Source of the DNA: Promethearchaeota archaeon
Lineage (GTDB): Archaea; Asgardarchaeota; Lokiarchaeia; Sigyniarchaeales; SOKP01
Length of the DNA stretch: 64,000 nucleotides
Assembly: GCA_016926735.1 (NCBI GenBank)
Contig: JAFGOA010000223.1
Span: 35,147 to 99,146, forward strand
Direction: 5' to 3'
A model generated the notes under the pieces. The model made no database searches and was not told where the DNA came from. It saw only the letters and a list, made by a program, of their open reading frames with translations. The position numbers and the translations under genes were made by a program. How positions within the stretch are numbered: position 1 is the first letter of the stretch; the number at the start of each line of letters is the position of its first letter. Below, in pieces: positions 1 through 64,000 of this stretch.

Positions 1-44
1 AATCCGACAAAATATAATAAATATAAAGTGAATTAATTTCCTAA

Positions 45-269
45 TTGAGAGTAAGAATGCAAATAATAACGATAAATTTACCTGAGAAATATTTGGAAGC
101 CATCCAAATATTAAATGATTATAAAATCTATCCTTCAAGAAGTGAAGCTATTAGAATTGCTTTAGAAAGATTCTTAACAAATGAACTTAAAATGGATAAG
201 GAACTTGAAGAAGATAATTTTAAAATGCTTACAAAAGGCAGAATTAATAAAAAAAAAATAAAAAGATAA
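45..269 (+). CDS. Ribbon-helix-helix (CopG/MetJ-like) DNA-binding protein
   Basis: IITINLPEKYLEAI...YPSRSEAIRIAL is the typical RHH strand-helix-helix pattern; true start may be the ATG at 57. Confidence 0.8.
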   Translation: MRVRMQIITINLPEKYLEAIQILNDYKIYPSRSEAIRIALERFLTNELKMDKELEEDNFKMLTKGRINKKKIKR

Positions 270-406
270 ATATTCTGCTTCTCTTGCTTTTTTTTTTTTC
301 TAAAATACAAATTAAAAAAATACATGATTTTTATTTGATTAGAAGATTTTTTTAATTTTTTTTGACACATACAATTATAAGAAGTTACTAAATTTGTGAA
401 ATTACA

Positions 407-1456
407 ATGAAAGTCGCAAAATACTATAATAATAAAGATGTAAGAATAGAGCAAATTTCAAAACCTACTATTAATCCAGATGAATTTTTAGTAAAAATAA
501 GAAAATCTGGTATTTGTGGTTCTGATATTCTTGAATATTATCGTTTTGCAAAAATGAAGAAACTTGGTGTAGATAATCTTATATTAGGGCATGAAATAGC
601 TGGGGATATTGTAGAAATTGGAAATAACGTAAAAGAATTTAAGATTGGAGATCGAGTATTCGTATCTCATCATGTACCATGTTTTAATTGTCATTTTTGT
701 AAACAAGGTCATCATACAGCATGTCATTTATTGCATAATACAAACTTTGACCCTGGTGGATTCTCAGAGTATGTTAGAATTCCTTCTATTAATATTGAGA
801 AAAAAGGTGTATATGTCTTTAATGAAAGTATGTCGTATGAAGATGGTGTTATGTTGGAACCATTAGCTTGTGTATGCAGAGCTCAGAGACTTGCAAATAT
901 AAAAGAGGGACAGACTATTTTGATTCTAGGAAGTGGTGTATCTGGTATACTGCATCTTAAATTAGCAAAAATGAAAGGAGCAGCTAAAGTAATAATGACA
1001 GATATTAGTGAGAATCGATTAAAACAAGCTCAGAAATATGGCGCTAATGAAATAATTAATGCTAATGAAGATATATTCTCTATTATAAAAAATCTTAATG
1101 AAGATCGAATGCCCGATTCTATAATAGTATGTACAGGAGCACTAACAGCCGCTAATCAAGCGCTTAAATGTGTCGGAGCAGGATCCACCATCTTATTTTT
1201 TGCCGTACCAAAACCGGGTATAAACCTTGACATCCCAATTAATGATTATTGGAGAAATGAAGTGATCATTATGACCTCCTATGGTGCAGCGCCCCCAGAT
1301 TTGGATGAAGCATATGAATTAATTTCAAATAAAAAAATAAATGTCAGTGATATTATTTCACATCGTTTTCCTTTAAATAAAGTTCAAGAAGCATTTAATA
1401 TGGTATGTAATGCCGATAATTCATTAAAAGTGATTATAGATTTTGATATGAAATAA
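407..1456 (+). CDS. Zn-dependent medium-chain alcohol/polyol dehydrogenase
   Basis: GICGSD, LGHE, structural Zn CxxCxxCx7C, GSGVSG Rossmann motif. Confidence 0.92.
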   Translation: MKVAKYYNNKDVRIEQISKPTINPDEFLVKIRKSGICGSDILEYYRFAKMKKLGVDNLILGHEIAGDIVEIGNNVKEFKIGDRVFVSHHVPCFNCHFCKQGHHTACHLLHNTNFDPGGFSEYVRIPSINIEKKGVYVFNESMSYEDGVMLEPLACVCRAQRLANIKEGQTILILGSGVSGILHLKLAKMKGAAKVIMTDISENRLKQAQKYGANEIINANEDIFSIIKNLNEDRMPDSIIVCTGALTAANQALKCVGAGSTILFFAVPKPGINLDIPINDYWRNEVIIMTSYGAAPPDLDEAYELISNKKINVSDIISHRFPLNKVQEAFNMVCNADNSLKVIIDFDMK

Positions 1457-1546
1457 TTGAAATTTTTATAGTTTTACCCTTTTTTATTTTTGAGAGAAAT
1501 ACTTCTTTTTCAAAAACTAATTAGGTTATCAAAATTACTAAAAGTG

Positions 1547-2824
1547 TTAAGAAATACTAACCGATTCTAATAAAAATTGTTTATACGAAGTTTGGAACAT
1601 GTCCCTTATTCGCACAGGCTGAAACCAGTAGCCTCTATCGGATAGATCTTGAATAAAACCATCTCCGACTACTTTTCTGAGAATATTTAACGCTCCATTT
1701 ACATCAGCATTAAGAATGTAATTCGAGCCTTTAAATATTCCCCGTTTTATCCTTTTACCAACATAATGTTGATGTTTCTGTATTGGTTCTAAATCTAATG
1801 AACTACATTTTGACGTGTAGGATTCATTGACATCATGAACTTTAATTCCTACAAGGCGAGCTTTATAAGTTATCATTTGTTTAAGCTTTTGAATGGGGAT
1901 ATTCAAAAAATTTTGGTTATTTCGTTTGCCCATTCGAATATTTTGTTTTATATTATCTAATTTACCCAAACAAATGTGTCCTATCTGTTTTTCCAAACAA
2001 TAACCGACAATGAATTGAGCTGTTTTATGCAAATAATCCTTTACAATTGAGTTTCTCCTTATTGTAATCTTATCGAGTCTATCAGTCCACTTTAGTTCTT
2101 GTTTATCCTTAATAGAAAAAAATCTTGCTTTCTGTTTATTCCATTGCCGATTAATTGATTTTAGAATTCTCCCTGAAATAATAATTGGTTTAGTATTCAT
2201 ATTCTCTGCTGTAGTGATTAAATTATTCAATCCAAAATCGATTGATAAATATCTCGTGGTATCTAATTTTGACGTTTCTATTTCTTTTTTATATATTATT
2301 TCAATTTCATAAAATCCTTTTCGTGGCAAAATCCTTATCTGTTGATACTCTCCAAAACGCTTGTTTTTATACGTAGGAATTTTAATTTCAATAGGGTTTT
2401 CAAACTCAGGAAATAGTTCTTTAAAAAGGTGAGACATTGTAAGAACGATTTTATCCTGTTTAATCTTGCTATTCTGGTTAGTAAATATCAAAATGTTGTT
2501 ACAACCTTTCTTGTATTTAGGTGGTCTCGGTCTTCCATTGAATCTTTTCCTATCTTTTTTCCACTCCTTTATAGCATTGAAGAAACTTTTCCAGTTTTTA
2601 TCCAAGACTTTAAGAATTTGTTGAGAGGTTTGAGCTTTTAACAATTTATATTGGCTATATTTTTTCATTATGAAATCTAAATCGTTATATCGAAGCCAAT
2701 TCTCTAGATGAAAGAAATCCTGTCGAATATACCAATTAGCTTGATTATAAAGCTTCTTAGAAATTGAACAGAGCACATCTAAATGCTCAGTTCTCAGAGT
2801 CCTGAATTTATATACTAATTTCAT
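1547..2824 (-). CDS. tnpB: RNA-guided endonuclease TnpB
   Basis: SKKLYNQANW, RPPKYK, RuvC-I SIDFGLNN, VNESYTSKCS, RuvC-III NADVNGALNI. Confidence 0.93.
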   Translation of the reverse strand: MKLVYKFRTLRTEHLDVLCSISKKLYNQANWYIRQDFFHLENWLRYNDLDFIMKKYSQYKLLKAQTSQQILKVLDKNWKSFFNAIKEWKKDRKRFNGRPRPPKYKKGCNNILIFTNQNSKIKQDKIVLTMSHLFKELFPEFENPIEIKIPTYKNKRFGEYQQIRILPRKGFYEIEIIYKKEIETSKLDTTRYLSIDFGLNNLITTAENMNTKPIIISGRILKSINRQWNKQKARFFSIKDKQELKWTDRLDKITIRRNSIVKDYLHKTAQFIVGYCLEKQIGHICLGKLDNIKQNIRMGKRNNQNFLNIPIQKLKQMITYKARLVGIKVHDVNESYTSKCSSLDLEPIQKHQHYVGKRIKRGIFKGSNYILNADVNGALNILRKVVGDGFIQDLSDRGYWFQPVRIRDMFQTSYKQFLLESVSIS

Positions 2825-2934
2825 CCTGAAATTCCTCTTTCTTTTTTGTTACAAACTCTTTTCTTCTCCTTGAATTAATTGACATAGCATAACAATTAAA
2901 CTCTTAACAGATTTAAGACTTCATAAGCTTTCAT
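2808..2934 (-). pseudogene. tnpA: IS607 TnpA (serine recombinase) remnant with large internal deletion
   Basis: Hand translation: MKAYEVLNLLR from ATG 2934, joined out of frame to FNCYAMSINSRRRKEFVTKKKEEFQDEISI*, whose stop overlaps the tnpB start; both pieces resemble IS607 TnpA termini. Confidence 0.7.
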
Positions 2935-3632
2935 ATTATTAAATGAATAATTCTTAATAAAAAAGGTAAGTGAGTCTTATGATTTTTAATAAAAATGGGG
3001 ATGATATTATCTCAACTACTTATTGGAATTTTATAAAAATCTATAATTATTTATAATAGTTAAAAATTCATTACACTTTTGGGATTTAAATGGATATTTA
3101 GATAGAAATACTCAAGCATTTATCTTCCGTAACCCTAATTATTATACTGAAATAAAAGAAATTATGAATAGTGATTGGATACATAGATTATTCAATCAGG
3201 CTCTCGATAATTTATAACAATTTAAAAATTCTATTTCTTTTCTAAAAACACATAGTTTTGAAAAATTATTTTTATTTCAAAATACGATATATTTATCCAA
3301 TTATATATGTATAGATTAACATAACTTGAAGATACTTCAAATAATTTAATATTTTTGTTTTCTTTAGGAAAAAAAAATTTTCCCTAATATTTTAGGATGG
3401 TAAATTTTCAAACGAGCTTTTTTTTGTTTTTTACTACATCCTAAGAGTATATGATTTTATAAATACAAAATCTATAGAATAATCTCAAATAAAAAAAAAA
3501 AATTGAGAAAATAATGTAAGAAAATTGTACTATATAATGAAGGGATTTGATATCTATACAAAATAGATTTTAATGAAAAGGAGATTAATAAGAGAAAATT
3601 TTAGGTAAAATTTTAATATAAGGTGAATAAAA

Positions 3633-4724
3633 ATGAAAAAAATACGATATCCTACTGAAAATGAAAAAGAAGGGATTACTAAGCTAGAAAATTTGATTAA
3701 AAATTATCCATTTCATTTTTTGAAGGTTTATAACGAATTTAAACAAGATCAAGAATTCCCTATGCTTCAAATAATTATTTCTTGTAAGATGAAAGGATTT
3801 TCTATTCCCTCTTCAAATAATTATATGCGAAATATAATGCGATATAGAGGATTAAATACAGATGATATCAATCGATTTGAAAATTTAGTTATTAATCATC
3901 TAAATTCTTTAATAGAGGAAATAGGATATACAGAAACTAAAGAATATTTAGAAATGAATAATTCATTTAAAGAACTTAATGTGTGGATTGAAGAAATGTA
4001 TAAAAGATTAAGTTATTTTGATAATGATGGTGGGTGGAATAAAGTTGGAGTGGATGACTACCAAAGAATCGAAGAAATTTTAAAAAGAGAAAAAATATAT
4101 AGAGGGACAGAAAACGATGTAAAGGTTAAATTCAAACAAATTTTTGGTTTTCAAGATTTAGTTATAAGAGAAGAAACATACAAGAATCTTACTACTTCAG
4201 AAGAATTTGATGAGATTATTTCGAATATATTAATGTTACTCGGAAAGGGATCATATAAATGCAATGGTGGAAAGGTTAGATTAATTGGATCTTCAGTAGA
4301 AGATATCGAAGAAAGTTGCATCTATTCTTCCCTTCAAAAATATCCCAGAGTATTGAAAAATATGGATCAAGCATTGGAACATAAAATTAAGAAGAAATGG
4401 AATGAAGTAGCATTGTATTGCTGTAAAGCTATTGAATATTTTTATAAAATAATATTAGGTAATAAAAAAAAATATGAAAAATTAACACTTAGATCATTAA
4501 CAGAAGCAATAAGAAGAAATCAAAATAAATTATTAAAAATTGATGATACTGTGTGGCTGGGAGTTGATAAATTATTACAATCTTGTGTTAATTTAGTTGG
4601 GACAATAAGAAATTCCAGAGACTCAGGTCACGGAAATGATCGAGATGTTGAAAAATGGGAAAGTCAAATGGTATACAATTATACAATCGTATTATTAAGA
4701 ACTCTAATACAAATTATAAAATAA
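3633..4724 (+). CDS. Protein with C-terminal HEPN/Abi_C-like domain (possible defence RNase)
   Basis: C-terminal helical domain with IRNSRDSGHG (R-x-H HEPN-like motif) after CCKAIEYFYK. Confidence 0.6.
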   Translation: MKKIRYPTENEKEGITKLENLIKNYPFHFLKVYNEFKQDQEFPMLQIIISCKMKGFSIPSSNNYMRNIMRYRGLNTDDINRFENLVINHLNSLIEEIGYTETKEYLEMNNSFKELNVWIEEMYKRLSYFDNDGGWNKVGVDDYQRIEEILKREKIYRGTENDVKVKFKQIFGFQDLVIREETYKNLTTSEEFDEIISNILMLLGKGSYKCNGGKVRLIGSSVEDIEESCIYSSLQKYPRVLKNMDQALEHKIKKKWNEVALYCCKAIEYFYKIILGNKKKYEKLTLRSLTEAIRRNQNKLLKIDDTVWLGVDKLLQSCVNLVGTIRNSRDSGHGNDRDVEKWESQMVYNYTIVLLRTLIQIIK

Positions 4725-4841
4725 TTGAATTTCAACAATAAGTTTTGGAGTTTTATAAAAAATTACCAATTTTTATAAATAATTTAAAGGTTATAAATAA
4801 TTACTAATCTATAATTTTTTAAATCTTTAAAAAAGATAAAA

Positions 4842-5267
4842 ATGAGCGAACAATGGAAACATGCTGATTTAGCCTCTCTTATTGGAAAATTAGCATGGAT
4901 TATTGGTGTTATTTGTGGTGTGATTCAATTAATTATTGGAATTGCATATGGATCTTTCACCTTATTAGGTACTCTCTATATTGTTCCAATAAATATATTT
5001 TGGGCGATTGGCGGTGTGATTATTATAATAATATCCCTTTTAATTATTAAACCCCAATTTTCAGATAAATGTGCAAATAAGGAATGGGACGCACTATATG
5101 ATTGGGCATTAGATCTTGGAGGAACTAAAATATGGTGGATGTTAATTTGGATTGTTGTATTTATTATTTTTGGCTGGGGATATAGTGCTGGTCCAATTAT
5201 AATAGTCTTTCTTCTTCTTTTCCTTGCTGGTCCAGAGAATACTAAATGGGACAAAAATAAAAAATAA
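4842..5267 (+). CDS. Small integral membrane protein, unknown function
   Basis: About 4 hydrophobic segments, followed by a T-tract. Confidence 0.7.
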   Translation: MSEQWKHADLASLIGKLAWIIGVICGVIQLIIGIAYGSFTLLGTLYIVPINIFWAIGGVIIIIISLLIIKPQFSDKCANKEWDALYDWALDLGGTKIWWMLIWIVVFIIFGWGYSAGPIIIVFLLLFLAGPENTKWDKNKK

Positions 5268-5412
5268 TTATTTTTTTTTCTTTTTCTGCTAATCTTGAAA
5301 ATATGTTAAAAATAAAAATTATTTTATTAAATTATCTAAAAGTATTACCTATGATTAAAAAAAAGCACGTATAATCATTAAAAATTAAAAAAGAAATTAA
5401 AAAAAAGAGATG

Positions 5413-5543
5413 TTATAGTCCTTTAGGGCCATTTTCATATATTTTATATGCTTCATCAACAGATGTATTATCATGAACAATTGCTCTTACAGCTTTGATC
5501 ATACCAATAGGACTATCACTTTGAAAAATATTTCTTTCCATAT
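5413..5543 (-). pseudogene. Displaced second copy of the aldolase last exon ([42 protein letters not shown])
   Basis: Same 131-nt length as exon 3 (6893-7023); 20 differences over the 129 nt from ATG to stop by hand alignment. Confidence 0.9.
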
Positions 5544-5559
5544 ATTCAATTACGATATT

Positions 5560-6708
5560 TTATTTTAATTCTTCAAATTTCTTTCCTTTAAGTTGCTTAT
5601 GCCAATAATGTGGTTTTGGTTTTTTAATATTCCATTTTAAACATATTTCATTAACAATCCTTGGATATACATTATATATTTCACATATTTTTTTAATTGG
5701 CATTTTCCAAACTAATTTTATCAGTTCATCCTTTTGAATGGAGTCTTCAAAAATATTTTTAGATGCAACTCTAAAATATTTCCTCTTTCGCGATAAACTA
5801 TCTGGAAAATTATCTAACATTTCATTAAATAGTTTTCCGCCCAAACTAAAATAATAATTCCCTTTACCATCGGGATTGATTTTATGAGGAATATTAAATC
5901 TTTTTTTTATTTCTTCTAAAATTAATTTACTACCAATATGAAATTGATTAGTCCCTTCTTTTCCATCACCATCAAAAAAACCTAGTAAAAATGCCAGATC
6001 TAATTCTCTATTATCTAAATTAGGAAATCTTGTTCTTTTTTTACTACTTTTTACATAACCTAATGTGTATAGATCACTTTGAACATTAGAATTTTTAAAA
6101 GTAATCCTTACATATGTTCTTAGTTCATTTTTAGTCATTTTTGTTCGATATTTCTTGTATTTAGGATTTAAACCTATCGCTTTACAATACCTATCTATTA
6201 AAATTTCATCATTTTTGCTTAATTCAAGTTTTAATTCTCCTCTTTCTCCTAAATAAACTTCAGCCCACAATATTCCAAGCCAATAAGCTTTATTTTTTGA
6301 ATTAATTTTTTTAAAGTAATTTATATTTAAATCAAGATGATAGTTTAAAACTTTTAGACCTTTTTTTCTAGATATTGGTAATTCTTCATTTGATTCTTGG
6401 TATTTCTTAATAAATTTTAATGTATTCTTCCCACGTAAGCCAAAATAAGCTTTAATATTATTACTCCATTCGTTTAATTCATCTAAAGCAATTTTAAATT
6501 GAGGATTCACTTTAATATTTCTTATAATTCTTTTTATACGTCTTTCATAATCACATAATATAAGACTTAATTTTTTATAAGATAAACTTCCATTATGAAT
6601 TATTTTAACTTTAAAACCATTAATAAATAAGGTGGATGATACAATCTTAAAAATCTCGTTTCTTAAATCTTTTATTAATTCTGATGCAGAATAAGTAAGT
6701 CTTCTCAT
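5560..6708 (-). CDS. LAGLIDADG-family homing endonuclease-like protein (free-standing)
   Basis: Two LAGLIDADG-type helices, KAYWLGILWAEVY (degenerate) and LAFLLGFFDGDG; very basic; C-terminal HTH-like segment. Confidence 0.8.
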   Translation of the reverse strand: MRRLTYSASELIKDLRNEIFKIVSSTLFINGFKVKIIHNGSLSYKKLSLILCDYERRIKRIIRNIKVNPQFKIALDELNEWSNNIKAYFGLRGKNTLKFIKKYQESNEELPISRKKGLKVLNYHLDLNINYFKKINSKNKAYWLGILWAEVYLGERGELKLELSKNDEILIDRYCKAIGLNPKYKKYRTKMTKNELRTYVRITFKNSNVQSDLYTLGYVKSSKKRTRFPNLDNRELDLAFLLGFFDGDGKEGTNQFHIGSKLILEEIKKRFNIPHKINPDGKGNYYFSLGGKLFNEMLDNFPDSLSRKRKYFRVASKNIFEDSIQKDELIKLVWKMPIKKICEIYNVYPRIVNEICLKWNIKKPKPHYWHKQLKGKKFEELK

Positions 6709-6892
6709 TCCTCAATTATTTTGTTGTGTTTATTTCTGGTCTTTTTTCTATTTTTATCTAATTGAATTACTTCTCTAGTTTAAAGAATCTTTATTGATTT
6801 ATATGGTTTTTATTAATATATATTTTAATAGAGTCTGCAGATTTTTTTAAATAAAATATTTATATTATAACAAGAAAAAAAAAATAAAAAAA

Positions 6893-7737
6893 TTAAAGTC
6901 CTTTTGGACCGTTTTCATATATGCTATATGCTTCATCAATAGACTTATTCTCATGAACTATAGCTCTTACTGCTTTAATCATGCCAATAGGGCTGTCACT
7001 TTGGAATATATTTCTTCCCATATTTGCGCCTATAATTATAAAAAATAGTTATAGTCTACGCCGACAGCTCCTTTATCAATAGCATTCCTTGCCATAATTA
7101 AAGCATCACGCTCCTCAATCTTCTTTCCACCAGCTATTACAACCGGTACTGGAGCGATAGAAGTGACTTCGTCGAAGTTCTCACAATAATATGTTTTTAC
7201 AAAAGTGGCACCTATTTCTGCTGCCATTCTACTTGCCATACCCAAATATCTTGCATCTCTAACCATTTCCCGTCCAACTGCTGTTACTGCTAAGACTGGA
7301 ATACCATAATCTTGTCCCCAATTTACAATCTTAGTTAAATTCATTAAAGATTGTTTTTCAAATTCACCACCTACAAAGATGGAACAGGTAATTGCTGAAA
7401 CATTTAATCTTATCGCATCTTCAATTGTAACATTTATTTCTTCATTTGAAAGTTCTTTTAACATACTTGCTCCGGCAGATACTCTTAGAACGATAGGTAC
7501 ATCAAAATCCGGTGAAACACAATTTCGAAGCATACCTCGTGTTAACATTAAAGCATCAGCATATTCAAAAAGGGGTTCTAACTTCTTAAAAGATTTTAAC
7601 ATTCCTGGGATATTGCCAAAATATTCATGAGTATGTATTAATTATACATATTTTCCATGATCGACAGCAAGCATGACGCAATGCCCAGATTTAGGTTTAA
7701 TTATTCGGGATAATCTATTTTGCATTCCCCAATCCAT
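6893..7737 (-). CDS. lsrF: LsrF/DhnA-type class I aldolase/thiolase in three exons (7737-7654, 7623-7056, 7023-6893), 260 aa after splicing
   Basis: Exon 1 [13 protein letters not shown]...MLAVDHG; exon 2 YFG...ATFVKTYY...VVIAGGKK...GAVGV; exon 3 [24 protein letters not shown]; 84+568+131=783 nt, in frame. Confidence 0.88.
7024..7055 (-). other. Candidate 32-nt BHB intron 2 of the aldolase gene
   Basis: mRNA GCGU-AG^A-CUAUAACUAU UUUUU AUAAUUAUAG-GCGC-AA^A; splicing gives GGC GUA GAU AUG GGA (GVDMG). Confidence 0.85.
7624..7653 (-). other. Candidate 30-nt BHB intron 1 of the aldolase gene
   Basis: mRNA CAUG-GA^A-AA UAUGUAU AAUUA AUACAUA CU-CAUG-AA^U; splicing gives GAU CAU GGA UAU UUU (DHGYF); contains an in-frame UAA. 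Confidence 0.85.
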
Positions 7738-7862
7738 AGTTTTATCACTTATTTCTTATAATAATTTTATTTTGATATCGTAATAAGTAATGAAATTATT
7801 ATAAATTTTAAGTTTAATAGCTAAAATAAGATATTTTAAAAATTTGTATTAAATATTGTTTT

Positions 7863-8126
7863 TTATTTCAATTCTGTTGTTTTGGTTGCCAAAATAAGAT
7901 CTATTTTTTCATATCCTCTAATTATACCCTTTTGATCGATAAATACAACGAATTGATGATCAGAACAGACAATCCCTGCAGGAACATGTATTTTAACACA
8001 GCCAGATTCTTTTTTTGAAAAAATTTCTGTTGGAATTTTAACTATTTTATCAATTCCGCAAGTTGGACAAGATATATTGAACTCTCTCATGATTGATTCT
8101 AATTTCTTATAATTAATATTTAACAT
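7863..8126 (-). CDS. Small putative zinc-binding protein
   Basis: CPTC ... CSDH ligand pattern. Confidence 0.6.
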   Translation of the reverse strand: MLNINYKKLESIMREFNISCPTCGIDKIVKIPTEIFSKKESGCVKIHVPAGIVCSDHQFVVFIDQKGIIRGYEKIDLILATKTTELK

Positions 8127-8216
8127 TTTTTCTTACTTAGATATATTAAATACTGAGAAGTCAAATAAAAATGTTCACTTTTCCTATGAAATAAAGGAAA
8201 AAAAATTAAAAAAAAA

Positions 8217-10850
8217 TTATTCTCTTTTTAGAATTTGTGAATTTTGAGTTGTGTATACAAACAATATAATTAGTATCATTGGTATAATCCCAATAAAAAT
8301 GATACTATATATTCCTTCTAAAAGGGTACTATCAAAAACTATTGGTATAAATAGAGTACCGAAAACATTGAAACAATAGTGAATAATAATACAAGGGATC
8401 AAGCTTCTTGTCTTAAAATAGGTATAAGATAGGGTAATACCCATAAATGAAGCATATATTATTTGTTCAACTGTTGATAAAGGAGATTCACCAATAAGTG
8501 TTAGAAAATTGATTAGATGAGATAATCCAAATAGGAGTCCACACATTATAATGGTATTAATAGTATTATATTTTTCTTTAAATATTGATGTATTTATCCC
8601 TCGGAATGCTATCTCTTCCCAAATAGCTGGAATTAACATATATAGGAAAATAAAAGCTCCAAGTCCAAAATAGACCGTATCTAAAATATGGAAAATCCTA
8701 TCAAAACTAAATGTATAGTTACCAAATATTAAACTTCCCATATATAATGAGAATACAATGATTAAAAAGGATATGATTCCAATTAAAATATTTTTTATAT
8801 AGTTTTGTTTGTTAGTAATTTTGATATCCTTTAAATATTGGTTTAATTTTTTCGATCCATATGGAAGTGACAACCATTTAGGAACTATTATAATAAAAAT
8901 TAATGCTAAAACGCTAAATTCTGTAATTGGACCAACTATTCTCCTTATATTATTAAAACCTATTGGATCTATTATTGGATTTATGAATAATGATATTGTT
9001 AAATAGATTAAATTCAATACAATAAAGGGTAAACACCAATATAAAAGCAAAACAGCAATAGCTCCAAAAATAGGATTTTTTCTCAATGATCCTCCTGTTA
9101 TATATGATTTATATCCTTTAAAAGAAGGAAACATCTTATCGAATGCAACAAATAACACACATAAAATTATTCCACCAATAAGTAACATAGCAGATGCTAA
9201 GAACCAAACTTCCATATATATTGAAGCTAAAACCATTATTATCGTAAAATTCAAGAATACAAGTCCTAAATTCATAAGACCAATTAGAAGCCATTTTCTT
9301 ATCTTCTTTTCTTTATAGATTTCTTCTGTAATATATTTATATTTCATTTTGCCAAAAAGCATTATTTTCATCATAAATGCGATAAAAAGAAATCCTAAGG
9401 ATATAGGCAATGCACATAATCCTACTATCACAACCCAAAAGCTTTGTATGATTATTGAAGCGAATATAGTAGACACAATAAATGAAATTGATTGTATTAT
9501 GATCATTAGTATTAATTTTGCTTTTGCTTGATCTCTTGGAAGAATTGGTAAGGAAGAGGTAATTGCAAATCCTGATTCTTCCATATTCATCAATCCCATC
9601 ACAAGCATAAGTGGATTCATAGTACTTATTATAAGTAAACTAACCATTAAAAATGATAATAGTTGTATATTAAGATCTGATACTTCTGTTAATCCTGAAG
9701 AGAATGAAATGATCATAATAATGGTCATGATCATTGGCATGATTAATAACATAGCTGATTGAGGATCTCTTGCAGCTGTTGTCAAATCTTTTTTAATATA
9801 TGCTTTTATTGGACCATATTTTGCTACCTCAATCTTTATTTCTTCAATATTTAGATCTTCGATTTTTCTTTTATATTTCTTTTCTTTTCGCCCTCCAATA
9901 ACAGCTGATAATGATTTTAATGCTTTTCTACTCATAAGATATGTTATTCCTAAAAATAATAGAAATCCAATAGTAGAAGTCGCCCATAATGATAATGATG
10001 TATTTGTTGGAGATATAAATAATGATATGAAATAAATTGGCGCGAAAGGATATGGAATTAAACTCAATATAAGGTTCCAAATATTTGTATATGGAGATAA
10101 CGAAAAATAAGCAAGAGTACCTTCTAATGTAAAAAATACTAATTGTAATGTAATATTCATTCCAATAGAAAGACCAATAATCACACTAAATACTAAAATT
10201 TTCATTCTTGTAGATTTTTTTGAAGTGGTTTCAGGATTGAATATTACTCTGCTTACTCTTTCTCCAATGAAAATTAAGAAACATAAACAAAAAATGGCAT
10301 TTGGAATTGAAATTAAGAAACTTAAAAATGTTAATACTAAATTATGGGTAAATATAAACATCATTATTGGTATAGCTAAGCATAATGAAATTAATTGGAG
10401 ATCTATACTCCTAAATAAAGTCATGAAAGCATATTTTCTCAATTTTGGTTTTGATATTGGCAATGTTCTTAACCAATAGAAAGATTCACCCGACATATAT
10501 GCTCCCATTGTATATAATCCAAATAAAACTAGATATGATAAATAGGATGTCATTAGTATAGAAAAAATTATTCCATAAGTGATTACTGTTATTTCCATAT
10601 TACTATTGGGAACCAATAAATCTAAAACATTAGGACCACTTACAAGATATATTAATGGTAATAAAACTATCATAAAAGAACTAATTATTTTAAGGAGCAC
10701 TACCATATTACCTATATATTTCTTATTTTTCTCACATTTTTCCAAAAAACTGGCTTGTCTTGAACCTGCTTGTTTCATTTGGGCTTCATAAAAAACCTCG
10801 TGAGAAATAAATTTCGCCATAGAATAATATTCTATAAATTTGTTTTTCAT
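8217..10850 (-). CDS. ABC exporter permease fused to a C-terminal CPBP (CAAX/Abi) intramembrane protease domain
   Basis: Multi-TM protein downstream of an ABC ATPase; C-terminal EEIAFRG, FGLSH and IIHYCFN CPBP motifs. Confidence 0.8.
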   Translation of the reverse strand: MKNKFIEYYSMAKFISHEVFYEAQMKQAGSRQASFLEKCEKNKKYIGNMVVLLKIISSFMIVLLPLIYLVSGPNVLDLLVPNSNMEITVITYGIIFSILMTSYLSYLVLFGLYTMGAYMSGESFYWLRTLPISKPKLRKYAFMTLFRSIDLQLISLCLAIPIMMFIFTHNLVLTFLSFLISIPNAIFCLCFLIFIGERVSRVIFNPETTSKKSTRMKILVFSVIIGLSIGMNITLQLVFFTLEGTLAYFSLSPYTNIWNLILSLIPYPFAPIYFISLFISPTNTSLSLWATSTIGFLLFLGITYLMSRKALKSLSAVIGGRKEKKYKRKIEDLNIEEIKIEVAKYGPIKAYIKKDLTTAARDPQSAMLLIMPMIMTIIMIISFSSGLTEVSDLNIQLLSFLMVSLLIISTMNPLMLVMGLMNMEESGFAITSSLPILPRDQAKAKLILMIIIQSISFIVSTIFASIIIQSFWVVIVGLCALPISLGFLFIAFMMKIMLFGKMKYKYITEEIYKEKKIRKWLLIGLMNLGLVFLNFTIIMVLASIYMEVWFLASAMLLIGGIILCVLFVAFDKMFPSFKGYKSYITGGSLRKNPIFGAIAVLLLYWCLPFIVLNLIYLTISLFINPIIDPIGFNNIRRIVGPITEFSVLALIFIIIVPKWLSLPYGSKKLNQYLKDIKITNKQNYIKNILIGIISFLIIVFSLYMGSLIFGNYTFSFDRIFHILDTVYFGLGAFIFLYMLIPAIWEEIAFRGINTSIFKEKYNTINTIIMCGLLFGLSHLINFLTLIGESPLSTVEQIIYASFMGITLSYTYFKTRSLIPCIIIHYCFNVFGTLFIPIVFDSTLLEGIYSIIFIGIIPMILIILFVYTTQNSQILKRE

Positions 10851-10865
10851 ATAGGTTTGCCTCTG

Positions 10866-11678
10866 TTATTTATTATTAAAAGATTCTCGTAATTTTTTTA
10901 TAATTTCCATTACAGAGATATCTTGATCAGTTAATCTTAAAAACACATCTTCTAAACTTGCTCCTAATTTATTTGATTGTTTGCGTAATTCATCTATAGT
11001 GCCTATTCCTACCATTTTACCTTTACTAATGATTCCAATCCTATCACATAGTTCTTCAGCTATTTTCATAATATGGGTCGAAAATAAAACAGCTCCTCCA
11101 TTCTCTATATGCATATCTAATATTTCCTTAAAGACTTTAACTGATTTTGCATCCAATCCTGCTAAAGGTTCATCTAAAATCAATATTTTTGGATTATGTA
11201 TTATTGAAGCGATAATTTGCATTTTTTGCTTATTTCCATGAGATAATGTATCTAAAATTTGTTCATAATATTGAATTGCTTCAAAACTTTCTAAATATTC
11301 TCGTAACATCTTTTGTGTCTTGGAAGGATTTAATTTTCTTATTGAGGATATAAAATTAAATAAATCCTTTGTAGTTAAAGATCTAAATATCAATGGTTCT
11401 TCAGCAACATATCCAATGTGCTCTTTTATTTTAACATCTTCTCTTTGAGGGTTCATTCCAAAAATATTTATACTTCCTTCATTTGGTTCTAGAAGGCCTA
11501 GTAGTAATTTAATAGTTGTAGTTTTTCCTGCTCCATTTGGTCCTAATAAACCAAATATTTCTCCTTTTTTAACATTAAATGAAATACCATCAACGGCTTT
11601 AGTTTGAACATGTTGATTATTTATATTTTGTTCAAAATATTTTTTCAAATCTTGAACTTGAATTAATGTTTCTGTCAT
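10866..11678 (-). CDS. ABC transporter ATP-binding protein
   Basis: GPNGAGKTT, LSHGNKQK, ILDEP, H-loop. Confidence 0.95.
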   Translation of the reverse strand: MTETLIQVQDLKKYFEQNINNQHVQTKAVDGISFNVKKGEIFGLLGPNGAGKTTTIKLLLGLLEPNEGSINIFGMNPQREDVKIKEHIGYVAEEPLIFRSLTTKDLFNFISSIRKLNPSKTQKMLREYLESFEAIQYYEQILDTLSHGNKQKMQIIASIIHNPKILILDEPLAGLDAKSVKVFKEILDMHIENGGAVLFSTHIMKIAEELCDRIGIISKGKMVGIGTIDELRKQSNKLGASLEDVFLRLTDQDISVMEIIKKLRESFNNK

Positions 11679-11857
11679 TTTTTCTCAATTTAAATTAATA
11701 TTAGTTAATATATGTCAATATATTACACTATATAAATATTATTATTCGTACGTATATTACTCTTAGATGTCTTATATTATATATTTAATAATAAAATAAT
11801 TGTAATAAGAAAGAAATATATTTATATATTTTCTATTAGGGGGAATTAGAATAAAAA

Positions 11858-12799
11858 TCATTTTTCTCTAATAATCATAATTATAGAGAGTACTATAATA
11901 ATCGTACCAATTAAGTGATATATTGTAAATAATTCTCCTAAAATAATCATTGAAAAAATAGCTGTTACAATTGGGGTAGGTGCCATTATGATTGTTGCTT
12001 TAGAGACCTCTAGATAATTAAGTGATGAATACCAGCATAAAAGATCAATTCCATAAGCTAATGCCATAGCAATGAAAATTAATTGATTATAGGGATTTAA
12101 AAACAATTTAAAATTTTCTATTGGAAAAAAGATTATATAAAGAATAATTATAAAAATTCCATTCATAAAATTTCGGAATAGAACCAATTGACTGGGTAAA
12201 ATTTGAGAATTGTTTAATATTGGTTTAGTTATAGAATGAGCTAGCATCCATAACATTGATGTAATTATTATTAGAATTACTCCTAAATTAAAATTAAGAA
12301 GATTGAATTGACCTTGAGTTGTTGAAATAATCAGCCCTGTCATTAATATAAACGAGAAAAATATTTGTTTCCGAGTCACTTTTTCTTGATTAATTAAATA
12401 TCCAAATAGCAATCCAAAAAGAATAGTAGTTTTTTGAGTGAGAGCTCCATTCACAGCTCCTGCTATATCAAGCCCAGTAAAATATAGAATTTGTGAGATA
12501 GAAAAGCTTATTCCGATATATAGTAGAAAATTAGCATTTTTCTTTTTTTTCCAACTATATAGAAGTGAATTATTCAAATGAAATTGATTTGGTTCTTTTA
12601 AAAGTTGATTTTTTAGTTTTCTTCTATGAATTAACGTTATAGGAATAAAAAGTATTGCTTGATAGAGACACGTTATCCCTGTAAAAAAATAAGGATCTAA
12701 AGCCTCATCACGACCTAAAGCAATAATGGGTTGTAGTCCAACTAAAATCATAGCTATGAAGGCATATGATAAACCAATACTTAATTTTTTATTTTTCAC
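11858..12799 (-). CDS. DMT/EamA family transporter
   Basis: About 10 TM in two repeats; FSMIILGELFT...IGTIII C-terminal signature. Confidence 0.85.
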   Translation of the reverse strand: MKNKKLSIGLSYAFIAMILVGLQPIIALGRDEALDPYFFTGITCLYQAILFIPITLIHRRKLKNQLLKEPNQFHLNNSLLYSWKKKKNANFLLYIGISFSISQILYFTGLDIAGAVNGALTQKTTILFGLLFGYLINQEKVTRKQIFFSFILMTGLIISTTQGQFNLLNFNLGVILIIITSMLWMLAHSITKPILNNSQILPSQLVLFRNFMNGIFIIILYIIFFPIENFKLFLNPYNQLIFIAMALAYGIDLLCWYSSLNYLEVSKATIIMAPTPIVTAIFSMIILGELFTIYHLIGTIIIVLSIIMIIREK

Positions 12800-13005
12800 G
12801 CTACAATTTGAAATCTGGCAAGGTTAATGAATTTTTAGAAATTATTCACATCGATAAAAGTAATAGTCTGTAATTATTTTTCTCTTGACGTCGATTTGTA
12901 AAAATTATCTTCGGTGATTTATTTGTTACAGTTATCTGAAATTTATAAAAGAATATAAATATAGGATTTTTATATATAACCAAATTTTGACATAAGTGAA
13001 AAGTT

Positions 13006-15192
13006 TTGATATTAGGAGAATTAAGATACAATCATCAAAATATGAAAAGAGGGTATACAAACAGAACTCTTTATATTAATCTTACCAAAAAGGAAATTAA
13101 AATAAAATCTGTCTCTGATGAAATGAAAGAGAAATTTATTGGAGGAAGGGGTTTTGATATTTGGTTAATGTGGAATAGTTTACCAAAAGATCGAATAGTC
13201 AAGTGGAATGATCCTGAAAATGAAATATGTTTGGCAACTGGGCCTCTTGGTGCATCTACGTATTATCCTGGAGGGGGAAAATCAATAGTTACTTCAATAT
13301 CTCCTTTAACAGGTATAATTATCGATAGTAATGTAGGAGGTTATTTTGGGTCATATTCGAAATATTCTGGTTTCGATGCAATTGAGATTCAAGGTAAAGC
13401 AGAAAAAGAAGTTCTCATCTTTATAAATGGACAGGATCATATTATTCAATTAATAGAAGCAAATGATTTTGAAGAATTATCCGATAATTCCCATTTGCTT
13501 ACCCAACAATTAACAGAAAAATTTGCAAAAGAACCCTCAGAAAAAGAAAAACAATTAGTTTCAGTTGTATCTACAGGACCAGGCGCTAAATATACAAGAT
13601 GGGGATTGTTAAATTTCTCTTGGTATAATAGGAAAAGAAAATGGGCTTCATGTAAACAAGCAGGTCGAGGAGGGATTGGAACTGTTTTTGCAGATAAAAA
13701 AATTAAAGCGCTTATATGTAGGGCTCCTATTTATGATGTAAAAAGAAATAACCCAGCGAATCCAGAGAAATTAGCAGAGTTAGGTAAGAAACATAATAAA
13801 AATATCATAAAATTTGATCCTACAATGAATCAAATGAGATTTGTTGGAACTGGCTATCTACCTGATATTATGAATATAACCGACCTACTTCCAACTGAGA
13901 ATTATCGTTTTGGACAACATAGAGAAATTAAGGATAAAAATATTCCATACAAAAGACAAGTATGGTTTGAATTATTTGGAGAGCATACCGGAAAAGGAGC
14001 GGATGGGTGTTGGCTTGGATGTTCTGTGAGCTGTTCACATTGGATTAGTGATTATGAAGTTATGACAGGACCTTTTAAGGGTCAGAAAGTTATAGTTGAT
14101 GGTCCTGAATATGAAACAATTGCAGGATGTGGTTCCAATTGGGGTGTGTGGGATCCAAAATGGGTAGTAGAAGTAAATTTTTATTGTGATACCTATGGTC
14201 TAGATACAATTGGAGTTGGTACTGGTATAGCATTTGTAATGGAATGTTATGAAGAAGGGATAGTTAATAAAGATATTACTGGGGGTCTTGAATTAAATTT
14301 TGGGAATATTGAGGCTGCTATAGAATTAATACATCAAATGGCTCGAGGAGAAGGATTTGGTGTTGTTGTTGGTCAAGGAATAAAGAAAATGAAAAAGAAA
14401 TTTGCAGAAGAATACGGAGGAGATCCTCAATTTTTACAAGATATTGGAATGGAACATAAAGGATTAGAATTTTCAGAATATATAACAAAAGAAAGTCTTA
14501 CTCAGCAAGGAGGTTATGGTTTAACAAATAAAGGACCTCAACATGATGAAGCGTGGTTAATTTTTGAAGATATTGTACGACACTCAATACCTACTTTTGA
14601 AGATAAGGCAAAAGCACTCTATTGGTTTCCCCTTTGGAGAACATGGTTTGGGTTATGTGGACTATGTAAATTACCTTGGAATGATGTTCCTCCTCCATCT
14701 AATTTTGAATTACCTATTAAAATGGCCGGTGAATTACTCCAAGCTAAAATCCCACAACATGTTCAATGGTATGCTGATTATTTTTCAGCAGTAACAGGAA
14801 TTCATACAGAACCAGATGATTTGATACAAATGTCTGAGAGAGTATATAATCTTCAGAGAATTTTTAATATAAGACAAGGTAAAGGACTAAAGGAGCATGA
14901 TTCAAATTTACCATATCGAGCAATGGGACCGGTAACAAAAATGGAATATGAAAGTCGACAAGAAAGATATGATAATCAATTAAAAGAACTTGAAATAGAT
15001 GTGAAAGACCTATCAACTGAGGAGAAAATGAAGATTCTAAGAAAAAATAGAGAAATTCAATATTTTAAACTTCAAGAAGCAGTATACGAGAAAAGAGGAT
15101 GGAATGCTTTTGGTTGCCCAACTATCGATCTTTTAAAAAGATTGGAAATAAATTATGAAGATCTTATCCATGTAATTAAACCATATCAGTAA
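13006..15192 (+). CDS. aor: Tungsten-type aldehyde:ferredoxin oxidoreductase family protein
   Basis: FIGGRG, SPLTG..DSNVGG, AGRGGIG, CWLGC, DGPEYET, CDTYGLDTI, LFNIR-like motif; start could be ATG 13042. Confidence 0.92.
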   Translation: MILGELRYNHQNMKRGYTNRTLYINLTKKEIKIKSVSDEMKEKFIGGRGFDIWLMWNSLPKDRIVKWNDPENEICLATGPLGASTYYPGGGKSIVTSISPLTGIIIDSNVGGYFGSYSKYSGFDAIEIQGKAEKEVLIFINGQDHIIQLIEANDFEELSDNSHLLTQQLTEKFAKEPSEKEKQLVSVVSTGPGAKYTRWGLLNFSWYNRKRKWASCKQAGRGGIGTVFADKKIKALICRAPIYDVKRNNPANPEKLAELGKKHNKNIIKFDPTMNQMRFVGTGYLPDIMNITDLLPTENYRFGQHREIKDKNIPYKRQVWFELFGEHTGKGADGCWLGCSVSCSHWISDYEVMTGPFKGQKVIVDGPEYETIAGCGSNWGVWDPKWVVEVNFYCDTYGLDTIGVGTGIAFVMECYEEGIVNKDITGGLELNFGNIEAAIELIHQMARGEGFGVVVGQGIKKMKKKFAEEYGGDPQFLQDIGMEHKGLEFSEYITKESLTQQGGYGLTNKGPQHDEAWLIFEDIVRHSIPTFEDKAKALYWFPLWRTWFGLCGLCKLPWNDVPPPSNFELPIKMAGELLQAKIPQHVQWYADYFSAVTGIHTEPDDLIQMSERVYNLQRIFNIRQGKGLKEHDSNLPYRAMGPVTKMEYESRQERYDNQLKELEIDVKDLSTEEKMKILRKNREIQYFKLQEAVYEKRGWNAFGCPTIDLLKRLEINYEDLIHVIKPYQ

Positions 15193-15229
15193 AAATTGGG
15201 TTATAAAAATTTTAAATTTTCTTTTTCTT

Positions 15230-17365
15230 TTAAAAATTTACAATAAGGAAATAGCCCCAATTAACAATAGATCCAATTATAATTGCTATAGTTATTTCAA
15301 GTAGTGAAATTTGAAGTGCATATTTCCAATTGGTCTGTTTTGCAATTATAATAATAGTTGCAAAACAAGGAATATATAACATCGTTACCAGACTAAAAAC
15401 GAACATCTGAATTGGACTTAACAATAACGAAACCGAACCAACCCCAATTGAGACAGCTAAAACTTCAAGTAATGCAAAAGTTAGCTCTTTCCTTAGTATA
15501 CCGTAAATTAAAAATATGCCTGTTACTGCTGGGAGTCCCAAACAAAAGACAGTTATTGGAGTAAGTATAATATTTACAGACTCTAATACGCTGAAGATAT
15601 ACATCACTTCTAATAAAATACCGATGAGTATAATTATCGGTAAAGATCTAAAAACAAATTCTCTTGTGCGTACCCATGTTTGTTTTATTATAACTCTTGT
15701 ATTTGGTTTTCGATATTCATGCATCTCCATGATTAATTCTGTACATTCACCCGGCATTGTCTTATTTAGTATCCGTCCAACAAAAATAATAACTATAAAA
15801 TTAATTAGAAATAATAGTCCTACGAATCCTATTCCAAGATATTCTCCAACTAATCCCATTACAACTACCATAGTTGCTGCACATGGAATTAATGAAGTTA
15901 AAGCAATAGAAATCTTTTTTTCTCTCTCTGTCTCCATAATCCTACATCCAGCACATGCAGGAACATTACATCCGAAACCTAATATCATAGTGATAATTGT
16001 TTTACCATGTACACCTAAAACATGCATAAATTTATCTAATAAAAAAGCAGCTCTAGGTAAATACCCTGAATCCTGTAAAATTTCAATCAATAAAAAGAAA
16101 GGAATAACATATACTAATACTCCGCCTACTGCCCCAAAAAATCCTCCTACAGCACCTTCCCACAATATTTTTCCCGCAACTGTACTAGTATCTATATCTG
16201 TACTTAGATAAGTATATAATTGATCCACCAGTCCTCCCAGAAAATCCCCAATTATAAATGTAAAATAATATATTCCAATCAATACCAATGCTAATATTAC
16301 ATATCCCAAAATTGAATGTGTAGTTAGATGATCTATAATATCCGTAATAGATTGTTTCTTTGTTTCTTTTCTTGTGTCTATTATTAGAATACTATCAATT
16401 ATTTTGTTGATATTTTGATATATCTCTGAAGATATAATAGTAGAGATCTCTTCTCCATGGTATTCTTCCAAATTTTTTCTATAATCCTTTGAAGTTTTAA
16501 TAATTTCTGAATTATGAATATCTTTTGATATTAATTTTTCTATTTCTCTATCATTTTCTAAAAGTTTTAAAGCTATAAACCGAGAAGGATAATGATATTT
16601 TTCAGTATCTCCTATATTTTGCTCAATATTATCTTCTAGCAATTGGATTTTCTCTTCAACTTCCTTACCAAATGAAAGTAAAGGTGATAAATCTGGAAAT
16701 TGAAATAATTCTCTGGATGATGTATTTAATTCTAATTTTGGATACATATGTTTGATTTTAAAATGATGGTGATGAGTTCTTCTTTTTTTTCTATGTTCTT
16801 TTTTATGTGGGTTAAATTTATGCTCATATATTAATTCTATAGCTTCTTCAAGCAATTGATATACTCCAACTCCATGAACAGCAACTACTGGAATAACAGG
16901 AACTTTAAATATTTGTTCAAACATTTCGAAATTAATGTCTTTATTTCTTTTTCTAAGTATATCCATTTGATTTACTGCGATTACAATTGGAATTTTTAAT
17001 TCAAGTAATTGAAATGTAAAAAATAAATTTCTTTCTAAATTGGTTGCGTCTATTACATTAATTATTAGATCTACCTCATCTGAGGCGATATATTCTCGAC
17101 TTACAATTTCCTCTAAAGAATATGCTGATAATGAGTATATTCCAGGTAAATCAACAATATTGATATTATGCCCCAAGAAATTAAGATGTCCTTCCATTTT
17201 TTCTACTGTCTTTCCTGGCCAATTTCCAATTGTCTGAGAAAGCCCTGTAAGTTGATTAAATATAACACTTTTCCCCACATTTGGATTTCCAGCTAAAGCA
17301 ATATTGATTTTATTTCCTATAAATTGATTTTTCTTTCTTTCTTTATGAGAACAACAATCTTTCAT
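15230..17365 (-). CDS. feoB: Ferrous iron transporter FeoB
   Basis: GNPNVGKS, NWPGKTVE, DLPGIYSL, GFGCNVPA, LYIPCFAT. Confidence 0.96.
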   Translation of the reverse strand: MKDCCSHKERKKNQFIGNKINIALAGNPNVGKSVIFNQLTGLSQTIGNWPGKTVEKMEGHLNFLGHNINIVDLPGIYSLSAYSLEEIVSREYIASDEVDLIINVIDATNLERNLFFTFQLLELKIPIVIAVNQMDILRKRNKDINFEMFEQIFKVPVIPVVAVHGVGVYQLLEEAIELIYEHKFNPHKKEHRKKRRTHHHHFKIKHMYPKLELNTSSRELFQFPDLSPLLSFGKEVEEKIQLLEDNIEQNIGDTEKYHYPSRFIALKLLENDREIEKLISKDIHNSEIIKTSKDYRKNLEEYHGEEISTIISSEIYQNINKIIDSILIIDTRKETKKQSITDIIDHLTTHSILGYVILALVLIGIYYFTFIIGDFLGGLVDQLYTYLSTDIDTSTVAGKILWEGAVGGFFGAVGGVLVYVIPFFLLIEILQDSGYLPRAAFLLDKFMHVLGVHGKTIITMILGFGCNVPACAGCRIMETEREKKISIALTSLIPCAATMVVVMGLVGEYLGIGFVGLLFLINFIVIIFVGRILNKTMPGECTELIMEMHEYRKPNTRVIIKQTWVRTREFVFRSLPIIILIGILLEVMYIFSVLESVNIILTPITVFCLGLPAVTGIFLIYGILRKELTFALLEVLAVSIGVGSVSLLLSPIQMFVFSLVTMLYIPCFATIIIIAKQTNWKYALQISLLEITIAIIIGSIVNWGYFLIVNF

Positions 17366-17490
17366 AAATATCAGATTTTTTTTAGTTTAATTAAGCTCTT
17401 TTTTTTAAAAATTTTAAGATTAAAAATATTTTGGAAGTGTTTTTAATGCAAAATCTTACTTTCCATCTATATATAAAAAATTTGTATTTT

Positions 17491-17790
17491 TTAAATATTA
17501 CATTCTTTATTACAATTTACTAATATTTTCGAAGCAATTCCTCTTCCAATGACAATTTTTGATCCTTTAACTTCGATCTCCAATGGTCCTCTAAGTGGTG
17601 CTTCTTTTTTTTTCTTAATTATTGATCCAGGAACAATTCCTAAATTAGCTAAATGATTTTTTGCTTTCATACCTGAGTTAACAGATAAAACTATAACATC
17701 CTCATTTTTCTGACATAATGTTAAGCATTTAATCAATGTTTTTCCTATCTTAGATATTTGATCTGAATCATTGAATTTAATTTCATTCAT
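17491..17790 (-). CDS. feoA: FeoA
   Basis: LANLGIVPG...APLRGP...IGRGIASKI, upstream of feoB. Confidence 0.9.
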   Translation of the reverse strand: MNEIKFNDSDQISKIGKTLIKCLTLCQKNEDVIVLSVNSGMKAKNHLANLGIVPGSIIKKKKEAPLRGPLEIEVKGSKIVIGRGIASKILVNCNKECNI

Positions 17791-17846
17791 AACTAAACAG
17801 TTTTTTATTCTATAATATAAAAATAGTTTTTATTATATTTAAACTT

Positions 17847-17860
17847 TTAGGCATGCCTAA
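17847..17860. promoter_or_regulatory. DtxR/IdeR-like metal box TTAGGCATGCCTAA
   Basis: Perfect 14-bp palindrome about 60 bp upstream of feoA; TTAG-N6-CTAA architecture. Confidence 0.7.
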
Positions 17861-18043
17861 TAAACAATATAAAATATCTTAATTTAAGATATTTAAATAA
17901 TTAAGAAATACTATTCTTATCAATAATATAAATATCTAATAAAATATTCACGGAAATCAAAAATTAATCGTATATTTTCCTAATTTCTCTTCTTTATTGT
18001 ATTTAATAAAAAATAGTTTTTGTTTATATAATTAATAATATCA

Positions 18044-18340
18044 TTAACCCATACAAATATTATTACAGCTTACAATAATTTTTGCTACCAAACCTCGTCC
18101 TAATACAATCTTAGTACCTTTGACAATTATTTCGACAGGACCATTAAATGGTGCTGATTTACTTTTTATAATCTTTACACCCGGAACAATTCCTAATGTT
18201 GCTAATCTTTGAGTTGCTGTACCTCCAGCATCCACTTTTATTACTTCTAGTTCATCACCAATCTCACATTCACCTAAACATTTAATTAATGAACTGCCCC
18301 TTTCTTTATTTAATATTGATTTTCTGTTTTGAATATCCAT
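18044..18340 (-). CDS. feoA: FeoA (second paralog)
   Basis: LATLGIVPG...APFNGP...LGRGLVAKI. Confidence 0.9.
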   Translation of the reverse strand: MDIQNRKSILNKERGSSLIKCLGECEIGDELEVIKVDAGGTATQRLATLGIVPGVKIIKSKSAPFNGPVEIIVKGTKIVLGRGLVAKIIVSCNNICMG

Positions 18341-18407
18341 TTTATTCTTATATAGAAAAAGTTTTTTCTTCTCTATGTATTGTTAATCATACTTGGTATT
18401 TAAATTA

Positions 18408-18421
18408 TTAGTGTTTCCTAA
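18408..18421. promoter_or_regulatory. Second, weaker DtxR-like box TTAGTGTTTCCTAA
   Basis: Same TTAG-N6-CTAA spacing at a similar distance upstream of the second feoA. Confidence 0.5.
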
Positions 18422-18765
18422 ATATAATATATTAATTCTTTTCCTTATAAAAGATAAACTGAAATAAATAAATATATTTGATTTTTAAAAAGAAATAATA
18501 AAAATCTTAAGAATAATATTGTTATTTTATTTAATTTGATAATATTTTGAATAATTATTTAAAAATTACTCCTTTTTTTCTCTTATGAATAATTATTCAG
18601 AAAAATAAAATAATAATGTTCATAATCTTGGATTATTAAATTTATTAATTTTAACACATAAAACTAGCAATAGCTATAAATAATTCTTAAATGATAAATT
18701 CAACATTGTATTCTTATCAATTTAATATCCGTATGAGGATATTTCATATTTTGAATTCTTTTTTA

Positions 18766-18785
18766 TTATGAATATATATTCATAA
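18766..18785. promoter_or_regulatory. Palindromic operator TTATGAATATATATTCATAA
   Basis: Perfect 20-bp palindrome; motif recurs at 18585, 20685 and 24007. Confidence 0.7.
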
Positions 18786-18831
18786 AACTTAAATATCATT
18801 ATATCTATTAATAACATAATAAATAAAAAAA

Positions 18832-19209
18832 GTGATTATAAAAATGCCAAGTGGAGATGGAACTGGTCCAAATGGTTTTGGACCAAGAACTGGAAGGGCG
18901 TTAGGATATTGTGCCGGATATAATGTACCTGGATATCTTAGGGGTCCTGGAAGAGGAGGTTTTAATAGAGGATTAGGCTTTGGAAGAAACTTTTATGGAA
19001 GGCGATTTGATTATCCCTTTCATAGAGGAGATCTATTAACTCCTATAAATCCAATTAATAATATAGGACTTAATTCAGAGATCACTCCTGAATCTAAAAT
19101 AGCTATTTTAAATAGAGAAAAAGAATATTTGGAGTCAGAAATGGAAAATCTTAAGACAATTATTGGTAATATTGAAAAAAATATCACTCAAATTAAAAAA
19201 CAAGAATAA
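18832..19209 (+). CDS. DUF5320-like Gly/Arg-rich protein
   Basis: MPSGDGTGPNGFGPRTGRALGYC N-terminus, RG-rich middle, coiled-coil C-terminus; likely start ATG 18844. Confidence 0.85.
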   Translation: MIIKMPSGDGTGPNGFGPRTGRALGYCAGYNVPGYLRGPGRGGFNRGLGFGRNFYGRRFDYPFHRGDLLTPINPINNIGLNSEITPESKIAILNREKEYLESEMENLKTIIGNIEKNITQIKKQE

Positions 19210-19238
19210 TTTATTTTATTTTTTATTTAATTTTAAAA

Positions 19239-19694
19239 TTAAAGAGAATTTACTTTAGATATATTTTTTTTATATTTTTTTATTGTATCTTTTAGAGCGT
19301 TTATAGCTAATTCTGCACAATGTTTATGATCTTTTGGTAAGCCTTTAAGTGATTGATCGATATGTATAGTTTTTAATGATTCTATATCTTCTAGTGGTTT
19401 TCCTCGAGCCATAATGGTTGTTTGACTTCCTGCTGCAACTAATGCACCACATCCATCTGTAATAAAAGTTATGTCTTTAATTATGTTTTCTTCTATTTTT
19501 ATAAAATATTTTATTGATTCTCCGCATTTTCCTTTATAATTATTTTTTACACTTAAATTATGCTCCTCCAATTTTCCCCAATTCTTGGGATTATGAAATA
19601 ATTCTACGATATATTCATTAAATTCTTCAATTTCTTTTGCAATTATTTCTTTCTGAAGCTCCTCTATAAATCTATCAAATTCTTTATTTGACAT
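19239..19694 (-). CDS. NifU/IscU-like Fe-S scaffold protein
   Basis: FHNPKNWG, GKCGE, TDGCG, HCAELA. Confidence 0.88.
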   Translation of the reverse strand: MSNKEFDRFIEELQKEIIAKEIEEFNEYIVELFHNPKNWGKLEEHNLSVKNNYKGKCGESIKYFIKIEENIIKDITFITDGCGALVAAGSQTTIMARGKPLEDIESLKTIHIDQSLKGLPKDHKHCAELAINALKDTIKKYKKNISKVNSL

Positions 19695-19722
19695 TTTATA
19701 AACTCTAAAGTGTTCTTAATAA

Positions 19723-20595
19723 CTACTTTTCCAATAAATTTTGAATTTTATCTACTATTTGTTTAAATGATGTTGCACTTTCATTATCTGTGTTATTAAT
19801 TACAAAAGGTAAGCCTTGATCTCCTTGAAGACTTACTTCAACCTCGAAAGGTATTTTCCCTAAAAGAGGTATATTAAAATCCTTAGCTGCCTTTTCCGCA
19901 CCACCTGGAGGATAAAGATTAATATATTCATTACAATGTGGACATTGAAATCCGGACATATTTTCAATAATTCCTAAAACATGTCTCTTCATAATCTGAG
20001 CCATCTTAATGGTTTTTCGAGCATCCATCAAAGCAACTTCTTGAGGTGTTGTAACAATAATCACATTTTCATCCGGAATAAGTTGTAATATATCCAATGT
20101 TTCATCAGATGTACCTGGGGGTAGATCACATATAAGAAAGTCTAATTCTCCCCATAAAGCATCTCCTAGAAATTGTCTTACAGCCCCCATTTTCATAGGA
20201 CCTCTCCAAATTACTGGTGAATCAGAATTATCTATAAGAAAAGCCATACTCATTACTTTGGTATTAAGTGGACCATCTATAGGATAAAATTTTTTTAATT
20301 CTTCATTTATTCTTGGTTTTTTACTAGAATCAATTCCTAGCATTTTATTTACATTCGGACCAGTTATATCTACATCTAATAGTCCTACTCGAAGGCCTAT
20401 ACTTGCGAGACTCATTGCTAAATTTACGGATACTGTTGTTTTACCGACCCCTCCCTTACCTGAAATAACAACGATTTTATGTTTTATCTTTGCCATGTTA
20501 TTTTTTATATTATCTGTCGTTTCATCCATTTTTTCTTTTTTAGCTTGTTTTATAGTATCTTTAAGATTAATATCTTCGATTTTTTCATCTTTCAT
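19723..20595 (-). CDS. mrp: Mrp/NBP35 (ApbC) Fe-S carrier ATPase
   Basis: SGKGGVGKT, VIWRGP, DLPPGTSD, ENMSGFQCPHC. Confidence 0.95.
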   Translation of the reverse strand: MKDEKIEDINLKDTIKQAKKEKMDETTDNIKNNMAKIKHKIVVISGKGGVGKTTVSVNLAMSLASIGLRVGLLDVDITGPNVNKMLGIDSSKKPRINEELKKFYPIDGPLNTKVMSMAFLIDNSDSPVIWRGPMKMGAVRQFLGDALWGELDFLICDLPPGTSDETLDILQLIPDENVIIVTTPQEVALMDARKTIKMAQIMKRHVLGIIENMSGFQCPHCNEYINLYPPGGAEKAAKDFNIPLLGKIPFEVEVSLQGDQGLPFVINNTDNESATSFKQIVDKIQNLLEK

Positions 20596-20684
20596 ATGGT
20601 TTCACTTTAATTCTAATTTTTTTCCTTTTTCAATCTTTTTTTTTATTATTTAGATTAAATTTAAATATTTTAATAAGTTTATTA

Positions 20685-20704
20685 TTATGAATAAATATTC
20701 ATAA
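20685..20704. promoter_or_regulatory. Palindromic operator TTATGAATAAATATTCATAA
   Basis: Lies in the divergent mrp / nifX-like intergenic region; same motif as 18766. Confidence 0.7.
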
Positions 20705-20746
20705 AAAAGAATAAAAAAAATACAAATAAAAATAGTTGATTAAGAA

Positions 20747-21154
20747 ATGGTTATTATAGCAATACCTTCGATGAATGATGGTGGATTAAATGATTTTCTA
20801 AATCCACGATTTGGGAGATGTCCTTGTTTTACATTTATTGAACTAGAAAATAAAGAAGTTACAGCGGTGAAGATTATAAATAATGTTGCTACTAATTCAA
20901 TGGGGGGCGCAGGAATACAAGCGGCACAAATTGTTGGAGAAAATAAAGCGGATACAGTTATTATAAATTTCTTGGGTCCTAATGCAATCCAAGCACTTAA
21001 ATCTTTTAATATTAAAATCTTTGAGCTTAGAAACGATAAAATTTCCATAAAAGATGTTCTAGATCTATATAATAAGGGGGAATTAGCAGAGATAAATGCT
21101 TCAAATGTTAATTCTCATTTTGGAACTAATAAAAATATAACTAATCCGAATTAA
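20747..21154 (+). CDS. NifB/NifX-family cofactor-binding protein
   Basis: PRFGRCPCF, GGAGIQAAQ, LGPNA. Confidence 0.88.
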   Translation: MVIIAIPSMNDGGLNDFLNPRFGRCPCFTFIELENKEVTAVKIINNVATNSMGGAGIQAAQIVGENKADTVIINFLGPNAIQALKSFNIKIFELRNDKISIKDVLDLYNKGELAEINASNVNSHFGTNKNITNPN

Positions 21155-21200
21155 ATTATTAAAAAATTAATTTTATACATATTTTAATAAAAGCTTTAAA

Positions 21201-22115
21201 ATGTCAAAAAATCTTAAAATTATTTGTGTAACTGGAGGAAAAGGTGGTACTGGAAAAACTTTAGTCGCCGTTAATTTAGCAGTGATGTTAAAAAATCAAG
21301 GTAATAAAATACTGCTTATTGATGGAGATGTTGAAAATCCTAACACTCACTTATTATTAAATAGGGAATTATTAAATGATAAACCCGTATATATGTTCAA
21401 ACCAAAAATTTCAGAACATTTATGCTATAAATGTGGAACATGTGCTGAAAATTGCTCTGCTCATGCATTATTATACATAACAAATTCTGTTCCTATTCCA
21501 ATGCTTACTGTGTGCTCTGGATGTAAATTATGTTATAAAATTTGTCCTTCAAATGCTATTGAGGAAGATTATAAAATAATTGGATGGACTTATTACTCCA
21601 CCAAGGATAATCTTTCTCTTATGGTTGGTGAATTAAAACCATCTGAGGCTCGTTCTGCTGCAATCATTGAAGCATTATTTAAACGAATGGAAGATATTCA
21701 ACAAAACAATATAGAAGATTTTGATTTTATTATTTTTGATAGTGCTCCTGGAGCTCATTGTGATGTTGAATTATTAATAAATAAAGCCGATATCATCATT
21801 CCAGTTACTGAACCAACGAAATTCGGTGAATTAGATTTAATGCGAATAATAGAATTAATTAATCTTTTGGAAAAAGAATACCAAATCATAATTAATCGAT
21901 CAACTTTACCTGGGTATAAAGATGTATTTTTAAAGAAATTAAATGACAAAAATATTAACATTCTTGGTGAAATACCTTTCGATGAAGATATTGTACTATC
22001 TTATTGTCAAGGTATCCCTCTAATGAGTGAAGAAAGCATATTTAATACAAAAAATGAAGGATATTTATCATTTCAAACAATATTTAAAAATTTATTAAGT
22101 TGGATAAATAGTTAA
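21201..22115 (+). CDS. MinD-superfamily P-loop ATPase with inserted 2x[4Fe-4S] domain
   Basis: GGKGGTGKT, DGDVENPN, CxxCxxCxxxC twice, VTEPT. Confidence 0.9.
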   Translation: MSKNLKIICVTGGKGGTGKTLVAVNLAVMLKNQGNKILLIDGDVENPNTHLLLNRELLNDKPVYMFKPKISEHLCYKCGTCAENCSAHALLYITNSVPIPMLTVCSGCKLCYKICPSNAIEEDYKIIGWTYYSTKDNLSLMVGELKPSEARSAAIIEALFKRMEDIQQNNIEDFDFIIFDSAPGAHCDVELLINKADIIIPVTEPTKFGELDLMRIIELINLLEKEYQIIINRSTLPGYKDVFLKKLNDKNINILGEIPFDEDIVLSYCQGIPLMSEESIFNTKNEGYLSFQTIFKNLLSWINS

Positions 22116-22128
22116 CTGGGAATGAATA

Positions 22129-23055
22129 ATGAAAAACAAGAAAGTTGGAGTTATTTCTGGTAAGGGAGGGGTCGGTAAAACCTCACTTGTAGCTTCATTA
22201 GCATATTTGACTGAGAATGATAGAGATATCAATTCTATTGTTATTGATTGTGATGTCGATGCACCTAATTTAGCTCTGATTTTATCACCAAGTCCAAATA
22301 ATAATCTAAAAAGAAAAGATGTATATTCAACCTTAAAGGCTTCATTTCAAAAAGAAAAATGCACACAATGTAAACGCTGTATTGATGATCATTTTTGTGA
22401 ATTTAATGCTTTAAGTTGGGATTTTGATAACAACATCCCATTGATTGATTATCTTTCATGTGAAGGATGTGGTGCCTGCAAATTATTGTGTCAAGGATAT
22501 GCTTTTGAAATAAATCCTGTTAAAAGTGGTGAAATTATTTACTATATTTCAGATATTGGTATACCTATTGTTTATGGTAAAACAAGATTAGGAAGTACAA
22601 CCTCTGGAAAACTAGTTACAGAATGTAAATCTTACATTGAAAAATTAGATGGTTTAGAAAAAATAAATCTAATTATAATTGATGGTCCTCCTGGAATTGG
22701 CTGTCCTGTTATTGCAACTATATCAGGATTAGATTATCTAATTATTGTCACTGAACCAACACCCTCAGGATTACACGACCTTAAGAGAACTATCGAACTA
22801 GTTCAAAATTTTAAAATTCCTTTTGGAATTGTGATAAATAAATTTAATATTGATACTCCTTTTCAAGTTGAGTTTAAAAAATATTTTAATGAAACAGGTT
22901 TTGATATTATTGGTAAAATTCCTTTTGATTTAACAATACCTGAAGCTATGTCATATGCAAAACCAGTTATTGAATTTAATCATGAATCTGAAGCAAGTAA
23001 AGCTATTAAAAATATATATACACAAATAAAGAATATTTTATGGAACGGAAAATAA
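22129..23055 (+). CDS. MinD-superfamily P-loop ATPase with inserted ferredoxin domain (paralog)
   Basis: SGKGGVGKT, DCDVDAPN, CEGCGAC, DGPPGIGCP. Confidence 0.9.
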   Translation: MKNKKVGVISGKGGVGKTSLVASLAYLTENDRDINSIVIDCDVDAPNLALILSPSPNNNLKRKDVYSTLKASFQKEKCTQCKRCIDDHFCEFNALSWDFDNNIPLIDYLSCEGCGACKLLCQGYAFEINPVKSGEIIYYISDIGIPIVYGKTRLGSTTSGKLVTECKSYIEKLDGLEKINLIIIDGPPGIGCPVIATISGLDYLIIVTEPTPSGLHDLKRTIELVQNFKIPFGIVINKFNIDTPFQVEFKKYFNETGFDIIGKIPFDLTIPEAMSYAKPVIEFNHESEASKAIKNIYTQIKNILWNGK

Positions 23056-23091
23056 TTAATTTATTTATTTTAAAAATCTCTATCTTTAAAA

Positions 23092-23511
23092 TTAAATTTG
23101 TTCTCTAACAAAGAAATATACATTTTTTGAATTGCAATTCACACAATTAATTTTCTTATCTTTTGAAGCAGAAACATCTTCCCATTCATGATTACAATCA
23201 ATACAACCATAACCAATGAATTTTACTTTATAGTCGAAAGTACCTCCAAAAATTTTTATATTTTTTCCTTCAATGAGAGCTTGGGTTGTTTTCTGATGAG
23301 CACTTTCGAGAATACGTGAGAAGGTTGGTTGACTAATACCCATCTCGTCAGCAGCTGTTTTTTGATCTAAATTTAAATAATGTTTTAATCTCATAGATTC
23401 GAATTCTGAGATTGTCAAAATAATAGATTCTTCAAAAGAGGGATCTTCACTTGCAAAATAGAAATTATTGGGTGTTTCTCTTACCCATCTTCTTCTTTTT
23501 CTTCTCCCCAT
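23092..23511 (-). CDS. DUF134 HTH DNA-binding protein with C-terminal Zn ribbon
   Basis: MGRRKRRR, EFESMRL, QKTAADEMGISQPTFSRIL, CxxC...CxxC. Confidence 0.88.
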   Translation of the reverse strand: MGRRKRRRWVRETPNNFYFASEDPSFEESIILTISEFESMRLKHYLNLDQKTAADEMGISQPTFSRILESAHQKTTQALIEGKNIKIFGGTFDYKVKFIGYGCIDCNHEWEDVSASKDKKINCVNCNSKNVYFFVREQI

Positions 23512-23625
23512 ATTTAATCAATTGAAATCTTGATGAATTAATTCTTTTAAAAAAACTAATTATCTTTTAATTATTAAAACTAATTATAACAATAAATTTA
23601 TTCCTATTTTTCTGATATCATAATT

Positions 23626-23985
23626 TTAGTGATGACAACTTGGTCCTTCTAATTTGTCCAATTTATCACTAAGAAGTAACTCTATATTTTCTTTTACAGT
23701 TTTCTCAGATATTCCTTGATAAAGATTAATTCCTACTTGAATAAATCCCATATAAGGTCTACCTCCAATCCCTCCAATAATCATATCAGTTACATCTCTA
23801 TCTTTCATATTCAAAACAGGTTCCATACAACTTGAATGACCTTTATTTTGTAGTAAAAATGCAATCTCACCAATGTGATTATCATTGGTGTTGATCCCAA
23901 TAAAAAAATTACAATGACCAAAATGATCAGACATAACATCATCTATTTTTGAACCATCTGAAGGAATAGCTATTATTCTTTTCAT
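23626..23985 (-). CDS. NifB/NifX-family protein
   Basis: HFGHC, GGIGGRP. Confidence 0.85.
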   Translation of the reverse strand: MKRIIAIPSDGSKIDDVMSDHFGHCNFFIGINTNDNHIGEIAFLLQNKGHSSCMEPVLNMKDRDVTDMIIGGIGGRPYMGFIQVGINLYQGISEKTVKENIELLLSDKLDKLEGPSCHH

Positions 23986-24006
23986 TTTTACCTTACCTTT
24001 TTATTT

Positions 24007-24022
24007 ATGAATAATTATTCAT
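24007..24022. promoter_or_regulatory. Palindromic operator ATGAATAATTATTCAT
   Basis: Perfect 16-bp palindrome 22 bp upstream of the nifX-like/DUF134 unit. Confidence 0.65.
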
Positions 24023-24099
24023 TTTATATAAATTTACATATATACAAATCTTCCTGGTTAGAAAAATATATAATATTTAAAAAAAATTACATCATTATA

Positions 24100-24363
24100 A
24101 TGGATTTTTTACATGCTTTATTATTTTTATTTATAATTTTGTATTTTTCTTATGTTATAAAAGCTAACTACTTTTACCTTGTTTTTATAGCAGTTGTTTT
24201 CTTATTTTTTTTTATTTCTCTATTATTTTTAGAGCCAATGCAATTTATAAATGCTATAGTAAATCAGATAATTTTAACACCTTGGGGATTGATTATCTTA
24301 ATTATTTTGGGTATTTTGTTGATATTCACTTCAAAACTAAAAAAAAAAGTTGAATATAAGTAA
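24100..24363 (+). CDS. Small membrane protein (likely start ATG 24100, not 24007)
   Basis: Three hydrophobic segments; the longer start lies inside the operator palindrome. Confidence 0.5.
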   Translation: MDFLHALLFLFIILYFSYVIKANYFYLVFIAVVFLFFFISLLFLEPMQFINAIVNQIILTPWGLIILIILGILLIFTSKLKKKVEYK

Positions 24364-24388
24364 AATAATTAATTTATAAGAATAATTT

Positions 24389-26068
24389 TCAATAAAATCT
24401 ATTTATTTTTCTTAATCCAAAAAATAATAGGAAAATAGTAGGGAATATAAGAAGAATCTGATGCAACAGAAAAATTAACTCAAGTAGATCAAGATTTATA
24501 GCAGAATTTGGCAAAAAATAAAGTATAATATTTAAAGAAATAAATAAGCAAATAAGTTGTAGTATTATAATATAGTATGTATTAATAAACACTATTTTTT
24601 TCTCGTATTTAAATAATGGATTATAGCATTGTAGTCCTACTCCCAAAAATAATAAAGTAATATTATTTGATAAAATAAGCAAAAAGAGAAATAAAATAAG
24701 CAAAATATCAAATAAGAATATTAACGAAATTAAACAGGTAATTAAAATATCTACTATCAATATAATTAAGAATTGAGAATAAATATATGAAATTATAAGA
24801 GACTTCAAACCTCTTGGAGATTTTCGAAAATGAAAGATAAGTTCTTTTGAATCTAAAAATGAAGATGTACTATTAAAAATACTATAGAAAAATGAACCTG
24901 TCCATGTAATTAAGAAAATAACTAAAAATTTATATTGATCAAAATTAATAGTAATTTCTATAGTTTCATTAAAAGGAGAATCTTCAAGAAATTGAATTAG
25001 ATTTGGATAAGAAAAAAAGAATACGATTCCAGATAAAATTAATATTGCTACTGTAAAAAACAATTTCGCAATATTTTCTTTTTCTCGAAAGAATTCTTTT
25101 AATTGTGTTATTACTAAAATTTTCCATTTATTGAGAATTAACTTACTAAATATTTTAAAAATTTGATTATTATATGTAAGAAACTTTGATTTAGAGTTTT
25201 GATAAGTATTTTCTGAAATTATTGAACTATTGACACTTTTATAATATATAAATAAGGTAATAATTGGTAATAAAACAGATAAAATTATTGTTATCCATAA
25301 TATTGTTTCAGATATAGTCAAGAAAGTAGGATCAATAACATAAGCAATTATATTTGAATACCAAAATGGAGGTAAGAAATTAAGATATATTTTATAATCT
25401 TGCGAAACTGAAAGAAAAAGCACAAGAAATTGAAGGCTGTATACTATTATTTTTATCAAAAGAGTGAAAGTATAAATAAAATAGACTCGATTTCTCTGTA
25501 ATTTATAAATTCTAAATGCATTATATTTAATGATATTCATTATTATCATTCCAAGAAGGAGGCTAAAAATAAGTAATAAAAACAAATTGAGATATATAAA
25601 AAAAAAATCGATTATTTGAATCTCTTTTATTAAACCTAAAATAGATATGAAAAAAGGACCAACAATTAACACAATCATTAAATAAAAGGGAATTCTCCAT
25701 AAGAAATCTGCCATAACTACATCTCTAATCTTTATTGGTGATGATAAATAGATTTCTCTCATATCTATTTCTGCTTTTCTATTAAAATCGTAAATTGGAA
25801 CTAAAAAATTAACTAAAAAAATTATAAAAAAGAAACTCCCTAAAATATTAAGGAAATAATCTCTTATATACTCAGAACCGAATACCTTAAAAATTGAAGG
25901 AATAATTGAATTCAAGACAATAGGTCCAAAATATATCCCCCAAAATATAAGAAAGCCTATAATAAAAATTAAGAATCTTTTTCTATTTTTTTGAAATCGA
26001 AATGTAAAAATACGAAATTCTTTTTTTGCTATTGTTAGCCAAATTCTTATATTTTTTTTTTCAAGCAT
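24389..26068 (-). CDS. Putative ABC exporter permease
   Basis: Multi-TM, IAKKEFR N-terminus, divergent from an ABC ATPase. Confidence 0.7.
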   Translation of the reverse strand: MLEKKNIRIWLTIAKKEFRIFTFRFQKNRKRFLIFIIGFLIFWGIYFGPIVLNSIIPSIFKVFGSEYIRDYFLNILGSFFFIIFLVNFLVPIYDFNRKAEIDMREIYLSSPIKIRDVVMADFLWRIPFYLMIVLIVGPFFISILGLIKEIQIIDFFFIYLNLFLLLIFSLLLGMIIMNIIKYNAFRIYKLQRNRVYFIYTFTLLIKIIVYSLQFLVLFLSVSQDYKIYLNFLPPFWYSNIIAYVIDPTFLTISETILWITIILSVLLPIITLFIYYKSVNSSIISENTYQNSKSKFLTYNNQIFKIFSKLILNKWKILVITQLKEFFREKENIAKLFFTVAILILSGIVFFFSYPNLIQFLEDSPFNETIEITINFDQYKFLVIFLITWTGSFFYSIFNSTSSFLDSKELIFHFRKSPRGLKSLIISYIYSQFLIILIVDILITCLISLIFLFDILLILFLFLLILSNNITLLFLGVGLQCYNPLFKYEKKIVFINTYYIIILQLICLFISLNIILYFLPNSAINLDLLELIFLLHQILLIFPTIFLLFFGLRKINRFY

Positions 26069-26291
26069 CTGAAGCAGGCTAAATTAGAATATGTATCATT
26101 TCCCAATTTATTTAATAATATAGTATACAAAATACCTTTGGAGTTTTAAATTTATTTAGAAGATTTTTAAATATATTTTAAGAGAGATAAATTATTAAAA
26201 TTTTAGCTATTCTATATTCTATTAACCTAATTTCATTTAAAATTTAATTATTTTATTAATATATATATTTATATCAGTTAAAAAAGAGATC

Positions 26292-27059
26292 ATGGAAAAT
26301 AATTTTGCAATTAACACAGAAAATTTATCTAAATCTTATAATAACAAAATAGCTGTTTCTAATCTAAGTCTAAAAGTTAATTATGGTAAGATTTATGGGT
26401 TATTAGGCCCAAATGGAGCTGGAAAGACAACAACTATCCAAATTTTAAATTGTATAATAAAACCTGATTCAGGTAAAGCTCAAATTCATGGATTTGATAT
26501 TATGAGCCAAAGTGATAATGTGAAAAAAAATACAGGATATCTACCAGAAACCCCTGCTTTATATGAAAAATTAACTCCAGAAGAATATCTTGAATTTATA
26601 GGAGAATTATATTTTATTCCAAAAATTGTATTAAAAAAGCGTATAATTGATTTATTGGAACTTTTTGATTTAGACAATAGAAAAGATGATTTAATCGGGA
26701 ATTATTCAAAAGGAATGAAACAAAAAGTTAACATATGTGCTGCATTAATTCCAGATCCTCCAATTATTTTTTTAGATGAACCAACCTCGAATTTAGATCC
26801 TGCTTCGGCAAAGATTATTAAAGATTTGTTTAAATCATTGATTTTAAATGCTCAAAAAACCATTTTTCTCTGTACTCACCTTCTTGATGTTGCTAAAGAA
26901 CTATGTGATAGAATTGGTATTATTAATAACGGTTGTTTATTAATTGAAGGAACTCCTAAAGAAATTGTAGATTCTGGAAATTATCTAAATTTAGAAGATG
27001 CTTATCTGAATATTTTAGATATTTCTCATAATAAAGATCTATTAAAATGGAGAAGTTAA
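26292..27059 (+). CDS. ABC transporter ATP-binding protein
   Basis: GPNGAGKTT, YSKGMKQK, FLDEPT. Confidence 0.95.
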   Translation: MENNFAINTENLSKSYNNKIAVSNLSLKVNYGKIYGLLGPNGAGKTTTIQILNCIIKPDSGKAQIHGFDIMSQSDNVKKNTGYLPETPALYEKLTPEEYLEFIGELYFIPKIVLKKRIIDLLELFDLDNRKDDLIGNYSKGMKQKVNICAALIPDPPIIFLDEPTSNLDPASAKIIKDLFKSLILNAQKTIFLCTHLLDVAKELCDRIGIINNGCLLIEGTPKEIVDSGNYLNLEDAYLNILDISHNKDLLKWRS

Positions 27060-27248
27060 AAAAGATATTATATAAAAATAACAACCTATTGGGAGTATAC
27101 ATTTTATTTTCGAAAGCTATTTAAATATATTTTTTATGAAATAACATTATGATTTAAAAAAATATAATATTTAAAATAAGTCTAAAGATACTTAGCATAA
27201 GCCTAATTAAAGTTTAACTTTTAAATATATTGAATAATTTATAAAAGT

Positions 27249-29252
27249 ATGAGTAAAAATAAATACGAATTTAAAGCAGAAATTAAAAAACTATTAGATA
27301 TCTTGAGTAAATCCCTTTATCAACATAAAGAAGTTTTCCTCAGAGAATTGATTAGTAATTCTGTAGATGCACTTAAAAAAATTCATTTTTTATCATTAAC
27401 AGATAAAAATATAGAAGATATTGAAGATAATCTTAAAATTGAAATTATCATTGATTCTGATTCTAAAACAATTACTGTTAAAGATACAGGAATTGGAATG
27501 AATAAAGAGGAGCTTATTAATAATTTAGGAACTATTGCTGGAAGTGGTTCTCAAAAGTTTCTAGAACAACTTAATAATACCCAAAAAATAGATAATAAAA
27601 ATGTGGATTTAGATGTTATAGGTCAATTTGGTGTTGGGTTTTATTCGATTTTCATGGTTGCTGATAAAGTTAAAGTAATTTCGAAATCATATATTAAAGA
27701 AGAGAACGCTTATGAATGGGAATCAGATGGAACTGGAGAATTTATTGTAAATAATAATGATAAATCTACAAGAGGAACAGATGTAATATTATTTCTTAAA
27801 GAAGATGAGAAAGAATACCTTGATAAATTTAGGATTGAATCAATAATAAAAAAATATTCTAATTATGTCTCTTTTCCAATTTACGTTTCTGAAATAAAAA
27901 AAGAAGCAGAAGAGGAAAAAGAGAAAAAAGTTGAGGAAGTGGAAGATAAAAAAAAACCTGAACCTATTAATGAATTAACTCCTTTATGGAAAAAAAATTC
28001 AAAAGATATTACTGAAGAGGAATATAAAAGCTTTTACCATTTTATTTCCAATAGATATGATAATTATTCACATGTTATTAATTATAGTATAGATGGCACT
28101 GTTCAATTTCGTTCTATACTTTTCATACCTGAATCTGATATCAATCAATTTATAAGACCTGATGATGAATATGGCTTAACTCTTTATTCTAAAAATGTAA
28201 TGATTATGAAAAATTGCAGTGATTTAATTCCAAAATGGATGAGATTTATAAAAGGAGTTGTTGATTCAAATGATATTCCATTAAATATCAGTAGAGATAC
28301 CATTCAAACTAATCGGGTAATGATGAAGATAGAAAAATTACTAATTAAAAAAATATTAAGAGAACTTGATAATATCGCTGAAAATGAACCAGAGAAATAT
28401 AAGAAATTATGGGAAAGTTTTTCTCCATATATAAAAGAGGGTATTCTTTCTGACGCTTTTAGAACAGATAAACTTCTTACTTATCTTCGCTTTAATAGCT
28501 CAAAATCAAAAGAGGGCGAATATAGAAGTATTGAAGATTATATAAAAGATATGCCTGAAACTCAAAAAGAACTATATTATTTAATTGGCGAAAATCTAAA
28601 TACTTTGAAGTTATCACCTCATTTAGGATATTATAATGAAAATAATATGGAAGTTATATTATTAGATGAACCTATTGATAATTTCTTAATGATGAATGTA
28701 CGTGAATATAAAAAAACAATACTGGAAGGTGAAAATGAAGAAATTAAATCATACACCTTTACTCCCATAGATGTAACAGAACCTACTAAGGAAGATAAAG
28801 AAGCATCAGAGGATGAGGGTAAAAAAGATAAAACTGAAGAACTTATTCCTGAGAATATAAAGAAATTCTTTGAATATGTAAAATCTACTCTTGGAGAAAA
28901 GATTCTTGAGGTTAAACTGTCTGATCGTCTCTATCAAAATGTATGTAGATTGGCAAATCCTGCTGGTGGTATGACTTCAAGTATGCAAAGAGCTATGAGA
29001 TATTGGACAAAAACAGAATATGGAAAAGATTTTGAAATTCCGAGGAAAATTTTAGAGTTTAATAAGGATCATCCTATTTTTAATAAATTAATTGAACTTT
29101 ATGAAAATGATCCAAAAGATGATAAAGTCACATTAATTATAACTCAACTTTTTGAAAATTGCCTTTTAGCTGAAGGTGATCTACCAAATCCATCTCTTAT
29201 GGTTCCAAGAATAAATCAATTAATTGAGTTATTATTAGTTGAAAAAAAATAG
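27249..29252 (+). CDS. htpG: Molecular chaperone HtpG/Hsp90
   Basis: FLRELISN, DTGIGM, IGQFGVGFYS, PLNISR. Confidence 0.97.
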   Translation: MSKNKYEFKAEIKKLLDILSKSLYQHKEVFLRELISNSVDALKKIHFLSLTDKNIEDIEDNLKIEIIIDSDSKTITVKDTGIGMNKEELINNLGTIAGSGSQKFLEQLNNTQKIDNKNVDLDVIGQFGVGFYSIFMVADKVKVISKSYIKEENAYEWESDGTGEFIVNNNDKSTRGTDVILFLKEDEKEYLDKFRIESIIKKYSNYVSFPIYVSEIKKEAEEEKEKKVEEVEDKKKPEPINELTPLWKKNSKDITEEEYKSFYHFISNRYDNYSHVINYSIDGTVQFRSILFIPESDINQFIRPDDEYGLTLYSKNVMIMKNCSDLIPKWMRFIKGVVDSNDIPLNISRDTIQTNRVMMKIEKLLIKKILRELDNIAENEPEKYKKLWESFSPYIKEGILSDAFRTDKLLTYLRFNSSKSKEGEYRSIEDYIKDMPETQKELYYLIGENLNTLKLSPHLGYYNENNMEVILLDEPIDNFLMMNVREYKKTILEGENEEIKSYTFTPIDVTEPTKEDKEASEDEGKKDKTEELIPENIKKFFEYVKSTLGEKILEVKLSDRLYQNVCRLANPAGGMTSSMQRAMRYWTKTEYGKDFEIPRKILEFNKDHPIFNKLIELYENDPKDDKVTLIITQLFENCLLAEGDLPNPSLMVPRINQLIELLLVEKK

Positions 29253-29306
29253 TTTAAAAAAGAACGAATAAGATCTTATTTTTCCTTTTCTTTTTTATAG
29301 TTTTTT

Positions 29307-30662
29307 TTAGTCTAAATCATCAAAGATATTATAGATTTCATCGATTATATTATCAAATTCAACTATTTTTTGTTCTTCAGTTACCATATTCTTTATCGTG
29401 ATTCTATTTTGTTCCATTTCTTTTGGTCCTAATATTAAAGAAACTCTAACACCAAGTTCACTTGCTTTTTTAAGTTGATTTCCTAAATTTTCAAATCTAT
29501 AATCAATTATGCATGGAAATTCTTCATATCTTAATTCTCTTGCTATTTTGTGAGCATATTGAGATTGTTTTATATTTATTGAAGCAATATAAATAACATC
29601 AGAATAATCGCTATTCATAATTTCCTCTGGAATTAGATTATATGTTTCAAGAAAAAGTTTTAACATTAATAATCCCATTCCAAATCCAATTCCTGATAAT
29701 TCTTCATTTGAGAATAAAGATAATAAATTATCATATCTTCCTCCACCAAAAATCGCTCGTCTATTTTCTTTACCAGTATCAAAAACCTCAAAAACAGTAC
29801 CAGTATAATAATCTAGACCTCTGACAACATTTGATGCAAATGAGCAATATTCTGTGATATCTAAGTCTTGTATAAGATTTTCTATTTCAGATAATTCTTT
29901 ATAACCTTGACTCTCAAGAAATTGATCTGGGATATTATTAAATTTATTAAGAACTTCTTGTATACTTTTTGCATCCTTTAGGATTAAAATACCTTGTTTT
30001 ATTATTTCTTCTTTGAAATTATCATTAATGGTCTCTAAAAATTCCTTTTCTTCTAATTTATTGGATTTATCTAAAAGATTATATATCAATGATATTTTAT
30101 TCTTTGGAACCTTTAAAATAAAATCACAAATTGCATCAATAAATCGTCTATTATTGTAATATATTTGAAATTGTTCTGAAGTTGCCCCAAAACTCGTTAA
30201 AATATCTATAATTATATTCAAGATTTCTAATTCTGCATAAAGACTGTTTTCACCTAAGATATCAACATTGAATTGAATAAATTCTCTTCTTCTTCCTCGT
30301 TGTGTATCTTCATATCTATAGCAAGTTGGAACAGAATACCATCTAATTGGTTTTTTAAATTCTTGACTTTTTCTTGCAATCATTCTTGCAAGTGTGGGGG
30401 TGATTTCAGGTCTTAAAATAAGTTTTTTATTTCTTTTATCTTTAATCCAATATGCTTGTTCTTGGACTAATTCTTCAGATGATTTTGCTGCAAAAATTTC
30501 AATTGGTTCTAATAAAGGACCAGAATATTCTTCATAACAATAAACCTCAATGATATCTCTAATTTGGTCTATTATCCAATTGTCCAATCTTAAATTTGAA
30601 GGATATGAATCCTCCATACCTTTAAGAGGTTGTGTCGAAAATCTTTTGTTTTCTTCTTCCAT
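29307..30662 (-). CDS. hisS: Histidyl-tRNA synthetase
   Basis: LRPEITP, RYE..QRGRRREF, VRGLDYYTG, GGGRYD. Confidence 0.96.
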   Translation of the reverse strand: MEEENKRFSTQPLKGMEDSYPSNLRLDNWIIDQIRDIIEVYCYEEYSGPLLEPIEIFAAKSSEELVQEQAYWIKDKRNKKLILRPEITPTLARMIARKSQEFKKPIRWYSVPTCYRYEDTQRGRRREFIQFNVDILGENSLYAELEILNIIIDILTSFGATSEQFQIYYNNRRFIDAICDFILKVPKNKISLIYNLLDKSNKLEEKEFLETINDNFKEEIIKQGILILKDAKSIQEVLNKFNNIPDQFLESQGYKELSEIENLIQDLDITEYCSFASNVVRGLDYYTGTVFEVFDTGKENRRAIFGGGRYDNLLSLFSNEELSGIGFGMGLLMLKLFLETYNLIPEEIMNSDYSDVIYIASINIKQSQYAHKIARELRYEEFPCIIDYRFENLGNQLKKASELGVRVSLILGPKEMEQNRITIKNMVTEEQKIVEFDNIIDEIYNIFDDLD

Positions 30663-30738
30663 TAATTATAAATAAAGAAGGTTCTAAATTAAATATTCCA
30701 TATACAATAATTTTTAAAATTAAAATAAAAATTTAATG

Positions 30739-30811
30739 TGACCGACGGTCAATAAGTGACCAAAAGTTTAAATAAAAAAATAGATTCTATAATATTAATG
30801 ACCCTTGGTCA
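30739..30811. promoter_or_regulatory. Pair of TetR-type operators TGACC-N3-GGTCA (30739-30751, 30799-30811)
   Basis: TGACCGACGGTCA and TGACCCTTGGTCA directly upstream of a TetR gene. Confidence 0.75.
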
Positions 30812-30846
30812 ACTATTGAATAATAGTCAAAAGAAAAATATTTAGT

Positions 30847-31530
30847 ATGAATTCTTCAAATAAAGAAAAATTAAGCAGAACAAGATTAAGAAGAGAAAAA
30901 GAACGAGAGCAAAAACGGTTAAAAATTATTGCAGTTGCTGAAAAATTATTTTTTTCGCAAAGTTTTGATAATACAACTATGGAACAAATAGCATATGAAT
31001 CAGAATTTAGTAAGGGTACTTTATATAATTATTTTAGATCAAAAGATGAATTATATATAGCTATTGGAGTAAAAGCTTATGAATTAATTATACAATATAC
31101 TATAGATTTTACAAAAAAACATGATCTTGGATTAAGACAACTTATGGCAATCGGATATGCCTATTATGAATTTACTAAAGATTATCCTAATTTTGCTTCT
31201 ATTTTTCATGATATTTCATTAAAAGTACCTAATATTATCTCAAAGTCAAAGAATGAAATATCTGAAATTGAAGATCAATATCTTAAATTAGGGAATTCAT
31301 ATTGGGAGATCATGTTTAGTATATTAGATAATGCAATAAAAAATAAGAAAATAAGAGCAGATAAAGACCCTTCCATGATCGCTTATGTGCTAGCAACTCT
31401 TACAAAAGGATTAATTGAAGATTTAATGCAAACTCCTGAAATAATAAAAAGAGAATTTAAAATGGAACCAGATAAAATAATAGATTTTACCTTTGAATTA
31501 TTAGGAGATGGATTAAAACCAAGGGAATAG
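30847..31530 (+). CDS. TetR/AcrR family regulator
   Basis: TTMEQIA...SKGTLYNYFRSKDEL HTH. Confidence 0.93.
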   Translation: MNSSNKEKLSRTRLRREKEREQKRLKIIAVAEKLFFSQSFDNTTMEQIAYESEFSKGTLYNYFRSKDELYIAIGVKAYELIIQYTIDFTKKHDLGLRQLMAIGYAYYEFTKDYPNFASIFHDISLKVPNIISKSKNEISEIEDQYLKLGNSYWEIMFSILDNAIKNKKIRADKDPSMIAYVLATLTKGLIEDLMQTPEIIKREFKMEPDKIIDFTFELLGDGLKPRE

Positions 31531-31553
31531 ATACTAAAGGAGGATAATAAATA

Positions 31554-32045
31554 ATGTCAAATATTTTAATTGTATATTTTTCTCTTACGGGAAATACAAA
31601 AACAATAGCAGAAAAAATAGCCACAATTTGTAATGCGGATATTTTAGAATTAAAACTTAAAAAAGAATTAAAACCTGATAAAGGAATGACATATTTCTGG
31701 GGAGGATTTCAAGCTACTATGAAAAGAAAACCTAAATTAGTAGAATTCGATATAAATCCTTTTGATTATGAATTAATCATTATAGGCACTCCTGTATGGG
31801 CTTGGACCTTTTCTCCACCAATTCGATCTTTCATATCAAAATTTAAATTAAATGGTAAAAATGTTATTCTATTTGTTTCTTGTGATGGAAATGGTGAAAA
31901 AGCTATGAAAAGGTTTAAAGAAGCTTTAAAAGAAACTAATATCATTAGTGATTCTATTTTTCAAAATCATAAACAAGAGGGAATTGATGAAAAAAAAGAG
32001 AAAGCTATAGAATGGGCAAAGAAAATCTCTGAAAATTACATCTAA
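31554..32045 (+). CDS. Flavodoxin
   Basis: YFSLTGNT, IGTPVW; preceded by AAGGAGG. Confidence 0.9.
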   Translation: MSNILIVYFSLTGNTKTIAEKIATICNADILELKLKKELKPDKGMTYFWGGFQATMKRKPKLVEFDINPFDYELIIIGTPVWAWTFSPPIRSFISKFKLNGKNVILFVSCDGNGEKAMKRFKEALKETNIISDSIFQNHKQEGIDEKKEKAIEWAKKISENYI

Positions 32046-32307
32046 CAAATATCTTAAAATGTAATCATCCAGATGTAATTTATCTTTATTCCTTTGTGTA
32101 TTACATTTTTCTTTTTTTGTTTTAATCTAAATTGATTCAAATAAAAAACAAATTACAATTAGAAATCAAATCAAAATTTTAAATTTTGGAATTTTATAGA
32201 AATTACACTATCTTTATAGAATTTACCAATATTTTATAAATAATTTAAAGGTTATCTTATGAACTATAAACATCATATTTAATTCTTGTTTGATTAAATG
32301 ATTATAT

Positions 32308-32841
32308 ATGGAAAAAAAAATCAGCAAAACCTTAATAATGGGATTAAGAAATAGTGGTAAATCATCCATCTTGGAATATTTTCAAGGGATACGTAACCTA
32401 GTTTTATTCGGAAATATAAAACCAACAGTCCATATCGACAGAGTAATTTATCAAGCAGTTGATTATGAACATCTTATTTGGGATTTTGGAGGTCAAATCG
32501 ATTATTTAAGTGATTACTTAGAACAATTCTATGAATATGCTTATGAAGCAGATGAGATAATATATGTGATTGATATTCAAGATCAAGAGAAATATAATCC
32601 TTCTATCAATTTTTTAAAAAAAATTATTAAACTTTTAGTTGATAAAGAACTATATATAGATATTAAAGTGTTTTTGCATAAATTTGACCCGGATTTGGAT
32701 CATACACATCCAGAGATAAATGAAGAAGTAATTATTAATCTTCTAAAAGATGTTAAAAATATTTTTTCTGATAATATTAGCTACAGTATTTTTAAAACAT
32801 CTCTTTATGTTGATTTTAAAAAATATCAAATAATAGGATGA
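32308..32841 (+). CDS. Small Ras-superfamily GTPase (Rag/Arf-like)
   Basis: G1 GLRNSGKS, G2 PT, G3 WDFGGQ, G4 HKFD. Confidence 0.88.
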   Translation: MEKKISKTLIMGLRNSGKSSILEYFQGIRNLVLFGNIKPTVHIDRVIYQAVDYEHLIWDFGGQIDYLSDYLEQFYEYAYEADEIIYVIDIQDQEKYNPSINFLKKIIKLLVDKELYIDIKVFLHKFDPDLDHTHPEINEEVIINLLKDVKNIFSDNISYSIFKTSLYVDFKKYQIIG

Positions 32842-32918
32842 AATATTTCTTTAAAATTCATCCTGAATTTGCTTTAAATTTATTTAAGATTGAATTTTCT
32901 TGAAGAAGTAGGTCCTCT

Positions 32919-33029
32919 CTATACAGTAATTTTTTGACAATAGAATGCTCTTTTTCCGTTAATATAAACATTTACTTTATCCTCTTCTTTCTGGATCATA
33001 ATTTACTCGTTGATCTCAAATTCCTGCAT
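32919..33029 (-). pseudogene. Decayed gene fragment MQEFEINE*IMIQKEEDKVNVYINGKRAFYCQK
   Basis: Hand translation with an internal TAA; resembles from memory the FKINEYITLKLE..NIYVNG N-terminal domain common in lokiarchaeal proteins. Confidence 0.45.
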
Positions 33030-33053
33030 ATTTTGTTTTATTTACACTTTATT

Positions 33054-33824
33054 TTATAATACATATGACCTTTTTCCTTCATTTATATTTATTCTATATT
33101 GAAGCTTTTCATCATCATAATAGGGATACACATCTTTAGTATTATGTTTTATAAAGAACTCTAATACATCTTCTGGTGTAGAAAATAAAGGTGCGTTATA
33201 ATACTCCCCATCATCTCTAAATGTACTTACTCCAACCTGAACATAATTCTTTTCACGATTAGACTTGCCTCCATCGTGATGAAAGGCATCAAATAAGTTT
33301 CTGGTAATTTCTTTATAATTAACAGATCCTAATTCAAAATTCTCTGAGTATTGTTCTGGAATATTCTCAATGAATTCAACAGCAGATCTTTCTCCATAAA
33401 CTGTTATAAAAGGCAGAGGACATGTGAAATACCATTCAATAACGGATTTTAACTTTCTATATGCTAATGTTCTTTTAATTAATGCCATTTTTTTGTCATA
33501 ATTCTCCTGTTTTTTTCTTACTTCGTCCTCAGTTAATCGAAATTTTGCAAGATTTTTTTCATTCCAGGTATTTTTTATCAATCTTAATTCCTTTGTCTCA
33601 TAGTTATAAATAACAGCACCATGAGACCATGAATCTCTCAGATAATACCAATCATTAAATTCCTCTATGGGAACCATTGGAGTATTAGAAAAACAATCCA
33701 TCGGAAATAATTGAAAATATCTTAGAACTTGAATTTGATTAAATCCCATCTTTTTCTCTAAAGCTTCTGCACATCCTTCAATAATTTTATTAATATCATG
33801 CTTAAATCCCGTATCTTGAGTCAA
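33054..33824 (-). CDS. Hypothetical protein
   Basis: 256-aa open frame with protein-like composition, TTG start after a purine-rich tract. Confidence 0.6.
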   Translation of the reverse strand: MTQDTGFKHDINKIIEGCAEALEKKMGFNQIQVLRYFQLFPMDCFSNTPMVPIEEFNDWYYLRDSWSHGAVIYNYETKELRLIKNTWNEKNLAKFRLTEDEVRKKQENYDKKMALIKRTLAYRKLKSVIEWYFTCPLPFITVYGERSAVEFIENIPEQYSENFELGSVNYKEITRNLFDAFHHDGGKSNREKNYVQVGVSTFRDDGEYYNAPLFSTPEDVLEFFIKHNTKDVYPYYDDEKLQYRININEGKRSYVL

Positions 33825-34308
33825 TTTTACCCCTTCTTAATTTTTTCTTTAATTCTATTTTTATTTATTAATTCTAGTCTTAACCTATATTGAATACAAC
33901 AGAAATATATCTTTTATTGTAAAATTTCTTAGGATTAACATCATATTTATAAAATATATTAATATTGATATCTTTTTTTAACTTCTGTTGAAATAATGGT
34001 ACTAAATTCAGTTCTCTTATCCTCGCTTTAATCCTATAAGGTCTAATAATACAAATAAAGCTTCTCGCTTTAGAAATAATTAAATTTCGAATTATTTGTG
34101 AAATTTAGTCTTTGGGAATTGTAAATAACTTTAATTTTTGATAAAATTTACTAAGAATCTTACTAATATTATATTTTTAGACAAAAAGTTTTAAAATATC
34201 ATAAAACAACTATAAATCAAAAAAATACAATATTAAAATGAATTTCTCAAAAATTTTTGTTAATTTTTAAAAATTAACGTTATTTACAAAGAAATTAGCA
34301 GATTTATC

Positions 34309-35238
34309 ATGTCTTTTATAAGCAATCTTATAACAGTAATAAAAGAAAAGAAAAGTGTTGTATGTATGGGACTTGATCCCCAACTCGAAGGAGTTAATAG
34401 AATCCCTGAATGTTTAATAGAACAATATAATAACCCAAATGATATTATATTAAATTTTAACAAAGAGTTAATTGAAAAAACTTATGATTTGATTCCAATA
34501 ATAAAACCTCAAATTGCATTTTATGAAAAATATGATGCTTTAAATGCTTTAAAGGAAACAATTAAATTTGCTCATAAAAAAGATTTATTAGTTCTTTTAG
34601 ATTCTAAAAGAAATGATATAGGTGCTACTTCAGAAGCATACGCTTTTTCTAATTATGAAGTTTTTAATGCTGATGCATGTACTATCAATGCCTATTTAGG
34701 TTATGATTGTATCAAACCTTTTCTTCAATATGAAAATAAAGGTAAATTCATTTTAGTTAAGACTTCTAATCCAAGTAGTAAAGATTTTCAAGATTTATTT
34801 AGTTTAAATTTAGAAAATATTTCAAATGAGGAATATGAAATAGCTATTGATAAATTGAATCCAGATTTAAAACTAAAACGAAATTACATCCAAATGGCTG
34901 AGCTTATTCAAAAATGGGGAGTGAATTTAGAAAGATATAACGATTATCATAATTTAGGGATTGTTGCAGGTGCAACATTTCCAGAAGAATTAAAAATTCT
35001 GAGAAAAATAGTTAAAAATTCTTTTATTCTAATTCCGGGATTTGGAGCACAAGGCGCTACTGCAAAAGATGTAAAATATGGATTTAATCAAGAAGGATTA
35101 GGAGCAATTGTTAATTCTTCAAGAGGAATTACCTATGCATATGTGAATAATAAGTTTAAACCTGAGAAATTTGCTGATGCAGCAAAAAATGAAATCAAGA
35201 GAATGAATTTAGAAATAAAAAAAGAAATTAATCTATAA
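34309..35238 (+). CDS. pyrF: Orotidine-5'-phosphate decarboxylase
   Basis: GLDP, KPQIAFYE, DSKRNDIGAT, KTSNP, PGFGAQG, NSSRGI. Confidence 0.96.
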   Translation: MSFISNLITVIKEKKSVVCMGLDPQLEGVNRIPECLIEQYNNPNDIILNFNKELIEKTYDLIPIIKPQIAFYEKYDALNALKETIKFAHKKDLLVLLDSKRNDIGATSEAYAFSNYEVFNADACTINAYLGYDCIKPFLQYENKGKFILVKTSNPSSKDFQDLFSLNLENISNEEYEIAIDKLNPDLKLKRNYIQMAELIQKWGVNLERYNDYHNLGIVAGATFPEELKILRKIVKNSFILIPGFGAQGATAKDVKYGFNQEGLGAIVNSSRGITYAYVNNKFKPEKFADAAKNEIKRMNLEIKKEINL

Positions 35239-35356
35239 CTATTTTTTTATCATATATTGATATTATTTGATTTATATTCTATTTTGAATATAATATTTGT
35301 TTCATGAAAAAATGAAAATATTGTATTATCAGGAAAATTAAAAAAGAAATTAATTG

Positions 35357-35827
35357 TTATTCTTGGTCTTTTGATTCATTAAAATTTCTTCCCAAATGAG
35401 CAATTTCAAAATATTCTTTATATTTTTCAATTTCGTCATGAACTTCTTTCAATTCTTTAGTTTCTAACATTTGATCTAAAGTTTTTTTGGTTGATATATA
35501 AATTTCAGGAATGAAAGTGTTGACTTGAGAAAGTTGATAAGCTAAATCTTTAATGGAAGATAAATCTAATCTTAAATCAATTTCTTTTTGTTTAATTTGT
35601 TCAATAATTTTCTTTTCAAGTTTTCTTCTTGATATATTACTCCAAGTTATTTCATATGCGAAATAATTCACACTTTGAACTGCTTCCGTTAAAAGAGCAG
35701 TTCCAGTTGCAATTGCAATACTTCCTGTAATTATATATGCTGTCAAAGTACCTAAAACTAAAGTAAGTGCTCGATAAATTAAACTTTTAACAAGTGTTTG
35801 CTTCCATTCTATTTTTCGTGATTTCAT
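35357..35827 (-). CDS. DUF2061-like membrane protein
   Basis: LVKSLIYR...YFAYEITW N-terminal hairpin. Confidence 0.65.
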   Translation of the reverse strand: MKSRKIEWKQTLVKSLIYRALTLVLGTLTAYIITGSIAIATGTALLTEAVQSVNYFAYEITWSNISRRKLEKKIIEQIKQKEIDLRLDLSSIKDLAYQLSQVNTFIPEIYISTKKTLDQMLETKELKEVHDEIEKYKEYFEIAHLGRNFNESKDQE

Positions 35828-35994
35828 TTAAAATACCATTCTCATTCATTTATAATAGTTGTATTCTGAGATATTAACTATATTAAAATCACCATTATTA
35901 AATCTTATTTGAAAATATCTTAACGACTTACTAAAAATGAGTATATTTCATCTTATTTAATTCAAGAATAAGACCTAGCGTTCAAAAAATGTAT

Positions 35995-36393
35995 TTAAGG
36001 AGATAATATCTGAACTAATGACCATATTTCCATAAACATAAAGAAACCAAGAGGAATCATAAAAACCAAGAAAATGAATATAGATTTTCCAATTCCCACT
36101 TCATACAAAATATTTACTAGATTAATATTTATAAAAATCGCTAAAAATAATACTGGAAACATCTCTGGAGGAGGACCCTCATCATTAAATGCTCCAGAAA
36201 ATCCTGCTAATATTATTGGAATTGAACATAACATTACTACACCAACTTGCAGTCCAATACTTATTAGAATCCATTTTATATCTGTTCTTTTTTCTGCTTT
36301 AGTTATTTTCAAACATATCTTTAAAACAATAATTCCTAAAATTACAAATAAAATTGGTGCTACGCTTGCTATTATAATTGGTTCTTCATCCAT
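35995..36393 (-). CDS. Small membrane protein
   Basis: Four hydrophobic segments. Confidence 0.6.
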   Translation of the reverse strand: MDEEPIIIASVAPILFVILGIIVLKICLKITKAEKRTDIKWILISIGLQVGVVMLCSIPIILAGFSGAFNDEGPPPEMFPVLFLAIFININLVNILYEVGIGKSIFIFLVFMIPLGFFMFMEIWSLVQILSP

Positions 36394-36577
36394 AATTTAT
36401 CTCAATTATTTTTAAATTACTTTCTTATAAAACTAATAAAAAAGATTTTTGATTTAAATTTATTTTTTATTTATAGAGATGATGTTTTAAATAATATAAA
36501 ATATTTTGAATTAGTAAATAATAATATCAGAATTATTTGGAGGTTACCAATAAAAAATAAATAAAGATTGATATGCA

Positions 36578-38539
36578 ATGGAAAAAAAAGAAAACAAAGA
36601 TATACGGAGTTTTGTTGTTGTCTGTCGATGTGGTATTAACATTTCAGAAATAATCGATTGTCCTTCCCTAGTTGAATTCTCTAAAAAATTACCTACTGTT
36701 GTTGATGCTGATGAATATATTAGTATTTGTACTGAACCAGGTGCAGAATTTATAAAAAAAAAAATGACAGAAGCTAATGCCAATAGATTGATTGTTGTTG
36801 CTTGTACCCCTAAAACTCATGAACCTGTGTTTAAAACTGTTCTTGAGTCGATGAATTTAGATCCTTCTTATCTTGAATTTGCAAATATAAGAGAACATAG
36901 TAGTTTTGTTCATAGAAATGATATTGAAGGTGCTCAAAAAGTAGCTAAAGATATAGTTAAATCTGCTGTTGCAAGAGCATCCTTGTTAGAACCTATTAAA
37001 ATAAAAGAAGTAGATATCACCAAAGAAGTTTTAATACTTGGTGGAGGTGTTTCAGGGTTAACTTGTGCAATAGATCTAGCTGAAGAAGGGTATATAGTAC
37101 ATCTAGTTGAAAAATCTCCTACAATTGGAGGTAAGATGGCTCAATTAGATAGAACGTTTCCAACTGATGATTGTTCAATCTGAATTTTAGGACCAGTAAT
37201 GTTACAAGCAGCGAGAACCAAAGGACTAAATATATACACATATAGTGAATTAGAGAACGCTAATGGATTTGTCGGGAATTTTGATGTAAAAATCAGAAAA
37301 AGAGCAAGATTTGTAACAAATGATTGTAATGGATGTGGTGCTTGTGAACCTGTTTGCCCTGCAATTAGTTCAAATGAATTTAATGAAGGATTAAATCCAA
37401 GATCAGCAATTTATACAGCATTTGCTCAAGCAGTACCCTCTATCGCACAAATTGATATGACAAAATGTATAAAATGTGGTCTATGTCAAAAAGCATGTGA
37501 ACTAAATGCTATAGATTTTGATCAAAAAGATGAAATTCAAGAGATAAAAGTAGGAGCAATTGTCGTAGCTACTGGTTGGGATGAATATATACCTCCTATT
37601 GGAATGTTAGGATTTAATATATATCCTAATGTTATTACTCAAATGAAATTAGAGAGAATTCTTGCCCCAAATGGTCCTACAATCGGACATTTAGCAAGAC
37701 CTTCTGATGGAAAAACACCAAAAAAAATCTTATTCATTCAGTGTGTTGGTTCACGAGATTTAAATAAAAATACTTATTGTAGCTCAGGAGTATGTTGTAT
37801 GATTTCAATAAAAAATACAAAGCTTATTAAACAACATTATCCTGATTGCGAAATAACCGTAGCATATATGGATATTCGTGCAGCAGGAAAAGATTATGAA
37901 GAGTATTTTACAGCATCTAGAAAGGAAGGGATAAGATATATCAGAACTAATATTAGTAAGATAGAAGAAAATCTTGAAAATCACAATTTAATCATTAAAA
38001 TGCAAAATACTCTCAGAGATTCTAAGAAATTTCAGGAAAATGAATTTGAAATGGTTGTACTTTCTTGTGCTATGACTCCCCCTAGAGGAATAAAAAAAAT
38101 ACAAACCTTACTAAAATTAGAGACAAGCAGAGATGGCTTTTTCAAAGAATTTCATGCAAGATTGAATCCAATTGATACAAAAATACCTGGAATTATTCTT
38201 GCAGGGGTTAGTCAAGGTCCTAAATCTATAGCTGAATCGATATCTCAAGGAAGAGCCGCAGCCTCATCCGCAGCTCGATTAATGAGTAAGGATAAATTTA
38301 GAATTGCTCTAATTAGAGCAAAAGTAGATAAAGAAAAATGTGCTAAATGCGGTTTATGTGAATTTAATTGCCCTTATAATGCTATTACTTTGAAAGATGA
38401 TGGCGCAGATGTTGATGAAATTTTATGTAGAGGATGTGGTTCATGTTTAGCTAATTGTCCATCAGAAGCAATAAGTTTAAGATATTATAAAGAGAATCAG
38501 TATGAAAAACAAATAGATGCGATTCTTGAGAATACATAG
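36578..38539 (+). CDS. hdrA: Heterodisulfide reductase subunit A-like selenoprotein (Sec at TGA 37181-37183), 653 aa
   Basis: Two track ORFs are in the same frame across one TGA in TFPTDDCSI-U-ILGP, a conserved Cys position; GGGVSG FAD motif; ferredoxin motifs. Confidence 0.93.
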
Positions 38540-38547
38540 AGAGGTTG

Positions 38548-39024
38548 ATGATTATTACAAAATCAGATTTAAAAATTATTAGCTTTATGTGTTGGAAATG
38601 AGGATATGGTGCTGGAGATATGGCAGGAACAATTCGTGCTCAATATCCCGCTACAATCAGACCTATTCGAATTAATTGTACTGGAAGAGTCACTCCAAGT
38701 TTAATGATGCGTACATTAGGAAAAGGTGCTGATGGAATTATAGTAGCTGGATGATATCCTGGAGAATGTGATTTTGAAACAGGTAATCTTGTTGCTGAAA
38801 AAAATGTTCAATATGTAAGAGAAATTTTGAAAACAATTGGACTCTCCGAAGAACGAGTACACATGTTTAATTGTAGTGCAGCAGAAGGACAGAGATTTCA
38901 AGAGGAGATTACTAGAATTTCTGAAATAATTGAGACACTTGGCAACAACCCTTTTAAAGAATCTAATACATTAAAAAAAGTATCTGATTCTAAAGAAGGA
39001 AAAAAAATAAACCGAATTGAATGA
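38548..39024 (+). CDS. mvhD: MvhD/VhuD hydrogenase delta subunit with two Sec (TGA 38599, TGA 38752), 158 aa
   Basis: Hand translation: FMCWK-U-GYGAGD...RINCTGRV...GADGIIVAG-U-YPGEC...CSAAEG. Confidence 0.92.
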
Positions 39025-39058
39025 TTTTTATGAAGAAAATTTGGTCATAAAATGACAA
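39017..39058 (+). promoter_or_regulatory. Eukaryote-like SECIS element (kink-turn core)
   Basis: AUGAU / UGAC core closing a perfect 8-bp stem UUUUAUGA:UCAUAAAA with an A-rich loop, immediately 3' of hdrA-mvhD. Confidence 0.7.
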
Positions 39059-39217
39059 CCTTGTGATGGTTTATTCGGTATTTTCAATTTATAACCTAAT
39101 TTTTAACTAAAAAAATTATTTAGATAATTTATTATCAACTCAAATTAGAATAAAAGAAAAATTTAATTTAAATGAAGAAAAATAAAAAATAATCTAATAA
39201 GAATAATTCAAACTATT

Positions 39218-40528
39218 ATGTCAAATGTTCAGAAAGACAAAATCGAAAAATTATATGAAAAAGCAGAGCAACTTTATAAGGCAATTCAATATAAAAAGGC
39301 AGGTAAGACTTATTATCGCGTGGGAGAAAGCTTTTATGAAATAAAAGAATTTAAAATTGCTCAAGAAGCTTACTTTAAAGCAGCAGATTCTTTTATACAA
39401 AAAGAAGATCATGAAAAAGTCATAAAATCTCTAAGAAAATCTATAGATTCTTATTTAGAATTAGATGATATTGAAAATGCTCTTAAATTGTTGGAAAAAT
39501 CAATTGATTATATAGAGAAATTAAATAATCAAGATCTTAGAGAATCTTCTTATATCTTATTCTCATTCCTATCTTATTTATGTTATTATGCATTAGGTGT
39601 TCCAGATAAGGGGCTCAACGTTGTTAAAAGAGCTCAAAAGAGAGTAGATAAAGAATATTTCAAACAAAATTCTACAATCCACCTTATAACTAATTTTACT
39701 ATCGCTTTAAGAGATAAAAAGAAAAAAAAAATTGATAAACTAACTGAAGATCTGCATCATATACAATTATATAATGGTGAGCTAAAATTAGTTAAAAATA
39801 TTCTCTTAATTGCAACAATTAATGTTGATAATACGCCTGAAATTAAATTAGATAAAGAAGATTACATAACAAATGAAATTATCCAAATGAATATGGATAT
39901 TAATATTCAATCTATGTTAGAGACCGCAAAAAAAGATTTCTTTGATTTTAGAATAGATGAAATTACGATTAAAGGAATTAAAATAAATCTTACTGACAAT
40001 TTATCAATTCAAACAAAACCTAGATTACCTTTAATTCTTGACTTGGAAAGTAATTTTAACTTTAATTTTTCTATAAAACCACAATTTATTACAGAGATGA
40101 GTACAATAGGTCCTATTAAAATTGAATTTTTGATAAATAATCTATACTCATTTTATATTGAAAATAGAAATGAATTTCCAATAAATCTTTCAGCTCCTCC
40201 AACTTCTCTTGAGATCTCCTTAAAAAGTTTGAAAACTCCTTTGATTGATAAGACTTTTCCACTAGAAATATTGATAGAAAATAAAAGTGAGGGAGATGCT
40301 TCTGATTTGAATATAAATATTAAATTTCCCGAACAAATTAGAGTTATTAGAGGTACAATTGAAAAACAGATATATTCTCTAAGATCTAATGAAACAATTA
40401 AATGGGAAATCAGCTCAAGACCTCTTGAAGCAGGAGATTTTGAGATTCAAATTGATTTTAGCTTTAAAGATCCTGATAATAATAATATAGAAGAAAAAAT
40501 AACATTTCCATTAGCAATAAAATTGTAA
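39218..40528 (+). CDS. TPR/SNAP-like helical protein with C-terminal Ig-like domains
   Basis: N-terminal A..Y..A TPR-like helices; C-terminal beta-sandwich (IENKSEGDA...PLEAGDF). Confidence 0.6.
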   Translation: MSNVQKDKIEKLYEKAEQLYKAIQYKKAGKTYYRVGESFYEIKEFKIAQEAYFKAADSFIQKEDHEKVIKSLRKSIDSYLELDDIENALKLLEKSIDYIEKLNNQDLRESSYILFSFLSYLCYYALGVPDKGLNVVKRAQKRVDKEYFKQNSTIHLITNFTIALRDKKKKKIDKLTEDLHHIQLYNGELKLVKNILLIATINVDNTPEIKLDKEDYITNEIIQMNMDINIQSMLETAKKDFFDFRIDEITIKGIKINLTDNLSIQTKPRLPLILDLESNFNFNFSIKPQFITEMSTIGPIKIEFLINNLYSFYIENRNEFPINLSAPPTSLEISLKSLKTPLIDKTFPLEILIENKSEGDASDLNINIKFPEQIRVIRGTIEKQIYSLRSNETIKWEISSRPLEAGDFEIQIDFSFKDPDNNNIEEKITFPLAIKL

Positions 40529-40537
40529 GAATTCGTT

Positions 40538-40560
40538 TATTAGGAAATAAATTCCTAATA
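40538..40560. terminator. Inverted repeat TATTAGGAA-N5-TTCCTAATA (terminator or operator)
   Basis: 9-bp perfect stem 10 nt after a stop codon. Confidence 0.35.
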
Positions 40561-40673
40561 TATTATATTTTAAATTATTAGTTAAAAATAAAGAACTATT
40601 TTTATAAAAGGATCAATTTAATAGTATGTTCTAAGCTTATTATTATACAACATAATGTAAAAAAAATGATAGT

Positions 40674-42242
40674 ATGAGATTAATAGTAAAAAAAATAAAT
40701 TTTGAAACTGGTAATATGAAAGACGTTGTGCTTAACCATAATGATGCTGAAAAAATAGGACAAAAAGTTGGAGAACGTGTTATTATTCAAAATATAAATA
40801 CTAAAAACTTAAGTGAAAAATATTGGGTTGCTATATTAAAAATTTCATATTCAGATTCTATAGTAGCTCCAGGAGAAATAGGAATTTTTGCTGACACATT
40901 TAAAGATATAAAAAATTTAAAAGAAAATTCCAAAGTCTCAGTTTTAGCTGCTGAAGCACCTACATCATATAAAAATATCCAAAAAAAAATTAAAGGTTTT
41001 AAACTTAATTCTGATGAAATTCATAGTATTATAAAGGATGCAGTATCTGGGAAATTGTCACAAATAGAAATTGCATCATTTATTACTGGTATTTCTATTA
41101 ATAATATGGATTCTGATGAAATGACAGCATTAACATTAGCAGAAGGTAACAGTGGAAGAAAATTTGATTTTGGTCCGGAAGTCTATGACAAACATAGTAC
41201 ATAAAATTGCACTCTGTAATTTTAGCTAAAAGGTGGAGTTCCGGGTAATAAAGTAACACTTATAATCGTTCCAATAATTGCAGCTGCAGGATTAATTATT
41301 CCGAAAACAAGTACTCGTGCTATAACATCTCCTTCAGGTACAGCCGATTCAATGGAGGTTCTAGCGCCAATCTCTTTTAATTCAGAAGAAGTAAAAGAAT
41401 TTATCTCAAAAAGAGGAGCATGTATTATTTGGGGAGGTGCTTTAGATATAGCACCTGCAGATAATGTTTTTATAGAAGTTGAACGTCCACTTCATTTTGA
41501 TCCTATGGGTTTAATGATACCTTCAATTTTAGCTAAAAAACTTAGTATGGGTGTAAAAAACCTAGTATTAGATGTACCTATTGGTAAAGGAACAAAATTT
41601 CCTACACTTAAAGATGGACAAAATTTTGCTCTCATATTCAATCAAATTGCCAAAAATATTGGTATTCATAGTGAGTGTGCTTTAACCTTAGCTCATCAAC
41701 CTGTGGGTCACTGTGTTGGACCGGCAATTGAAGCTCAAGAAGCAATTTCTCTTCTGAGGGACTATAAAGTAGGACCTAATTCTTTAATAGAAAAATCAAC
41801 TTCATTAGCAGGTATTCTTTTAGAGATGGCAGGAAAAGCTAAAAATGGAGAAGGACAATTATTAGCTAAAGATATCTTAAAATCAGGGAAAGCTTATACA
41901 AAAATGAAAGAAATTATTGAAATGCAAGGTGGTAATCCTAATATTTTGCCAGAAGATATAGAATTAGGTCCATATAAACTTGATATCTATGCTCAAAAAT
42001 CAGGTCATATCACTCAAGTGGATAATGCTTTAATTAATCAAATTGCAAAAGCAGCAGGCTGCCCCTATTCTAAAACTTCAGGAGTTAGAATTTATAAAAA
42101 ACAAGGTGCTAAAATAAATAAAGGTGATATTATTTTTACAATCTATTCTAATACTGAAAATAAGTTAAAAAGAGCTGAAAAATTATACAATAGTTCTGGA
42201 GGGCCTATTATATTAGGAGGAATGCTCATAGAACGTATTTAA
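40674..42242 (+). CDS. deoA: AMP phosphorylase (thymidine phosphorylase family) in two exons (40674-41200, 41231-42242), 512 aa after splicing
   Basis: DKHST|GGVPGNK, PKTSTRAITSPSGTADSMEVL, SILAKKL; both track ORFs share one frame, interrupted by a 30-nt insertion with three stops. Confidence 0.92.
41201..41230 (+). other. Candidate 30-nt BHB intron in AMP phosphorylase
   Basis: UAGU-AC^A-UAAAAUUGC ACUCU GUAAUUUUA-GCUA-AA^A; splicing gives CAU AGU ACA GGU GGA (HSTGG). Confidence 0.87.
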
Positions 42243-42263
42243 TAAGTATTTTTTTTAATTTTT

Positions 42264-44021
42264 CTATTGTGTTTTGTATAATTGGATGATTTCATTTACA
42301 GTAGTAATATCTTTTACTGATTTATCTGGTCTGAATCGTTGAAATACAGGAAACCTCATTGAATATCCTAATGTAGAGAATTTTTCACTTATTGTAATTT
42401 CATCTCCAATTATTTCTATTACAATTTCAGGAGAAAACCAAATATCTGGTTTTTCTTCACATATTATGTTTTTGAGTTTATTTTGAGTTTTATATTCTTT
42501 CATTTGATTTGTTAAATCTTCAAGTTGTTCATCTGTTAATCCTGAAGCAAACCTAGTGAAAGCTATAAATTGATCTTTTTCAGTATCATAAACCGCTCCT
42601 ATATATGTACCATAAACTCCACTCCTTCGGCCTCTTCCAAAATATGCTCCAATGAGGACAATATCAATTGAATCTTTAAGTTTTCCCCCTTCTAACGCCT
42701 TCAATTTTATCCAAGAAAACCCTCTATTACCTGCTTGATAGAATGAATCTTCTTTAATAGATTTAGCAATTATTCCTTCAGTACCATTCTTTCTTGCTTC
42801 ATTAAAGAAATCTTTTAATTGTTCAGTAGAACTAATTGTTCTTGCCTTCACTAATTTTAGTTCATCCTTAACTATTACTATCTTTTCTAATTGTTTCCGT
42901 CGCTCTGGTAATGTCTTATAAATATAATCTTCTTCTTCATGTTTTAATATATCAAATAAAAATAAACAAACTGGGACTTCTTTTTTTATATCTTCTATAT
43001 CATATTTTCGTCTTCTTTTACTTAATACTTGGAATGGAAGCATTTTTTCATAGAAAGCATCCATTGCTACTACTTCTCCTTCCAAAATAACATTATTTGA
43101 TTTTATATTATCGATAATAACCTTACATACATCAGGATATTGATCTGATACATTTAGTAATCTTCTAGAGAATAATTTTACAATATCAGATTGTTTGTGA
43201 ATTTGTAGTCTTTCTCCATCTAATTTATACTCTGCTGTAAATGGAATTCCTAATTTTTCAATTATTTCTAAGAAGGGTACGCGAGAAGCTAACATAACTC
43301 TTATTGGAATTCCATATGAAATTTTTATATCCTTTAGTTTTTTAATTCCATTTTTTACCAAATCAATACTTATTTCACCTAAATCGGGATGGAGATTATA
43401 AGTGTGCTCAATAATATCTCGATTTTCTTTTTTATCTGTAATCCCAATAGCTAAACCGTCTATGATTGTTTGAGTTGAAACACCTATACGTAAAGTTGAC
43501 GTTATAATACGAAGTAAATATTTCGTTTCTAAAGGAGTTAATTTTCTGAATAAACCTCGTAAAATTCCTAATTTTGTATCATGAGAACCACTTCCTTCTG
43601 TTATTGCAATTTTGCTAAGTTCTGAATATAATTCTGAAATTTCTATTGAGGGTTGGTTTTTTTCATTATTTTTATCAAAGTCCATTAAAGATTTTTGTTT
43701 TTTCTTTTGAGAAAGCAAAATTTCTGCTGTTAATCCTATATCTCCCTTTTTAATTAGAATTTCTCTAATTTTATTTTTATTCATTCCTGAATGAAGAGAT
43801 AAAGCTTCAATAAGCATCTTTTCTGCGATTCCCATTTTTTTAGATTGTTGGATGTTTGAAACCAGTTGTCCATGCAAAAGATATATGATTTTATCAAGAT
43901 CATTGAAATTTTTACTAATCTTAATTTCTCTGAAAAAATTTGATAATATATCTATCATTTCAAGTCTTTTAGATGTATTTTCTAGAGTAGAAAATAACTC
44001 AGCTAATATTTTGAACTTCAT
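42264..44021 (-). CDS. lig: ATP-dependent DNA ligase
   Basis: EYKLDGER, LEGE, EGIIAK, WIKLK, MRFPVF. Confidence 0.97.
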   Translation of the reverse strand: MKFKILAELFSTLENTSKRLEMIDILSNFFREIKISKNFNDLDKIIYLLHGQLVSNIQQSKKMGIAEKMLIEALSLHSGMNKNKIREILIKKGDIGLTAEILLSQKKKQKSLMDFDKNNEKNQPSIEISELYSELSKIAITEGSGSHDTKLGILRGLFRKLTPLETKYLLRIITSTLRIGVSTQTIIDGLAIGITDKKENRDIIEHTYNLHPDLGEISIDLVKNGIKKLKDIKISYGIPIRVMLASRVPFLEIIEKLGIPFTAEYKLDGERLQIHKQSDIVKLFSRRLLNVSDQYPDVCKVIIDNIKSNNVILEGEVVAMDAFYEKMLPFQVLSKRRRKYDIEDIKKEVPVCLFLFDILKHEEEDYIYKTLPERRKQLEKIVIVKDELKLVKARTISSTEQLKDFFNEARKNGTEGIIAKSIKEDSFYQAGNRGFSWIKLKALEGGKLKDSIDIVLIGAYFGRGRRSGVYGTYIGAVYDTEKDQFIAFTRFASGLTDEQLEDLTNQMKEYKTQNKLKNIICEEKPDIWFSPEIVIEIIGDEITISEKFSTLGYSMRFPVFQRFRPDKSVKDITTVNEIIQLYKTQ

Positions 44022-44088
44022 TACGCATATTGAAATAATTAATGAAAATAAAAATGTATTGTTATTTTAAAAAAAAAAGAATAAAAAA

Positions 44089-44922
44089 TTATTTTAAAAG
44101 TTTGTTTAAATCCACAAATTTCTTTTGAATTGCATTTTTAATATTAGTTGATATTCCTGAGAAAGAATTTGAACTAAATTTTATTCTATCTTCCGTAATG
44201 GAGAAACTACAGATTGGACCATCCATCATTTCTACAGAATAAGATCCATCATCTTTCTTACTTATCCATATATCAGAATAATGATCTAATATCGATATTA
44301 TTACAAAAGAAACTTTTGCTTTTATAGAATCATCTTCACTAATAGATGGAGTTGCTGTTTTTTTTGCTTCTTCTATAGGTCCTGGGTGTACTACTGGTTT
44401 AGGAAGCGATTTTTTAATTAGTTCAGGTGACGCTTGAGACATTATTTCAGGTTTTAAATTTATTTTTGGTTCAGGTTTAGCTGCCGGTTTTGGCTCTTTT
44501 TTAGTACTTGATGCTGTGATCGGCTTGGTTACGGAAGTTCCCCCTGATAAATCAAAATTAACTATAAAATTATCTAACTTCTTATGTTTTTTTTCTAATA
44601 CTTGCTGTAATTCATCATTTAACTCCGTATCTAAAGGAACTCTTTTTACTTTCCGAGCATCTATCTCTTTAAGTTCTTTAATGTCTCTTCCGATAATACT
44701 TTTTCCAATTGTATAACCATGCCCTTTTAATGATTCTGCTTGCCTAAGCGCAGTCCTTCTAGCAACCAAACCTTGTTTTGCTCCATGCCAGAGATATAAA
44801 GACATTTGAGATTCATCTAAAACTATAATAGATCGATCTGGTTGAAATTGATCCTTACTCCAATCAATAGGGTCTATAACTCCTCCTTCTAAAACATTAA
44901 ACATTATTCCAAATTGTACCAT
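44089..44922 (-). CDS. Gelsolin-domain protein (single gelsolin-like domain, Pro/Lys linker, C-terminal domain)
   Basis: SIIVLD...LYLWHG....LVARRTALRQA matches the gelsolin repeat core. Confidence 0.7.
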   Translation of the reverse strand: MVQFGIMFNVLEGGVIDPIDWSKDQFQPDRSIIVLDESQMSLYLWHGAKQGLVARRTALRQAESLKGHGYTIGKSIIGRDIKELKEIDARKVKRVPLDTELNDELQQVLEKKHKKLDNFIVNFDLSGGTSVTKPITASSTKKEPKPAAKPEPKINLKPEIMSQASPELIKKSLPKPVVHPGPIEEAKKTATPSISEDDSIKAKVSFVIISILDHYSDIWISKKDDGSYSVEMMDGPICSFSITEDRIKFSSNSFSGISTNIKNAIQKKFVDLNKLLK

Positions 44923-45081
44923 TTTCCAACAATATCTTCTTTTCTTTGATTATAAGATAATTTAATAAATACAATATATATCTCAATTATTTATTTTTTT
45001 TTAAAAAGTATATTTTTTTATGAATATAACCAATACTAAAATTATTCTGAAAATATAGAAATTGTATAAAAAGAAAAAAAA

Positions 45082-48000
45082 TTAAGAGACATAATTAGAG
45101 GCAACTAATAATGAATCGACTATATCAATAGAATTATCATTATTGACATCAGCAAGCTCTGGATATTTCATTCCAGAAGGATTTAATCCAACATAATATT
45201 GAGCAATTAAAAGTGCATCAATTATATCTACGATAGAATCTCCATTTACATCACCCATTTTGAGATCTCCATCTGAATATGTTATTTTATTGAGCATAAG
45301 ATTATCTGTTGTATCTGAACTTCCAGTAACAAATACAACTCCAAAATTATCAACATAGATACTTTCTCCCACCAGATTATCTGTAATAATTACTGAGGAC
45401 ATATAAATAGAAGTTACAATATTTGATTGATCATGGTTCTCAACAATATAGTTCCAAACAAAGTTGCCTGATGATCTAAATTTCAAGATCACGATTCCTG
45501 TATAAGAAGGAGGGGCTCCAATATTTCCAACTATATAAACATTCTCAAATAAATCTAATGCAATATCCCTTCCTTCTTGCCATCCTTCATCACCATATGT
45601 AACTGCCCACTTGAATTCTCCCTCTAAACCTAATTTTAAGAGAAAAATATCAGAAGATCCTTTACCATAACTTAGTGTTGAACCTGTGATATAAATACAT
45701 TTAGAAGAGTGTGCTAAAACAATACTTTCTCCTAAATCCTTCTTATTCCCTCCCCATAACATACTCCAAAGGTGATTTGCTTCTGAAGAATATTTCAACA
45801 CACAAATATCAGCATTTGCTGTACCTGTAATATAAATATTATCTAAATTATCAATAACAATATCATTCCCTTTATCATCTCCATCTGTCCCCCATGTAAT
45901 GTTCCATTCTATAAATCCCTCCGGATTTATCTTCAACAAACATATTTCCGTAGAAATCAAACCATAACTATTTGTAGAGCCAACAACATAAATATTATTA
46001 TTAGAATCTATTGCTACGCTGTTTCCCTCGTCATTATTATCTCCGCTCCATATAAATTCCCATATAAATTCTCCTTTTGAATTATATTTTAGCAGAAAGA
46101 TATTATTATCTCCTAAAGTATTAATTGTAGTACCTGTAACATATACATTTCCGTTTGAATCAAGAGCAACCCCTGTTGCGAATTCATAGCTTCCAGAATT
46201 CCAAATACATTCGAAAATAAGTGTTCCTACTATATTAAATTTTAGTAAATATACATCTGATTCACCTGTATTGAGATCAGTTACCATTCCTACAACATAA
46301 AGATTTCCAATATTATCAACATGTATGTCCATTCCAATATCATATTGTAAAAATGGTTCTAATATCGTGTTTACAAATGGAATATTTGGATGCTCAATCG
46401 GTATATTTTCCTCTGGAGGAGTAATCTTTATTTGAATGGCTTCACAATTTGATAATGACGACTTATAGATAGCATTTTCAGCTACAATTGCATAGTAAAA
46501 TCTTCCATCTGTAGTAAGTTCATCGATAAAAGATGTTTCTAATTGTGTTGTTAAAAGAATAACATTATTATCTATCTGTGTTATTGGAGATGTAGATCTA
46601 TATAATAGGTATTTTTCTGCTTCTGAAATATGATTCCAAGATAAATAGACTTTTCCATTAGTTGAAGGAAAAGGGACTATTGGATCTAATTTTGGCGCTT
46701 TTAAACCCAAGAATATTATTTCTATTGCTTGACAGTTTGATAGAAGAATACCATTTTCATTTGAGGTTGCTATTACATAATAATATGTTCCATCTTCAGA
46801 GATGTGATCAACAAATTCTAAATTCTTTATTGTAGATACTAATATTGTTTTTTCATTTATTTCTGTAATTGGAGAAGTATAACGATAAATTGTATAATTA
46901 TTTGTATTTAAAGCTTTTGTCCACTCTAAATGAATATTATTTGTTAGATTATTATATTGTATATTTTTAAGATAAGTTTTTCCTGGAGGAATGGGAATAT
47001 CAATTTTAATAGTTTGTATTCCTATTTCAAAGACTACAAACAGATAATCTCCTTTAATTTCAAGTTCTATAACACTTCCAGATGTCTCATATTTTCCCTT
47101 TAATTTAGGATTTTTAAGATCATTAATATCAAGATGAACCACACCATCTGCTAATTCTGCTATGTATAAATCATCACCGTCCACTTCTATGGAGACGCCT
47201 AAAAATATTGTATTATAATGACTAACAATATTAGGATCTATAGGATTTTTTATATCTAAAATATAAAGCTCTCGAGAATTTGTTGTAACAAAAGCATAAT
47301 CATCTTTAATTGTAATATATTCAATATAACCTAGACTTTCAAAATTACCAAGAAAATCAATATTTAAAGGGTCGCTTATATTGAAAATTAATAAATTTAA
47401 ATTATCAAGAACAAAGAGAATATTATCATAAATTTCAACATATCGAGCAACAGATCCGATATTGTGCTTTCCTATAATATACGGATTATAAACATTACTA
47501 ACATTTACTACAATTATTCCTGAAATATCGCAAGCAATATATGCGATGTTATCCTTTAATTTTAAATTCATTGCATATCCAGGTATTGTAAGATTCCCTA
47601 CTAAAACAGGATCGTAAGGATTACTAATATTCACACATTCTAATCCATTATTTCCACATGCAAGAAATGCTATGTCCTCATTTAATACAATACTTCTTGA
47701 AGATGTAGTAGATTTGTATACTCCTATTTTTACCAGATTCAAAGGATTTTTGATATCAAATATCGAGAGACCATAATCAGCTATATATGCTTTATCTTCT
47801 CGAATAACTATATCATATCCTCTGTTTTGAAGTCGACCAAAACCTTGAATCATGGATGGTTGAACATTAGTGATATCCACACATTCAATTCCAAATACAT
47901 GAGCTGTACTAGCATAACATATTTCTTTACTAATTGCTATCTCATAAATATTATTATCCTCTAATTTACAGGATCCAATACATATAGGATTTAATCTATC

Positions 48001-48870
48001 TGATATATTATAAAATCCGATTCCTCCACCAACATTTCCTAAATAGGCTATTTCATCTTGGATTTTAATATCGTCAATTCTTTCTGATAGTTCTATTTTA
48101 TTGATTTCATTTGGATTATACGGATCACTTATATTAAAAATTAAAATCTCATGATAAGAACATAGATATGCTATATCATCTTTAATATCCATGTTCCAAG
48201 TTCCGAATATATAAGAACTCCCTATAATCTCTGGTTTCCGTGGATTAGACACATTTATGCAATATATGCCCTCTCTTCCTGTAATATATACAATATTACC
48301 TTTTACTATCACATCTTTTACATTTGGAATATTTAATTGACTTAAAAATGTTGGATTATATAGATCAGAAATATTTACAATTGAAAATGCCTTACTTGAT
48401 CCACAATAAGCATAATTTCCATAGGCGACTACATTGCGTGTTTCATTAGGAATATAAACACGTCCTATTTCAATAGGATTCTCTAAATCGTTAAAATCAA
48501 CAATTGCCATATCTCTAGCATCAGATACAAAAATAATGTTATTAACAGCAAAAACATCGTAACAACTCCATTTTGTTGGAAAAAAATCTATTATGGTAGG
48601 ATTAGTCGGATCAACAACATCAATATAATAGATACCAGGAGTTGTAGCTACATATATTATATTATTAGAATATGTGATCCCATATCCACTTTCACTTAGA
48701 TTGAGTCTACCTATATTTCTATTAGATAATGCAAGAGATTTTATTTCCTCTTTTACAGGGATATTATCTTTATCTTCTGAGAAATTATTATTATTAACCA
48801 ATAAAAAAAGAAAAGAAGAACTTATCAAAAAAAAAAAAAGTAATATTCTTTCCATATCCTTTATTTTCAT
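45082..48870 (-). CDS. Large secreted protein: LVIVD repeats, two FN3-like domains, SBBP-like beta-propeller, C-terminal dockerin
   Basis: Signal/TM N-terminus; repeated IFNISDPYNP units; DSNGNVYVTG repeats; GDVNGDSIVDIIDAL...ADVNNDNSIDIVD. Confidence 0.85.
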   Translation of the reverse strand: MKIKDMERILLFFFLISSSFLFLLVNNNNFSEDKDNIPVKEEIKSLALSNRNIGRLNLSESGYGITYSNNIIYVATTPGIYYIDVVDPTNPTIIDFFPTKWSCYDVFAVNNIIFVSDARDMAIVDFNDLENPIEIGRVYIPNETRNVVAYGNYAYCGSSKAFSIVNISDLYNPTFLSQLNIPNVKDVIVKGNIVYITGREGIYCINVSNPRKPEIIGSSYIFGTWNMDIKDDIAYLCSYHEILIFNISDPYNPNEINKIELSERIDDIKIQDEIAYLGNVGGGIGFYNISDRLNPICIGSCKLEDNNIYEIAISKEICYASTAHVFGIECVDITNVQPSMIQGFGRLQNRGYDIVIREDKAYIADYGLSIFDIKNPLNLVKIGVYKSTTSSRSIVLNEDIAFLACGNNGLECVNISNPYDPVLVGNLTIPGYAMNLKLKDNIAYIACDISGIIVVNVSNVYNPYIIGKHNIGSVARYVEIYDNILFVLDNLNLLIFNISDPLNIDFLGNFESLGYIEYITIKDDYAFVTTNSRELYILDIKNPIDPNIVSHYNTIFLGVSIEVDGDDLYIAELADGVVHLDINDLKNPKLKGKYETSGSVIELEIKGDYLFVVFEIGIQTIKIDIPIPPGKTYLKNIQYNNLTNNIHLEWTKALNTNNYTIYRYTSPITEINEKTILVSTIKNLEFVDHISEDGTYYYVIATSNENGILLSNCQAIEIIFLGLKAPKLDPIVPFPSTNGKVYLSWNHISEAEKYLLYRSTSPITQIDNNVILLTTQLETSFIDELTTDGRFYYAIVAENAIYKSSLSNCEAIQIKITPPEENIPIEHPNIPFVNTILEPFLQYDIGMDIHVDNIGNLYVVGMVTDLNTGESDVYLLKFNIVGTLIFECIWNSGSYEFATGVALDSNGNVYVTGTTINTLGDNNIFLLKYNSKGEFIWEFIWSGDNNDEGNSVAIDSNNNIYVVGSTNSYGLISTEICLLKINPEGFIEWNITWGTDGDDKGNDIVIDNLDNIYITGTANADICVLKYSSEANHLWSMLWGGNKKDLGESIVLAHSSKCIYITGSTLSYGKGSSDIFLLKLGLEGEFKWAVTYGDEGWQEGRDIALDLFENVYIVGNIGAPPSYTGIVILKFRSSGNFVWNYIVENHDQSNIVTSIYMSSVIITDNLVGESIYVDNFGVVFVTGSSDTTDNLMLNKITYSDGDLKMGDVNGDSIVDIIDALLIAQYYVGLNPSGMKYPELADVNNDNSIDIVDSLLVASNYVS

Positions 48871-49016
48871 GATATTATCATTTTCTGAAAATTAAAATCA
48901 TCTTTTAAAAAGATCTAGTACAATATTGAAAGAAAAATCGAATATCAAAAATATAATAAATTTCATAATTGCTAATGAATTAATTTAATTGAAATATAAA
49001 AAAGGAATAACTCAAA

Positions 49017-50003
49017 ATGGAAAAAAAACAATTAAAATTAACAATTCCAAAAGGAAGTCTTCAAGAAGTGGTTACTTCATTTTTCAAACGTGCAGGATTA
49101 TATTTACAATTTTCTTCAAGTAGAGATTATCGTCCAAGTGTTAATGATTCTGAATTATATATTAAGTTGTTAAGACCACAAGAAATTCCTAATTATTTAA
49201 TTGGAGAAGATGAGTTTGATTTGGGTATTTCTGGTATAGATTGGGTAAAAGAAACAAATGCAGATGTCGAAAATATTTTAGATTTAGAGATCGGTGGTGT
49301 AAAAATAGTCTTTTGTGTTCCTAATAATTGGGAAGATATTACATCTCTTGATGATGTTCTTAAAAAATTCAATAATGATGGTAAAACTTTAAGGATTTCA
49401 ACAGAATATTTAACATTATCTTTAAATTATCTAAAAAATAATGCGACATATAAACAACTTTATGGTGATAAAGCCCCTATTGTAATAACTCCTTGGAGGA
49501 AATGGGGTGAAAATGAATTAATAAAAATATTCCTTTCTTTTGGCGCTACAGAAGCTAAACCGCCAGAAGAGGTTGATGTAATTATTGATAATACACAAAC
49601 GGGTTCAACATTAAGAGCTAATAATCTTAAAATTATTGAAGTTCTTGATACATCTACTGCTGTTCTAATTGCTAATAAAAATGCATTAAAAGATGCATGG
49701 AAACATGAGAAAATAAAAGATTTAAAAGTTCTCCTTATGGGAGTAATTGAAGCATCTAAAAAACTTCATATATTTATGAATGTTAAAAAAGAAAATCTGA
49801 ATATAGTTTTATCTAACCTTCCTGCATTAAAAAGACCCACTATCTCAAAATTAGCAGGTGATGATACAGAAGAATGGTGTGCAATTAATACTATTATTAA
49901 AAAGGATGAATTTATTAATTTAATTCCTGTTTTAAGAAAATACGCCCAAGGACTTGTTGTTCATGAACCAAGACAAATTTTACCTTTTGAGAAAATTAAA
50001 TAA
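49017..50003 (+). CDS. hisG: ATP phosphoribosyltransferase (long form)
   Basis: IPKGSL, LRPQEIP, GATE, QTGSTLRANNL, C-terminal regulatory domain. Confidence 0.95.
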   Translation: MEKKQLKLTIPKGSLQEVVTSFFKRAGLYLQFSSSRDYRPSVNDSELYIKLLRPQEIPNYLIGEDEFDLGISGIDWVKETNADVENILDLEIGGVKIVFCVPNNWEDITSLDDVLKKFNNDGKTLRISTEYLTLSLNYLKNNATYKQLYGDKAPIVITPWRKWGENELIKIFLSFGATEAKPPEEVDVIIDNTQTGSTLRANNLKIIEVLDTSTAVLIANKNALKDAWKHEKIKDLKVLLMGVIEASKKLHIFMNVKKENLNIVLSNLPALKRPTISKLAGDDTEEWCAINTIIKKDEFINLIPVLRKYAQGLVVHEPRQILPFEKIK

Positions 50004-50020
50004 TTTTGAGGTAATGTGAT

Positions 50021-51322
50021 TTGGAGGACTTAAGAGTTTTTAATTCAAAAGAAATTAATCGTAATTCACTAAAAGATCTTAAATCTCTATATGAAGTACA
50101 ATTTGAGAATATTGAAAATGATATAAAAAAAATTATTTTTGATGTCAAAAATGAAGGAGATAAAGCTTTAATACGGTATACAAAGAAATTTGATAATGTA
50201 AAATTAGATTTGGCGGATCTTAAAGTAAAAAAATCAGAAATTGATGATGCCTATAGTTCTATTGATGAAAAACTATTAAAAGCGATTCAATTTAGTAAAA
50301 GAAATCTGATTAAATTTCATACTGCTCAATTAAAAAAAGAATGGAATATAAATATTATTGAAGGAGTAAATGCTGGTCAAATTTATCGTTCTATAGATTC
50401 GGTTGGAATTTATGTTCCTGGAGGAAAAGCTATTTATCCTAGTACTGTGTTAATGGCTTGTGCACCAGCATCTGTCGTTGGAGTTGATAAAATAACAATA
50501 TGCTCTCCTCCCCAAAAAAATGGAAGCATTGCTCCTGAAATTCTTGTAGCTGCTAATGAATTCAATATAGAAAATATATGTAAAATAGGTGGAGCTCAAG
50601 CTATTGCTGCGATGGCTTACGGCACTGAAACAATTCTTCCTGTCCAAAAAGTTATTGGACCTGGTAATAAATGGGTAAATACAGCAAAACAATTATTATC
50701 TAAAATTATTGCTATAGATAATCCTGCTGGTCCTTCAGATATTTTAATAATTGCAGATAAGTATGCTAATTATGAATATGTAATTTTAGATTTTATATCT
50801 CAAATAGAACATGATCCTGATAATATCGGAATAATTGTTAGCGATTCTAATGAATTAATCAAATCTATAACCAGCAATATAAATTCTTTTATTGAAAAAG
50901 CTAAGAGAAAAGATATTATTAAAAAAGCTCTTAAAAATAGTTTTATAGTGAAAGCAGATAATCTTGATGATTGTATAAGAATCTCTAATTTAATAGCTCC
51001 AGAACATTTGGAAATTCAAACTAAAAATCCAAGAGAAATATTAGCAGAAATTTATAATGCAGGAGCAATATTTTTAGGTCAATACACTCCAGTTCCTCTT
51101 GGAGATTATTCAGCAGGAACAAATCATATATTACCGACTGGAGGTTATGCTAAAACATATTCAGGGCTAAACATATATGATTTCATAAAAATTATTGATG
51201 TACTCGAATGCACAGAACAAGGATTATATGAATTAAGTGATTCTGCTATTACATTTTCTAAATTCGAGAACCTTAATTCTCATGGGGATGCTATTAAAGG
51301 AAGATTAAAAGATAAAAAATAA
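50021..51322 (+). CDS. hisD: Histidinol dehydrogenase
   Basis: GIYVPGG, GPGNKWV, AGPSD, APEHL, GDYSAGTNHILPT. Confidence 0.97.
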   Translation: MEDLRVFNSKEINRNSLKDLKSLYEVQFENIENDIKKIIFDVKNEGDKALIRYTKKFDNVKLDLADLKVKKSEIDDAYSSIDEKLLKAIQFSKRNLIKFHTAQLKKEWNINIIEGVNAGQIYRSIDSVGIYVPGGKAIYPSTVLMACAPASVVGVDKITICSPPQKNGSIAPEILVAANEFNIENICKIGGAQAIAAMAYGTETILPVQKVIGPGNKWVNTAKQLLSKIIAIDNPAGPSDILIIADKYANYEYVILDFISQIEHDPDNIGIIVSDSNELIKSITSNINSFIEKAKRKDIIKKALKNSFIVKADNLDDCIRISNLIAPEHLEIQTKNPREILAEIYNAGAIFLGQYTPVPLGDYSAGTNHILPTGGYAKTYSGLNIYDFIKIIDVLECTEQGLYELSDSAITFSKFENLNSHGDAIKGRLKDKK

Positions 51323-51407
51323 AATGAATGTAAATTTTATTTTATTGATATTTCAACTAATTGAAACATGTAACTTTAAAATTCAAAATTAATATTTTTG
51401 ATAAATA

Positions 51408-52493
51408 ATGAATGTAAATCAGTTAATTCGGGCACACTTAAGAAAATTTGCCGAATATATTCCTGGGGAACAACCTATAGAAAATGATTGGATAAAATTG
51501 AATGCAAATGAAAATCCTTATCCACCACTCCCAGAAATTATAAATGATATTAAAAAAAAAACAAATGAAAGACTTCGTCTCTACCCAGATCCATTGGCAA
51601 AGGAATTAAAAACTAAAATAATAAATAAACTCCTTAAAAAACATAATCCACCTCAATCTATAGATTCTTATTTTGTTGGAAATGGAACTGATGAAGTATT
51701 AGAAGTTATATATAAGGTCTTTATAGACATAGGGGATGATATAATTTATTTAGATCCCTCATATGGTATGTATAAAACCCTTTCAGATTTATTTGGAGCA
51801 AATTCGATTGAAATAAAACTTAATAAAGATTTTTCACTCCCAGAATCATTATTTGAAGCAAAAGGAAAATTACTGATTATTTGCTCCCCGAATAATCCTA
51901 CTGCCAAATCATTTGATAATCATCTTATATCAAAAATTTGTGAGACTTTTCCTGGTATAGTAATTGTTGATGAGACCTATTCCGATTTTACAAATAAAAC
52001 ATCTATACCACTACTAAACAGAACAAAAAATTTAATCATTACCAGAACTTTCTCTAAAAGCTTTTCACTAGCTTCATTAAGAGTCGGATTTGCTATCTCA
52101 AATCCAGATATAATCAAAGTCATGAATCAAGTAAAATTACCATACAATCTTAATTACTTGTCACAAGTTGCAGCTATATCTTGTATAGATAATATGGAAA
52201 AAATATTTGAGAGAAATAAAATAATTATCTCTGAAAGAGAAAAAATCACTGAAATATTAAATAACTATGAAAATGTAGAAGTAATACCCTCAGATGCTAA
52301 TTTTATTTTAGTTAGATTAAAAAATAAATCTCAAGCTATGTATATCTTTAATGAAATGAAAAAAAATAAGATCCTCATTCGATATTTTCCAAAACCAAGT
52401 TTAGAAAATTATCTTAGAATATCAATTGGTACTGAAGAAGAAAATAAACAATTATTGAAAGTTTTCAATGATATTGCTAATAATTTTCTTTAA
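51408..52493 (+). CDS. hisC: Histidinol-phosphate aminotransferase
   Basis: KLNANENPY, PNNPT, RTFSKSFSLASLRVG. Confidence 0.96.
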   Translation: MNVNQLIRAHLRKFAEYIPGEQPIENDWIKLNANENPYPPLPEIINDIKKKTNERLRLYPDPLAKELKTKIINKLLKKHNPPQSIDSYFVGNGTDEVLEVIYKVFIDIGDDIIYLDPSYGMYKTLSDLFGANSIEIKLNKDFSLPESLFEAKGKLLIICSPNNPTAKSFDNHLISKICETFPGIVIVDETYSDFTNKTSIPLLNRTKNLIITRTFSKSFSLASLRVGFAISNPDIIKVMNQVKLPYNLNYLSQVAAISCIDNMEKIFERNKIIISEREKITEILNNYENVEVIPSDANFILVRLKNKSQAMYIFNEMKKNKILIRYFPKPSLENYLRISIGTEEENKQLLKVFNDIANNFL

Positions 52494-52568
52494 TCAAATA
52501 ACTTAAAATATATATTAGTTCGAATCTTAATTTAAAAATAAAAATTCAAAAAATAGAGTTGTATTGGA

Positions 52569-53717
52569 ATTTCAATTTTTTATTCTGATAATACCATAAA
52601 GTGTCAAAATTGTGGATATAGTATAACAAAACCATATCCTAAAGAACATTTTTGTCCACGATGTGGAAAATATGTTCCTGAACTTACTGATAAATTAAAT
52701 TTAATTAAAGATTCAAAAAAACCACAAGAATTTAAGACACAAAAAACTCAAATTCCTTCAAAATTAAAAGGAAAAGTAAAAATTAAAGAATCTACTCCAA
52801 AATTATCTACAAATGGGAATATAATAGAATTAAAAAAAGGAGAATTTGTAAAGTTAATTGGAATAACTTCTGTTAATCGAACTCCACTATTTTGTAGTAA
52901 TGATAATTACTCTTATCTATTGGAATTAACAAATAATCTTGATTATATAGCAACCAGTATTTTGGGAGGAGTTCTAGATAAAATGCTCCTTATTTCTCAA
53001 GAGACATATACTAAAGAAAAATGTCAATTCCTTGAAAAAGATGGGATAATATATCTTGTATATGGATTATTTCCAGATAAAAAGGGTAAGTGGTTATTAG
53101 AACAAATAGCAAAATACTATATAGAACTTTTAGAAAATAAAAATGCTGATAAATTAGATAAATTGGAACAATACGAAATAAATAATAAATTCAAAAGAAT
53201 AATAAATTTTATTCTTCAAGAATATTTTAAACTTCAAGATGTTTTTTCTGATCAAGAAATACCTTCTGTTGAAGATAATCTTAGAGTCGATTATTTAGGT
53301 CTATCTTCTAAATCAATAGGAGTAATTTCTCTTTTAATTGGAAATGAATTAAATATAGATATTCCAGGTCAATTTGATGATCCTGCTGAAATGAAAGAGA
53401 TGAAAGAATCTCTTCTTACAGCAAAGATTGAAGCTATTGCTGCGAATACCCTTGGTAATACTGGAGCAGTCCCTAGATGGATTTCTGTAAAATTGGGATT
53501 TCAAAGTTATAGATTTTTAACCTTTCGAAAATATCCAAACGACTTTTATCTCTCTCTTCTTTTGGATGGTAATCTTAAGAAATTAGATTCTGTAGAAAAT
53601 GAATTAAAACCATCTCTTTTGAGAGTTACTGAACAACAATTCACAGGGGATCTGAAAAAATATAACCTGCTTAAACCCGATTTGATAAGTTTATTTAAAA
53701 GAAAAAGAAATTTTTAA
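52569..53717 (+). CDS. Zn-ribbon plus longin/roadblock-like domain protein; start uncertain (non-canonical)
   Basis: Frame of track ORF 52920 is open back to TAG 52554 and encodes CQNCG...CPRCG; no ATG/GTG/TTG upstream of 52920. Confidence 0.65.
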   Translation: MSIFYSDNTIKCQNCGYSITKPYPKEHFCPRCGKYVPELTDKLNLIKDSKKPQEFKTQKTQIPSKLKGKVKIKESTPKLSTNGNIIELKKGEFVKLIGITSVNRTPLFCSNDNYSYLLELTNNLDYIATSILGGVLDKMLLISQETYTKEKCQFLEKDGIIYLVYGLFPDKKGKWLLEQIAKYYIELLENKNADKLDKLEQYEINNKFKRIINFILQEYFKLQDVFSDQEIPSVEDNLRVDYLGLSSKSIGVISLLIGNELNIDIPGQFDDPAEMKEMKESLLTAKIEAIAANTLGNTGAVPRWISVKLGFQSYRFLTFRKYPNDFYLSLLLDGNLKKLDSVENELKPSLLRVTEQQFTGDLKKYNLLKPDLISLFKRKRNF

Positions 53718-54148
53718 AAATGTATCATTTCTAATTCTTCTTTATTTCTTCCTTTACCAGATATTAAGCAATTTTCAACTGATAAATTCTCAAAATTTAG
53801 AATTGAATTATTTATAATTATGCAATTGTTTAATTTAAATAAATTTCCAATGATAACATTATCAAAAATAATAGAATTTGAAGCTTCACTGAATTCTCCA
53901 ATTTTACAATTATCCCCTATAAAAACATTAGGTCCTAATAAAACATCATCACCAATTTCAACATTTTTACCAAGTACGACTGGTTCTATAAAGGAGGGGT
54001 AATCACCAATGTAGCTATTAATGTTATGTTTTTGTTTCACGAATTTTATCATGAATTCTTCTAAATAGCTATTAAATTCTTCTGAATCTCCTCTTTCTTT
54101 AATTATAAAAATATCTTTTAATTCTTTTCTTATATTCATATTAATCAT
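53714..54148 (-). CDS. Left-handed beta-helix (hexapeptide repeat) protein resembling an NDP-sugar pyrophosphorylase C-terminus
   Basis: PVVLGKNVEIGDDVLLGPNVFIGDNCKIG repeats. Confidence 0.8.
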   Translation of the reverse strand: MINMNIRKELKDIFIIKERGDSEEFNSYLEEFMIKFVKQKHNINSYIGDYPSFIEPVVLGKNVEIGDDVLLGPNVFIGDNCKIGEFSEASNSIIFDNVIIGNLFKLNNCIIINNSILNFENLSVENCLISGKGRNKEELEMIHF

Positions 54149-54169
54149 AATTTTTAATTTAATTATTGA

Positions 54170-54877
54170 TTAAAGGTTCAATTCTTTAACGATTTCTTCT
54201 ATTCCCTCATTATTTTTAGCGCTTGTTAGAATCACTTTAATATTTGGATTTATCTCTTTAGCATCATTGACCATTTTATCTAGATCTGTTCCTAATCTTT
54301 CTTTCAGATCGATTTTATTTATGATTGCTATCTCTGACATTCTAAATAATAACGGATGTTTTTCTATAACCCATTCACCTTCAGTAGTGGAAACTATAAT
54401 AATTCGTTTATCCATTCCCAATTGAAATTCAGCTGGGCAAATTAGATTTCCTACATTTTCTATAAAAATAAGATTGTATTTTTTTAGGTCGATATTTTTC
54501 ACAATCTTAAGAATATAATATGCATTTAGAGCACATTCTCTTCCTGTATTTATTTGAATAGTGTCAACATTTTTTTTTTGAATACGATCAGCATCCACTC
54601 GAGTTGTTATATCTCCACATATAACCAAAATTTTATATTTCTGAGAAAGTATATCTGTTATTTTTTCTAAAATTGCTGTTTTTCCAGCACCGATTGCTCC
54701 AACAATATCAAATGATTTTATATTGTGTTCATGAAGCTTATTATTGATTAATTCCGCAATAGAATCATTATTTTTTTCCACTTCTTTTTGTGTTTGAATG
54801 ATAATTTGACGATTGTGTTCTTGTGCTAATTTTCTACTTTCTAATTCCATGACTCTTTCGTATTCTTGATCTTTCAT
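54170..54877 (-). CDS. hypB: Hydrogenase nickel-insertion GTPase HypB
   Basis: GAIGAGKT, QINTGREC, IENVGNLICPA, INKID. Confidence 0.92.
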   Translation of the reverse strand: MKDQEYERVMELESRKLAQEHNRQIIIQTQKEVEKNNDSIAELINNKLHEHNIKSFDIVGAIGAGKTAILEKITDILSQKYKILVICGDITTRVDADRIQKKNVDTIQINTGRECALNAYYILKIVKNIDLKKYNLIFIENVGNLICPAEFQLGMDKRIIIVSTTEGEWVIEKHPLLFRMSEIAIINKIDLKERLGTDLDKMVNDAKEINPNIKVILTSAKNNEGIEEIVKELNL

Positions 54878-55093
54878 CTGAGCATTCTTTTTTTTTCTTT
54901 TTTCAAATCTCTAGTTTAATTAATATAAATCAATAAATTAAATTTTGGATTAAATAATTGATTCCATTTAGATTAAAAAGGATTTTAATATTCTTAATTT
55001 TTAAAATCTATCAAAGATTTAAATATCTAATTAACAAATATTGATTTGACACAATCTAATTATAAAAATTCATAAATTAATTTAAAAATAACA

Positions 55094-55849
55094 ATGTCCT
55101 CATCTCAATTACCAAAGGATACATTTTGGATATATCAATTTATAGAAAAATTTTCTCATTTTTTTATAAAGATTTATTTTAAAAATGAAGATATAAATAT
55201 AGAAGATATAAAATTTAATTTTAAAATCAAATTGGAGGGTTTTAATGGAATTCTGTTTTATATCTACAAAAGTGATGCTAATAAGATCACATTTGATTTG
55301 TTAAATCATCCAATGGATCAGATGCATACTATAAGTGATTTAGTATACTCTCCTAAAGATAACTCAAGTATGAATTTAGATTTTTTTCTAATTCCTTTTG
55401 GTAGATTTAAAAATGATAATCAAATTTCTCTGATAATTACATCAGCAGATTTTCAAGTCAAATTCAAATTCTATATTTGGACACCTTCATTGCTATTTAA
55501 AAATATTAAATCAATCATTAAAATAAACAATCAATATGCAGAATTAGAACCTATCTATAAAGGACATAATAATTTTTATCAAATTGAAAACTGGTTTAAA
55601 GCAAATGAAAATAGTACCATTTTTCAAATGATTAATTTGCTAACTGAAGTTGATGAATATTGTGGAATTGATAATATTAAAAATTTAATTTCTAAATCTA
55701 ATGCACTAGTTTTTAAAAAACCTAAAGAGCATATAAAAAGTCTTATTGATGATTTAAATGAACTTAAAAATAAAGCAATAGATATGTCAAAAGAAGATAT
55801 TATTAATTCTTTAAAAGATGTTATCTCTTTCTATTCAAATGAAGAATAA
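55094..55849 (+). CDS. Hypothetical protein
   Basis: 251-aa open frame, no motif recognised. Confidence 0.6.
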   Translation: MSSSQLPKDTFWIYQFIEKFSHFFIKIYFKNEDINIEDIKFNFKIKLEGFNGILFYIYKSDANKITFDLLNHPMDQMHTISDLVYSPKDNSSMNLDFFLIPFGRFKNDNQISLIITSADFQVKFKFYIWTPSLLFKNIKSIIKINNQYAELEPIYKGHNNFYQIENWFKANENSTIFQMINLLTEVDEYCGIDNIKNLISKSNALVFKKPKEHIKSLIDDLNELKNKAIDMSKEDIINSLKDVISFYSNEE

Positions 55850-56169
55850 CCTAGAGAATTTTCCCAATGAAGGTAATTTTCTTAATGTCTTATAATAATT
55901 AAGCTTCACCACCTCTCATTAAATAAATCTTATAAAAGTATAACTCCTAAATGTCTAAATGTGATTGATAATCCCAACATTCATGAATGGGGTCTATTTT
56001 ACCAAATTCTCAGAGAGTATCTTATTTTTTATCTATAAGGATTGATAGGGATGAATTAATGGTTAATATCCAAAAAAGGCTATAATCATGAAGAAAATAA
56101 TTAAAGCTATATAAAATTTTATATGAAAAGTAGTCTTTTTACAATTATTACGAAAATCTAATGTAAAAA

Positions 56170-58575
56170 ATGTTAGTTATGAAACAAAACAGTAAAATTA
56201 AATATACATTATTTTTACTTGGCATGCTGTTGATAACAATCCCTAACTTTACACCTCTGTTATCAGCAAATTATGGAATAGATTCGTCTAAAACAGATGA
56301 ATTAGAAAAAATTACATTTAACCCCGCTTATACTAATGATGATGATAAAAAATACATCTTTCTCTATGATGCAGATTATAATCAAATCTATGTTACAGCT
56401 TTTAGAAAAGTATCTTCTTTTACGATATTAAATACTCAAGTCCCTTGGAATCTTGAACATCTTGATTATATAATTATAGTTAATACAGATTCTTCAAATG
56501 ATGGTGATGCTGATGATTGGAAGTTAAAATCTGTGAAAATATATGATAAATATCGGGGTATCGTTATACCAACAGGTCCGGGTCAAGTTTACCAACACAA
56601 TCCTACACTAAGTTATAATAATAATGTGGAATTTGGTGAATATTGGGATCAAAAAGATGGAGATACTGCAATATTAACGCTGAAGGTAACTTCGACATCA
56701 ATGAAATCTGATTCAAATAAAAATAATCTACTTTTTAATTCTGATGGATTTATTTCTCTCTATAAATATGATGATGTAGAAGCATTTAAAAAATCTATAC
56801 AACAAACATTATTCAATATAAAGGCTCAAATTTATAAAGAACAAATCCCATCGGATATTCCAACTATTCGAAGAGGATTATGTGTTGTTACCGATTTCTA
56901 TGATTTCAAGTTAGAGCAACTTGATACATCAATTAATTCTATTGGAGAAATTCGAACTCTTCTTGATACGAGTAAAGCACAATGGGAGCAGATGTCCCAA
57001 CGAAAAGAATCCACCGTATGGGATATAATCCGTATGCGATTACCTCAAAAATTGACTCAAAATGCATTTGAACATCCAACGTTTTATCGAGAATGGGTTA
57101 TAAATACGCTTCAACAGCAATTAGGTAAATTACTAACAAATTGTAATCTAATTTATATTATTCCCTCAGCACCAGTAAATCGCTATTCTTTTGATATTAT
57201 TCTTGATGGATTATCTATAGATGGCGGTTTTAAGAATTTTATTCTTAATTTGGCTAGCTCTAGGACTATTCCTGAATTTATAAATTATAAATGGGGTTAT
57301 GCTTTAGATCAAATCTATTTAGGAAATTATGACGAAACCTTACAAGAATTTTCTTTAATGTCAGGAAAATTTGGTGTAAGTTCTACAAACATTATGTTTT
57401 CTGCATTCGAAAAAATAAAACTAGGATGGGTTAATCCTCAAATCATTACTAAATCAACAAATGATATTGAGTTACGTCCTGCAGAACAATATTTAGAGGT
57501 TGTTAAAATATCGGTATCACCAACAGAATATTTTCTAGTAGAATATCGTCAAAAACCTGATTTATCTAATAGTTTTGAATTTGATGGGTTAGTCGTTTAT
57601 TATATTAATGAATCTGTATTACCCTCTGATTCTGGTAGAATATTTATACGCCCTGATGTTCATATTCAAACAGTTTCTGCAAGAGATTACCCTGAAGCAG
57701 TAGAACCCATAGATGTATGGTATCCGGATAATCCTGAAAGTCCTGGAATGTTAGATGTTTATTTTATGCATAATGCATATATTTCTGGTTTTCGAATGGA
57801 AAACCTTACTTGGTCAGAGGAGGGTATTCTTTTTGATATAAAGATTACATTGAACGAAGATTATGAACCCCCTCTCACACCTGAAAATCCGAATCCGAAT
57901 CCAGAAGCTGAAAAAATAGCTGTATTTCTCTGGGATTCTAGTGTTGATCAAAGGGAACACATGGAAACTTATGAATCTATGTTAAGAACGAGGGGATATA
58001 GTGTTTTTATTTATATGGAAGATTGTCCAGATTTTGATGCATTTTTCAGTGAAATTGATGAGCGAGAGGGACCAGAAGATACTATCTTTATCTATATGCA
58101 TGGTCATGGTTCTTATACTTGGAATGAAGACAATCATCAATATGATTCTCGGGTGGGTGTATCTAATCATCCTTTATATTCAAGTAATTTAAGAACATAT
58201 TTTGACCAATTTGAGGCTGAAAATAAAGCATTTTTTACCGCAGCATGTCATTCAGGGGGATTTGTAGAGGACTTTAAAGGAAGTGATGTATTTGCAATGT
58301 CATCATCTTGTATTTCTGAAATGAGCACAGCTAATAGACTTCATCCAAAAGGTGAAAATGTTATTTTCGGTCATTTTGTCCGTGTTTTAGAAAGAAAAAG
58401 ATTTGATGGCTCCTTTAGAAAATCTGGTGTAACTGCATTTAACTGGGCAAAACAATTTGGTCAAGGTTGGGGAATTGGTCTATGTTTTTACCCTAGTGGT
58501 ATATTTTGTTATCCAATGATGCCAAGTTATCCTCAAATGTATTGTGGAAATGATTATTATCAAAATAATTTTTAA
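56170..58575 (+). CDS. Secreted protein with degenerate M6-metalloprotease-like domain and C-terminal clan CD (caspase/legumain-like) peptidase domain
   Basis: Signal peptide; FSLMSG, SAFEKIKLGW, EYFLVEYRQ, GLVVYYINE; C-terminal YMHGHG and AACHSGGF dyad. Confidence 0.7.
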   Translation: MLVMKQNSKIKYTLFLLGMLLITIPNFTPLLSANYGIDSSKTDELEKITFNPAYTNDDDKKYIFLYDADYNQIYVTAFRKVSSFTILNTQVPWNLEHLDYIIIVNTDSSNDGDADDWKLKSVKIYDKYRGIVIPTGPGQVYQHNPTLSYNNNVEFGEYWDQKDGDTAILTLKVTSTSMKSDSNKNNLLFNSDGFISLYKYDDVEAFKKSIQQTLFNIKAQIYKEQIPSDIPTIRRGLCVVTDFYDFKLEQLDTSINSIGEIRTLLDTSKAQWEQMSQRKESTVWDIIRMRLPQKLTQNAFEHPTFYREWVINTLQQQLGKLLTNCNLIYIIPSAPVNRYSFDIILDGLSIDGGFKNFILNLASSRTIPEFINYKWGYALDQIYLGNYDETLQEFSLMSGKFGVSSTNIMFSAFEKIKLGWVNPQIITKSTNDIELRPAEQYLEVVKISVSPTEYFLVEYRQKPDLSNSFEFDGLVVYYINESVLPSDSGRIFIRPDVHIQTVSARDYPEAVEPIDVWYPDNPESPGMLDVYFMHNAYISGFRMENLTWSEEGILFDIKITLNEDYEPPLTPENPNPNPEAEKIAVFLWDSSVDQREHMETYESMLRTRGYSVFIYMEDCPDFDAFFSEIDEREGPEDTIFIYMHGHGSYTWNEDNHQYDSRVGVSNHPLYSSNLRTYFDQFEAENKAFFTAACHSGGFVEDFKGSDVFAMSSSCISEMSTANRLHPKGENVIFGHFVRVLERKRFDGSFRKSGVTAFNWAKQFGQGWGIGLCFYPSGIFCYPMMPSYPQMYCGNDYYQNNF

Positions 58576-58736
58576 TTCTTTTTTTATTTTTATCTTTCTA
58601 TATTATAAAACGTAGAAAGTCCTATATAAAACAAAAAGTGACAATTATAAATGTTTAATATGAAAAGATAATGAATATTGGGAAAAATTTTTTAAATTAC
58701 TCCGAAAAGATGTTAATCTAAAAAAAATAAAAAGAA

Positions 58737-59840
58737 TTAATTTTTTACTTTTGATGCTTTTTTTTGTTCTAAAAATGTATTTTCTAAAACTGTTAGATAT
58801 TCAGATAAAACTTTATCAGCTTTTGACTTTTGTACATATTCTCTTTTTATAATATTCAATATATATTTAGGAAATAGCTTGTTTACATAGAAATCTGATA
58901 ATAATGCATAATATTCATTGTTATCCTTATCTTGAAATACTTGAATCATTTGATTATTCCATAATTTTTTAAGTACATCACTAACATTTTCTACTCCTTT
59001 TTTTTTGAGTTTTTCTAACTCACTCCTTGTTACAACTGCTGTACGTAATAATCTAATTGTTTCATAAACCTCAGGATCACTTAGAATATTAATAATACTT
59101 AAATTATCTTCTTCTGAAGGTCTATAATTCTGGAAGAATTTTCGACATTCAACAATAAAATCTTCTGATAATTGAGCTGGTAAGCCTTTTTCCGTAGGAT
59201 TATTAATTAATTCTTCTGGTGGGATTCGCATCATAAATATATCATTCGTAAGAAATATTAATTCAGAGGGCATACCTTTAACAGATGCTTCCTTAATAAT
59301 TTCTTGTTTTATAAGCTCGATTACTATACCCTCTAAATCAACAAAACCATGCTTATATTGATCTTTCAACCAAATACTTAATTCCGATTTTGAAATAACA
59401 CCTTCTTCTCTTAATCGTTTAATAATCATACGTTTTATTTCTTCTCCATATGTAATTGCCAGTTTTTGTTCTTCTCTATATGTAGGATATACAGATAATC
59501 TACGGAATAAAGTTGGTACCATATTTAGATACACATCTTCATCTATGTTCAAAAGAACCGTCCTCGCAACATCGGTTAACCCTCCCTCATATGCATCAGG
59601 ATCTTCATCAATATTTAGTAATAGAATCAAATAATACCCTGTATTTGGTCCTGTATAGTATGAAGCAATATTTAATGATCCAATCATTAAACTTATCATT
59701 CCCGATTCTCCTCCATATTCATGAGTTGAATAGATCTGCATAAGCGTTTTATCATTTACAGAAATTTCAGGAGGGAATTTAGCTAGAATTTCTGTACCTA
59801 TTCTTTCATCCCATCTCATGATCACAATACCAACTGGCAT
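58737..59840 (-). CDS. Longin/uDENN-like N-terminal domain protein with winged-helix-like C-terminus
   Basis: MPVGIVIMRWDERIGTEILAKFP N-terminus typical of Asgard longin-like proteins (recalled, not searched). Confidence 0.55.
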   Translation of the reverse strand: MPVGIVIMRWDERIGTEILAKFPPEISVNDKTLMQIYSTHEYGGESGMISLMIGSLNIASYYTGPNTGYYLILLLNIDEDPDAYEGGLTDVARTVLLNIDEDVYLNMVPTLFRRLSVYPTYREEQKLAITYGEEIKRMIIKRLREEGVISKSELSIWLKDQYKHGFVDLEGIVIELIKQEIIKEASVKGMPSELIFLTNDIFMMRIPPEELINNPTEKGLPAQLSEDFIVECRKFFQNYRPSEEDNLSIINILSDPEVYETIRLLRTAVVTRSELEKLKKKGVENVSDVLKKLWNNQMIQVFQDKDNNEYYALLSDFYVNKLFPKYILNIIKREYVQKSKADKVLSEYLTVLENTFLEQKKASKVKN

Positions 59841-62800
59841 TATTTAACACCTCCAGATTTTTTTTCTTCATATTTTTTCATTTTTTTTCCCTCAAGCCTT
59901 AAAGTATCTTCTAAAGATAATCCAAGTTTTTTCCATTTATCTCCAAGAATTTTTGCAATAAAAAATTCTTTAGAGGGATATAGAGTAGAATCAGAAATTG
60001 TTTTATTTGAATTAATTTCTTTCTTTAATTTTCTCGATTTCTTAATAAACTCTGGGATTCTTGCTATTTGTATATATCTATATCCTACTAAACTCCCAGT
60101 TATTGCACCAATACCTATAACTATCATTAAAAAGTAGAACATTGGAAATCCTGGAATAATTTCTATCATTCCAACTACAATATTAAATTCAAAATCTATT
60201 GTTTCATAATTCTCTTTTTCAATTATGATTAAAGCAACAAAACTTTTAGGAATAAAGAATGTATCTATTCCACTTGTAGAGAATTCAAATCTATAAATAC
60301 CACTTCCTAAATTTATAGCATTTATAGGATTATATCCTTGAATTACTAAAGTAACATTTGCATCAGTGAGAGGATCACTTGTCAGGAAATCTACTATATT
60401 TAATTCCAATATTAGGTCTTTTCCCTGTGCTATATTTAGCTGTTTTGAAGGAAAACCAATTATATCTTTGTTTATTGGTCTTGGGACAATAGTAATAGTT
60501 AAATCAGCAAATTTAATTAAATAATTTTGTTTTTGTAAATAGACAGCTATTGAATATCTACCAACTGTTTGTAATTCTGTGTCAAAATCTAAAATATATA
60601 AATGATCTAAACTTTCAACTAAAAATCCAATACCTTCATTTCCATCTCCATATAGGAAATTTCCATCATCATCTAGTCTGTTCCACTCATAATATTTTGT
60701 ATTACACTCACTTATCCTTATTTCATTAATTGTATCATTATATTCGAAGATATAATTTTTTGCGTGTAGAACTGGAATTTCGTCTATTATTTTTTCTCTA
60801 GATTGACCATTAATAACGGTTGGTATCGGTTTTATATCTAGTAATATTTCATAATCATCAATGTATGTATAATTGTCTTTATTTGCTGTTATCTCAATCT
60901 TATATTGATCAATATTTGGAAATATAGACGTATCAATTGTGAATGTATAATATCCTGGAGATAATTGATCCTCGTAAATTATATCTGAAAACTCACTTAG
61001 ATCAGGAATATTATAAGTTAAATATGCTCCAGTTATCCGCTGTGATGGATTATAAAGCTCAAAATATGAGAGAGTTATATTTATTTCCTTATTATAAAAT
61101 TCAGATGTTTTGTTTGAAATAATGATATTTTTCGTTGTATAATTATGTAAGTAAATTCCTGTTTTAATCCCTTTTACTTCAAAATCAAAAGTCTTATCAT
61201 AAGGATCAATATATCCTATCTTACGACCATAAATTCTTATTTTATACCATTCCTCTCCGATTAATACGTTTGAATTTAGAGTTAGGGAATAATTGCCATT
61301 CCCTTCTGAATTCATATCTCCCGAGAGAACAATTAATGTTGAACTTAATTTAGTAATTTCATATCTTACATAGTCAGGATTTTGAATAGGATGCCAATCT
61401 AATTCAGGTGTTTTTATTGTATAATTAACTGAGAAATACATATTCTCACCCCAGTTAACATCACTTATTCCTTCAGTATCCTGAAATCTTGATTGAAAAT
61501 CTTCAATGTTTATTGTTACATTAAATCTCAATTGTGCAGCTATATCTAAAGTATAGTTATATGGATCAAGTTCATAATATTCTTTCTCAGAATCAAAATA
61601 TTTGTCTGATTCAGTGACTCTAAAGGATTTATTTGATCCATAAAATGATAAAGAAAAAAAATAATCTCCATGGAAATACCAAAAGGGTATATCATTATTA
61701 TAACCTCTTGCTTCACCATAATTATTTGTTATTAAATTCGCAATCGAATAACCCGTATTATTTACTATTTTTACCAACATATATTGTATTGGGAGATGCT
61801 CTGAACTTTTATCGAAAGTGTATATGCTTAATTTAGACATTGCTGCTTTATAGTATAAATTTGTAGTTTCTGAATAATTTAGGTGTATCTGACCATTTGA
61901 TATTGAGGTATTAAAATAAGAAACTACAATTTCCAAGCCATAAGCCACATAATTATCATAAATATTAAATAACAATTTATCTGATGTATCACTACTTTCA
62001 TAATCTTTATAACTACCCTCAATAATTTTCCAAGTCATATCCTTATCAAAATATCTAAGTTGGATTTCTCCCAAATGATCAGTCATATCTTCTAATTCTA
62101 TACAATATTTGATAATCATATTTTTGCCGATATTACTTGAACTTGAACCTTCAGCATATATTGTAATATTAGATTTCCATATATTTCCTATATCATGAAC
62201 TGCTGTACTTATTACAGAATAATCAGCTATTTTTACCTTATTTTCTCGGTTAACAAAACCTGAATCTAATAAATTATTTTTTGTAAGATAATCCTCATTG
62301 TAATAGTAGATCTCATAGTAATAATGTGATCTATTTAACCATCTAAACGTAGTTTTTCCTAATCCAGAATTTAATGATAAATTTGCTAATAAGGGATTTG
62401 TGCTTGTTTCATTGTAGACCAAGATATATCCTAAATTTACTGGTTCATTTTCCCAATCATCCACTTTAAAATCAATAGACCAAATATCTGTATGTATTGT
62501 TCTATTTTCAAATAATCCATAAAAACTTAAAGTACCATCAATATAATTACTACTATTATATATAAGATTTTCATATAAATATGTACCATTGTTTAATGTA
62601 TAATTAATCGTGAGATCATATTCTCCAAATGGGATATCACTGAATATTACTTTTCCATTGTTTGATGTTACTAAAGTCTGTAAAGTTCTGTTTTCTATGG
62701 GTAAAGAATTATTTACTAATGACACTTTCGCATTTGGTAAAGGTCTTCCATCAATGTCTCTGATAGTAATATCTATTAATGCTGATATTTGTTGTTCCTC

Positions 62801-63943
62801 CAACAGCATCACATCTAAATTATAATTGTTATAGATCCATAATAATTCTGTATAAGATAAATTATAGTTAAAGAATCTAAGATCATCTATAATTCCTGAA
62901 AATGCTTGATTTCCAGCAAAACCGTCTCCTAATGAATCTTGTTCTTGAGCTACTATTAACCCTCCTGGTGTAATATATACAGGCTCTCCTGGATTACTAT
63001 ATATCAATCCATCTGTTTGAATTAGATCCGTATATATATGGGTTCCGCTTCCATTTCGTTGCCACACATAAAAGTGCCATCCTGGTTGATTTGGAGCTCT
63101 CATTAACATATAATTATCTGTACCATAATATCCTGATATAATATATTCTTGATCTCCTGGATCACTCTGAGTTGCCCAAAAACATATTGTGAATTGACTA
63201 ACACCATTAATTACCGAATATGGTACGTCAATATAACCCGATGTTTGGGTATCTTCGAAGTCCAAAGCCCAATTTCCCTGGTATCCAGTAACATAATTAG
63301 TATTTATACCCACATCATAAATTGTACCATTATTCTTTCCCATTAAATCTCTCGCTGTCGTAGAACCTTCATTTTCAAAGTCATACCATGCCATTCCGAA
63401 ATGATCTGCATCAAAATAAATGCCGTCAATAGATGCATTTTCATTACCATAATACATATACGTATTATATGTCTCAGAATTCGGAGATATATCTGATTCA
63501 AACCAGATTCGTGCAATATCATTATAAGGATAATCTGTTGTATAATAATATTTTAATAAATTATCGTCTTGAATAATTCTTAAATCTGCTAAATCTGTTC
63601 TTATTTTACCTTCATTTACTAATTTAGAGTGATTAAGCTGAAAATAAACACTATAACTTTCTAAATTATAGTTATAAGGATTAGAAATATTTATACATTG
63701 TCTATATTCCCAATTTACATTCCACCAAGAATCTTCACCAATCTGGCTTTCTTTTAGGTTATTAATAGGATTATTAGGACTATCTCTTTTCTCTTGGTTT
63801 GAGGAAAAATTTATACCAAAAATAAAGCATATATTAAATAGAAATGAGAATATGATAATGGATAAAATAAAATATCTTGAATAGCTTTTTGATTCCCTTC
63901 TTTTTGTTAAAAAGTTTTTTATAGAATTGTCTCTTTTATTCAT
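59840..63943 (-). CDS. Large membrane-anchored surface protein (DUF2341-like, LamG/pentraxin-like, Ig-like repeats)
   Basis: N-terminal TM, WWNVNWEYRQCI, YMYYGN, QEQDSLG..FSGIIDDLRFFN, many N-x-S/T sequons, C-terminal TM. Confidence 0.8.
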   Translation of the reverse strand: MNKRDNSIKNFLTKRRESKSYSRYFILSIIIFSFLFNICFIFGINFSSNQEKRDSPNNPINNLKESQIGEDSWWNVNWEYRQCINISNPYNYNLESYSVYFQLNHSKLVNEGKIRTDLADLRIIQDDNLLKYYYTTDYPYNDIARIWFESDISPNSETYNTYMYYGNENASIDGIYFDADHFGMAWYDFENEGSTTARDLMGKNNGTIYDVGINTNYVTGYQGNWALDFEDTQTSGYIDVPYSVINGVSQFTICFWATQSDPGDQEYIISGYYGTDNYMLMRAPNQPGWHFYVWQRNGSGTHIYTDLIQTDGLIYSNPGEPVYITPGGLIVAQEQDSLGDGFAGNQAFSGIIDDLRFFNYNLSYTELLWIYNNYNLDVMLLEEQQISALIDITIRDIDGRPLPNAKVSLVNNSLPIENRTLQTLVTSNNGKVIFSDIPFGEYDLTINYTLNNGTYLYENLIYNSSNYIDGTLSFYGLFENRTIHTDIWSIDFKVDDWENEPVNLGYILVYNETSTNPLLANLSLNSGLGKTTFRWLNRSHYYYEIYYYNEDYLTKNNLLDSGFVNRENKVKIADYSVISTAVHDIGNIWKSNITIYAEGSSSSNIGKNMIIKYCIELEDMTDHLGEIQLRYFDKDMTWKIIEGSYKDYESSDTSDKLLFNIYDNYVAYGLEIVVSYFNTSISNGQIHLNYSETTNLYYKAAMSKLSIYTFDKSSEHLPIQYMLVKIVNNTGYSIANLITNNYGEARGYNNDIPFWYFHGDYFFSLSFYGSNKSFRVTESDKYFDSEKEYYELDPYNYTLDIAAQLRFNVTINIEDFQSRFQDTEGISDVNWGENMYFSVNYTIKTPELDWHPIQNPDYVRYEITKLSSTLIVLSGDMNSEGNGNYSLTLNSNVLIGEEWYKIRIYGRKIGYIDPYDKTFDFEVKGIKTGIYLHNYTTKNIIISNKTSEFYNKEINITLSYFELYNPSQRITGAYLTYNIPDLSEFSDIIYEDQLSPGYYTFTIDTSIFPNIDQYKIEITANKDNYTYIDDYEILLDIKPIPTVINGQSREKIIDEIPVLHAKNYIFEYNDTINEIRISECNTKYYEWNRLDDDGNFLYGDGNEGIGFLVESLDHLYILDFDTELQTVGRYSIAVYLQKQNYLIKFADLTITIVPRPINKDIIGFPSKQLNIAQGKDLILELNIVDFLTSDPLTDANVTLVIQGYNPINAINLGSGIYRFEFSTSGIDTFFIPKSFVALIIIEKENYETIDFEFNIVVGMIEIIPGFPMFYFLMIVIGIGAITGSLVGYRYIQIARIPEFIKKSRKLKKEINSNKTISDSTLYPSKEFFIAKILGDKWKKLGLSLEDTLRLEGKKMKKYEEKKSGGVK

Positions 63944-64000
63944 ATTTTAGCATCTCATAATAATATGATTAAAATATCATTAAATTCATTTTAAAATAAC

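Follow-up and report, generated by a model that had tools for sequence, protein, structure and literature searches.

How does the end of a conserved aldolase gene come to lie on both sides of an endonuclease gene on an archaeal chromosome, with only one of the two copies attached to the gene body? The question is raised by a 64,000-nucleotide stretch of the genome of a Promethearchaeota archaeon (Lokiarchaeia; contig JAFGOA010000223.1), hereafter called the window. Its minus strand carries, in this order, (i) exon 2 of the aldolase gene, (ii) a 32-nt intron 2, (iii) exon 3, (iv) a 382-aa open reading frame (ORF), and (v) a second, 131-nt copy of exon 3 (Table 1). This is exactly the order described in the initial annotation of the window, and the second copy does have the AT-ATG junction and the length of exon 3 that were ascribed to it. 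The layout recurs in three further genomes (G007, G113, and G144; G000 is the window's own genome, and G001 and G002 are among its congeners) and is thus not a chance feature of one genome. The probable answer is that a homing-endonuclease cassette in a Promethearchaeota (Lokiarchaeia-type Asgard) chromosome replaced the end of the aldolase gene. Replacement of the last 42 aldolase codons by an imported copy is supported, and the mobile unit likely comprises (i) the end of exon 2, (ii) the 32-nt bulge-helix-bulge (BHB) mini-intron, (iii) a replacement exon 3, and (iv) the free-standing endonuclease gene.

Table 1. Features of the aldolase locus, in window coordinates
Feature	Position	Strand	Remarks
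Aldolase exon 1	7654..7737	-	ATG at 7737; LsrF/DhnA-type, DeoC/LacD family
Intron 1, 30-nt BHB mini-intron with in-frame TAA inside	7624..7653	-	
Aldolase exon 2	7056..7623	-	Pfam DeoC, E 4.4e-14
Intron 2, 32-nt bulge-helix-bulge mini-intron at the GVD/MGR junction	7024..7055	-	
Proximal exon 3, AT + ATG...TAA, 131 nt with stop	6893..7023	-	
Spacer between proximal exon 3 and endonuclease gene	6709..6892	-	Read from sequence
Free-standing two-motif LAGLIDADG endonuclease gene, 382 aa	5560..6708	-	
Distal exon-3 copy, 131 nt, same AT-ATG start, no exon 2 upstream, carries G2E	5413..5543	-	
141-aa membrane-protein gene, resident downstream neighbor, synteny marker	4842..5267	+	MSEEWK... homologs

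Excision of introns 1 and 2 yields a 260-aa frame with no internal stop, in which the junctions VDHG/YFGN and GVD/MGRN are the same as in uninterrupted orthologs. With an uninterrupted ortholog of the aldolase as query, NCBIfam PRK08227 is matched at an E value of 1.5e-116. The spacer that follows exon 3 contains a T-run after the exon-3 stop, an A+T-rich stretch, and the motif GAGGA 5 nt before the endonuclease ATG, which can be read as a putative terminator and the endonuclease's own promoter and ribosome binding site. The distal copy of exon 3 begins 16 nt past the stop codon of the endonuclease ORF. In both G000 and G007, it abuts the gene that follows the aldolase in the congeners; homologous ORFs starting MSEEWK... 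directly adjoin the 3′ end of the aldolase gene in G001 and G002.

Covariation indicates that intron 2 is a real BHB intron. Across the 13 genomes that carry it, 95.9% of cells pair, with changes on both sides in 7 of 13 pairs (20 cells), a result reached by none of 500 shuffles, and sliding the partners by 1–3 columns brings pairing down to 27–42%. The 5′ strand of the intron-2 helix is supplied by the final nucleotides of exon 2. At the Gly wobble position, the pair is C-G in 8, U-A in 3, and A-U in 2 of the 13 genomes; at the Asp wobble position, it is C-G in 8 and U-A in 5. The central 4-bp helix pairs in 98.1% of cells. The minimum-free-energy fold consists of the 4-bp helix, a 5′ AGA bulge, and a 9-bp intron hairpin; its 3′ side has a 2×2 internal loop and a 3-bp outer helix, a relaxed form with no clean 3-nt bulge. 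The stability of this fold does not exceed that of shuffled sequence (z −0.57). If each bulge is cut after its second nucleotide, 32 nt are taken out and GVD/MGRN is left, as in the 101 uninterrupted genes. These boundaries are set by RNA structure; those given earlier lay 2 nt further on, and the protein is unchanged.

Intron 1 lies outside the cassette and is restricted to G000, G001, G002, G021, and G011 (5 of 31 alignment rows). Its predicted fold has a CAUG/CAUG helix between bulges, and its removal gives DHG/YFG. The aldolase pre-mRNA would be spliced by a heteromeric EndA and an RNA ligase, restoring the reading frame. G000 carries two EndA-domain genes, and Asgard EndA is reported as being of the (αβ)2 type with a loop linked to broad substrate range (PMC5829648). 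RtcB is not found in the G000 assembly, but a search of 20 relatives recovered it in 19, among them all three congeners; its absence from G000 is taken as an assembly gap. An alternative joining of exon 2 to the distal copy was weighed and rejected, there being no BHB-like fold or helix partner upstream of that copy (−0.4 kcal/mol).

The provenance of the two exon-3 copies is clear in G007, which has a cassette-free sister. G052, which lacks both intron 2 and the endonuclease, pairs with G007 as its sister in the tree of the 5′ gene part (100/100); the 5′ and 3′ trees cover 31 of ~114 junction-bearing genomes, with G055 left out for its truncated contig. The distal copy of G007 differs from exon 3 of G052 at 4 of 114 nt (96% identity) and groups with it in the 3′ tree (100/98), whereas the proximal copy differs at 31 of 114 nt (73% identity). 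At the G007 locus (L025), positions 2746–3506 are 94.9% identical to G052, up to ~10 nt before the junction, and identity resumes (95.7%) at positions 5521–5682. The ~2 kb in between is the cassette, which stands in place of 24 nt spanning the GVD/MGR junction; the foreign tract, of which the intron is part, begins ~10 nt upstream of the intron site. Relative to G052, G007 gained the intron and the endonuclease together, in an event that flanks ~95% identical to G052 mark as recent. The initial annotation had held that the distal copy should match the resident allele of a relative without the endonuclease, as it does here, and that vertical inheritance of the proximal exon would count against its proposal; in G007, such inheritance is contradicted.

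By this comparison at the sequence level, the cassette enters the aldolase gene at the GVD/MGR junction. The exon 3 brought in would then serve as the expressed gene end, with the resident exon 3 stranded past the endonuclease gene, beside the resident neighbor, as a presumably untranslated remnant. The endonuclease would cut intron-less alleles within about 10–14 nt of the junction, and the break would be repaired from a cassette-bearing genome, with exon-2 homology on the left. On the right side, the cut end may be joined without homology, or it may pair with the donor's own distal remnant. The intron would split the recognition site and the distal copy would lack the left half-site, which together would make the cassette-bearing genome immune.

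The 382-aa ORF is, by its modeled fold, a two-motif LAGLIDADG endonuclease, and nuclease activity is predicted. Motif 1 (..WLGILWAEV..) and motif 2 (..LLGFFDGDG..) lie ~100 aa apart, and their acidic residues are kept in 17 of 17 aligned homologs (motif 2 always has D, motif 1 has either E or D). Pfam LAGLIDADG_3 gives an E value of 0.011 and 16.4 bits, under the 22.5-bit cutoff; an NCBIfam profile search with the ORF gives no match, and the family profile matches an I-DmoI chimera (E 1.8e-4). The AF2 model (pLDDT 88.9) has the pseudo-dimeric α-β-β-α-β-β-α fold, with helical extensions at the N- and C-terminus. All 11 Foldseek matches at E ≤ 0.001 are LAGLIDADG proteins (enzymes, a maturase, and intein endonuclease domains), the best being I-Tsp061I (E 7.9e-6).

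The endonuclease family is separate and Lokiarchaeia-wide, with extra N- and C-terminal domains. Many members are fused to long, unrelated N-terminal regions (open frames of 587–1358 aa), and several carry stop codons. The long frames were also considered as inteins, a reading rejected by eye because no host protein resumes after the endonuclease-like part. The fusions and stop codons would suit a history in which the cassette came by homing and the endonuclease is now inactive, decaying, or re-used, for example in DNA binding; so would the two G000 copies, which differ at 16% of nt, so that the event in this genome is not recent. Set against such a fossil state are the intact ORF in G000, the retention of both catalytic acids in every aligned member, the confidently LAGLIDADG fold, and the recent event in G007, and it is judged rather unlikely.

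Replaced gene ends also occur with this family at other genes. A duplicated gene end is found on both sides of the endonuclease gene at 7 of 31 family loci; at the other 24, there is no gene-end duplication within 1.5 kb. At the SNF2 helicase gene of G000, 56 of 64 aa of the distal end agree with G002, against 33 of 65 for the proximal end, and a third host gene shows the same replaced-end layout. Neither the SNF2 cassettes (two loci) nor that of the third host gene (one locus) has an intron at the junction, and the intron is therefore not a required part of the unit. The earlier proposal that such cassettes offer a mechanism for the spread of BHB mini-introns holds for intron 2 only and does not extend to these intron-less paralogous cassettes.

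At the aldolase gene, intron and endonuclease are associated across the family genomes. Intron 2 is present in 13 and the uninterrupted junction in 101 of the 135 genomes, never both together; 21 genomes match neither of the two patterns, both of which miss introns with altered flanking codons. The gapped pattern returned 22 places in 20 of the 135 genomes, of which 13, all tblastn-confirmed aldolase junctions, were kept. Nine were dropped by eye as having no aldolase flanks or hairpin (G000:C144, G069, G070 twice, G072, G081, G088, G099, and G120). Endonuclease orthologs (53–63% identity) occur in 6 of the 13 intron-2 genomes and in none of the 122 others, and five of the six lie directly beside exon 3; that of G066 is on another contig, and that of G107 is inverted. 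Homologs unassociated with the site, named beforehand as evidence that would speak against the proposal, are not the pattern among these orthologs. G125, with two uninterrupted junctions 1.9 kb apart, was considered as an intron-less cassette and set aside: its two junctions stem from a partial tandem duplication that takes in the upstream gene and half of the aldolase, and there is no endonuclease.

The remaining seven intron-bearing genomes have no endonuclease, and one of them, G137, has a chimeric exon 3, with a proximal-type 5′ end and distal-type last ~35 nt and flank. In G133, the sequence after a proximal-type exon 3 is the flank found past the distal remnant of G113; the introns of these two genomes are identical, and only the endonuclease segment sets them apart. 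Alleles with the intron and without the endonuclease could arise from the cassette when repair resolves inside the proximal exon 3, or by later recombination between the exon-3 copies. They could also be taken to mean that intron 2 came first and is independent of the endonuclease, with the cassette targeting exon 3 or elsewhere and the intron conferring no protection, as the intron-less junctions of the SNF2 and third-gene cassettes would also allow.

The distal remnants bear on this alternative from both sides. They measure 42 codons in G000, 38 in G007, 22 in G144, and 17 in G113, and their 5′ ends lie at the junction, at +14, at about +62, and at +75 nt, respectively. Such differing ends fit later trimming and also fit different events or a cut inside exon 3; remnants that begin 62–75 nt inside exon 3, in G113 and G144, count in favor of an intron-first history, but a deep exon-3 cut does not explain the ends in G000 and G007. 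Moreover, the sisters G052 and G007 have neither and both of the two elements, and the tract imported into G007 includes the intron. On the 5′ gene tree, the intron label changes 10 times, with at least 6 changes forced by well-supported branches, which does not fit simple vertical descent. An independent intron is accordingly regarded as quite improbable, and joint import of intron and endonuclease remains the preferred reading.

In G000 itself, the assignment of the two copies is less direct. Between its proximal and distal copies there are 20 differences in 126 coding nt, or in 129 nt with the common stop codon; 13 codons are changed synonymously and five residues differ (G2E, E24D, K26T, I28V, and S33K). 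These counts, and the G>E change in the distal copy, reproduce those of the initial annotation. By the Nei-Gojobori method, Sd is 14.0, Nd is 6.0, and dN/dS is 0.06. The residue at the position of G2E, in MGRN, is G in every one of the 20 other exon-3 copies in which the codon is covered (22 sequences compared; the truncated distal copy of G007 lacks it). D24 and V28 of the distal copy are common to both G001 and G002, and K33 is shared with G002 only. The distances of the two copies to G002 are barely different (19 vs 23 of 126 nt). The intergenic flanks past both copies, compared with G001, G002, G007, and G113, give only T-run and low-complexity matches and are thus uninformative as to which copy is resident. 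No close cassette-free relative of G000 was found, so that recognition of its resident copy rests on synteny, the three residue states, and analogy. By that analogy, the proximal exon 3 is most likely the expressed, imported gene end and the distal exon 3 is most likely the displaced resident one.

Separate trees of the exon copies, an approach suggested at the outset, accord with import in G007, where the distal copy joins G052, but not straightforwardly in G000, where the proximal and distal copies are sisters (98/93). As each other's nearest relatives, the G000 copies point to a donor that was close kin. Their sisterhood is also what would follow from a local tandem duplication of exon 3, its divergence, and the landing of an endonuclease gene in between, with no import at all. 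A copy with no gene body upstream should, however, drift freely, whereas dN/dS is low and only one of five lineage-specific changes in the distal copy is non-synonymous; the same layout is clearly an import in G007, and so is the SNF2 case in G000. Tandem duplication is therefore held to be highly improbable, and a recent one had already been disfavored in the initial annotation. Equally hard to credit is the reverse polarity, in which the endonuclease and distal copy were imported after the stop of a resident intron-bearing gene: the G133 exon 3 and its G113-type flank are readable as an empty site, but the distal copy is the one that resembles the resident allele of G052 in G007 and the G002 sequence at SNF2, and its D24, V28, and K33 in G000 are each common to at least one of the congeners.

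The aldolase gene of G000 is a mosaic. Near the junction, it is closer to G018 and G007 (55 and 53 of 60) than to the congeners (46 and 49), and exon 2 is ~91% identical to that of the congener G002 up to about CDS nt 450 and ~77% identical thereafter.

Replacement of gene ends by an imported cassette produces mosaic genes across genera. It would also let a non-coding 32-nt intron be brought into an intron-less gene by an endonuclease gene outside it and outlast the loss of that endonuclease. For annotation, it would account for genes in these genomes that are split or look truncated, and for isolated fragments of gene ends. A far wider claim, that free-standing LAGLIDADG endonucleases are a general engine of intron gain in Asgard archaea, is speculative and on present evidence doubtful. 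Under it, endonucleases would cut at conserved coding sites, repair would proceed from alleles whose BHB mini-intron splits the site, and mini-introns with replacement gene ends would be driven through populations and across genera; the endonucleases would then be lost, leaving orphan mini-introns such as aldolase introns 1 and 3. If true, it would amount to an endonuclease-driven colonization of protein-coding genes by introns at the DNA level. The Asgard archaea are the closest prokaryotic relatives of eukaryotes and a lineage of special interest for intron origins.

The parallels with fungal mitochondria and phages that had been drawn for this locus hold in architecture. Fungal mitochondrial gene hybrids are described for atp6 of Allomyces macrogynus, for atp6, atp9, cox2, and nad3 of Glomus sp., for atp9 of Rhizopus, and for cox2 of Mortierella (PMC3630166). 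The two systems share (i) the order of gene core, in-phase foreign C-terminus, endonuclease ORF (LAGLIDADG or GIY-YIG in fungi), and native C-terminus, (ii) a native end that matches a close relative and a divergent inserted end, with the protein conserved, and (iii) in the Glomus cox2 hybrid, an intron directly before the inserted C-terminus (PMC3630166). The match of the native distal end to relatives is clear in G007 and in the SNF2 gene of G000 and weak for the G000 aldolase. Unlike the fungal hybrids, the cassette resides on an archaeal chromosome rather than in an organelle, its intron is a 32-nt BHB element that is predicted to be protein-spliced rather than a self-splicing group I intron, its endonuclease belongs to the separate Lokiarchaeia-wide family with additional terminal domains, and the host genes, at least three in number, are of nuclear type. 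Replacement of gene ends, a strategy known from fungal mitochondria, also works on archaeal chromosomes, in several conserved genes.

The phage counterpart reportedly goes by the term collaborative homing, from work by Zeng, Bonocora, and Shub. In the phage systems, as here, a free-standing endonuclease gene adjoins an endonuclease-less intron, which is co-transferred when the break is repaired, and the presumed target is the site of intron insertion. Examples of such trans homing are reported for the cyanophage psbA intron, next to which lies the free-standing F-CphI, and for the defunct I-TevIII intron of T4, with mobE (PMC6083498, PMC2790892). Cleavage at the insertion site is presumed for the Asgard cassette, and its intron is of the BHB type; it also exchanges the gene end and leaves the former one in place, which the phage cases are not known to do.

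Among archaeal systems, the BHB introns of rRNA and tRNA genes share the expected splicing by EndA and ligase, and their enzymes share the endonuclease fold, I-DmoI and I-Tsp061I being the nearest solved structures. There, the intron itself houses the endonuclease gene and the host gene is one for a stable RNA, whereas here the intron is too small to encode anything and the endonuclease lies outside a protein-coding host gene. In a literature search with subscription journals and supplements outside its scope, no description was found of BHB introns in Asgard protein genes or of a free-standing LAGLIDADG family in Asgard archaea, and gene hybrids or collaborative homing were not found for archaea or for such mini-introns. 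BHB introns of archaeal protein genes are known in print essentially from crenarchaeal cbf5, without a mechanism of spread. The cbf5 intron is said to have been reported by Watanabe in 2002 and Yoshinari in 2006. Like that intron, intron 2 is a BHB intron in an archaeal protein gene, with patchy gain and loss and hetero-oligomeric EndA (PMC2738675); it differs in phylum and gene, and the cbf5 intron is not known to have an associated endonuclease or mobility mechanism. Compared with cbf5, the aldolase locus presents a concrete, testable route by which tiny introns may move between genomes.

The aldolase gene of the window belongs to the DeoC/LacD family (Pfam DeoC, E 4.4e-14), and an uninterrupted orthologue matches NCBIfam PRK08227 (LsrF-like) with an E value of 1.5e-116. 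The host genome, G000, is 3.9 Mb in size and 99% complete, and the window, on its contig C50, has a G+C content of 27%. The gene is interrupted at two places, by introns 1 and 2, and is followed by a 382-aa ORF and a second copy of its last exon. Both copies of exon 3, the proximal one joined to the aldolase gene and the distal one stranded past the ORF, are 131 nt long and start with AT-ATG, with 20 differences over 129 nt that give 13 synonymous codon changes and 5 residue changes. In the distal copy, the G of the MGRN motif is replaced by E; of the 22 exon-3 sequences compared, each of the 20 others that span this codon has G. The initial annotation had described a cassette of intron, replacement exon, and LAGLIDADG endonuclease gene that displaced the gene end. 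Its layout (lengths, starts, difference counts, and G-to-E change) is exact to the nucleotide; the feature is real and its interpretation is largely right.

Coordinates and placement of the aldolase locus, its mini-introns, the close endonuclease orthologues, and the other duplicated gene ends
Feature	Position	Strand or orientation	Remarks
Aldolase gene, 382-aa ORF, and second last-exon copy	7737 to 5413	minus	
Intron 1	7653..7624	minus	30-nt insert, 5/31 genomes aligned
Intron 2	7055..7024	minus	32-nt insert, 12/31 genomes aligned
Third mini-intron	alignment columns 623-659; outside the window		36 nt, AGG/KK site, 3/31 genomes: L007 (G002), L075 (G146), L082 (G005)
Membrane-protein ORF of the G007 cassette	L025 4993-5421	minus	142 aa
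G007, G113, G144 endonuclease genes	3' of exon 3	same strand as exon 3	followed by exon-3 remnants of 38, 17, and 22 codons, respectively
G107 endonuclease gene		convergent with exon 3	contig stops before any remnant could show
G066 endonuclease gene	separate contig from aldolase gene		
SNF2 helicase locus (L002)	G000:C95:23074-27240		
Acyl-CoA-synthetase-like locus (L046)	G044:C299:966-3830		

Alignment of 31 genomes reveals three insert positions in the aldolase gene, so that mini-introns are patchily distributed over at least three of its sites. Intron 1, an in-frame BHB mini-intron that contains a TAA, is carried only by G000 and its congeners G001 and G002 together with two genomes of another genus (G021 and G011); no endonuclease is seen near it. 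The carriers of the third mini-intron span three genera. Intron 2 parts exon 2 from exon 3 at the GVD/MGR junction. By pattern search, it occurs in 13 of 135 family genomes, the uninterrupted junction in 101, neither in 21, and both together in none. On the 5' gene tree, the intron-2 label requires 10 changes among 12 carriers, which argues against simple vertical descent.

Judged by sequence, the two interruptions in the window are predicted to be BHB mini-introns. The structure drawn across the 13 copies of intron 2 comprises a 4-bp helix between the exon-2 end and the intron end, a 3-nt AGA bulge on the 5' strand, and a 9-bp intron hairpin. In this structure, 95.9% of cells pair and 7 of the 13 pairs vary on both sides, a variation matched by 0 of 500 shuffles, while pairing falls to 27-42% when the partners are slid by 1-3 columns. 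Covariation with intron bases is seen at two wobble positions of the exons: the third base of Gly forms C-G in 8, U-A in 3, and A-U in 2 of the 13 genomes, and that of Asp forms C-G in 8 and U-A in 5. The RNAfold minimum-energy fold coincides with the drawn structure, its stability being not above that of shuffled A+U-rich sequence (z -0.57). It places a 2x2 internal loop instead of a clean bulge on the 3' side, and intron 2 is therefore a relaxed BHB. Predicted cuts after the second base of each bulge take out 32 nt and restore GVD/MGRN, and in silico removal of introns 1 and 2 yields a 260-aa frame with no stops.

G000 has two EndA-domain genes, which fits the (alpha-beta)2 Asgard enzyme with a broad substrate range described in PMC5829648. 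RtcB (PF01139) is not found in the 99%-complete G000 assembly; a search of 20 relatives recovers it in 19, among them all three congeners, and its absence from G000 probably reflects an assembly gap.

The 382-aa ORF encodes a putative LAGLIDADG endonuclease, as judged by sequence motifs and predicted fold. Its Pfam match to LAGLIDADG_3 (E 0.011) is under the cut-off; the protein carries two motifs ~100 residues apart, with an acidic residue conserved in 17 of 17 sequences of the homologue alignment, and the profile of its homologues matches an I-DmoI chimera (E 1.8e-4). All 11 significant PDB neighbors of the AlphaFold model (pLDDT 88.9) are LAGLIDADG proteins, the best being the archaeal intron-encoded I-Tsp061I. 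Additional helical regions are located at the N- and C-terminal ends.

Relatives of this endonuclease form a large, mobile family with members in 77 of the order's 154 genomes and, within the taxonomic family, in 74 of the 134 genomes besides G000; several members per genome are common. Some members (L031 of G066, L030 of G107, L044 of G013, L033, L036, and L043) carry, as in-frame fusions, long N-terminal regions of unrelated sequence, among them a zinc-ribbon-like CxxC..CxxC segment or K/E-rich low-complexity stretches, in open frames of 587 to >1300 aa; an intein reading of these fusions was rejected by eye. Full-length relatives at 53-63% identity are limited to five genomes (G007, G113, G107, G066, and G144). 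Including G000, such close orthologues are found in 6 of the 13 genomes with intron 2 and in 0 of the 122 others, and the proposed tie of the endonuclease to the intron-2 site holds.

The import of the cassette is captured by comparison of G007 with G052, which are sisters in the tree of the aldolase 5' part (100/100, short branches). G052 lacks both intron 2 and the endonuclease. The two loci are ~95% identical until ~10 nt before the junction and match again from 14 nt past it; 24 nt of G052 are replaced in G007 by a ~2-kb segment with the exon-2 end, intron, proximal exon 3, endonuclease gene, and a small membrane-protein ORF. Compared with G052 exon 3, the G007 distal copy shows 4 differences over 114 nt and the proximal copy 31, and the distal copy groups with G052 (100/98). 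The distal copy is therefore the resident gene end, as had been anticipated for comparison with an endonuclease-less relative. Sequence comparison thus indicates that, in G007, the intron and proximal exon 3 arrived together with the endonuclease gene, and the repaired break appears to have been inside the 24-nt tract that contains the intron insertion site. The extra membrane-protein ORF, which separates the endonuclease gene from the distal exon copy, may represent cargo.

In G000 itself, the distal copy directly adjoins the membrane-protein gene that follows aldolase in G001 and G002, and shares D24 and V28 with both congeners and K33 with G002 only. The dN/dS between the two copies is 0.06 (strongly purifying), and of five changes found in the distal copy alone, G2E beside the junction is the sole non-synonymous one. 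The two copies therefore accumulated most of their differences as functional gene ends in different genomes, as originally claimed. In the 3' tree, the proximal and distal copies of G000 pair as sister branches (98/93), and they are nearly equidistant from G002 (19 and 23 differences). This sister relationship counts against a distant donor for the G000 cassette; a close relative outside the sample probably served as donor, or partial homogenization has affected the copies. The aldolase genes of G000 and G002 are ~91% identical until ~nt 450 and ~77% beyond, and around the junction G000 is nearest to G018 and G007, members of another genus. The 3' third of the gene is mosaic in the genus of G000.

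Gene ends duplicated on both sides of an endonuclease gene occur at 7 of 31 family loci (1.5-kb flanks): four aldolase, two SNF2 helicase, and one putatively acyl-CoA-synthetase-like, judged by its translation. In the SNF2 case of G000, the helicase gene ends before a paralogous 415-aa endonuclease (40% identical), on whose other side an 85-aa ORF repeats the helicase C-terminus. Compared with the G002 orthologue, 56 of 64 residues match at the distal end and 33 of 65 at the proximal end, pointing clearly to an imported gene end. The SNF2 locus of G080 (L039) is laid out likewise, its distal copy containing stop codons. In the acyl-CoA-synthetase-like gene, the C-terminal 39 aa are duplicated (87% identical) around an inverted, truncated endonuclease gene. 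No intron lies where the duplication begins in either the SNF2 or the acyl-CoA-synthetase-like gene. The latter is also broken at ~410-432 (..SWMMA* / MWNWL..), which looks like another mini-intron. A further duplication (L092, G125:C11:30500-36066) was set aside as unrelated to the cassette; there, an upstream 283-aa gene and the aldolase 3' half are partly tandem-repeated, with no endonuclease.

In seven intron-2 genomes, the ~830 to 1400 nt searched downstream of exon 3 contain no endonuclease gene and no second exon copy. G133 corresponds to G113 minus the inter-repeat segment, and G137 exon 3, compared with G144, combines a proximal-type 5' end with a distal-type last ~35 nt and flank. 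These arrangements fit recombination between exon-3 copies, or repair resolved inside the proximal exon, either of which would leave the intron without its driver. It is conceivable that the intron came first in these seven lineages.

In the proposed replacement of the gene end, the endonuclease would cut the uninterrupted junction, intron 2 would split the recognition site, and the distal copy would lack the left half-site. The right-hand junction would arise through end joining or through pairing with the remnant in the donor, and the remnant boundaries at 0, +14, ~+62, and +75 nt are compatible with both. EndA and a ligase would then splice the transcript.

BHB introns in archaeal protein genes have been published for crenarchaeal cbf5. 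In the main texts covered by a literature search, neither this endonuclease family nor BHB introns in protein-coding genes of Asgard archaea are described; the main text of a 2026 preprint on tRNA introns in Asgard archaea contains no mention of homing or LAGLIDADG. The nearest structures to the G000 endonuclease are archaeal rRNA-intron-encoded endonucleases. Its cassette has the same architecture as the fungal mitochondrial gene hybrids described in PMC3630166, in which the inserted C-terminus is followed by a mobile LAGLIDADG or GIY-YIG ORF and then by the native C-terminus, which matches the sister species; in one Glomus cox2 hybrid, a group I intron immediately precedes the inserted end. 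Phage collaborative homing, as described, resembles it in pairing an endonuclease-less intron with a free-standing endonuclease. Both parallels, drawn in the initial annotation, agree in architecture, and the G000 cassette appears akin to these systems. Its new aspects are an Asgard chromosome as host, a 32-nt BHB intron in mRNA, and a separate endonuclease family.

Follow-up and report, generated by a model that had tools for sequence, protein, structure and literature searches.

The cbf5 pre-mRNA intron of Crenarchaeota reportedly goes back to work by Watanabe in 2002 and Yoshinari in 2006. This is essentially the only archaeal protein gene for which the literature that we found describes bulge-helix-bulge (BHB) introns. 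According to the accessible text of Yokobori (2009, PMC2738675), the cbf5 intron of Crenarchaeota is associated with a hetero-oligomeric splicing endonuclease, has been gained and lost in a lineage-specific manner and has confused gene prediction, and the predicted introns described here resemble it in all of these respects. They differ from it in their Asgard host, in their uniform minimal size (29–32 nt, up to 40 nt in relatives) and in their distribution: cbf5 is one gene of one phylum, whereas here at least nine introns are predicted in eight unrelated housekeeping genes of a single genome, with at least 13 intron sites across the family.

A second comparable system comprises the non-canonical tRNA introns with relaxed hBH or HBh' motifs, cut by (alpha-beta)2 or epsilon2 EndA (PMC4090602 and PMC5829648, available text). 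Common to both are the 4-bp helix, the 3-nt bulges, a splice site that can be moved to any context, and an enzyme type of broad specificity, which is also encoded here. Unlike in those systems, the host RNA is an mRNA, and therefore the exon strand of the helix consists of constrained codons, while the intron strand tracks synonymous changes. The tRNA genes of Asgard archaea are themselves heavily interrupted by introns that arose through repeated independent gains (PMC11291895; bioRxiv 10.64898/2026.10.13.758758, available text); they occur in the same phylum and presumably depend on the same enzyme, but both papers, in their accessible parts, treat tRNA genes only. In that of the preprint the term "mRNA" occurs 0 times, and the single "protein-coding" describes genes nearby. 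The literature covered, which lay mostly outside subscription journals and consisted of main texts without supplements (these may list more introns), yielded no description of BHB introns in protein genes of Asgard archaea.

In this study, three short inserts were analysed in a 64,000-nt stretch of DNA (hereafter, the window) of a genome designated G000. The assignment of the DNA to the Asgard archaea in the original prediction fits the closest public relatives (86–97% identity), which are titled Promethearchaeota MAGs. We consider it very probable that the three inserts are archaeal pre-mRNA BHB introns of the relaxed HBh' form, belonging to a set of at least nine mini-introns.

Interrupted aldolase and AMP phosphorylase genes

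The inserts interrupt two enzyme genes of the window, composed of the following parts:

7654–7737, minus strand: exon 1 of an aldolase (DhnA/LsrF type); 28 codons, ending ..DHG; orthologues align
7624–7653, minus strand: predicted aldolase intron 1 of 30 nt; bulges GA|A and AA|U flanking the helix CAUG:CAUG; a single mismatch in the inner hairpin
7056–7623, minus strand: aldolase exon 2; NF006081 profile positions 73–252
7024–7055, minus strand: predicted aldolase intron 2 of 32 nt; bulges AG|A and AA|A flanking the helix GCGU:GCGC; 6 contiguous bp in the inner hairpin
6893–7023, minus strand: aldolase exon 3 (copy 1), stop codon included; NF006081 profile positions 252–288; begins almost at an ATG
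40674–41200, plus strand: AMP phosphorylase exon 1; TIGR03327 profile positions 2–165
41201–41230, plus strand: predicted AMP phosphorylase intron of 30 nt; bulges AC|A and AA|A flanking the helix UAGU:GCUA; 10 bp in the inner hairpin
41231–42242, plus strand: AMP phosphorylase exon 2, stop codon included; TIGR03327 profile positions 167–500

Without splicing, the aldolase falls into three ORF pieces and AMP phosphorylase into two. The positions and lengths (30, 32 and 30 nt) given for the three inserts in the original prediction were borne out, and their exact deletion restores both genes as unbroken ORFs of 260 codons (aldolase) and 512 codons (AMP phosphorylase). Relative to the NF006081 profile, aldolase exon 2 ends and exon 3 starts at position 252, without gap or overlap, while AMP phosphorylase exon 1 ends at position 165 and exon 2 starts at position 167 of TIGR03327, with the split codon in between. 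No second full AMP phosphorylase was seen in this genome.

The anatomy of the inserts is uniform: a 4-bp exon/intron helix (H), two 3-nt bulges and an inner AU-rich hairpin (h'). Of the last six bases of the upstream exon, the first four form the strand H-a and the other two belong to the first bulge; the predicted intron starts with the third bulge base, continues with the hairpin, and carries in its 3' part the 4-nt strand H-b, which pairs with H-a, and a further two bulge bases; the first base of the next exon is the third base of the second bulge. The cuts are predicted to lie after the second base of each bulge, a position taken from the tRNA 37/38 geometry (PMC4090602, available text) and from general knowledge of EndA. 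The original prediction had named all three helices listed above, a pair of 3-nt bulges, an A at the start of each insert and AA at its end, and each of these was found. In all of the introns predicted, h' comprises 6–10 bp, or 8–9 pairs with one mismatch, and the outer exon-exon helix h of the canonical hBHBh' motif is reduced to just 0–4 bp; the motif is therefore of the relaxed HBh' form and not strict hBHBh', and its second bulge is not closed as in textbook substrates.

The strict descriptor matches at a fixed position and length with a frequency of approximately 8 in 10,000, estimated from 723,364 descriptor matches/(2 x 3.88 Mb x 119 spacings), and the BHB geometry of the window inserts is far beyond chance. 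Folding of single sequences recovered the helix, bulges and hairpin in both aldolase introns and did not recover them in the AMP phosphorylase intron; the folding energies of the three were no better than those of shuffles (z = -0.9, -0.3 and -1.0), and with z-scores this weak thermodynamics alone is no proof. In primary sequence the most similar pair of introns (aldolase intron 1 and the intron of a ThiF-like gene, described below) scored 14; among 400 sets of chance hairpins, 25 attained this value, and the average over all pairs equalled the background. As these scores are at chance level, we claim no common sequence origin for the introns.

Occurrence and covariation of the inserts in related genomes

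The AMP phosphorylase insert is present at the same codon in 11 of the 19 genomes of the family. Among these 11 intron sequences, 94.1% of cells are paired, compared with 26–46% when the partners are slid by 1–3 columns; both sides have changed in 10 of the 14 pairs, and the observed score was reached by none of 500 shuffles. RNAalifold, which was given no structure, recovered the same helix, bulges and hairpin. When the ends were set by protein alignment, the central helix H was completely paired (4/4) in 33 of 33 copies at four sites, i.e., AMP phosphorylase (11 copies, with 4 different H-a/H-b combinations), DnaG (13 copies, 7 combinations), aldolase site 1 (four copies, 2 combinations) and aldolase site 2 (five copies, 3 combinations). 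An insert at the first aldolase site is likewise found in G001, G002 and G011, its hairpin pairs changed and its H-b reading CGUG in G002; the second site is also occupied in G002, G007, G017 and G018, with H altered to GUGU:ACAC in G002 and to GCGU:ACGC in G017.

Five further inserts, first seen purely as gaps or stops in alignments, were found by homology alone: in an EF-2 paralogue of G002, G007 and G015, and at a third aldolase site of G005 and G002. Among the open-frame placements listed for each of these, only the family-consistent one combines a 4/4 H helix (3/4 in G005) with 6–8 hairpin pairs. At the level of sequence, these five inserts are an independent test of the BHB rule, which they appear to obey among the placements listed.

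The same data bear on the reading that the genes are truly split or dying, i.e., that the inserts are kept and the pieces are translated separately and assembled, or are pseudogene fragments. Gene callers do treat them in this way: as the original prediction had expected of such genes, public protein sets list AMP phosphorylase as separate proteins of 176 aa and 296 aa; the position of an ATG close to the start of aldolase exon 3 also fits. Against decay, the spliced AMP phosphorylase ORFs are intact (512–513 codons) in 10 of the 11 intron-bearing genomes, with exon 1 open in G014, and instead of the neutral exon decay that had been named as contrary evidence, the spliced genes show strong purifying selection (dN/dS 0.03–0.16, with dS from 0.2 to above 2). 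Moreover, the downstream AMP phosphorylase piece has no start codon until 40 codons after the junction, yet this stretch is 80–100% conserved among relatives in the family; orthologues that lack the insert are colinear to the base; and split genes offer no reason for covariation of pairs between exon end and insert end with bulges of exactly 3 nt. We regard this reading as highly improbable.

Alternatively, the inserts may be translational bypass ("hopping") elements, which the ribosome skips while the RNA stays uncut. Bypass is known from the 50-nt gap of phage T4 gene 60 and from the "byp" elements of yeast mitochondria, and the T4 gene 60 type is defined by matching take-off and landing codons flanking the gap. 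The inserts are indeed short, hairpin-containing gaps in coding sequence, and a stop codon follows directly after the take-off point in AMP phosphorylase and within a few codons elsewhere. However, the three window sites have no matching take-off and landing codons (GGA/UAU, GUA-G|AU and ACA/GGU), and the first stop lies at varying distances from the junction. The feature that is conserved and covaries is instead the 4-bp helix in which the end of the exon pairs with the 3' part of the insert, with its 3-nt bulges, which corresponds to the definition of the EndA substrate (a 4-bp helix flanked by 3-nt bulges) in the available text of PMC4090602. Bypass is, in our judgement, very unlikely.

As an extremely unlikely third alternative, which nothing specific favours, the inserts may be removed by another route (excision at the DNA level, an unknown ribozyme or an RNase) or be assembly artefacts. 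The same inserts recur, each lineage with its own substitutions, in genomes that were assembled separately (11 for AMP phosphorylase and 13 for DnaG) and are therefore not artefacts of assembly. Their length of 29–40 nt is far below that of group I or group II introns, most of the sites are without repeats or a recombinase, and an Rfam search of the window gave 0 matches. Under the preferred BHB reading, introns were gained and lost within the family, clearly so between genera, and orthologues with and without an intron coexist.

Further predicted mini-introns in the genome

In the whole of G000 (3.88 Mb), the predicted introns lie in (i) the aldolase (two introns), (ii) AMP phosphorylase, (iii) NadE, (iv) a MoCF_biosynth protein, (v) DnaG, (vi) aEF-2, (vii) IorB and (viii) a ThiF-like protein. 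The central helix has 4/4 pairs in eight of the nine and 3/4 in one (MoCF). Cutting after the second bulge base leads to profile-continuous products at eight junctions, including those of NadE (143|144), MoCF_biosynth (66|67), DnaG (26|27) and aEF-2 (31|33), with IorB consistent; the upstream exon of the ThiF-like gene has no family match. This rule, put forward in the original prediction, yielded a family-consistent product at every site tested, by profiles and by homology-defined inserts alike. A tblastn search of G000 with the downstream-exon peptides of NadE, MoCF, DnaG and IorB revealed no second copy. A "TAG inside" the aEF-2 match is merely the intron edge.

Six of the nine introns were found by the BHB descriptor, and hence their agreement with the motif does not count as independent support. 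The scan, which had been proposed as a check, combined the strict descriptor with open frames, a hexamer coding score and a filter for the absence of start codons, and was run against 10–16 control geometries. It did find further predicted introns, but at no loose setting was the correct cut geometry in excess over these controls. An excess was seen only for spacings of 27–34 nt with the A..AA bulge signature (14 versus 7–9) or with A..A. (25 versus 13–19), and the background consisted mostly of ordinary gene boundaries and spurious short ORFs. Several candidates were rejected: (i) window 49991–50013 and C110 30298–30326 are, according to family scans, the hisG|hisD and DUF655|RrnaAD boundaries, respectively, (ii) candidates on C100, C168 and C56 were unsupported in family scans, (iii) window 54152–54175 and several others are gene starts, and (iv) window 38737–38760 and C231 23906–23944 are in-frame TGA codons of FlpD/MvhD-like proteins.

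The proposal that mRNA splicing is common in this genome stands in so far as the predicted introns are recurrent (nine in eight genes), but was overstated: the window holds three of the nine in 3.88 Mb, and they are thus less dense than "three in 64 kb" suggests. Every one of them interrupts a motif that ranks among the most conserved in its protein. The codons at these positions are highly conserved, G+C-richer and able to supply a stable H helix in a genome with a G+C content of 26%.

Predicted splicing enzymes, an adjacent LAGLIDADG-type gene and implications

As the original prediction presupposed, G000 encodes a splicing endonuclease, in the form of two EndA paralogues of 203 and 202 aa located on C33 and C100, each with PF01974/PF02778 (N- and C-terminal domains). 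One paralogue keeps the catalytic Tyr/His/Lys residues and the other is without the His; by this reading of the catalytic residues, the two would be the alpha and beta subunits of the predicted enzyme. According to the available text of PMC5829648, Asgard archaea have an (alpha-beta)2 EndA with an L1 loop. RtcB (PF01139) was not found in the G000 assembly (99.3% complete, 238 contigs); of the 13 genomes searched, 11 have it, among them G001–G003, which make up the rest of the genus, and the G000 gene probably lies in an assembly gap.

Taken as a prediction from sequence, the BHB reading is supported by covariation in relatives, purifying selection on the exons, the two-subunit EndA and the cut rule. 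From what is known of EndA and RtcB, we infer excision, the exact cut sites and circular introns: a heterotetrameric (alpha-beta)2 endonuclease built from the two paralogues would cut after the second base of each bulge, RtcB would join the exons and circularize the intron, and the full enzyme would be encoded by the spliced mRNA alone. No RNA runs matching window positions 4000–12000 were listed, and two metatranscriptome runs of the same study contain next to none of its words. The tRNA calls of aragorn were too unreliable for comparing tRNA-intron bulges.

Two further features lie directly downstream of the aldolase:

5560–6708, minus strand: LAGLIDADG-type homing-endonuclease-like ORF of 382 aa, adjoining the intron 2 side of the aldolase
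5413–5543, minus strand: second copy of aldolase exon 3; 81% identity to copy 1 over 156 positions, including downstream bases (BLASTN)

The first base downstream of the 3' splice site is precisely where the similarity of the exon 3 copies starts. The 382-aa ORF matches Pfam LAGLIDADG_3 (PF14528) with an E-value of 0.011 and 16.4 bits, below the cut-off of 22.5; PF14528 is found in many of its 120 homologues, two of which NCBI names as LAGLIDADG homing endonucleases. A sequence search of the PDB gave no meaningful match for this ORF, and its longer homologues have no host-gene domain. Its paralogues in G000 occur only on C95, C163 and C49, none of them near the other seven intron-bearing genes. 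The layout of gene, endonuclease and duplicated 3' end is repeated by a paralogue elsewhere in G000 and recurs in a second genus (G007). In a tree of the exon 3 copies, the two from G000 cluster together, with no sign of import from another genus.

Homing-endonuclease genes beside a short intron are known from the "collaborative homing" of cyanophage psbA, and fungal mitochondria contain homing-endonuclease genes that include a duplicated 3' part of their host gene. The aldolase locus resembles both in the LAGLIDADG-type ORF after the gene and in the last-exon copy starting at the splice junction. In contrast to those systems, the ORF here is a putative homing endonuclease, and nothing of its kind lies near the seven remaining intron-bearing genes of G000. 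It is unlikely, although worth setting out, that the mini-introns are, or descend from, mobile elements spread with free-standing LAGLIDADG homing endonucleases. The endonuclease would then cut the intron-less allele at a conserved motif, and a 30-nt BHB intron would disrupt this target and so protect its carrier, a scheme that fits the endonuclease-like gene after the aldolase, the exon 3 copy that begins at the 3' splice junction, the recurrence of the layout in G007 and the location of the introns in conserved motifs. If this were true, Asgard archaea would harbor a population of mRNA introns that are mobile, are spliced by a protein and have been gained through a mechanism that can be traced.

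What is new compared with cbf5 is a whole set of predicted BHB introns in central genes, among them those for the primase DnaG, elongation factor 2, NAD synthetase and AMP phosphorylase. Asgard archaea are the archaeal group closest to eukaryotes. Since inserts of approximately 30 bases, folded like the introns of the tRNA-splicing enzyme, occur in several housekeeping genes of the Asgard archaeon studied here, protein-made mRNA splicing looks, at the sequence level, more widespread in the closest relatives of eukaryotes than is known. The predicted sites are ready test substrates for Asgard EndA. As gene callers report fragments, metabolic reconstructions and marker-gene sets of Asgard archaea miss or truncate such genes. 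Splicing of mRNA by a protein enzyme is predicted to be a normal part of Asgard gene expression, which would bear on how, before spliceosomal introns existed, an archaeal host could tolerate gene interruptions and a lag of translation behind transcription.

Short inserts in two enzyme genes of the window

Two genes of the window, encoding a DhnA/LsrF-type aldolase (7737 to 6893, - strand) and an AMP phosphorylase (40674 to 42242, + strand), fall into three and two ORF pieces, respectively, when unspliced. The interruptions are:

7624-7653, - strand: aldolase intron 1, 30 nt
7024-7055, - strand: aldolase intron 2, 32 nt
41201-41230, + strand: AMP phosphorylase intron, 30 nt

In silico deletion of the inserts yielded open frames of 260 codons (aldolase) and 512 codons (AMP phosphorylase). 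NCBIfam profiles ran gapless and without overlap across aldolase junction 2 (NF006081; exon 2 at 73-252, exon 3 at 252-288) and across the AMP phosphorylase junction (TIGR03327; exon 1 at 2-165, exon 2 at 167-500). Since the profiles continue through the junctions, the inserts are genuine additions to the family sequences, positioned with single-base precision, and the original prediction of three inserts breaking two otherwise intact enzymes stands.

The predicted common architecture was also present in all three inserts: (i) an exon 4-mer (CAUG, GCGU and UAGU) pairs with a 4-mer close to the insert's 3' end (CAUG, GCGC and GCUA, respectively); (ii) the exon strand is followed by three unpaired bases, with the junction after the second; (iii) an AU-rich hairpin lies between the two helix strands; and (iv) the second strand is followed by three more unpaired bases, with the junction again after the second. 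This is the layout by which substrates of the archaeal tRNA splicing endonuclease EndA are defined, a 4-bp helix and two 3-nt bulges (PMC4090602), i.e., the bulge-helix-bulge (BHB). Its outer helix, which in the strict motif joins the two exons, comprises only 0-4 bp, and the motif is therefore of the relaxed HBh' form. Minimum-free-energy folding recovered it in both aldolase introns and missed it in the AMP phosphorylase intron, and none of the three window introns had a better folding energy than its shuffles. The case for BHB introns could not be made from thermodynamics alone; it rests on the relatives.

Pairing and distribution of the inserts in related genomes

Among 31 genomes of the order searched with the AMP phosphorylase profile, 11 of the 19 that belong to the window's family (G000, the assembly holding the window, and G001-G006, G009, G011, G014 and G015) have an insert at the same codon, and the 12 from the three sister families all have a continuous gene. 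Insert length is 29-31 nt. Where the His codon of the exon strand ends in C rather than U, the intron strand has G rather than A as its final base (three C-G versus eight U-A pairs, no mismatches), and 9 of the 10 hairpin pairs are altered on both sides among the relatives. In the intron alignment, 94.1% of cells are paired, versus 26-46% after shifting partners by 1-3 columns; double changes occur in 10 of 14 pairs, none of 500 shuffles matched the observed pairing, and RNAalifold predicted the same structure unprompted.

Of the 11 intron-bearing genomes, 10 gave an intact 512-513-codon ORF upon splicing in silico; in the eleventh, G014, the frame of exon 1 was mis-set in the splicing script, and the profile search shows this exon to be open. 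Pairwise dN/dS of the spliced genes was 0.03-0.16 (dS 0.2 to >2), rather than near 1 as under the neutral decay that would have refuted the original prediction. Were the two pieces separate genes, the downstream one would have its first start codon 40 codons beyond the junction, and this reading does not explain why those 40 codons are highly conserved.

Similar introns interrupt other genes of the order. Aldolase sites 1 and 2 are occupied in 4 and 5 of 16 orthologues, respectively, and eight orthologues have no intron at any of the three aldolase positions examined; at site 2, the helix GCGU:GCGC is replaced by GUGU:ACAC in G002. DnaG was matched in 29 genomes, of which 13 (12 in the family, one in a sister family) carry an insert of 29-40 nt at the site FGQ|TEG, with seven distinct helix combinations that are complementary every time. 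With intron ends set solely by protein alignment, all 33 copies had a completely paired central helix.

The original prediction also held that cleavage after the second base of each bulge restores the family motif. Five inserts are known only from stops or gaps in homology matches:

EF-2 paralogue inserts: G002, G007 and G015
Aldolase third-site (AGGK|K) inserts: G005 and G002

A deletion of the observed length was slid through each of the five regions, and open-frame placements were scored among those listed, which include the G015 placements in part. Exactly one listed placement per insert combined a paired central helix (4/4; 3/4 in G005) with 6-8 hairpin pairs, and in all five cases this was the one yielding a family-consistent peptide, as the rule would predict.

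The EF-2 paralogue 1 inserts (loci L140 in G002, L143 in G007 and L141 in G015) are BHB inserts of 30 nt, one of them located at the P-loop (DHG|K). The other two lie near ..TD|SD|DEEQ.. at positions 6 nt from each other, a spacing suggestive of separate insertion events or intron sliding. EF-2 matches begin at profile positions 31-33 in G001:C151, G002:C272, G003:C539 and G003:C283; these start positions suggest that other members of the genus may share the EF-2 P-loop intron of G000. In a distant Asgard family (G084:C261, G127:C188), AMP phosphorylase matches with internal stops occur among those listed, possibly reflecting introns at other positions.

A duplicated exon 3 beside the aldolase gene

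Directly downstream of the aldolase gene lies a 382-aa ORF whose product belongs to a large family of LAGLIDADG-type proteins in Asgard archaea, beyond which exon 3 is found again (window region 5413-6708, - strand):

6893-7023, - strand: aldolase exon 3, copy 1
5560-6708, - strand: LAGLIDADG-type ORF
5413-5543, - strand: second copy of exon 3

The two copies share 81% identity (BLASTN), with similarity starting exactly at the first base past the 3' splice site, and the ORF shares its frame with the second copy, with one stop codon and six codons in between. G007, a member of another genus, has this layout as well, its ORF being 63% identical (L089, G007:C16:2700-6200); the layout was not seen in G002, G017 and G018, all of which carry aldolase intron 2. 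On contig C95 of G000 (24329-29062, - strand), a paralogue with 36% identity to the ORF is flanked by an SNF2-type helicase gene and by a duplicate of the helicase 3' end, encoding 91 aa of the C-terminus and marked by a 125-nt direct repeat (77.6% identity); the architecture is that of the aldolase locus, without a mini-intron. The ORF and duplicated 3' end look like a mobile endonuclease cassette that would bring a replacement 3' end.

Because the cassette insertion point coincides with the intron site, a connection of these introns with homing suggests itself, but we consider it unlikely: both G000 copies of exon 3 cluster together, the other intron-bearing G000 genes have no such neighbour, and primary-sequence similarity among the introns is not significant.

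Further introns and the splicing machinery of the assembly

The G000 assembly comprises 3.88 Mb in 238 contigs (26% G+C). Loose BHB scans of it found the correct geometry in no excess over control geometries, so such introns do not number in the hundreds. A scan for inserts of the observed size with the observed bulge signature gave 14 candidates versus 7-9 in controls, and family scans of separate exons confirmed six more introns:

C143 3050-3079, - strand: NadE intron, 30 nt (profile junction 143|144)
C151 13293-13321, - strand: MoCF_biosynth protein intron, 29 nt (66|67)
C192 7776-7806, + strand: DnaG intron, 31 nt (26|27)
C188 20431-20461, + strand: aEF-2 paralogue intron, 31 nt (31|33)
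C4 54826-54855, + strand: IorB intron, 30 nt (profile junction consistent)
C108 9843-9872, - strand: ThiF/E1-like protein intron, 30 nt (downstream exon from profile position 32-33, upstream exon unmatched)

Together with those of the window, G000 contains at least nine introns in eight genes, a lower bound that leans on the BHB descriptor. All nine begin with A, and they end in AA (seven), AU (one) or UA (one). The expectation that mRNA introns are frequent was borne out in part: this number is far above the closest described case, the cbf5 pre-mRNA intron of Crenarchaeota (PMC2738675), which is a single case, but the figure of three in 64 kb overstates the density, since one in three of the introns identified lies within the window.

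The ThiF-gene intron has a 16/17-base core in common with aldolase intron 1, a likeness borderline against chance hairpins (reached in 25 of 400 sets). A BHB-like hairpin over the hisG stop and hisD start (window 49991-50013, + strand) was rejected as a chance gene-boundary match. The window ORF 38602-39021 (+ strand) has an in-frame TGA (38752-38754) at a conserved Cys of an FlpD/MvhD-type hydrogenase subunit; with TGA read as Sec/Cys the Pfam match is continuous, and the product is probably a selenoprotein. A second TGA-containing protein of this kind is encoded on C231 (about 23906-23944). Aragorn reported 21 tightly clustered tRNA genes on one contig and a cluster of six on a second. An archaeal chromosome would not usually show this, and a foreign contig or mobile element could be the source.

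G000 encodes two EndA paralogues (203 and 202 aa), each with N-terminal and catalytic-type domains. Judging by their residues, one appears to keep the catalytic Tyr/His/Lys and the other to lack the His, and the pair seems to fit the alpha/beta arrangement reported for Asgard archaea and tied to a broad substrate range (PMC5829648). The ligase RtcB (PF01139) was not found in the 99.3% complete assembly; it is present in 11 of 13 genomes searched, including G001-G003, the other three of the genus, and its absence from G000 is taken as an assembly gap. A search of RNA runs for the locus gave no match. We infer that these introns are spliced in RNA, by what is predicted to be the known EndA/BHB mechanism.

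Asgard tRNA genes are rich in BHB introns (PMC11291895; bioRxiv 10.64898/2026.10.13.758758), and no report of such introns in Asgard protein genes was found in the incomplete set of literature searched. With the mechanism already known, what stands out is the number of introns, the genes they interrupt and the lineage in which they occur.

Follow-up and report, generated by a model that had tools for sequence, protein, structure and literature searches.

In archaeal rRNA genes, BHB introns such as those of I-DmoI and I-Tsp061I carry an endonuclease gene within the intron, and Watanabe is said to have described, in 2002, a BHB intron in the pre-mRNA of cbf5. As far as the excerpted source goes, the archaeal mRNA BHB introns in print by 2020 were one in a coding sequence, that of cbf5 in Crenarchaeota, and one in a 5'UTR, in Haloferax (PMC7714728); the portion of Yokobori 2009 drawn on here places the cbf5 pre-mRNA intron in the Desulfurococcales and Sulfolobales (PMC2738675). 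Asgard archaea are reported, in extracts of a further paper, to have a broad-specificity (alpha-beta)2 splicing endonuclease (PMC5829648), and our full-text literature search found no mRNA BHB introns in this group. For the movement of introns, the closest described case is 'collaborative homing' in cyanophage S-PM2, where a group I intron of psbA is partnered by F-CphI, a free-standing endonuclease (Zeng, Bonocora & Shub 2009, as related in PMC6083498).

Here we analyse a window of 64,000 nt from a Lokiarchaeon (assembly GCA_016926735.1, contig JAFGOA010000223.1, positions 35,147 to 99,146), in which a 30-nt insert in an aldolase gene is very probably a real tRNA-style (BHB) intron that is removed from the mRNA. 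Like the cbf5 intron, as described in the excerpts, it would be a short protein-spliced BHB intron in an archaeal coding sequence, handled by a hetero-oligomeric splicing endonuclease, and in both cases presence and loss are lineage-specific. Unlike cbf5, the host is an LsrF/DhnA-type aldolase gene in the Asgard phylum, in Lokiarchaeia, and its family has four insertion sites, apparently with many gains or losses, and a physical link to endonuclease cassettes; moreover, splicing of cbf5 was, according to the same excerpts, shown experimentally, whereas that of the aldolase message is inferred from sequence. The 5'UTR intron of Haloferax volcanii HVO_1309 shares with it the use of an mRNA as substrate of the splicing endonuclease, but lies in an untranslated leader where the introns described here interrupt codons (PMC7714728, excerpted). 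Recent work on multi-intron tRNA genes of Asgard archaea (bioRxiv 10.64898/2026.10.13.758758), in the parts we cite, concerns the same motif and the same presumed enzymes, in a lineage rich in non-canonical, repeatedly gained BHB introns; it differs in dealing with tRNA genes, and the word 'mRNA' is absent from its main text. The aldolase host differs from these in being a translated message, so that excision must preserve the reading frame. What appears to be new is a single metabolic gene family of Lokiarchaeia with four intron sites and seemingly rapid gain and loss, at least two further putatively interrupted genes in the same genome, and DNA scars that may indicate how one mRNA intron arrived.

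For the protein of the host gene, which the initial annotation had called an aldolase, the most fitting name is LsrF-type thiolase, within the DhnA/DeoC class I aldolase superfamily. The gene is arranged as follows.

7654..7737, minus strand: exon 1 of the host gene (LsrF/DhnA type), 28 codons from an ATG at 7737 to the DHG codons
7653..7624, minus strand: predicted intron 1 (site A), a 30-nt in-frame insert whose codon 4 is TAA
7056..7623, minus strand: exon 2, YFGN...GAVGV, its last base being the first of an Asp codon
7055..7024, minus strand: predicted intron 2 (site C), 32 nt, frame-shifting, with a BHB core
6893..7023, minus strand: exon 3 in use, ..D MGRNIFQ...PKGL, stop

Scored alone as separate pieces against the NF006081 profile, exon 1 matches positions 32-59 (39.6 bits), exon 2 positions 62-252 (271 bits; also Pfam DeoC, E = 4.7e-14) and exon 3 in use positions 252-288 (47 bits), and the three open pieces align head to tail along this single profile. 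An uninterrupted ortholog, P0009, is 88% identical, scores 393.4 bits against the NF006081 cut-off of 297, and has an N-terminus identical to exon 1. That exon had been described as missing from the track of open reading frames, which is not so, as a 31-aa mechanical ORF runs over 7642..7737. In the unspliced DNA a stop follows codon 31 and a frameshift lies further downstream. When the inserts are removed, 17 of 17 intron-bearing genes have an open frame over 260 codons. Codon differences are mostly synonymous both between G000 and G002 (78 versus 25) and between G011 and G021 (124 versus 27); by these sequence comparisons the exons of the interrupted copies are under purifying selection.

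Insert 7653..7624 interrupts the DHG|YF motif between the codons of ...AVDHG and those of YFGN..., and is, as the initial annotation had it, a 30-nt in-frame insertion with a UAA stop. The elements of its fold are these.

7620..7662, minus strand: sequence of the whole hBHBh' motif of intron 1
7659-7656 (CAUG) with 7629-7626 (CAUG), minus strand: central helix, 4 bp
7655-7653 (GAA) and 7625-7623 (AAU), minus strand: bulges, 3 nt each, on opposite strands
7652-7644 with 7638-7630, minus strand: inner helix (h'), 9 pairs including one A.C mismatch
7643-7639, minus strand: loop, 5 nt
7662-7660 (GAU) with 7622-7620 (AUU), minus strand: outer, exon-exon helix (h), 3 bp including one G.U

Every one of the elements claimed earlier, the CAUG:CAUG helix, the GAA and AAU bulges, the inner stem UAUGUAU:AUACAUA (7 perfect bp) and the GAU:AUU outer stem, is present; the description of the whole as a 'near-canonical' hBHBh was right about the BHB motif and too cautious in its qualifier, the motif being canonical. 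BHB cleavage is said, after Marck and Grosjean in 2003, to fall behind the second nucleotide of each bulge, and 7653..7624 is the exact segment excised if both bulges are cut in this way; at the DNA level the boundary has a one-A ambiguity. The minimum free energy fold of the region includes the central and inner helices. For a 61-nt region z = -2.19, with 4 of 200 shuffles folding equally well, so that the thermodynamic significance is modest.

The initial annotation had proposed two comparisons with orthologs, of presence and absence and of compensatory changes in the helix, and both were made, with an ortholog set of 28 species genomes to which 80 metagenome loci were then added. Uninterrupted orthologs read AVDHGYFGN and GVDMGRNIFQ without a break. 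Within the 28 species genomes there are inserts at site A in 5, at site B in 3 and at site C in 6; with the metagenome loci, site A is filled in 11 of 104, site B in 7 of 107, site C in 13 of 105 and a fourth site, D, in 4 of 104, and up to three of these four sites are filled in one genome (G002). The remaining 93 of the 104 aligned orthologs lack the site-A insert, and the 11 that carry it represent 8 distinct sequences. Besides the window, homologous 30-nt inserts occupy the same site in the genomes of 4 other species and in 6 contigs from metagenomes. A translated 10-residue loop in orthologs, which had been named as evidence against an intron, is not what we found: the insert is absent from most of them, and each of the 8 distinct site-A inserts contains an in-frame stop. 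A BHB motif is present in all 8, with a length fixed at exactly 30 nt. Across these 8 sequences 97.7% of the cells are paired, and 3 pairs (7 cells) have changed on both sides; helix by helix, pairing is complete in the central helix (100%), h is invariant and h' has 95.8% of its cells paired. In controls, slid pairings gave 22-55% paired cells, and the covariation score was reached by 3 of 500 shuffles. With orthologs free of the insert, stops within it and compensatory changes, the claim that this is an archaeal BHB intron needing removal before translation is supported.

Intron 2 has a core with central helix GCGU:GCGC, bulges AGA and AAA, a 10-bp inner helix with one mismatch and a weak outer helix; the fold energy of its region (z = -0.22) is of no thermodynamic significance. 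The site-C inserts of 32 nt shift the frame. At this site paired cells make up 95%, and both sides have changed at 6 pairs (11 cells), a level reached by 0 of 500 shuffles; the covarying pairs include an exon-intron pair of the central helix, from C-G to U-A. Over all sites there are 23 distinct insert contexts; excision by the BHB rule yields the ortholog peptide in 22 of them at the level of the core and in 12 when the strict hBHBh' definition is applied, among these all 8 contexts of site A. The gains or losses that the gene tree requires number at least 5 for site A, at least 3 for B, at least 6 for C and at least 2 for D, and close sister genes occur with and without the site-A intron. 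The introns of this family may thus have been gained and lost often.

In this AT-rich genome the motif by itself is frequent and does not exceed chance. Under a loose hBHBh' definition, applied to both strands of the whole genome at lengths 21-120, we counted 218,291 matches against 219,904 in a mirror-image control, and filters that required the motif to join open reading frames likewise gave no enrichment (7,864 versus 7,882, 534 versus 546, and 9 versus 11). It is the position and conservation of the intron 1 motif, not the motif alone, that exceed chance: it occurs at the sole position and length set by the orthologs, where the background is ~2.8e-4 per position and length. Because there is no enrichment over the mirror control, a genome census by motif alone is impossible. 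From the ORF-joining lists we chose by eye two other genes of the genome, iorB and a ThiF/E1-like gene, that are interrupted by 30-nt BHB inserts. Another candidate, C167, turned out to be a hairpin in the intergenic stretch that separates two genes. A self-splicing group I or group II intron was discarded, the aldolase insert having only 30 nt and no Rfam match; Rfam gave nothing at the gathering score in the window and nothing at E <= 1 in 6800-7850. A MITE-like repeat was also set aside, neither intron having a related-looking copy in the genome within 7-8 mismatches.

We consider it highly likely that both BHB introns are spliced from the pre-mRNA, restoring the frame of the enzyme. The cleavage and ligation chemistry is taken from the established archaeal EndA and RtcB, and cleavage, ligation and intron fate at this locus are predictions. 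The aldolase pre-mRNA would fold locally into the canonical hBHBh' motif; an (alpha-beta)2 splicing endonuclease would cut the two 3-nt bulges, at 7654|7653 and 7624|7623; and an RtcB-type ligase would join the exons, placing ...AVDHG directly before YFGN.... Intron 2 (7055..7024, 32 nt) would be excised likewise, to give an mRNA for a 260-aa enzyme. Among the sequencing runs that match the locus there was no RNA run, and two metatranscriptomes of the study that supplied the best-matching DNA run gave 0 contigs for it. The genome contains two EndA subunit genes (on C33 and C100), each with N- and C-terminal Pfam endonuclease domains, and Aragorn predicts introns in 11 of its 42 tRNA genes. The coordinates of the two EndA genes are L034 1456-2067 on the minus strand and L035 1210-1818 on the plus strand. 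RtcB was not found in this assembly, either with Pfam PF01139 or by tblastn with the RtcB of a relative. Of the 13 genomes searched 11 have it, all 3 congeneric ones among them, and its absence here is likely due to an assembly gap. Because transcription and translation are coupled in archaea, a message left unspliced would give a 31-aa peptide, and this raises the question of how an organism with such coupling copes with introns that contain stops.

The unspliced DNA, with its stop after codon 31 and its later frameshift, might be read as that of a pseudogene in which the insert is disabling and nothing is spliced. We regard this as very improbable, given the purifying selection on the exons, the 17 frames of 260 codons that are open without inserts, and an insert that, across 8 distinct lineages, has changed in paired fashion while its length stayed at exactly 30 nt; in addition, G000 has just one other paralog match, which is 31% identical. 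It is still harder to believe that the insert is retained and that the ribosome either bypasses it, in the manner known from gene 60 of phage T4, or translates it by read-through of the stop. A stable hairpin does lie inside the insert, but what is conserved is two 3-nt bulges exactly 4 bp apart and an exon side of the central helix that covaries with the intron, features that differ from take-off and landing codons that match each other; the second insert, of 32 nt, would moreover require a different, frame-changing hop, and read-through would add 10 residues to a conserved motif in which 93 of 104 orthologs have none. That insert and stop are artefacts of assembly or binning has a negligible probability in our judgement: the genome is a 238-contig metagenome assembly, but this explanation is refuted by independent assemblies, namely those of 4 other species and of 6 metagenome contigs, which have 30-nt inserts at the same site, and a DNA contig of a different study that also carries the insert. 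That contig covers intron 1, and 3 of its 4 differences fall within the intron; one of them turns an inner-helix pair into C.A and so breaks it.

A further alternative accepts the BHB introns as real and supposes that splicing is partial or regulated, the intron acting mainly as a switch on enzyme level and not as a neutral passenger. In its favour are the location of the introns in the most conserved motifs (DHG|YF and GVD|MGRN) and the Haloferax precedent, where, according to the excerpted source, removal of the 5'UTR BHB intron is linked to efficient expression (PMC7714728). Conserved sites are, however, favoured by selfish elements too, and a patchy distribution, with at least 5 changes at site A and close sisters with and without the intron, contrasts with what a conserved regulatory role would lead one to expect; we therefore think a switch unlikely. 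Splicing of both introns to restore the frame remains the explanation that we adopt below.

The DNA downstream of the aldolase gene bears on how intron 2 arrived, and contains two further features.

5560..6708, minus strand: predicted gene of a free-standing LAGLIDADG endonuclease (382 aa, two motifs), immediately downstream of the aldolase gene
5413..5543, minus strand: relic second copy of exon 3, MERNIFQ...PKGL, 16 nt past the endonuclease stop codon

The two LAGLIDADG-like motifs of the 5560..6708 protein are conserved in 4 homologs. All 4 homologs match Pfam LAGLIDADG_3 (best E = 2.7e-5), the window copy scoring 16.4 bits against a cut-off of 22.5. Because a sequence-profile search of the PDB was weak (E = 0.22 to I-AniI), a fold search was used to place the protein, with a model of moderate confidence (mean pLDDT 62.9). 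Among the 39 PDB matches listed by Foldseek, the top 13 and all others except rank 14 are LAGLIDADG homing endonucleases, engineered variants of these or a maturase, for example I-AniI, I-SceI and I-DmoI, with E down to 1.9e-5 and TM relative to target of 0.41-0.55; rank 14 is the LAGLIDADG domain of WhiA. As modelled, the product has the two motifs with their acidic residues and the alpha-beta-beta-alpha-beta-beta-alpha double-domain fold of a LAGLIDADG homing endonuclease.

The relic starts at the base equivalent to the insertion site of intron 2 and shares 85% identity with the copy of exon 3 now in use. In G007 and G035/L117, identity between relic and exon in use is down to ~76-77%, and it is the relic that agrees with the sister gene lacking the intron. 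The relics start either at the insertion site or no more than ~15 nt away, and divergence jumps at the insertion site, from 19 of 637 upstream to 31 of 129 downstream. By analogy with G007 and G035/L117, the exon 3 in use is probably of foreign origin, having come in along with intron 2 and the endonuclease gene. The copy at 5413..5543 may then be the displaced native last exon and intron 2 the start of a foreign cassette, which brought a new gene end and a free-standing LAGLIDADG gene with the intron at its leading edge. Endonuclease genes adjoin the aldolase gene in three lineages only, a small sample: G000 and G007 (both with site C filled) and L079 (site A, endonuclease upstream), and no endonuclease match was found beside the aldolase gene, in flanks of 1.5-2.5 kb, at loci without an insert.

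These arrangements point to a spread at the DNA level similar to collaborative homing. As in the S-PM2 case, so far as the excerpts describe it (PMC6083498), a free-standing endonuclease gene adjoins the intron-containing gene, the intron lies at what would by analogy be the endonuclease cut site of intron-less alleles, and foreign DNA and intron appear to travel together. The same excerpts mark the differences: the intron here is of 30-32 nt, of the BHB type and presumably spliced by host proteins, where that of psbA is a self-splicing group I intron, and the endonuclease is of the LAGLIDADG type in an archaeal host, with putative specificity and putative protection by the intron. With the rRNA BHB introns of I-DmoI and I-Tsp061I, both among the listed fold matches of the 5560..6708 protein, the locus shares the combination of a BHB intron and a LAGLIDADG homing endonuclease in an archaeon, but here the endonuclease lies outside the gene, after a last exon that is present in duplicate, and an intron of this size could encode nothing.

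More broadly, and with rather more doubt than conviction, we suggest that the mRNA BHB mini-introns of Lokiarchaeia are the leading edge of selfish gene-end replacement cassettes and not passive relics. A free-standing LAGLIDADG endonuclease would cut the intron-less allele at a highly conserved motif; repair would copy in the donor intron, a foreign gene end and the endonuclease gene or other cargo, such as a VapBC pair; and the small host-spliced intron would shield the new allele from recutting. The cassette link is weaker for intron 1 than for intron 2, because it depends on the endonuclease gene directly upstream in one relative and on the raised exon-1 divergence of one sister pair; L048 and L047 form the single informative pair for co-conversion around site A, and neither the window nor L079 yielded a relic of exon 1.

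For the lineage nearest the eukaryotes, the locus thereby provides a mechanism of intron gain in coding genes that is open to test. If the cassette reading is true, mRNA introns would be gained at the DNA level in the closest archaeal relatives of eukaryotes, with use of the tRNA-splicing machinery and not of a ribozyme or a spliceosome. At a practical level, gene callers truncate or split interrupted genes, so that inventories of Asgard gene content and metabolic reconstructions are biased; several database entries for the aldolase protein begin inside an intron or end in one.

The window is AT-rich (GC 0.21-0.33) and corresponds to positions 35147-99146 of contig C50 in an assembly of 3.88 Mb and 238 contigs that is rated 99.3% complete; its best protein matches carry the names Promethearchaeota or Lokiarchaeota. 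The LsrF/DhnA-type aldolase gene and the region downstream of it are laid out as follows.

7737..7654, minus strand: aldolase exon 1, 28 codons, ending ...AVDHG
7653..7624, minus strand: intron 1 (site A), 30 nt, fourth codon TAA
7623..7056, minus strand: aldolase exon 2, YFGN...GAVGV plus one base of the following codon
7055..7024, minus strand: intron 2 (site C), 32 nt, frame-shifting
7023..6893, minus strand: aldolase exon 3 in use, ..MGRNIFQ...PKGL and stop
6708..5560, minus strand: LAGLIDADG open reading frame (ORF), 382 aa, directly downstream of the aldolase gene
5543..5413, minus strand: relic exon 3, a second, displaced copy of the last aldolase exon, beginning 16 nt past the stop codon of the LAGLIDADG ORF

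In a profile search exons 1, 2 and 3 matched positions 32-59, 62-252 and 252-288, respectively, of NCBIfam NF006081, the LsrF-type thiolase of the DhnA/DeoC aldolase superfamily, and because the three open pieces occupy successive positions of this profile they are parts of one gene. An uninterrupted ortholog that is 88% identical (P0009) scores 393 bits against the curated NF006081 cut-off of 297. The upstream neighbour (7863..8126, minus strand) encodes a protein of 87 aa that contains a CPxCG motif and whose homolog in the metagenome locus L079 (264-1115) has 283 aa, so that the gene in the window may encode a truncated protein or a short form.

Each structural element that the initial annotation had described for intron 1 was recovered, namely the central helix CAUG:CAUG (7659-7656 paired with 7629-7626), the bulges GAA (7655-7653) and AAU (7625-7623), a perfectly paired 7-bp inner stem that reaches 9 bp if one A.C mismatch is allowed, an outer stem of 3 bp between the exons, and an in-frame stop, the TAA at codon four. 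These elements are arranged as in a canonical hBHBh' motif, a tRNA-intron-type bulge-helix-bulge (BHB) core with outer (h) and inner (h') helices. BHB cleavage follows the second nucleotide of each bulge, and this rule applied to intron 1 excises precisely the 30 nt 7653..7624. The minimum free energy fold of the region contains the central and inner helices (z = -2.19; 4 of 200 shuffles equally stable). The motif by itself is not above chance: a loose hBHBh' definition gives 218,291 matches across the genome against 219,904 for its mirror image, a background of about 2.8e-4 per position and length. The signal beyond chance lies in the repeated occurrence of the motif at the sole position and length that the orthologs define.

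The aldolase gene was aligned from 28 species genomes (61 searched) and 80 metagenome loci. Uninterrupted orthologs read through both sites (AVDHGYFGN, GVDMGRNIFQ), and inserts were found at four positions.

Site A, DHG|Y: 30 nt, 11 of 104 rows (8 distinct)
Site B, AGG|K, after AGG codons: 30 or 36 nt, 7 of 107 rows; relatives with this site: L022, L028, L031, L116-L120
Site C, GVD|M: 32 nt, 13 of 105 rows
Site D, CVML|A, 15 nt 5' of site A: 30 nt, 4 of 104 rows (loci L097, L099, L105, L106)

The window carries inserts at A and C, and G002, a genome from the same genus, has them at A, B and C. Several database proteins begin within intron 1 (MHVHEYFGN, MYIHEYFGN) or end within intron 2 (..GVDYNYFI); such entries result from miscalled genes in relatives with equivalent inserts. 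No in-frame stop occurs in the 30-nt L028-type insert at site B, which appears in database entries (P0103) as a translated 10-aa loop.

The ortholog alignment and the search for compensatory changes that the initial annotation had proposed both favour splicing at site A. Presence and absence are seen among the 104 rows, all 8 distinct inserts contain an in-frame stop (one of them confirmed by eye), which argues against a translated 10-aa loop, and 3 pairs (7 cells) are altered on both sides, with 97.7% of cells paired against 22-55% in slid controls. At site C 95% of cells are paired and 6 pairs (11 cells) are altered on both sides, matched by none of 500 shuffles; here a synonymous exon change in the central helix, GGC to GGU, is accompanied by the matching change on the intron strand. 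Across all sites a BHB core stands in the register that restores the ortholog peptide in 22 of 23 distinct insert contexts, and 12 of the 23, including all 8 at site A, conform to the strict hBHBh' definition. Removal of the inserts leaves the 260-codon frame open in 17 of 17 intron-bearing genes, between which synonymous codon differences outnumber others (78 vs 25, 124 vs 27). Intron 1 is also spanned by a DNA contig of another study, with 3 of its 4 differences lying within the intron. On a gene tree of 100 of the 108 rows (8 fragments below 780 nt left out), close sister genes occur with and without an intron, and the minimum number of changes is 5 at site A, 3 at B, 6 at C and 2 at D; these figures are rough, since the genes compared are related and the tree was built quickly. 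Judged from comparative sequence evidence, intron 1 is very probably a real BHB intron within a protein-coding gene, with splicing predicted.

The genome encodes two splicing-endonuclease (EndA) genes, each with N- and C-terminal domains, which fits the (alpha-beta)2 enzyme that Asgard archaea are reported to have, with its broad-specificity loop (PMC5829648), and 11 of its 42 tRNA genes are predicted by Aragorn to contain introns. Profile search and tblastn detected no gene for the ligase RtcB in this assembly. It is present in 11 of the 13 genomes searched, including all three of the same genus, and its absence here is taken as a probable assembly gap. Most likely, the transcribed aldolase RNA would fold locally into the BHB, EndA would make two cuts, RtcB would ligate the exons and set the intron free, and the spliced message would be translated into a 260-aa enzyme. 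Further BHB inserts were recognised by motif and profile in two other genes.

C4:54826-54855 (locus L044, 527-556), plus strand: 30-nt insert in iorB, indolepyruvate oxidoreductase beta subunit
C108:9843-9872 (locus L043, 1844-1873), minus strand: 30-nt insert in a ThiF/E1-like adenylyltransferase gene

Exons 1 and 2 of iorB match TIGR03334 positions 1-30 and 36-188. The ThiF/E1-like insert splits the glycine-rich nucleotide-binding motif (..GVGAL | GCE..), and the second exon begins at ThiF profile position 32; exon 1, searched alone, gave no family match. The inner hairpin and AAUUA loop of this insert are similar to those of aldolase intron 1.

The LAGLIDADG ORF contains two LAGLIDADG-like motifs that are kept in four homologs, all four of which match Pfam LAGLIDADG_3 (best E = 2.7e-5), the window's copy falling under the cut-off. 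Its predicted fold (pLDDT 62.9) resembles, among 39 listed PDB matches, LAGLIDADG homing endonucleases, engineered variants or maturase, including the archaeal intron-encoded I-DmoI and I-Tsp061I; the exception, rank 14, is the LAGLIDADG domain of WhiA. Further partial matches to this family lie at C163:571-1164 and C49:527-691.

Relic exon 3 begins exactly at the base corresponding to the intron-2 insertion site. The same layout is found in genome G007, with an endonuclease that is 63% identical, and in genome G035 and the metagenome contigs L116 and L117 the relic begins at the same base. The L116/L117 lineage, which carries introns B and C, has a VapBC-like (PIN-domain/AbrB-type) pair and no endonuclease gene between the exon in use and the relic, judged by the ORFs of L117 (3627-4282 and 4356-4490). 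The G007 relic is 98.3% identical (113/115) to exon 3 of the intron-less sister L100 and 77% identical to the G007 exon in use; likewise exon 3 of the intron-less sisters L076 and L073 matches the L117/G035 relic at 93% and 91.5% identity, against 82% between the L117/G035 exon in use and that of L073. The relics are the native exons. Between G007 and L100 mismatches rise at site C, from 19 of 637 on its upstream side to 31 of 129 downstream. The scars imply that intron 2 probably arrived at the head of a stretch of foreign DNA that replaced the gene end. The simplest reading of its origin is that a double-strand break at site C of an intron-less allele was repaired from an intron-bearing donor, with homology upstream and illegitimate joining downstream. 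This would be the outcome expected of a homing endonuclease targeting intron-less site C, and the proposed event mirrors collaborative homing, described for a phage group I intron and a free-standing endonuclease (PMC6083498).

A comparable gene-end replacement scar was found elsewhere in the genome.

C95 (locus L045, 2830-7356), minus strand: SNF2-helicase gene scar, comprising a 1000-aa helicase, a LAGLIDADG paralog and a relic helicase 3' end

The paralog (415 aa) is 36% identical to the window's ORF and the relic begins at the RAYRIGQT motif, but this scar has no intron; the cassette can therefore do without one, and we propose that an intron, where present, may protect the new allele. The link of intron 1 to such cassettes is weaker than that of intron 2. 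In L079 a 26% identical LAGLIDADG gene lies directly upstream of exon 1, and in the one sister pair that is informative 16 of 79 exon-1 positions differ, compared with 14 of 211 in the adjoining stretch; no relic of exon 1 was found in the window or in L079.

In the article texts searched, BHB introns of archaeal messages were found only for cbf5 of Crenarchaeota (PMC2738675) and a Haloferax 5'UTR, the report of which names cbf5 as the sole earlier mRNA case (PMC7714728). Nothing was found there on such introns in Asgard or Lokiarchaeal mRNA, and the word mRNA is absent from the main text of a preprint on Asgard tRNA introns (bioRxiv 10.64898/2026.10.13.758758). The aldolase introns share with cbf5 the motif and the presumed enzymes. 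Unlike cbf5, they occur in a new lineage and gene and in a family with several sites and rapid turnover, and at least one of them is linked by DNA scars to endonuclease-borne gene-end cassettes.

Follow-up and report, generated by a model that had tools for sequence, protein, structure and literature searches.

An LsrF/DhnA-type aldolase gene encoded on the minus strand of this Promethearchaeota (Loki-type Asgard) genome has its coding sequence broken by a 32-nt insertion at 7055..7024, which raises the question of how a complete enzyme could be made from it and how the insertion came to lie there. We found that the insertion is best explained as a BHB (bulge-helix-bulge) intron that the tRNA-splicing endonuclease would cut out. 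In our estimate there is a probability of roughly 85% that it is such an intron in the aldolase pre-mRNA and forms the left end of a module that moves horizontally with a foreign exon 3. Positions are those of the window, that is, the whole 64-kb stretch of DNA that was analyzed.

The interrupted aldolase gene and its two proposed introns

The features of the gene, from its start codon onward, are as follows.

7654..7737, minus strand: aldolase exon 1; start codon at 7737..7735, last codon is the Gly of the DHG motif
7624..7653, minus strand: intron 1; 30 nt, in frame, contains TAA; full hBHBh' motif
7056..7623, minus strand: aldolase exon 2; final base is the G of a split Asp codon
7058..7061, minus strand: central 4-bp helix of intron 2, 5' strand; GCGU, in the exon 2 codons Gly-Val, pairs with 7029-7026
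7024..7055, minus strand: intron 2; 32 nt, frameshifting, relaxed BHB with a weak exon-side outer helix
7030..7054, minus strand: inner (intron-side) hairpin of intron 2; 10 pairs with one mismatch, loop UUUUU
7026..7029, minus strand: central 4-bp helix of intron 2, 3' strand; GCGC, within the intron
6893..7023, minus strand: exon 3 copy A (exon 3A), the functional copy; AU completing Asp, 42 codons and TAA

All three exons match the NCBIfam profile NF006081, which has a length of 291 and a cut-off of 297 bits that each exon falls below when scored singly. Exon 1, an open reading frame that aligns with homologues, matches profile positions 32-61 (E 1.4e-10, 41 bits); exon 2 matches positions 73-252 (267 bits) and, in Pfam, DeoC PF01791 (E 4.4e-14); and exon 3A matches positions 252-288 (E 2e-12, 47 bits), so that the profile is continuous across the intron 2 junction. 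In the DNA, the exon 2 open reading frame (7602..7036) enters the insertion and terminates at a TAA within it, and the open reading frame at 7021..6893, which opens with the Met of a conserved motif, is in a different frame. The spliced coding sequence, assembled by coordinates, is 783 nt long and encodes 260 aa. When aligned with 12 full-length homologues, this protein is gapless at the intron 2 junction, the conserved motif at the junction is common to all 12, and the motifs of LsrF/DhnA-type class I aldolases are conserved. Its identity to named homologues is 56 to 68%; the homologue search returned forms of at least 330 aa with N- or C-terminal extensions, which are adequate for alignment. 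By these matches the product is a predicted LsrF-like thiolase/aldolase (NF006081, the best-matching family) of the DeoC/LacD superfamily.

The first-pass annotation had described a frameshifting, stop-containing insertion with a GCGU:GCGC helix, AGA and AAA bulges and an inner stem, and had proposed that a G is joined to AU to restore a GAU codon in what it took to be the phosphate-binding region of class I aldolases. We confirmed this description: the 32 nt contain two stops, the bulges are AGA at 7057-7055 and AAA at 7025-7023, the central helix is in place, and the inner stem pairs 7054-7045 with 7039-7030 with a single C.A mismatch. Cuts after base two of each bulge (...GUAG + AUAUG...) would yield GAU (Asp), with a product colinear with the 12 homologues. 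Boundaries of 7054..7023 yield an identical product, because intron 2 and exon 3 both begin with A. In intron 1, CAUG at 7659-7656 pairs with CAUG at 7629-7626 as the central helix, the outer helix is 3 bp long, and the bulges are GAA (7655-7653) and AAU (7625-7623). The window contains one more BHB intron, 30 nt long, in an AMP phosphorylase gene whose two pieces match TIGR03327 positions 2-165 and 167-500.

The minimum free energy structure of intron 2 reproduces the inner hairpin, the central helix and the first bulge, and the stability of this fold shows no excess over shuffles (z = -0.37; 64 of 200 shuffles fold equally well). The corresponding z value for intron 1 is -2.34. Fold energy is a poor criterion in the AT-rich context of the aldolase introns. 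A search of the 3.88-Mb genome, on both strands, for BHB cores of 4+4 bp gave 634,607 matches, so that a motif this stringent occurs at a rate of about 8e-4 for each site and length. The BHB of intron 2 lies at the one or two choices of boundary by which the frame is restored, and this agreement exceeds chance.

Distribution of intron 2 and the proposed module downstream

The orthologue set comprised 90 distinct sequences, all from Promethearchaeota. A homologous insert of 30 to 32 nt is present at the same site in 12 of them and precisely absent from the other 78, and intron 2 occupies at least eight separate places in the aldolase gene tree. Intron 1 is found in 6 of the 90 and is precisely absent from the rest. 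The aldolase genes of relatives have up to two additional intron sites, giving two introns in this gene, up to three in one relative and four sites across the family. Intron site 3 of relatives shows the same BHB architecture; under the criteria used, no strict BHB was found at intron site 0 (L097) or in the L022 copy of site 3.

Beyond exon 3A, the window has three further features on the same strand.

6709..6892, minus strand: AT-rich spacer; separates exon 3A from the endonuclease gene
5560..6708, minus strand: predicted free-standing LAGLIDADG-type homing-endonuclease gene; 382 aa, two LAGLIDADG-like motifs
5413..5543, minus strand: exon 3 copy B; displaced, unspliceable second copy with an intact 42-codon frame

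This larger structure, a replacement exon 3 followed by a LAGLIDADG gene and a displaced exon 3, was absent from the first-pass annotation, as was the mobility of the intron.

We considered whether intron 2 might be real, old and vertically inherited, with its patchiness produced by many precise losses and with the LAGLIDADG gene and the exon 3 duplicate being an unrelated insertion. We regard this as improbable. It fits the distribution of intron 1 and of the AMP phosphorylase intron, which appears largely clade-bound, but not the divergence of exon 3. In all six testable intron-2 alleles, those that have a close intron-less relative and that represent four clades, exon 3 is 2.5 to 7 times more diverged than exons 1 and 2 (P from 6e-5 to 1e-12), and the foreign sequence begins exactly at the intron site. 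As a control, we found over-diverged exon 3 at P < 0.01 also in 7 of the 78 intron-less alleles. The trio L064, L035 and L037 is 92 to 96% identical outside the foreign tract, an identity to intron-less sisters that also argues against vertical inheritance, and the tract itself, which begins at the intron site and ends with the stop codon, covers nothing but the intron and exon 3. In this trio, the remnant beyond the endonuclease gene is of the native exon 3 type. Close relatives include empty, intron-only and intron-plus-endonuclease alleles, with the foreign tract starting at the insertion site.

The endonuclease gene bears on both sides of this comparison. Its orthologues are found exclusively beside intron-2 alleles, and when we counted intron-2 loci with at least 1,300 nt downstream (n = 10), the gene was present in 5 of them, compared to 0 of 72 intron-less loci. 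The five intron-2 loci that lack it, and the fact that the orthologues are just 53 to 63% identical to one another, would be compatible with vertical inheritance of the intron; its complete absence from intron-less loci is not. Neither is the position of the duplicate, since the homology of copy B to copy A begins exactly at the 3' splice site in this genome. In four of the five genomes with the endonuclease gene, including this one, another copy of exon 3 or a remnant of it lies behind that gene. Copies A and B are 84.7% identical in nucleotide sequence (dN 0.06, dS 1.03), and inspection of the sequence upstream of copy B revealed no BHB half-site. On contig C95, a paralogous endonuclease gene has an SNF2 helicase gene on one side and, on the other, a displaced second copy of the C-terminus of that helicase.

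The LAGLIDADG assignment of the 382-aa protein is a prediction drawn from several sources. The protein matches Pfam LAGLIDADG_3 below threshold (16.4 bits versus a cut-off of 22.5), and three of five orthologues give weak matches, while its paralogue in the same genome passes the cut-off (24.8 bits), as do 4 of 10 database homologues tested (up to 46 bits). The two LAGLIDADG motifs are invariant across the five orthologues. With a low-confidence model of the protein (pLDDT 62; core pLDDT 30-55), the top five Foldseek matches were all LAGLIDADG enzymes at a probability of 0.97-0.99, with a best E of only 7.7e-3 and TM of only 0.25-0.44; the top matches include bI3 maturase, I-DmoI, E-DreI and I-SceI. 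Searching the PDB by sequence, with the endonuclease itself or its five-member profile as query, returned nothing relevant.

Intron 2 thus seems to be mobile between genomes, traveling horizontally with a foreign exon 3 and the endonuclease gene. The module in this genome would retain the LAGLIDADG gene followed by a displaced native exon 3. Identity to the nearest relative is 84.7% for copy B and 81.7% for copy A, a 4-base difference over 131 nt that is a weak indication of which copy is native in this genome; the L037 lineage is the only one in which the point is settled. The nearest match to exon 3A is not found among the exon 3 sequences of the other endonuclease-bearing alleles, so the transfers are old or their donors unsampled.

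From its arrangement, the module can be read as a homing cassette with a mini-intron as its left end. The endonuclease would cut intron-less alleles at the conserved Asp/Met junction, and repair of the cut allele would copy the module in; the intron would then leave the endonuclease target interrupted in the DNA, with the mRNA being mended by splicing. We lean slightly toward the further proposal that this is a previously undescribed Asgard homing element, consisting of a free-standing LAGLIDADG gene and a replacement 3' exon with a BHB mini-intron as left border. Under that proposal, the endonuclease gene would invade a metabolic gene at a conserved codon, and an ORF-less intron would remain once the two exon 3 copies had recombined. 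If true, it would provide a working DNA-level route to endonuclease-spliced introns in protein-coding genes and would account for the polymorphic introns at four aldolase sites and in AMP phosphorylase.

Covariation, selection and the candidate splicing machinery

Across the 12 distinct intron-2 alleles, 89.1% of the alignment cells of the proposed structure are paired, compared to 25 to 50% with slid partners, and none of 500 shuffles reached the observed pairing. Eight of the 16 pairs have changed on both sides. Pairing in the central helix reaches 97.9% of cells, and its column pair 12:45 is CG in seven alleles, UA in three and AU in two; wobble changes in exon 2 (GGC/GGU/GGA) are matched by base changes in the intron. 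In the inner hairpin, 90.8% of cells are paired, with compensatory changes at 7 of 10 pairs. The exon-side outer helix, in which 62.5% of cells are paired overall, amounts to about one G.U or G-C pair, and a further outer position is paired in just 3 of the 12 alleles. Intron 1 has flanking helices on both sides, as the strict hBHBh' definition specifies, and intron 2 does not. Because its exon-side outer helix is weak, intron 2 is a relaxed motif that would require a broad-specificity enzyme. Intron 1 alleles are paired in 96.9% of cells, with compensatory changes at four pairs.

We found two genes of the EndA family (PF01974) in the genome, on contig C33 (8963-9190) and contig C100 (19024-19269), encoding proteins of 203 and 202 aa that fit an alpha/beta pair; PMC5829648 assigns Asgard EndA to the broad-specificity (alpha-beta)2 type. 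A search of the 238 contigs for the RtcB ligase found none with a cut-off as lenient as E <= 10; 11 of 12 relatives have RtcB, among them 3 of 3 from the same genus. Exon 3 is intact in all 12 intron-2 alleles, with a mean dN of 0.12 and a mean dS of 1.44 in the spliced frame, a ratio of about 0.08, and dN exceeds dS in both other frames. These rates indicate that exon 3 is under purifying selection in the spliced frame.

From the covariation, the presence and absence of the insert and the selection on exon 3, we infer that intron 2 is cleaved out and the exons ligated. The GCGU at the end of exon 2 would pair with the GCGC at the 3' end of the intron to form the central helix, the two-subunit EndA of the host would cut each bulge after the second base, and an RtcB-type ligase would join the exons to form the GAU Asp codon and the frame of the 260-aa enzyme. 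Intron 1 would be excised by the same route.

These data also bear on whether the gene might be split, with the insertion ending the main polypeptide and the last 42 residues being translated from the ATG at 7021 and assembling non-covalently, without splicing. Exon 3 does begin with a conserved Met codon, this ATG is preceded at a distance of a few bases by a purine-rich AGG, and purifying selection on exon 3 fits such an arrangement equally well. However, a split gene leaves unexplained the covariation between exon wobble positions and intron bases and the seven compensatory hairpin pairs. Allele L004 lacks the AGG yet keeps the helix; intron 1, site 3 and the AMP phosphorylase intron share the BHB geometry with no start codon following; and the gene is contiguous in 78 of 90 alleles. 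We therefore consider a split gene very unlikely, more so than vertical inheritance of the intron.

We give negligible weight to a functionless insertion in a pseudogene or assembly artefact, despite the broken unspliced frame and the metagenome-type assembly, since the insert recurs in 12 distinct alleles drawn from separate assemblies, the exons are all intact and under selection, and the structure covaries; and equally little to translational bypass or a programmed frameshift, to which the hairpin in the gap might point, since the sequence on either side of the gap offers no matching take-off and landing codons, 32 nt with two stops is unreachable by a +1 or -1 frameshift, and the geometry exactly obeys the BHB rule.

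We also filtered the genome-wide BHB matches, keeping those that, once excised, would join two open frames of at least 40 codons each. With the true cut sites, 7,871 matches (4,293 junctions) passed, a count indistinguishable from the 7,742 to 7,988 matches of controls in which the 3' cut was displaced by one or two nucleotides. The scan is dominated by chance fusions between adjacent genes and is therefore unable to count real introns. Within the window, it recovered intron 2 and the AMP phosphorylase intron. A further candidate at 54176..54152 was rejected, as it would join two unrelated genes, HypB and an acetyltransferase. No Rfam families or tRNAs were found within the window.

Comparison with known introns and homing elements

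The cbf5 pre-mRNA intron of Crenarchaeota was reportedly described by Watanabe in 2002. According to PMC7714728, the archaeal mRNA introns known up to 2020 are this coding-region intron and one 5'-UTR intron only, which agrees with the remark in the first-pass annotation that two introns in one archaeal mRNA are unusual; the second intron here is the one at 7653..7624. The cbf5 intron was gained once and lost at least twice, according to Yokobori 2009 (PMC2738675). It resembles the aldolase introns in being a BHB intron in a coding region with lineage-specific presence and absence, and the resemblance would extend to removal by a hetero-oligomeric tRNA-splicing endonuclease. In contrast to cbf5, the aldolase host is an Asgard archaeon, the gene is metabolic, and there are two introns (three in a relative) and four sites in the family; in addition, intron 2 is frameshifting, and there is evidence that it has moved horizontally together with an exon and an endonuclease gene. 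Haloferax volcanii HVO_1309 has a BHB intron in its 5' UTR (PMC7714728), so that its mRNA is a substrate of EndA, as the aldolase mRNA would be; that intron lies in an untranslated leader and was shown experimentally, whereas the aldolase intron is in a coding region and is deduced from sequence.

The association with an endonuclease gene invites comparison with homing systems. Archaeal rRNA BHB introns encode LAGLIDADG endonucleases, such as I-DmoI, inside long introns. The present case would resemble them as an archaeal homing unit made of a BHB intron and a LAGLIDADG endonuclease; in contrast, the aldolase intron is a 32-nt ORF-less stub in a protein-coding gene, with the predicted endonuclease free-standing behind the replacement exon, and the introns named lie in rRNA. 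In phage collaborative (trans) homing, as described in PMC3984707, ORF-less group I introns are moved by neighboring free-standing endonucleases. There too a free-standing endonuclease adjoins the intron-bearing gene, and the likeness would extend to an intron site that is the target site, with the intron protecting its own allele and being carried along. The phage introns are self-splicing group I ribozymes, whereas the aldolase intron would need the tRNA-splicing enzymes of the host, and its module carries a duplicate exon. The C-terminal duplications of fungal mitochondrial atp6 and cob, as set out in PMC6279837, likewise place an endonuclease between a gene and a displaced copy of its 3' end; they differ in being organellar and in having a junction without a BHB intron.

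Movement of an intron together with an exon and a homing-endonuclease gene seems very unusual for archaeal protein-coding genes. We found no report of BHB introns in Asgard protein-coding genes in the literature searched; Asgard introns are listed in Supplementary Data 4 of PMC11291895 and in the supplements of bioRxiv 10.64898/2026.10.13.758758, and these lists may include non-tRNA cases. What would be new here are several BHB introns in ordinary metabolic genes of an Asgard archaeon, the polymorphism of the aldolase introns between close relatives, and one intron among them with the footprints of horizontal, probably endonuclease-driven, spread. The finding links mRNA to the known richness of Asgard tRNA introns and, in the archaea most closely related to eukaryotes, opens the gain of introns by protein-coding genes to direct testing. 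Genes of this kind are split or truncated by gene callers, which here would report open reading frames of 31, 188 and 42 aa in place of one 260-aa enzyme.

Structure and predicted splicing of intron 2

The window is very AT-rich (G+C, ~27%), and the aldolase gene lies on its minus strand. The first-pass annotation had described a 32-nt, stop-containing and frameshifting intron in this gene, folded as a bulge-helix-bulge (BHB), the substrate of the tRNA-splicing endonuclease EndA. In agreement with this description, ORF 7602..7036 terminates at a TAA inside the insertion, and the frame changes in the ORF that follows (7021..6893, minus strand), whose first codon is a conserved Met. The helix, bulges and inner stem are all present exactly as listed:

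7055..7024, minus strand: intron 2, 32 nt
7061-7058 with 7029-7026, minus strand: central helix of intron 2, GCGU paired with GCGC
7057-7055 and 7025-7023, minus strand: bulges of intron 2, AGA and AAA, three bases each
7054-7045 with 7039-7030, minus strand: inner hairpin of intron 2, UUUUU loop, one C.A mismatch

Cleavage of BHB motifs in tRNAs occurs 3' of base 2 in each bulge. A cut after the second bulge base is likewise described in the accessible part of a preprint (bioRxiv 10.64898/2026.10.13.758758). At intron 2, canonical cuts would join the G of exon 2 to the AU of exon 3 and so give the Asp codon that had been proposed. Since A is the first base of both the intron and exon 3, moving both boundaries by 1 base leaves the product unchanged. 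The predicted spliced coding sequence (783 nt, 260 aa, joined by coordinates in a script) was aligned to 12 full-length homologues; no gap falls at the intron 2 junction, where all 12 share an invariant motif. Exon 2 matches the Pfam DeoC/LacD aldolase family (E 4.4e-14), and the top NCBIfam model for the aldolase is NF006081, LsrF-like 3-hydroxy-5-phosphonooxypentane-2,4-dione thiolase. Exons 1, 2, and 3 match positions 32-61, 73-252, and 252-288 of this profile, which is therefore continuous across intron 2.

We compared 101 orthologous aldolase loci, 21 from a genome search and 80 from a search of related public loci, the latter mostly Promethearchaeota or Promethearchaeia with a few carrying other Asgard labels; these represent 90 distinct gene sequences, 11 pairs being the same genome found twice. 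We found intron 2 at the same site in 12 of the 90 sequences, with a length of 32 nt in ten of them and 30 nt in two, and it is precisely absent from the other 78. Across the 12 sequences, 89.1% of cells are standard pairs, compared to 25 to 50% when the partners are slid by 1 to 3 columns. Changes on both sides occur in 8 of 16 pairs, and the observed values were reached by none of 500 column shuffles, a test that related sequences can beat. The case for pairing rests more on the slid controls and on the kind of change observed. In the central helix, 97.9% of cells are paired, the second pair is C-G in seven alleles, U-A in three, and A-U in two, and the synonymous third base of an exon Gly codon covaries with an intron base. 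Compensatory changes are also seen in 7 of 10 pairs of the inner helix. The exon-side outer helix has no support past one G.U or G-C pair in the 12 alleles, and thus intron 2 is a relaxed rather than a strict BHB. Folding its 61-nt context to minimum free energy recovers the central helix together with the first bulge and the hairpin, at a stability not above that of shuffles (z = -0.37).

Exon 3 is intact (42 codons) in all 12 intron 2 alleles. Over 66 pairs, mean dN is 0.12 and mean dS is 1.44 in the spliced frame, while dN exceeds dS in the remaining two frames; a dN far below dS solely in the spliced frame argues that exon 3 is translated in that frame. By itself, this selection is also compatible with a split gene, in which the last 42 residues would be translated separately from the ATG at 7021 with no splicing. 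However, separate translation does not predict the covariation between exon and intron bases, and it is inapplicable to the other introns described below, which have the same geometry but lack a downstream ATG.

Two individual alleles are unusual in other respects. At locus L009 (G015:C144), the aldolase gene has two in-frame TAA codons where all other alleles have GAA, which could reflect a pseudogene, sequencing errors, or something else. Locus L081 has a tandem segmental duplication at 1293-1721 and 2881-3672, so that its complete aldolase gene is preceded by a partial aldolase spanning residues 119-259 and by a copy of the 284-aa gene that lies upstream.

Other introns and the host splicing machinery

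Two further introns were found in the window, one in the aldolase gene and one in a gene for AMP phosphorylase:

7653..7624, minus strand: aldolase intron 1, 30 nt, in frame, containing a TAA, with a full hBHBh' motif
40674-42242, plus strand: AMP phosphorylase gene (TIGR03327), with an intron at 41201-41230

Intron 1 is present in 6 of the 90 distinct orthologues, where 96.9% of cells are paired, four pairs are compensatory, and the hairpin covaries. The alignment has a one-residue gap adjoining its junction, and the 30-nt excision predicted from the BHB retains the invariant DHGYF motif. At a third aldolase site, between IAGG and KK of a motif, inserts of 30 to 36 nt occur in three sequences; two form a strict BHB with an in-frame junction, and the copy at locus L022 did not under the criteria used. 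A fourth site, near the N terminus, has an insert in one sequence (locus L097), with no strict BHB under the same criteria. Allele L004 has three introns. The inserts at these further sites are as follows:

L004:1048-1113, aldolase insert
L022:1958-2017, aldolase insert
L074:3458-3517, aldolase insert
L097:2864-2923, aldolase insert

The 30-nt BHB intron of the AMP phosphorylase gene splits it at 41200/41231, between DKHST and GG of a conserved motif, and the two pieces match TIGR03327 positions 2-165 and 167-500. Within the same family-level group, 11 of 16 loci have this intron, and all seven loci viewed from more distant families lack it. As read from the sequences, the exon Ser and His codon choices covary with the 3' end of the intron. 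A motif-based genome census of BHB introns had no power to give an intron number.

The genome that holds the window (3.88 Mb, 238 contigs, 99.3% complete) has two EndA-family genes, with ORFs of 203 and 202 aa; the Tyr-His-Lys triad seems to be kept only by the first, which would fit an alpha/beta pair. The accessible portion of PMC5829648 describes Asgard EndA as an (alpha-beta)2 type with a loop tied to broad substrate range, and that of the preprint cited above reports two EndA paralogues in 44 of 60 Asgard genomes. No match to the ligase RtcB (PF01139) was obtained in this assembly, even at E<=10, and 11 of 12 relatives have the gene, among them all three of the same genus; its absence here is probably an assembly gap. 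Of the 42 tRNA genes that ARAGORN predicted in this genome, 11 were assigned an intron (uncurated). The same program placed 21 tRNA genes within ~6.5 kb (about 7086-13605) of one contig, an array that is unusually dense for an archaeon.

Exon copies, a putative endonuclease gene, and the movement of intron 2

Downstream of intron 2, exon 3 occurs twice, on either side of a long ORF:

7023..6893, minus strand: exon 3 copy A
between copy A and the 382-aa ORF, minus strand: AT-rich spacer
6708..5560, minus strand: 382-aa ORF, putative LAGLIDADG endonuclease
5543..5413, minus strand: exon 3 copy B, 16 nt past the stop of the 382-aa ORF

Homology between the copies starts exactly at the 3' splice site, and a reading of the sequence upstream of copy B found no BHB half-site. 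The copies are 84.7% identical in DNA, with a dN of 0.06 and a dS of 1.03; hence, their divergence took place between functional exons of separate lineages and not through local duplication followed by decay. The 382-aa ORF has two LAGLIDADG-like motifs, invariant among five orthologues. Its own Pfam match is subthreshold; a paralogue in the same genome (36% identical) is above the cut-off, at 24.8 bits, as are 4 of 10 database homologues tested (up to 46 bits). The top fold matches, weak and obtained with a low-confidence AlphaFold model (pLDDT 62), are LAGLIDADG enzymes. We assign the ORF as a putative LAGLIDADG endonuclease from these motifs, relatives, and fold matches. Its family has 11,255 representatives at E<=1e-3 and occurs in 11 of 25 relatives' genomes, at one to four copies each, a patchy spread such as a selfish gene would be expected to show.

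Orthologues of the endonuclease gene were found solely behind intron 2 alleles, at 5 of 10 intron 2 loci compared to 0 of 72 intron-less loci (loci with >=1300 nt downstream), although kinship among loci makes any P value for this association too optimistic. The five loci fall in five separate clades of the gene tree. Four of them have a second copy of exon 3, or what is left of one, past the endonuclease gene: it is complete in this genome, nearly complete in genome G007, and limited to residues 21-42 and 27-42 in two others. The fifth locus ends too early to show one.

Three loci that are 92 to 96% identical over kilobases differ in state: L064 has neither intron nor endonuclease gene, L035 has only the intron, and L037 combines the intron with the endonuclease gene and an exon 3 remnant. 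Compared to L064, both L035 and L037 show a divergent tract that begins at the intron site, ends at the stop codon, and covers exon 3 alone, with ~28 of its 131 sites changed; the sequence on either side differs by only 3 to 5%. In L037, the remnant past the endonuclease gene matches the native type seen in L064, and the spliced exon is foreign. Exon 3 divergence is 2.5 to 7 times that of exons 1 and 2 in all six intron 2 alleles with a close intron-less relative (four clades; P from 6e-5 to 1e-12), and no such excess is significant in the remaining six, which lack a close relative. Among the 78 intron-less alleles, used as a control, 7 have an exon 3 that is over-diverged at P<0.01 relative to their nearest neighbour; a cassette may have visited these alleles in the past and the intron may since have been lost. 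In the exon tree, intron 2 appears in at least eight separate places, with intron-less sisters. Thus, intron 2 and a foreign exon 3 move jointly as DNA, accompanied in some genomes by the endonuclease gene and the displaced native exon.

We infer a mechanism in which the endonuclease would cut the highly conserved intron-less junction, and donor-templated repair, with exons 2 and 3 as homology arms, would copy in the intron, exon 3 copy A, and the endonuclease gene. The intron would then shield the recreated junction of exon 2 and copy A from re-targeting, and EndA and a ligase would restore the mRNA. Intron-only alleles could arise if copy A rather than copy B paired with the broken end, or through later recombination between the two. 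Such a mechanism would resemble phage collaborative homing and the endonuclease-linked C-terminal duplications of fungal mitochondria, as these are described in the accessible parts of PMC3984707 and PMC6279837, respectively. In the portion of PMC7714728 available, cbf5 is the only archaeal mRNA intron reported besides that paper's own 5'-UTR case, and that of PMC2738675 has the cbf5 intron gained once and lost at least twice. The main texts of the literature searched included papers on Asgard tRNA introns and no report of BHB introns in Asgard protein-coding genes or of any free-standing endonuclease linked to a BHB intron.

The paralogue of the 382-aa ORF in the same genome lies on contig C95, at about 24332-29062 (locus L145), with an SNF2 helicase gene on one side and, on the other, a displaced duplicate of the C terminus of this helicase gene (65 residues, 50% identical); the locus has no intron. 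This shows that the LAGLIDADG family makes such cassettes elsewhere, with the same design minus the intron. In genomes G013, G014, G011, and G029, the same family is found inside very long open frames of 605 to 1115 aa, which may represent inteins or in-frame fusions with host genes.
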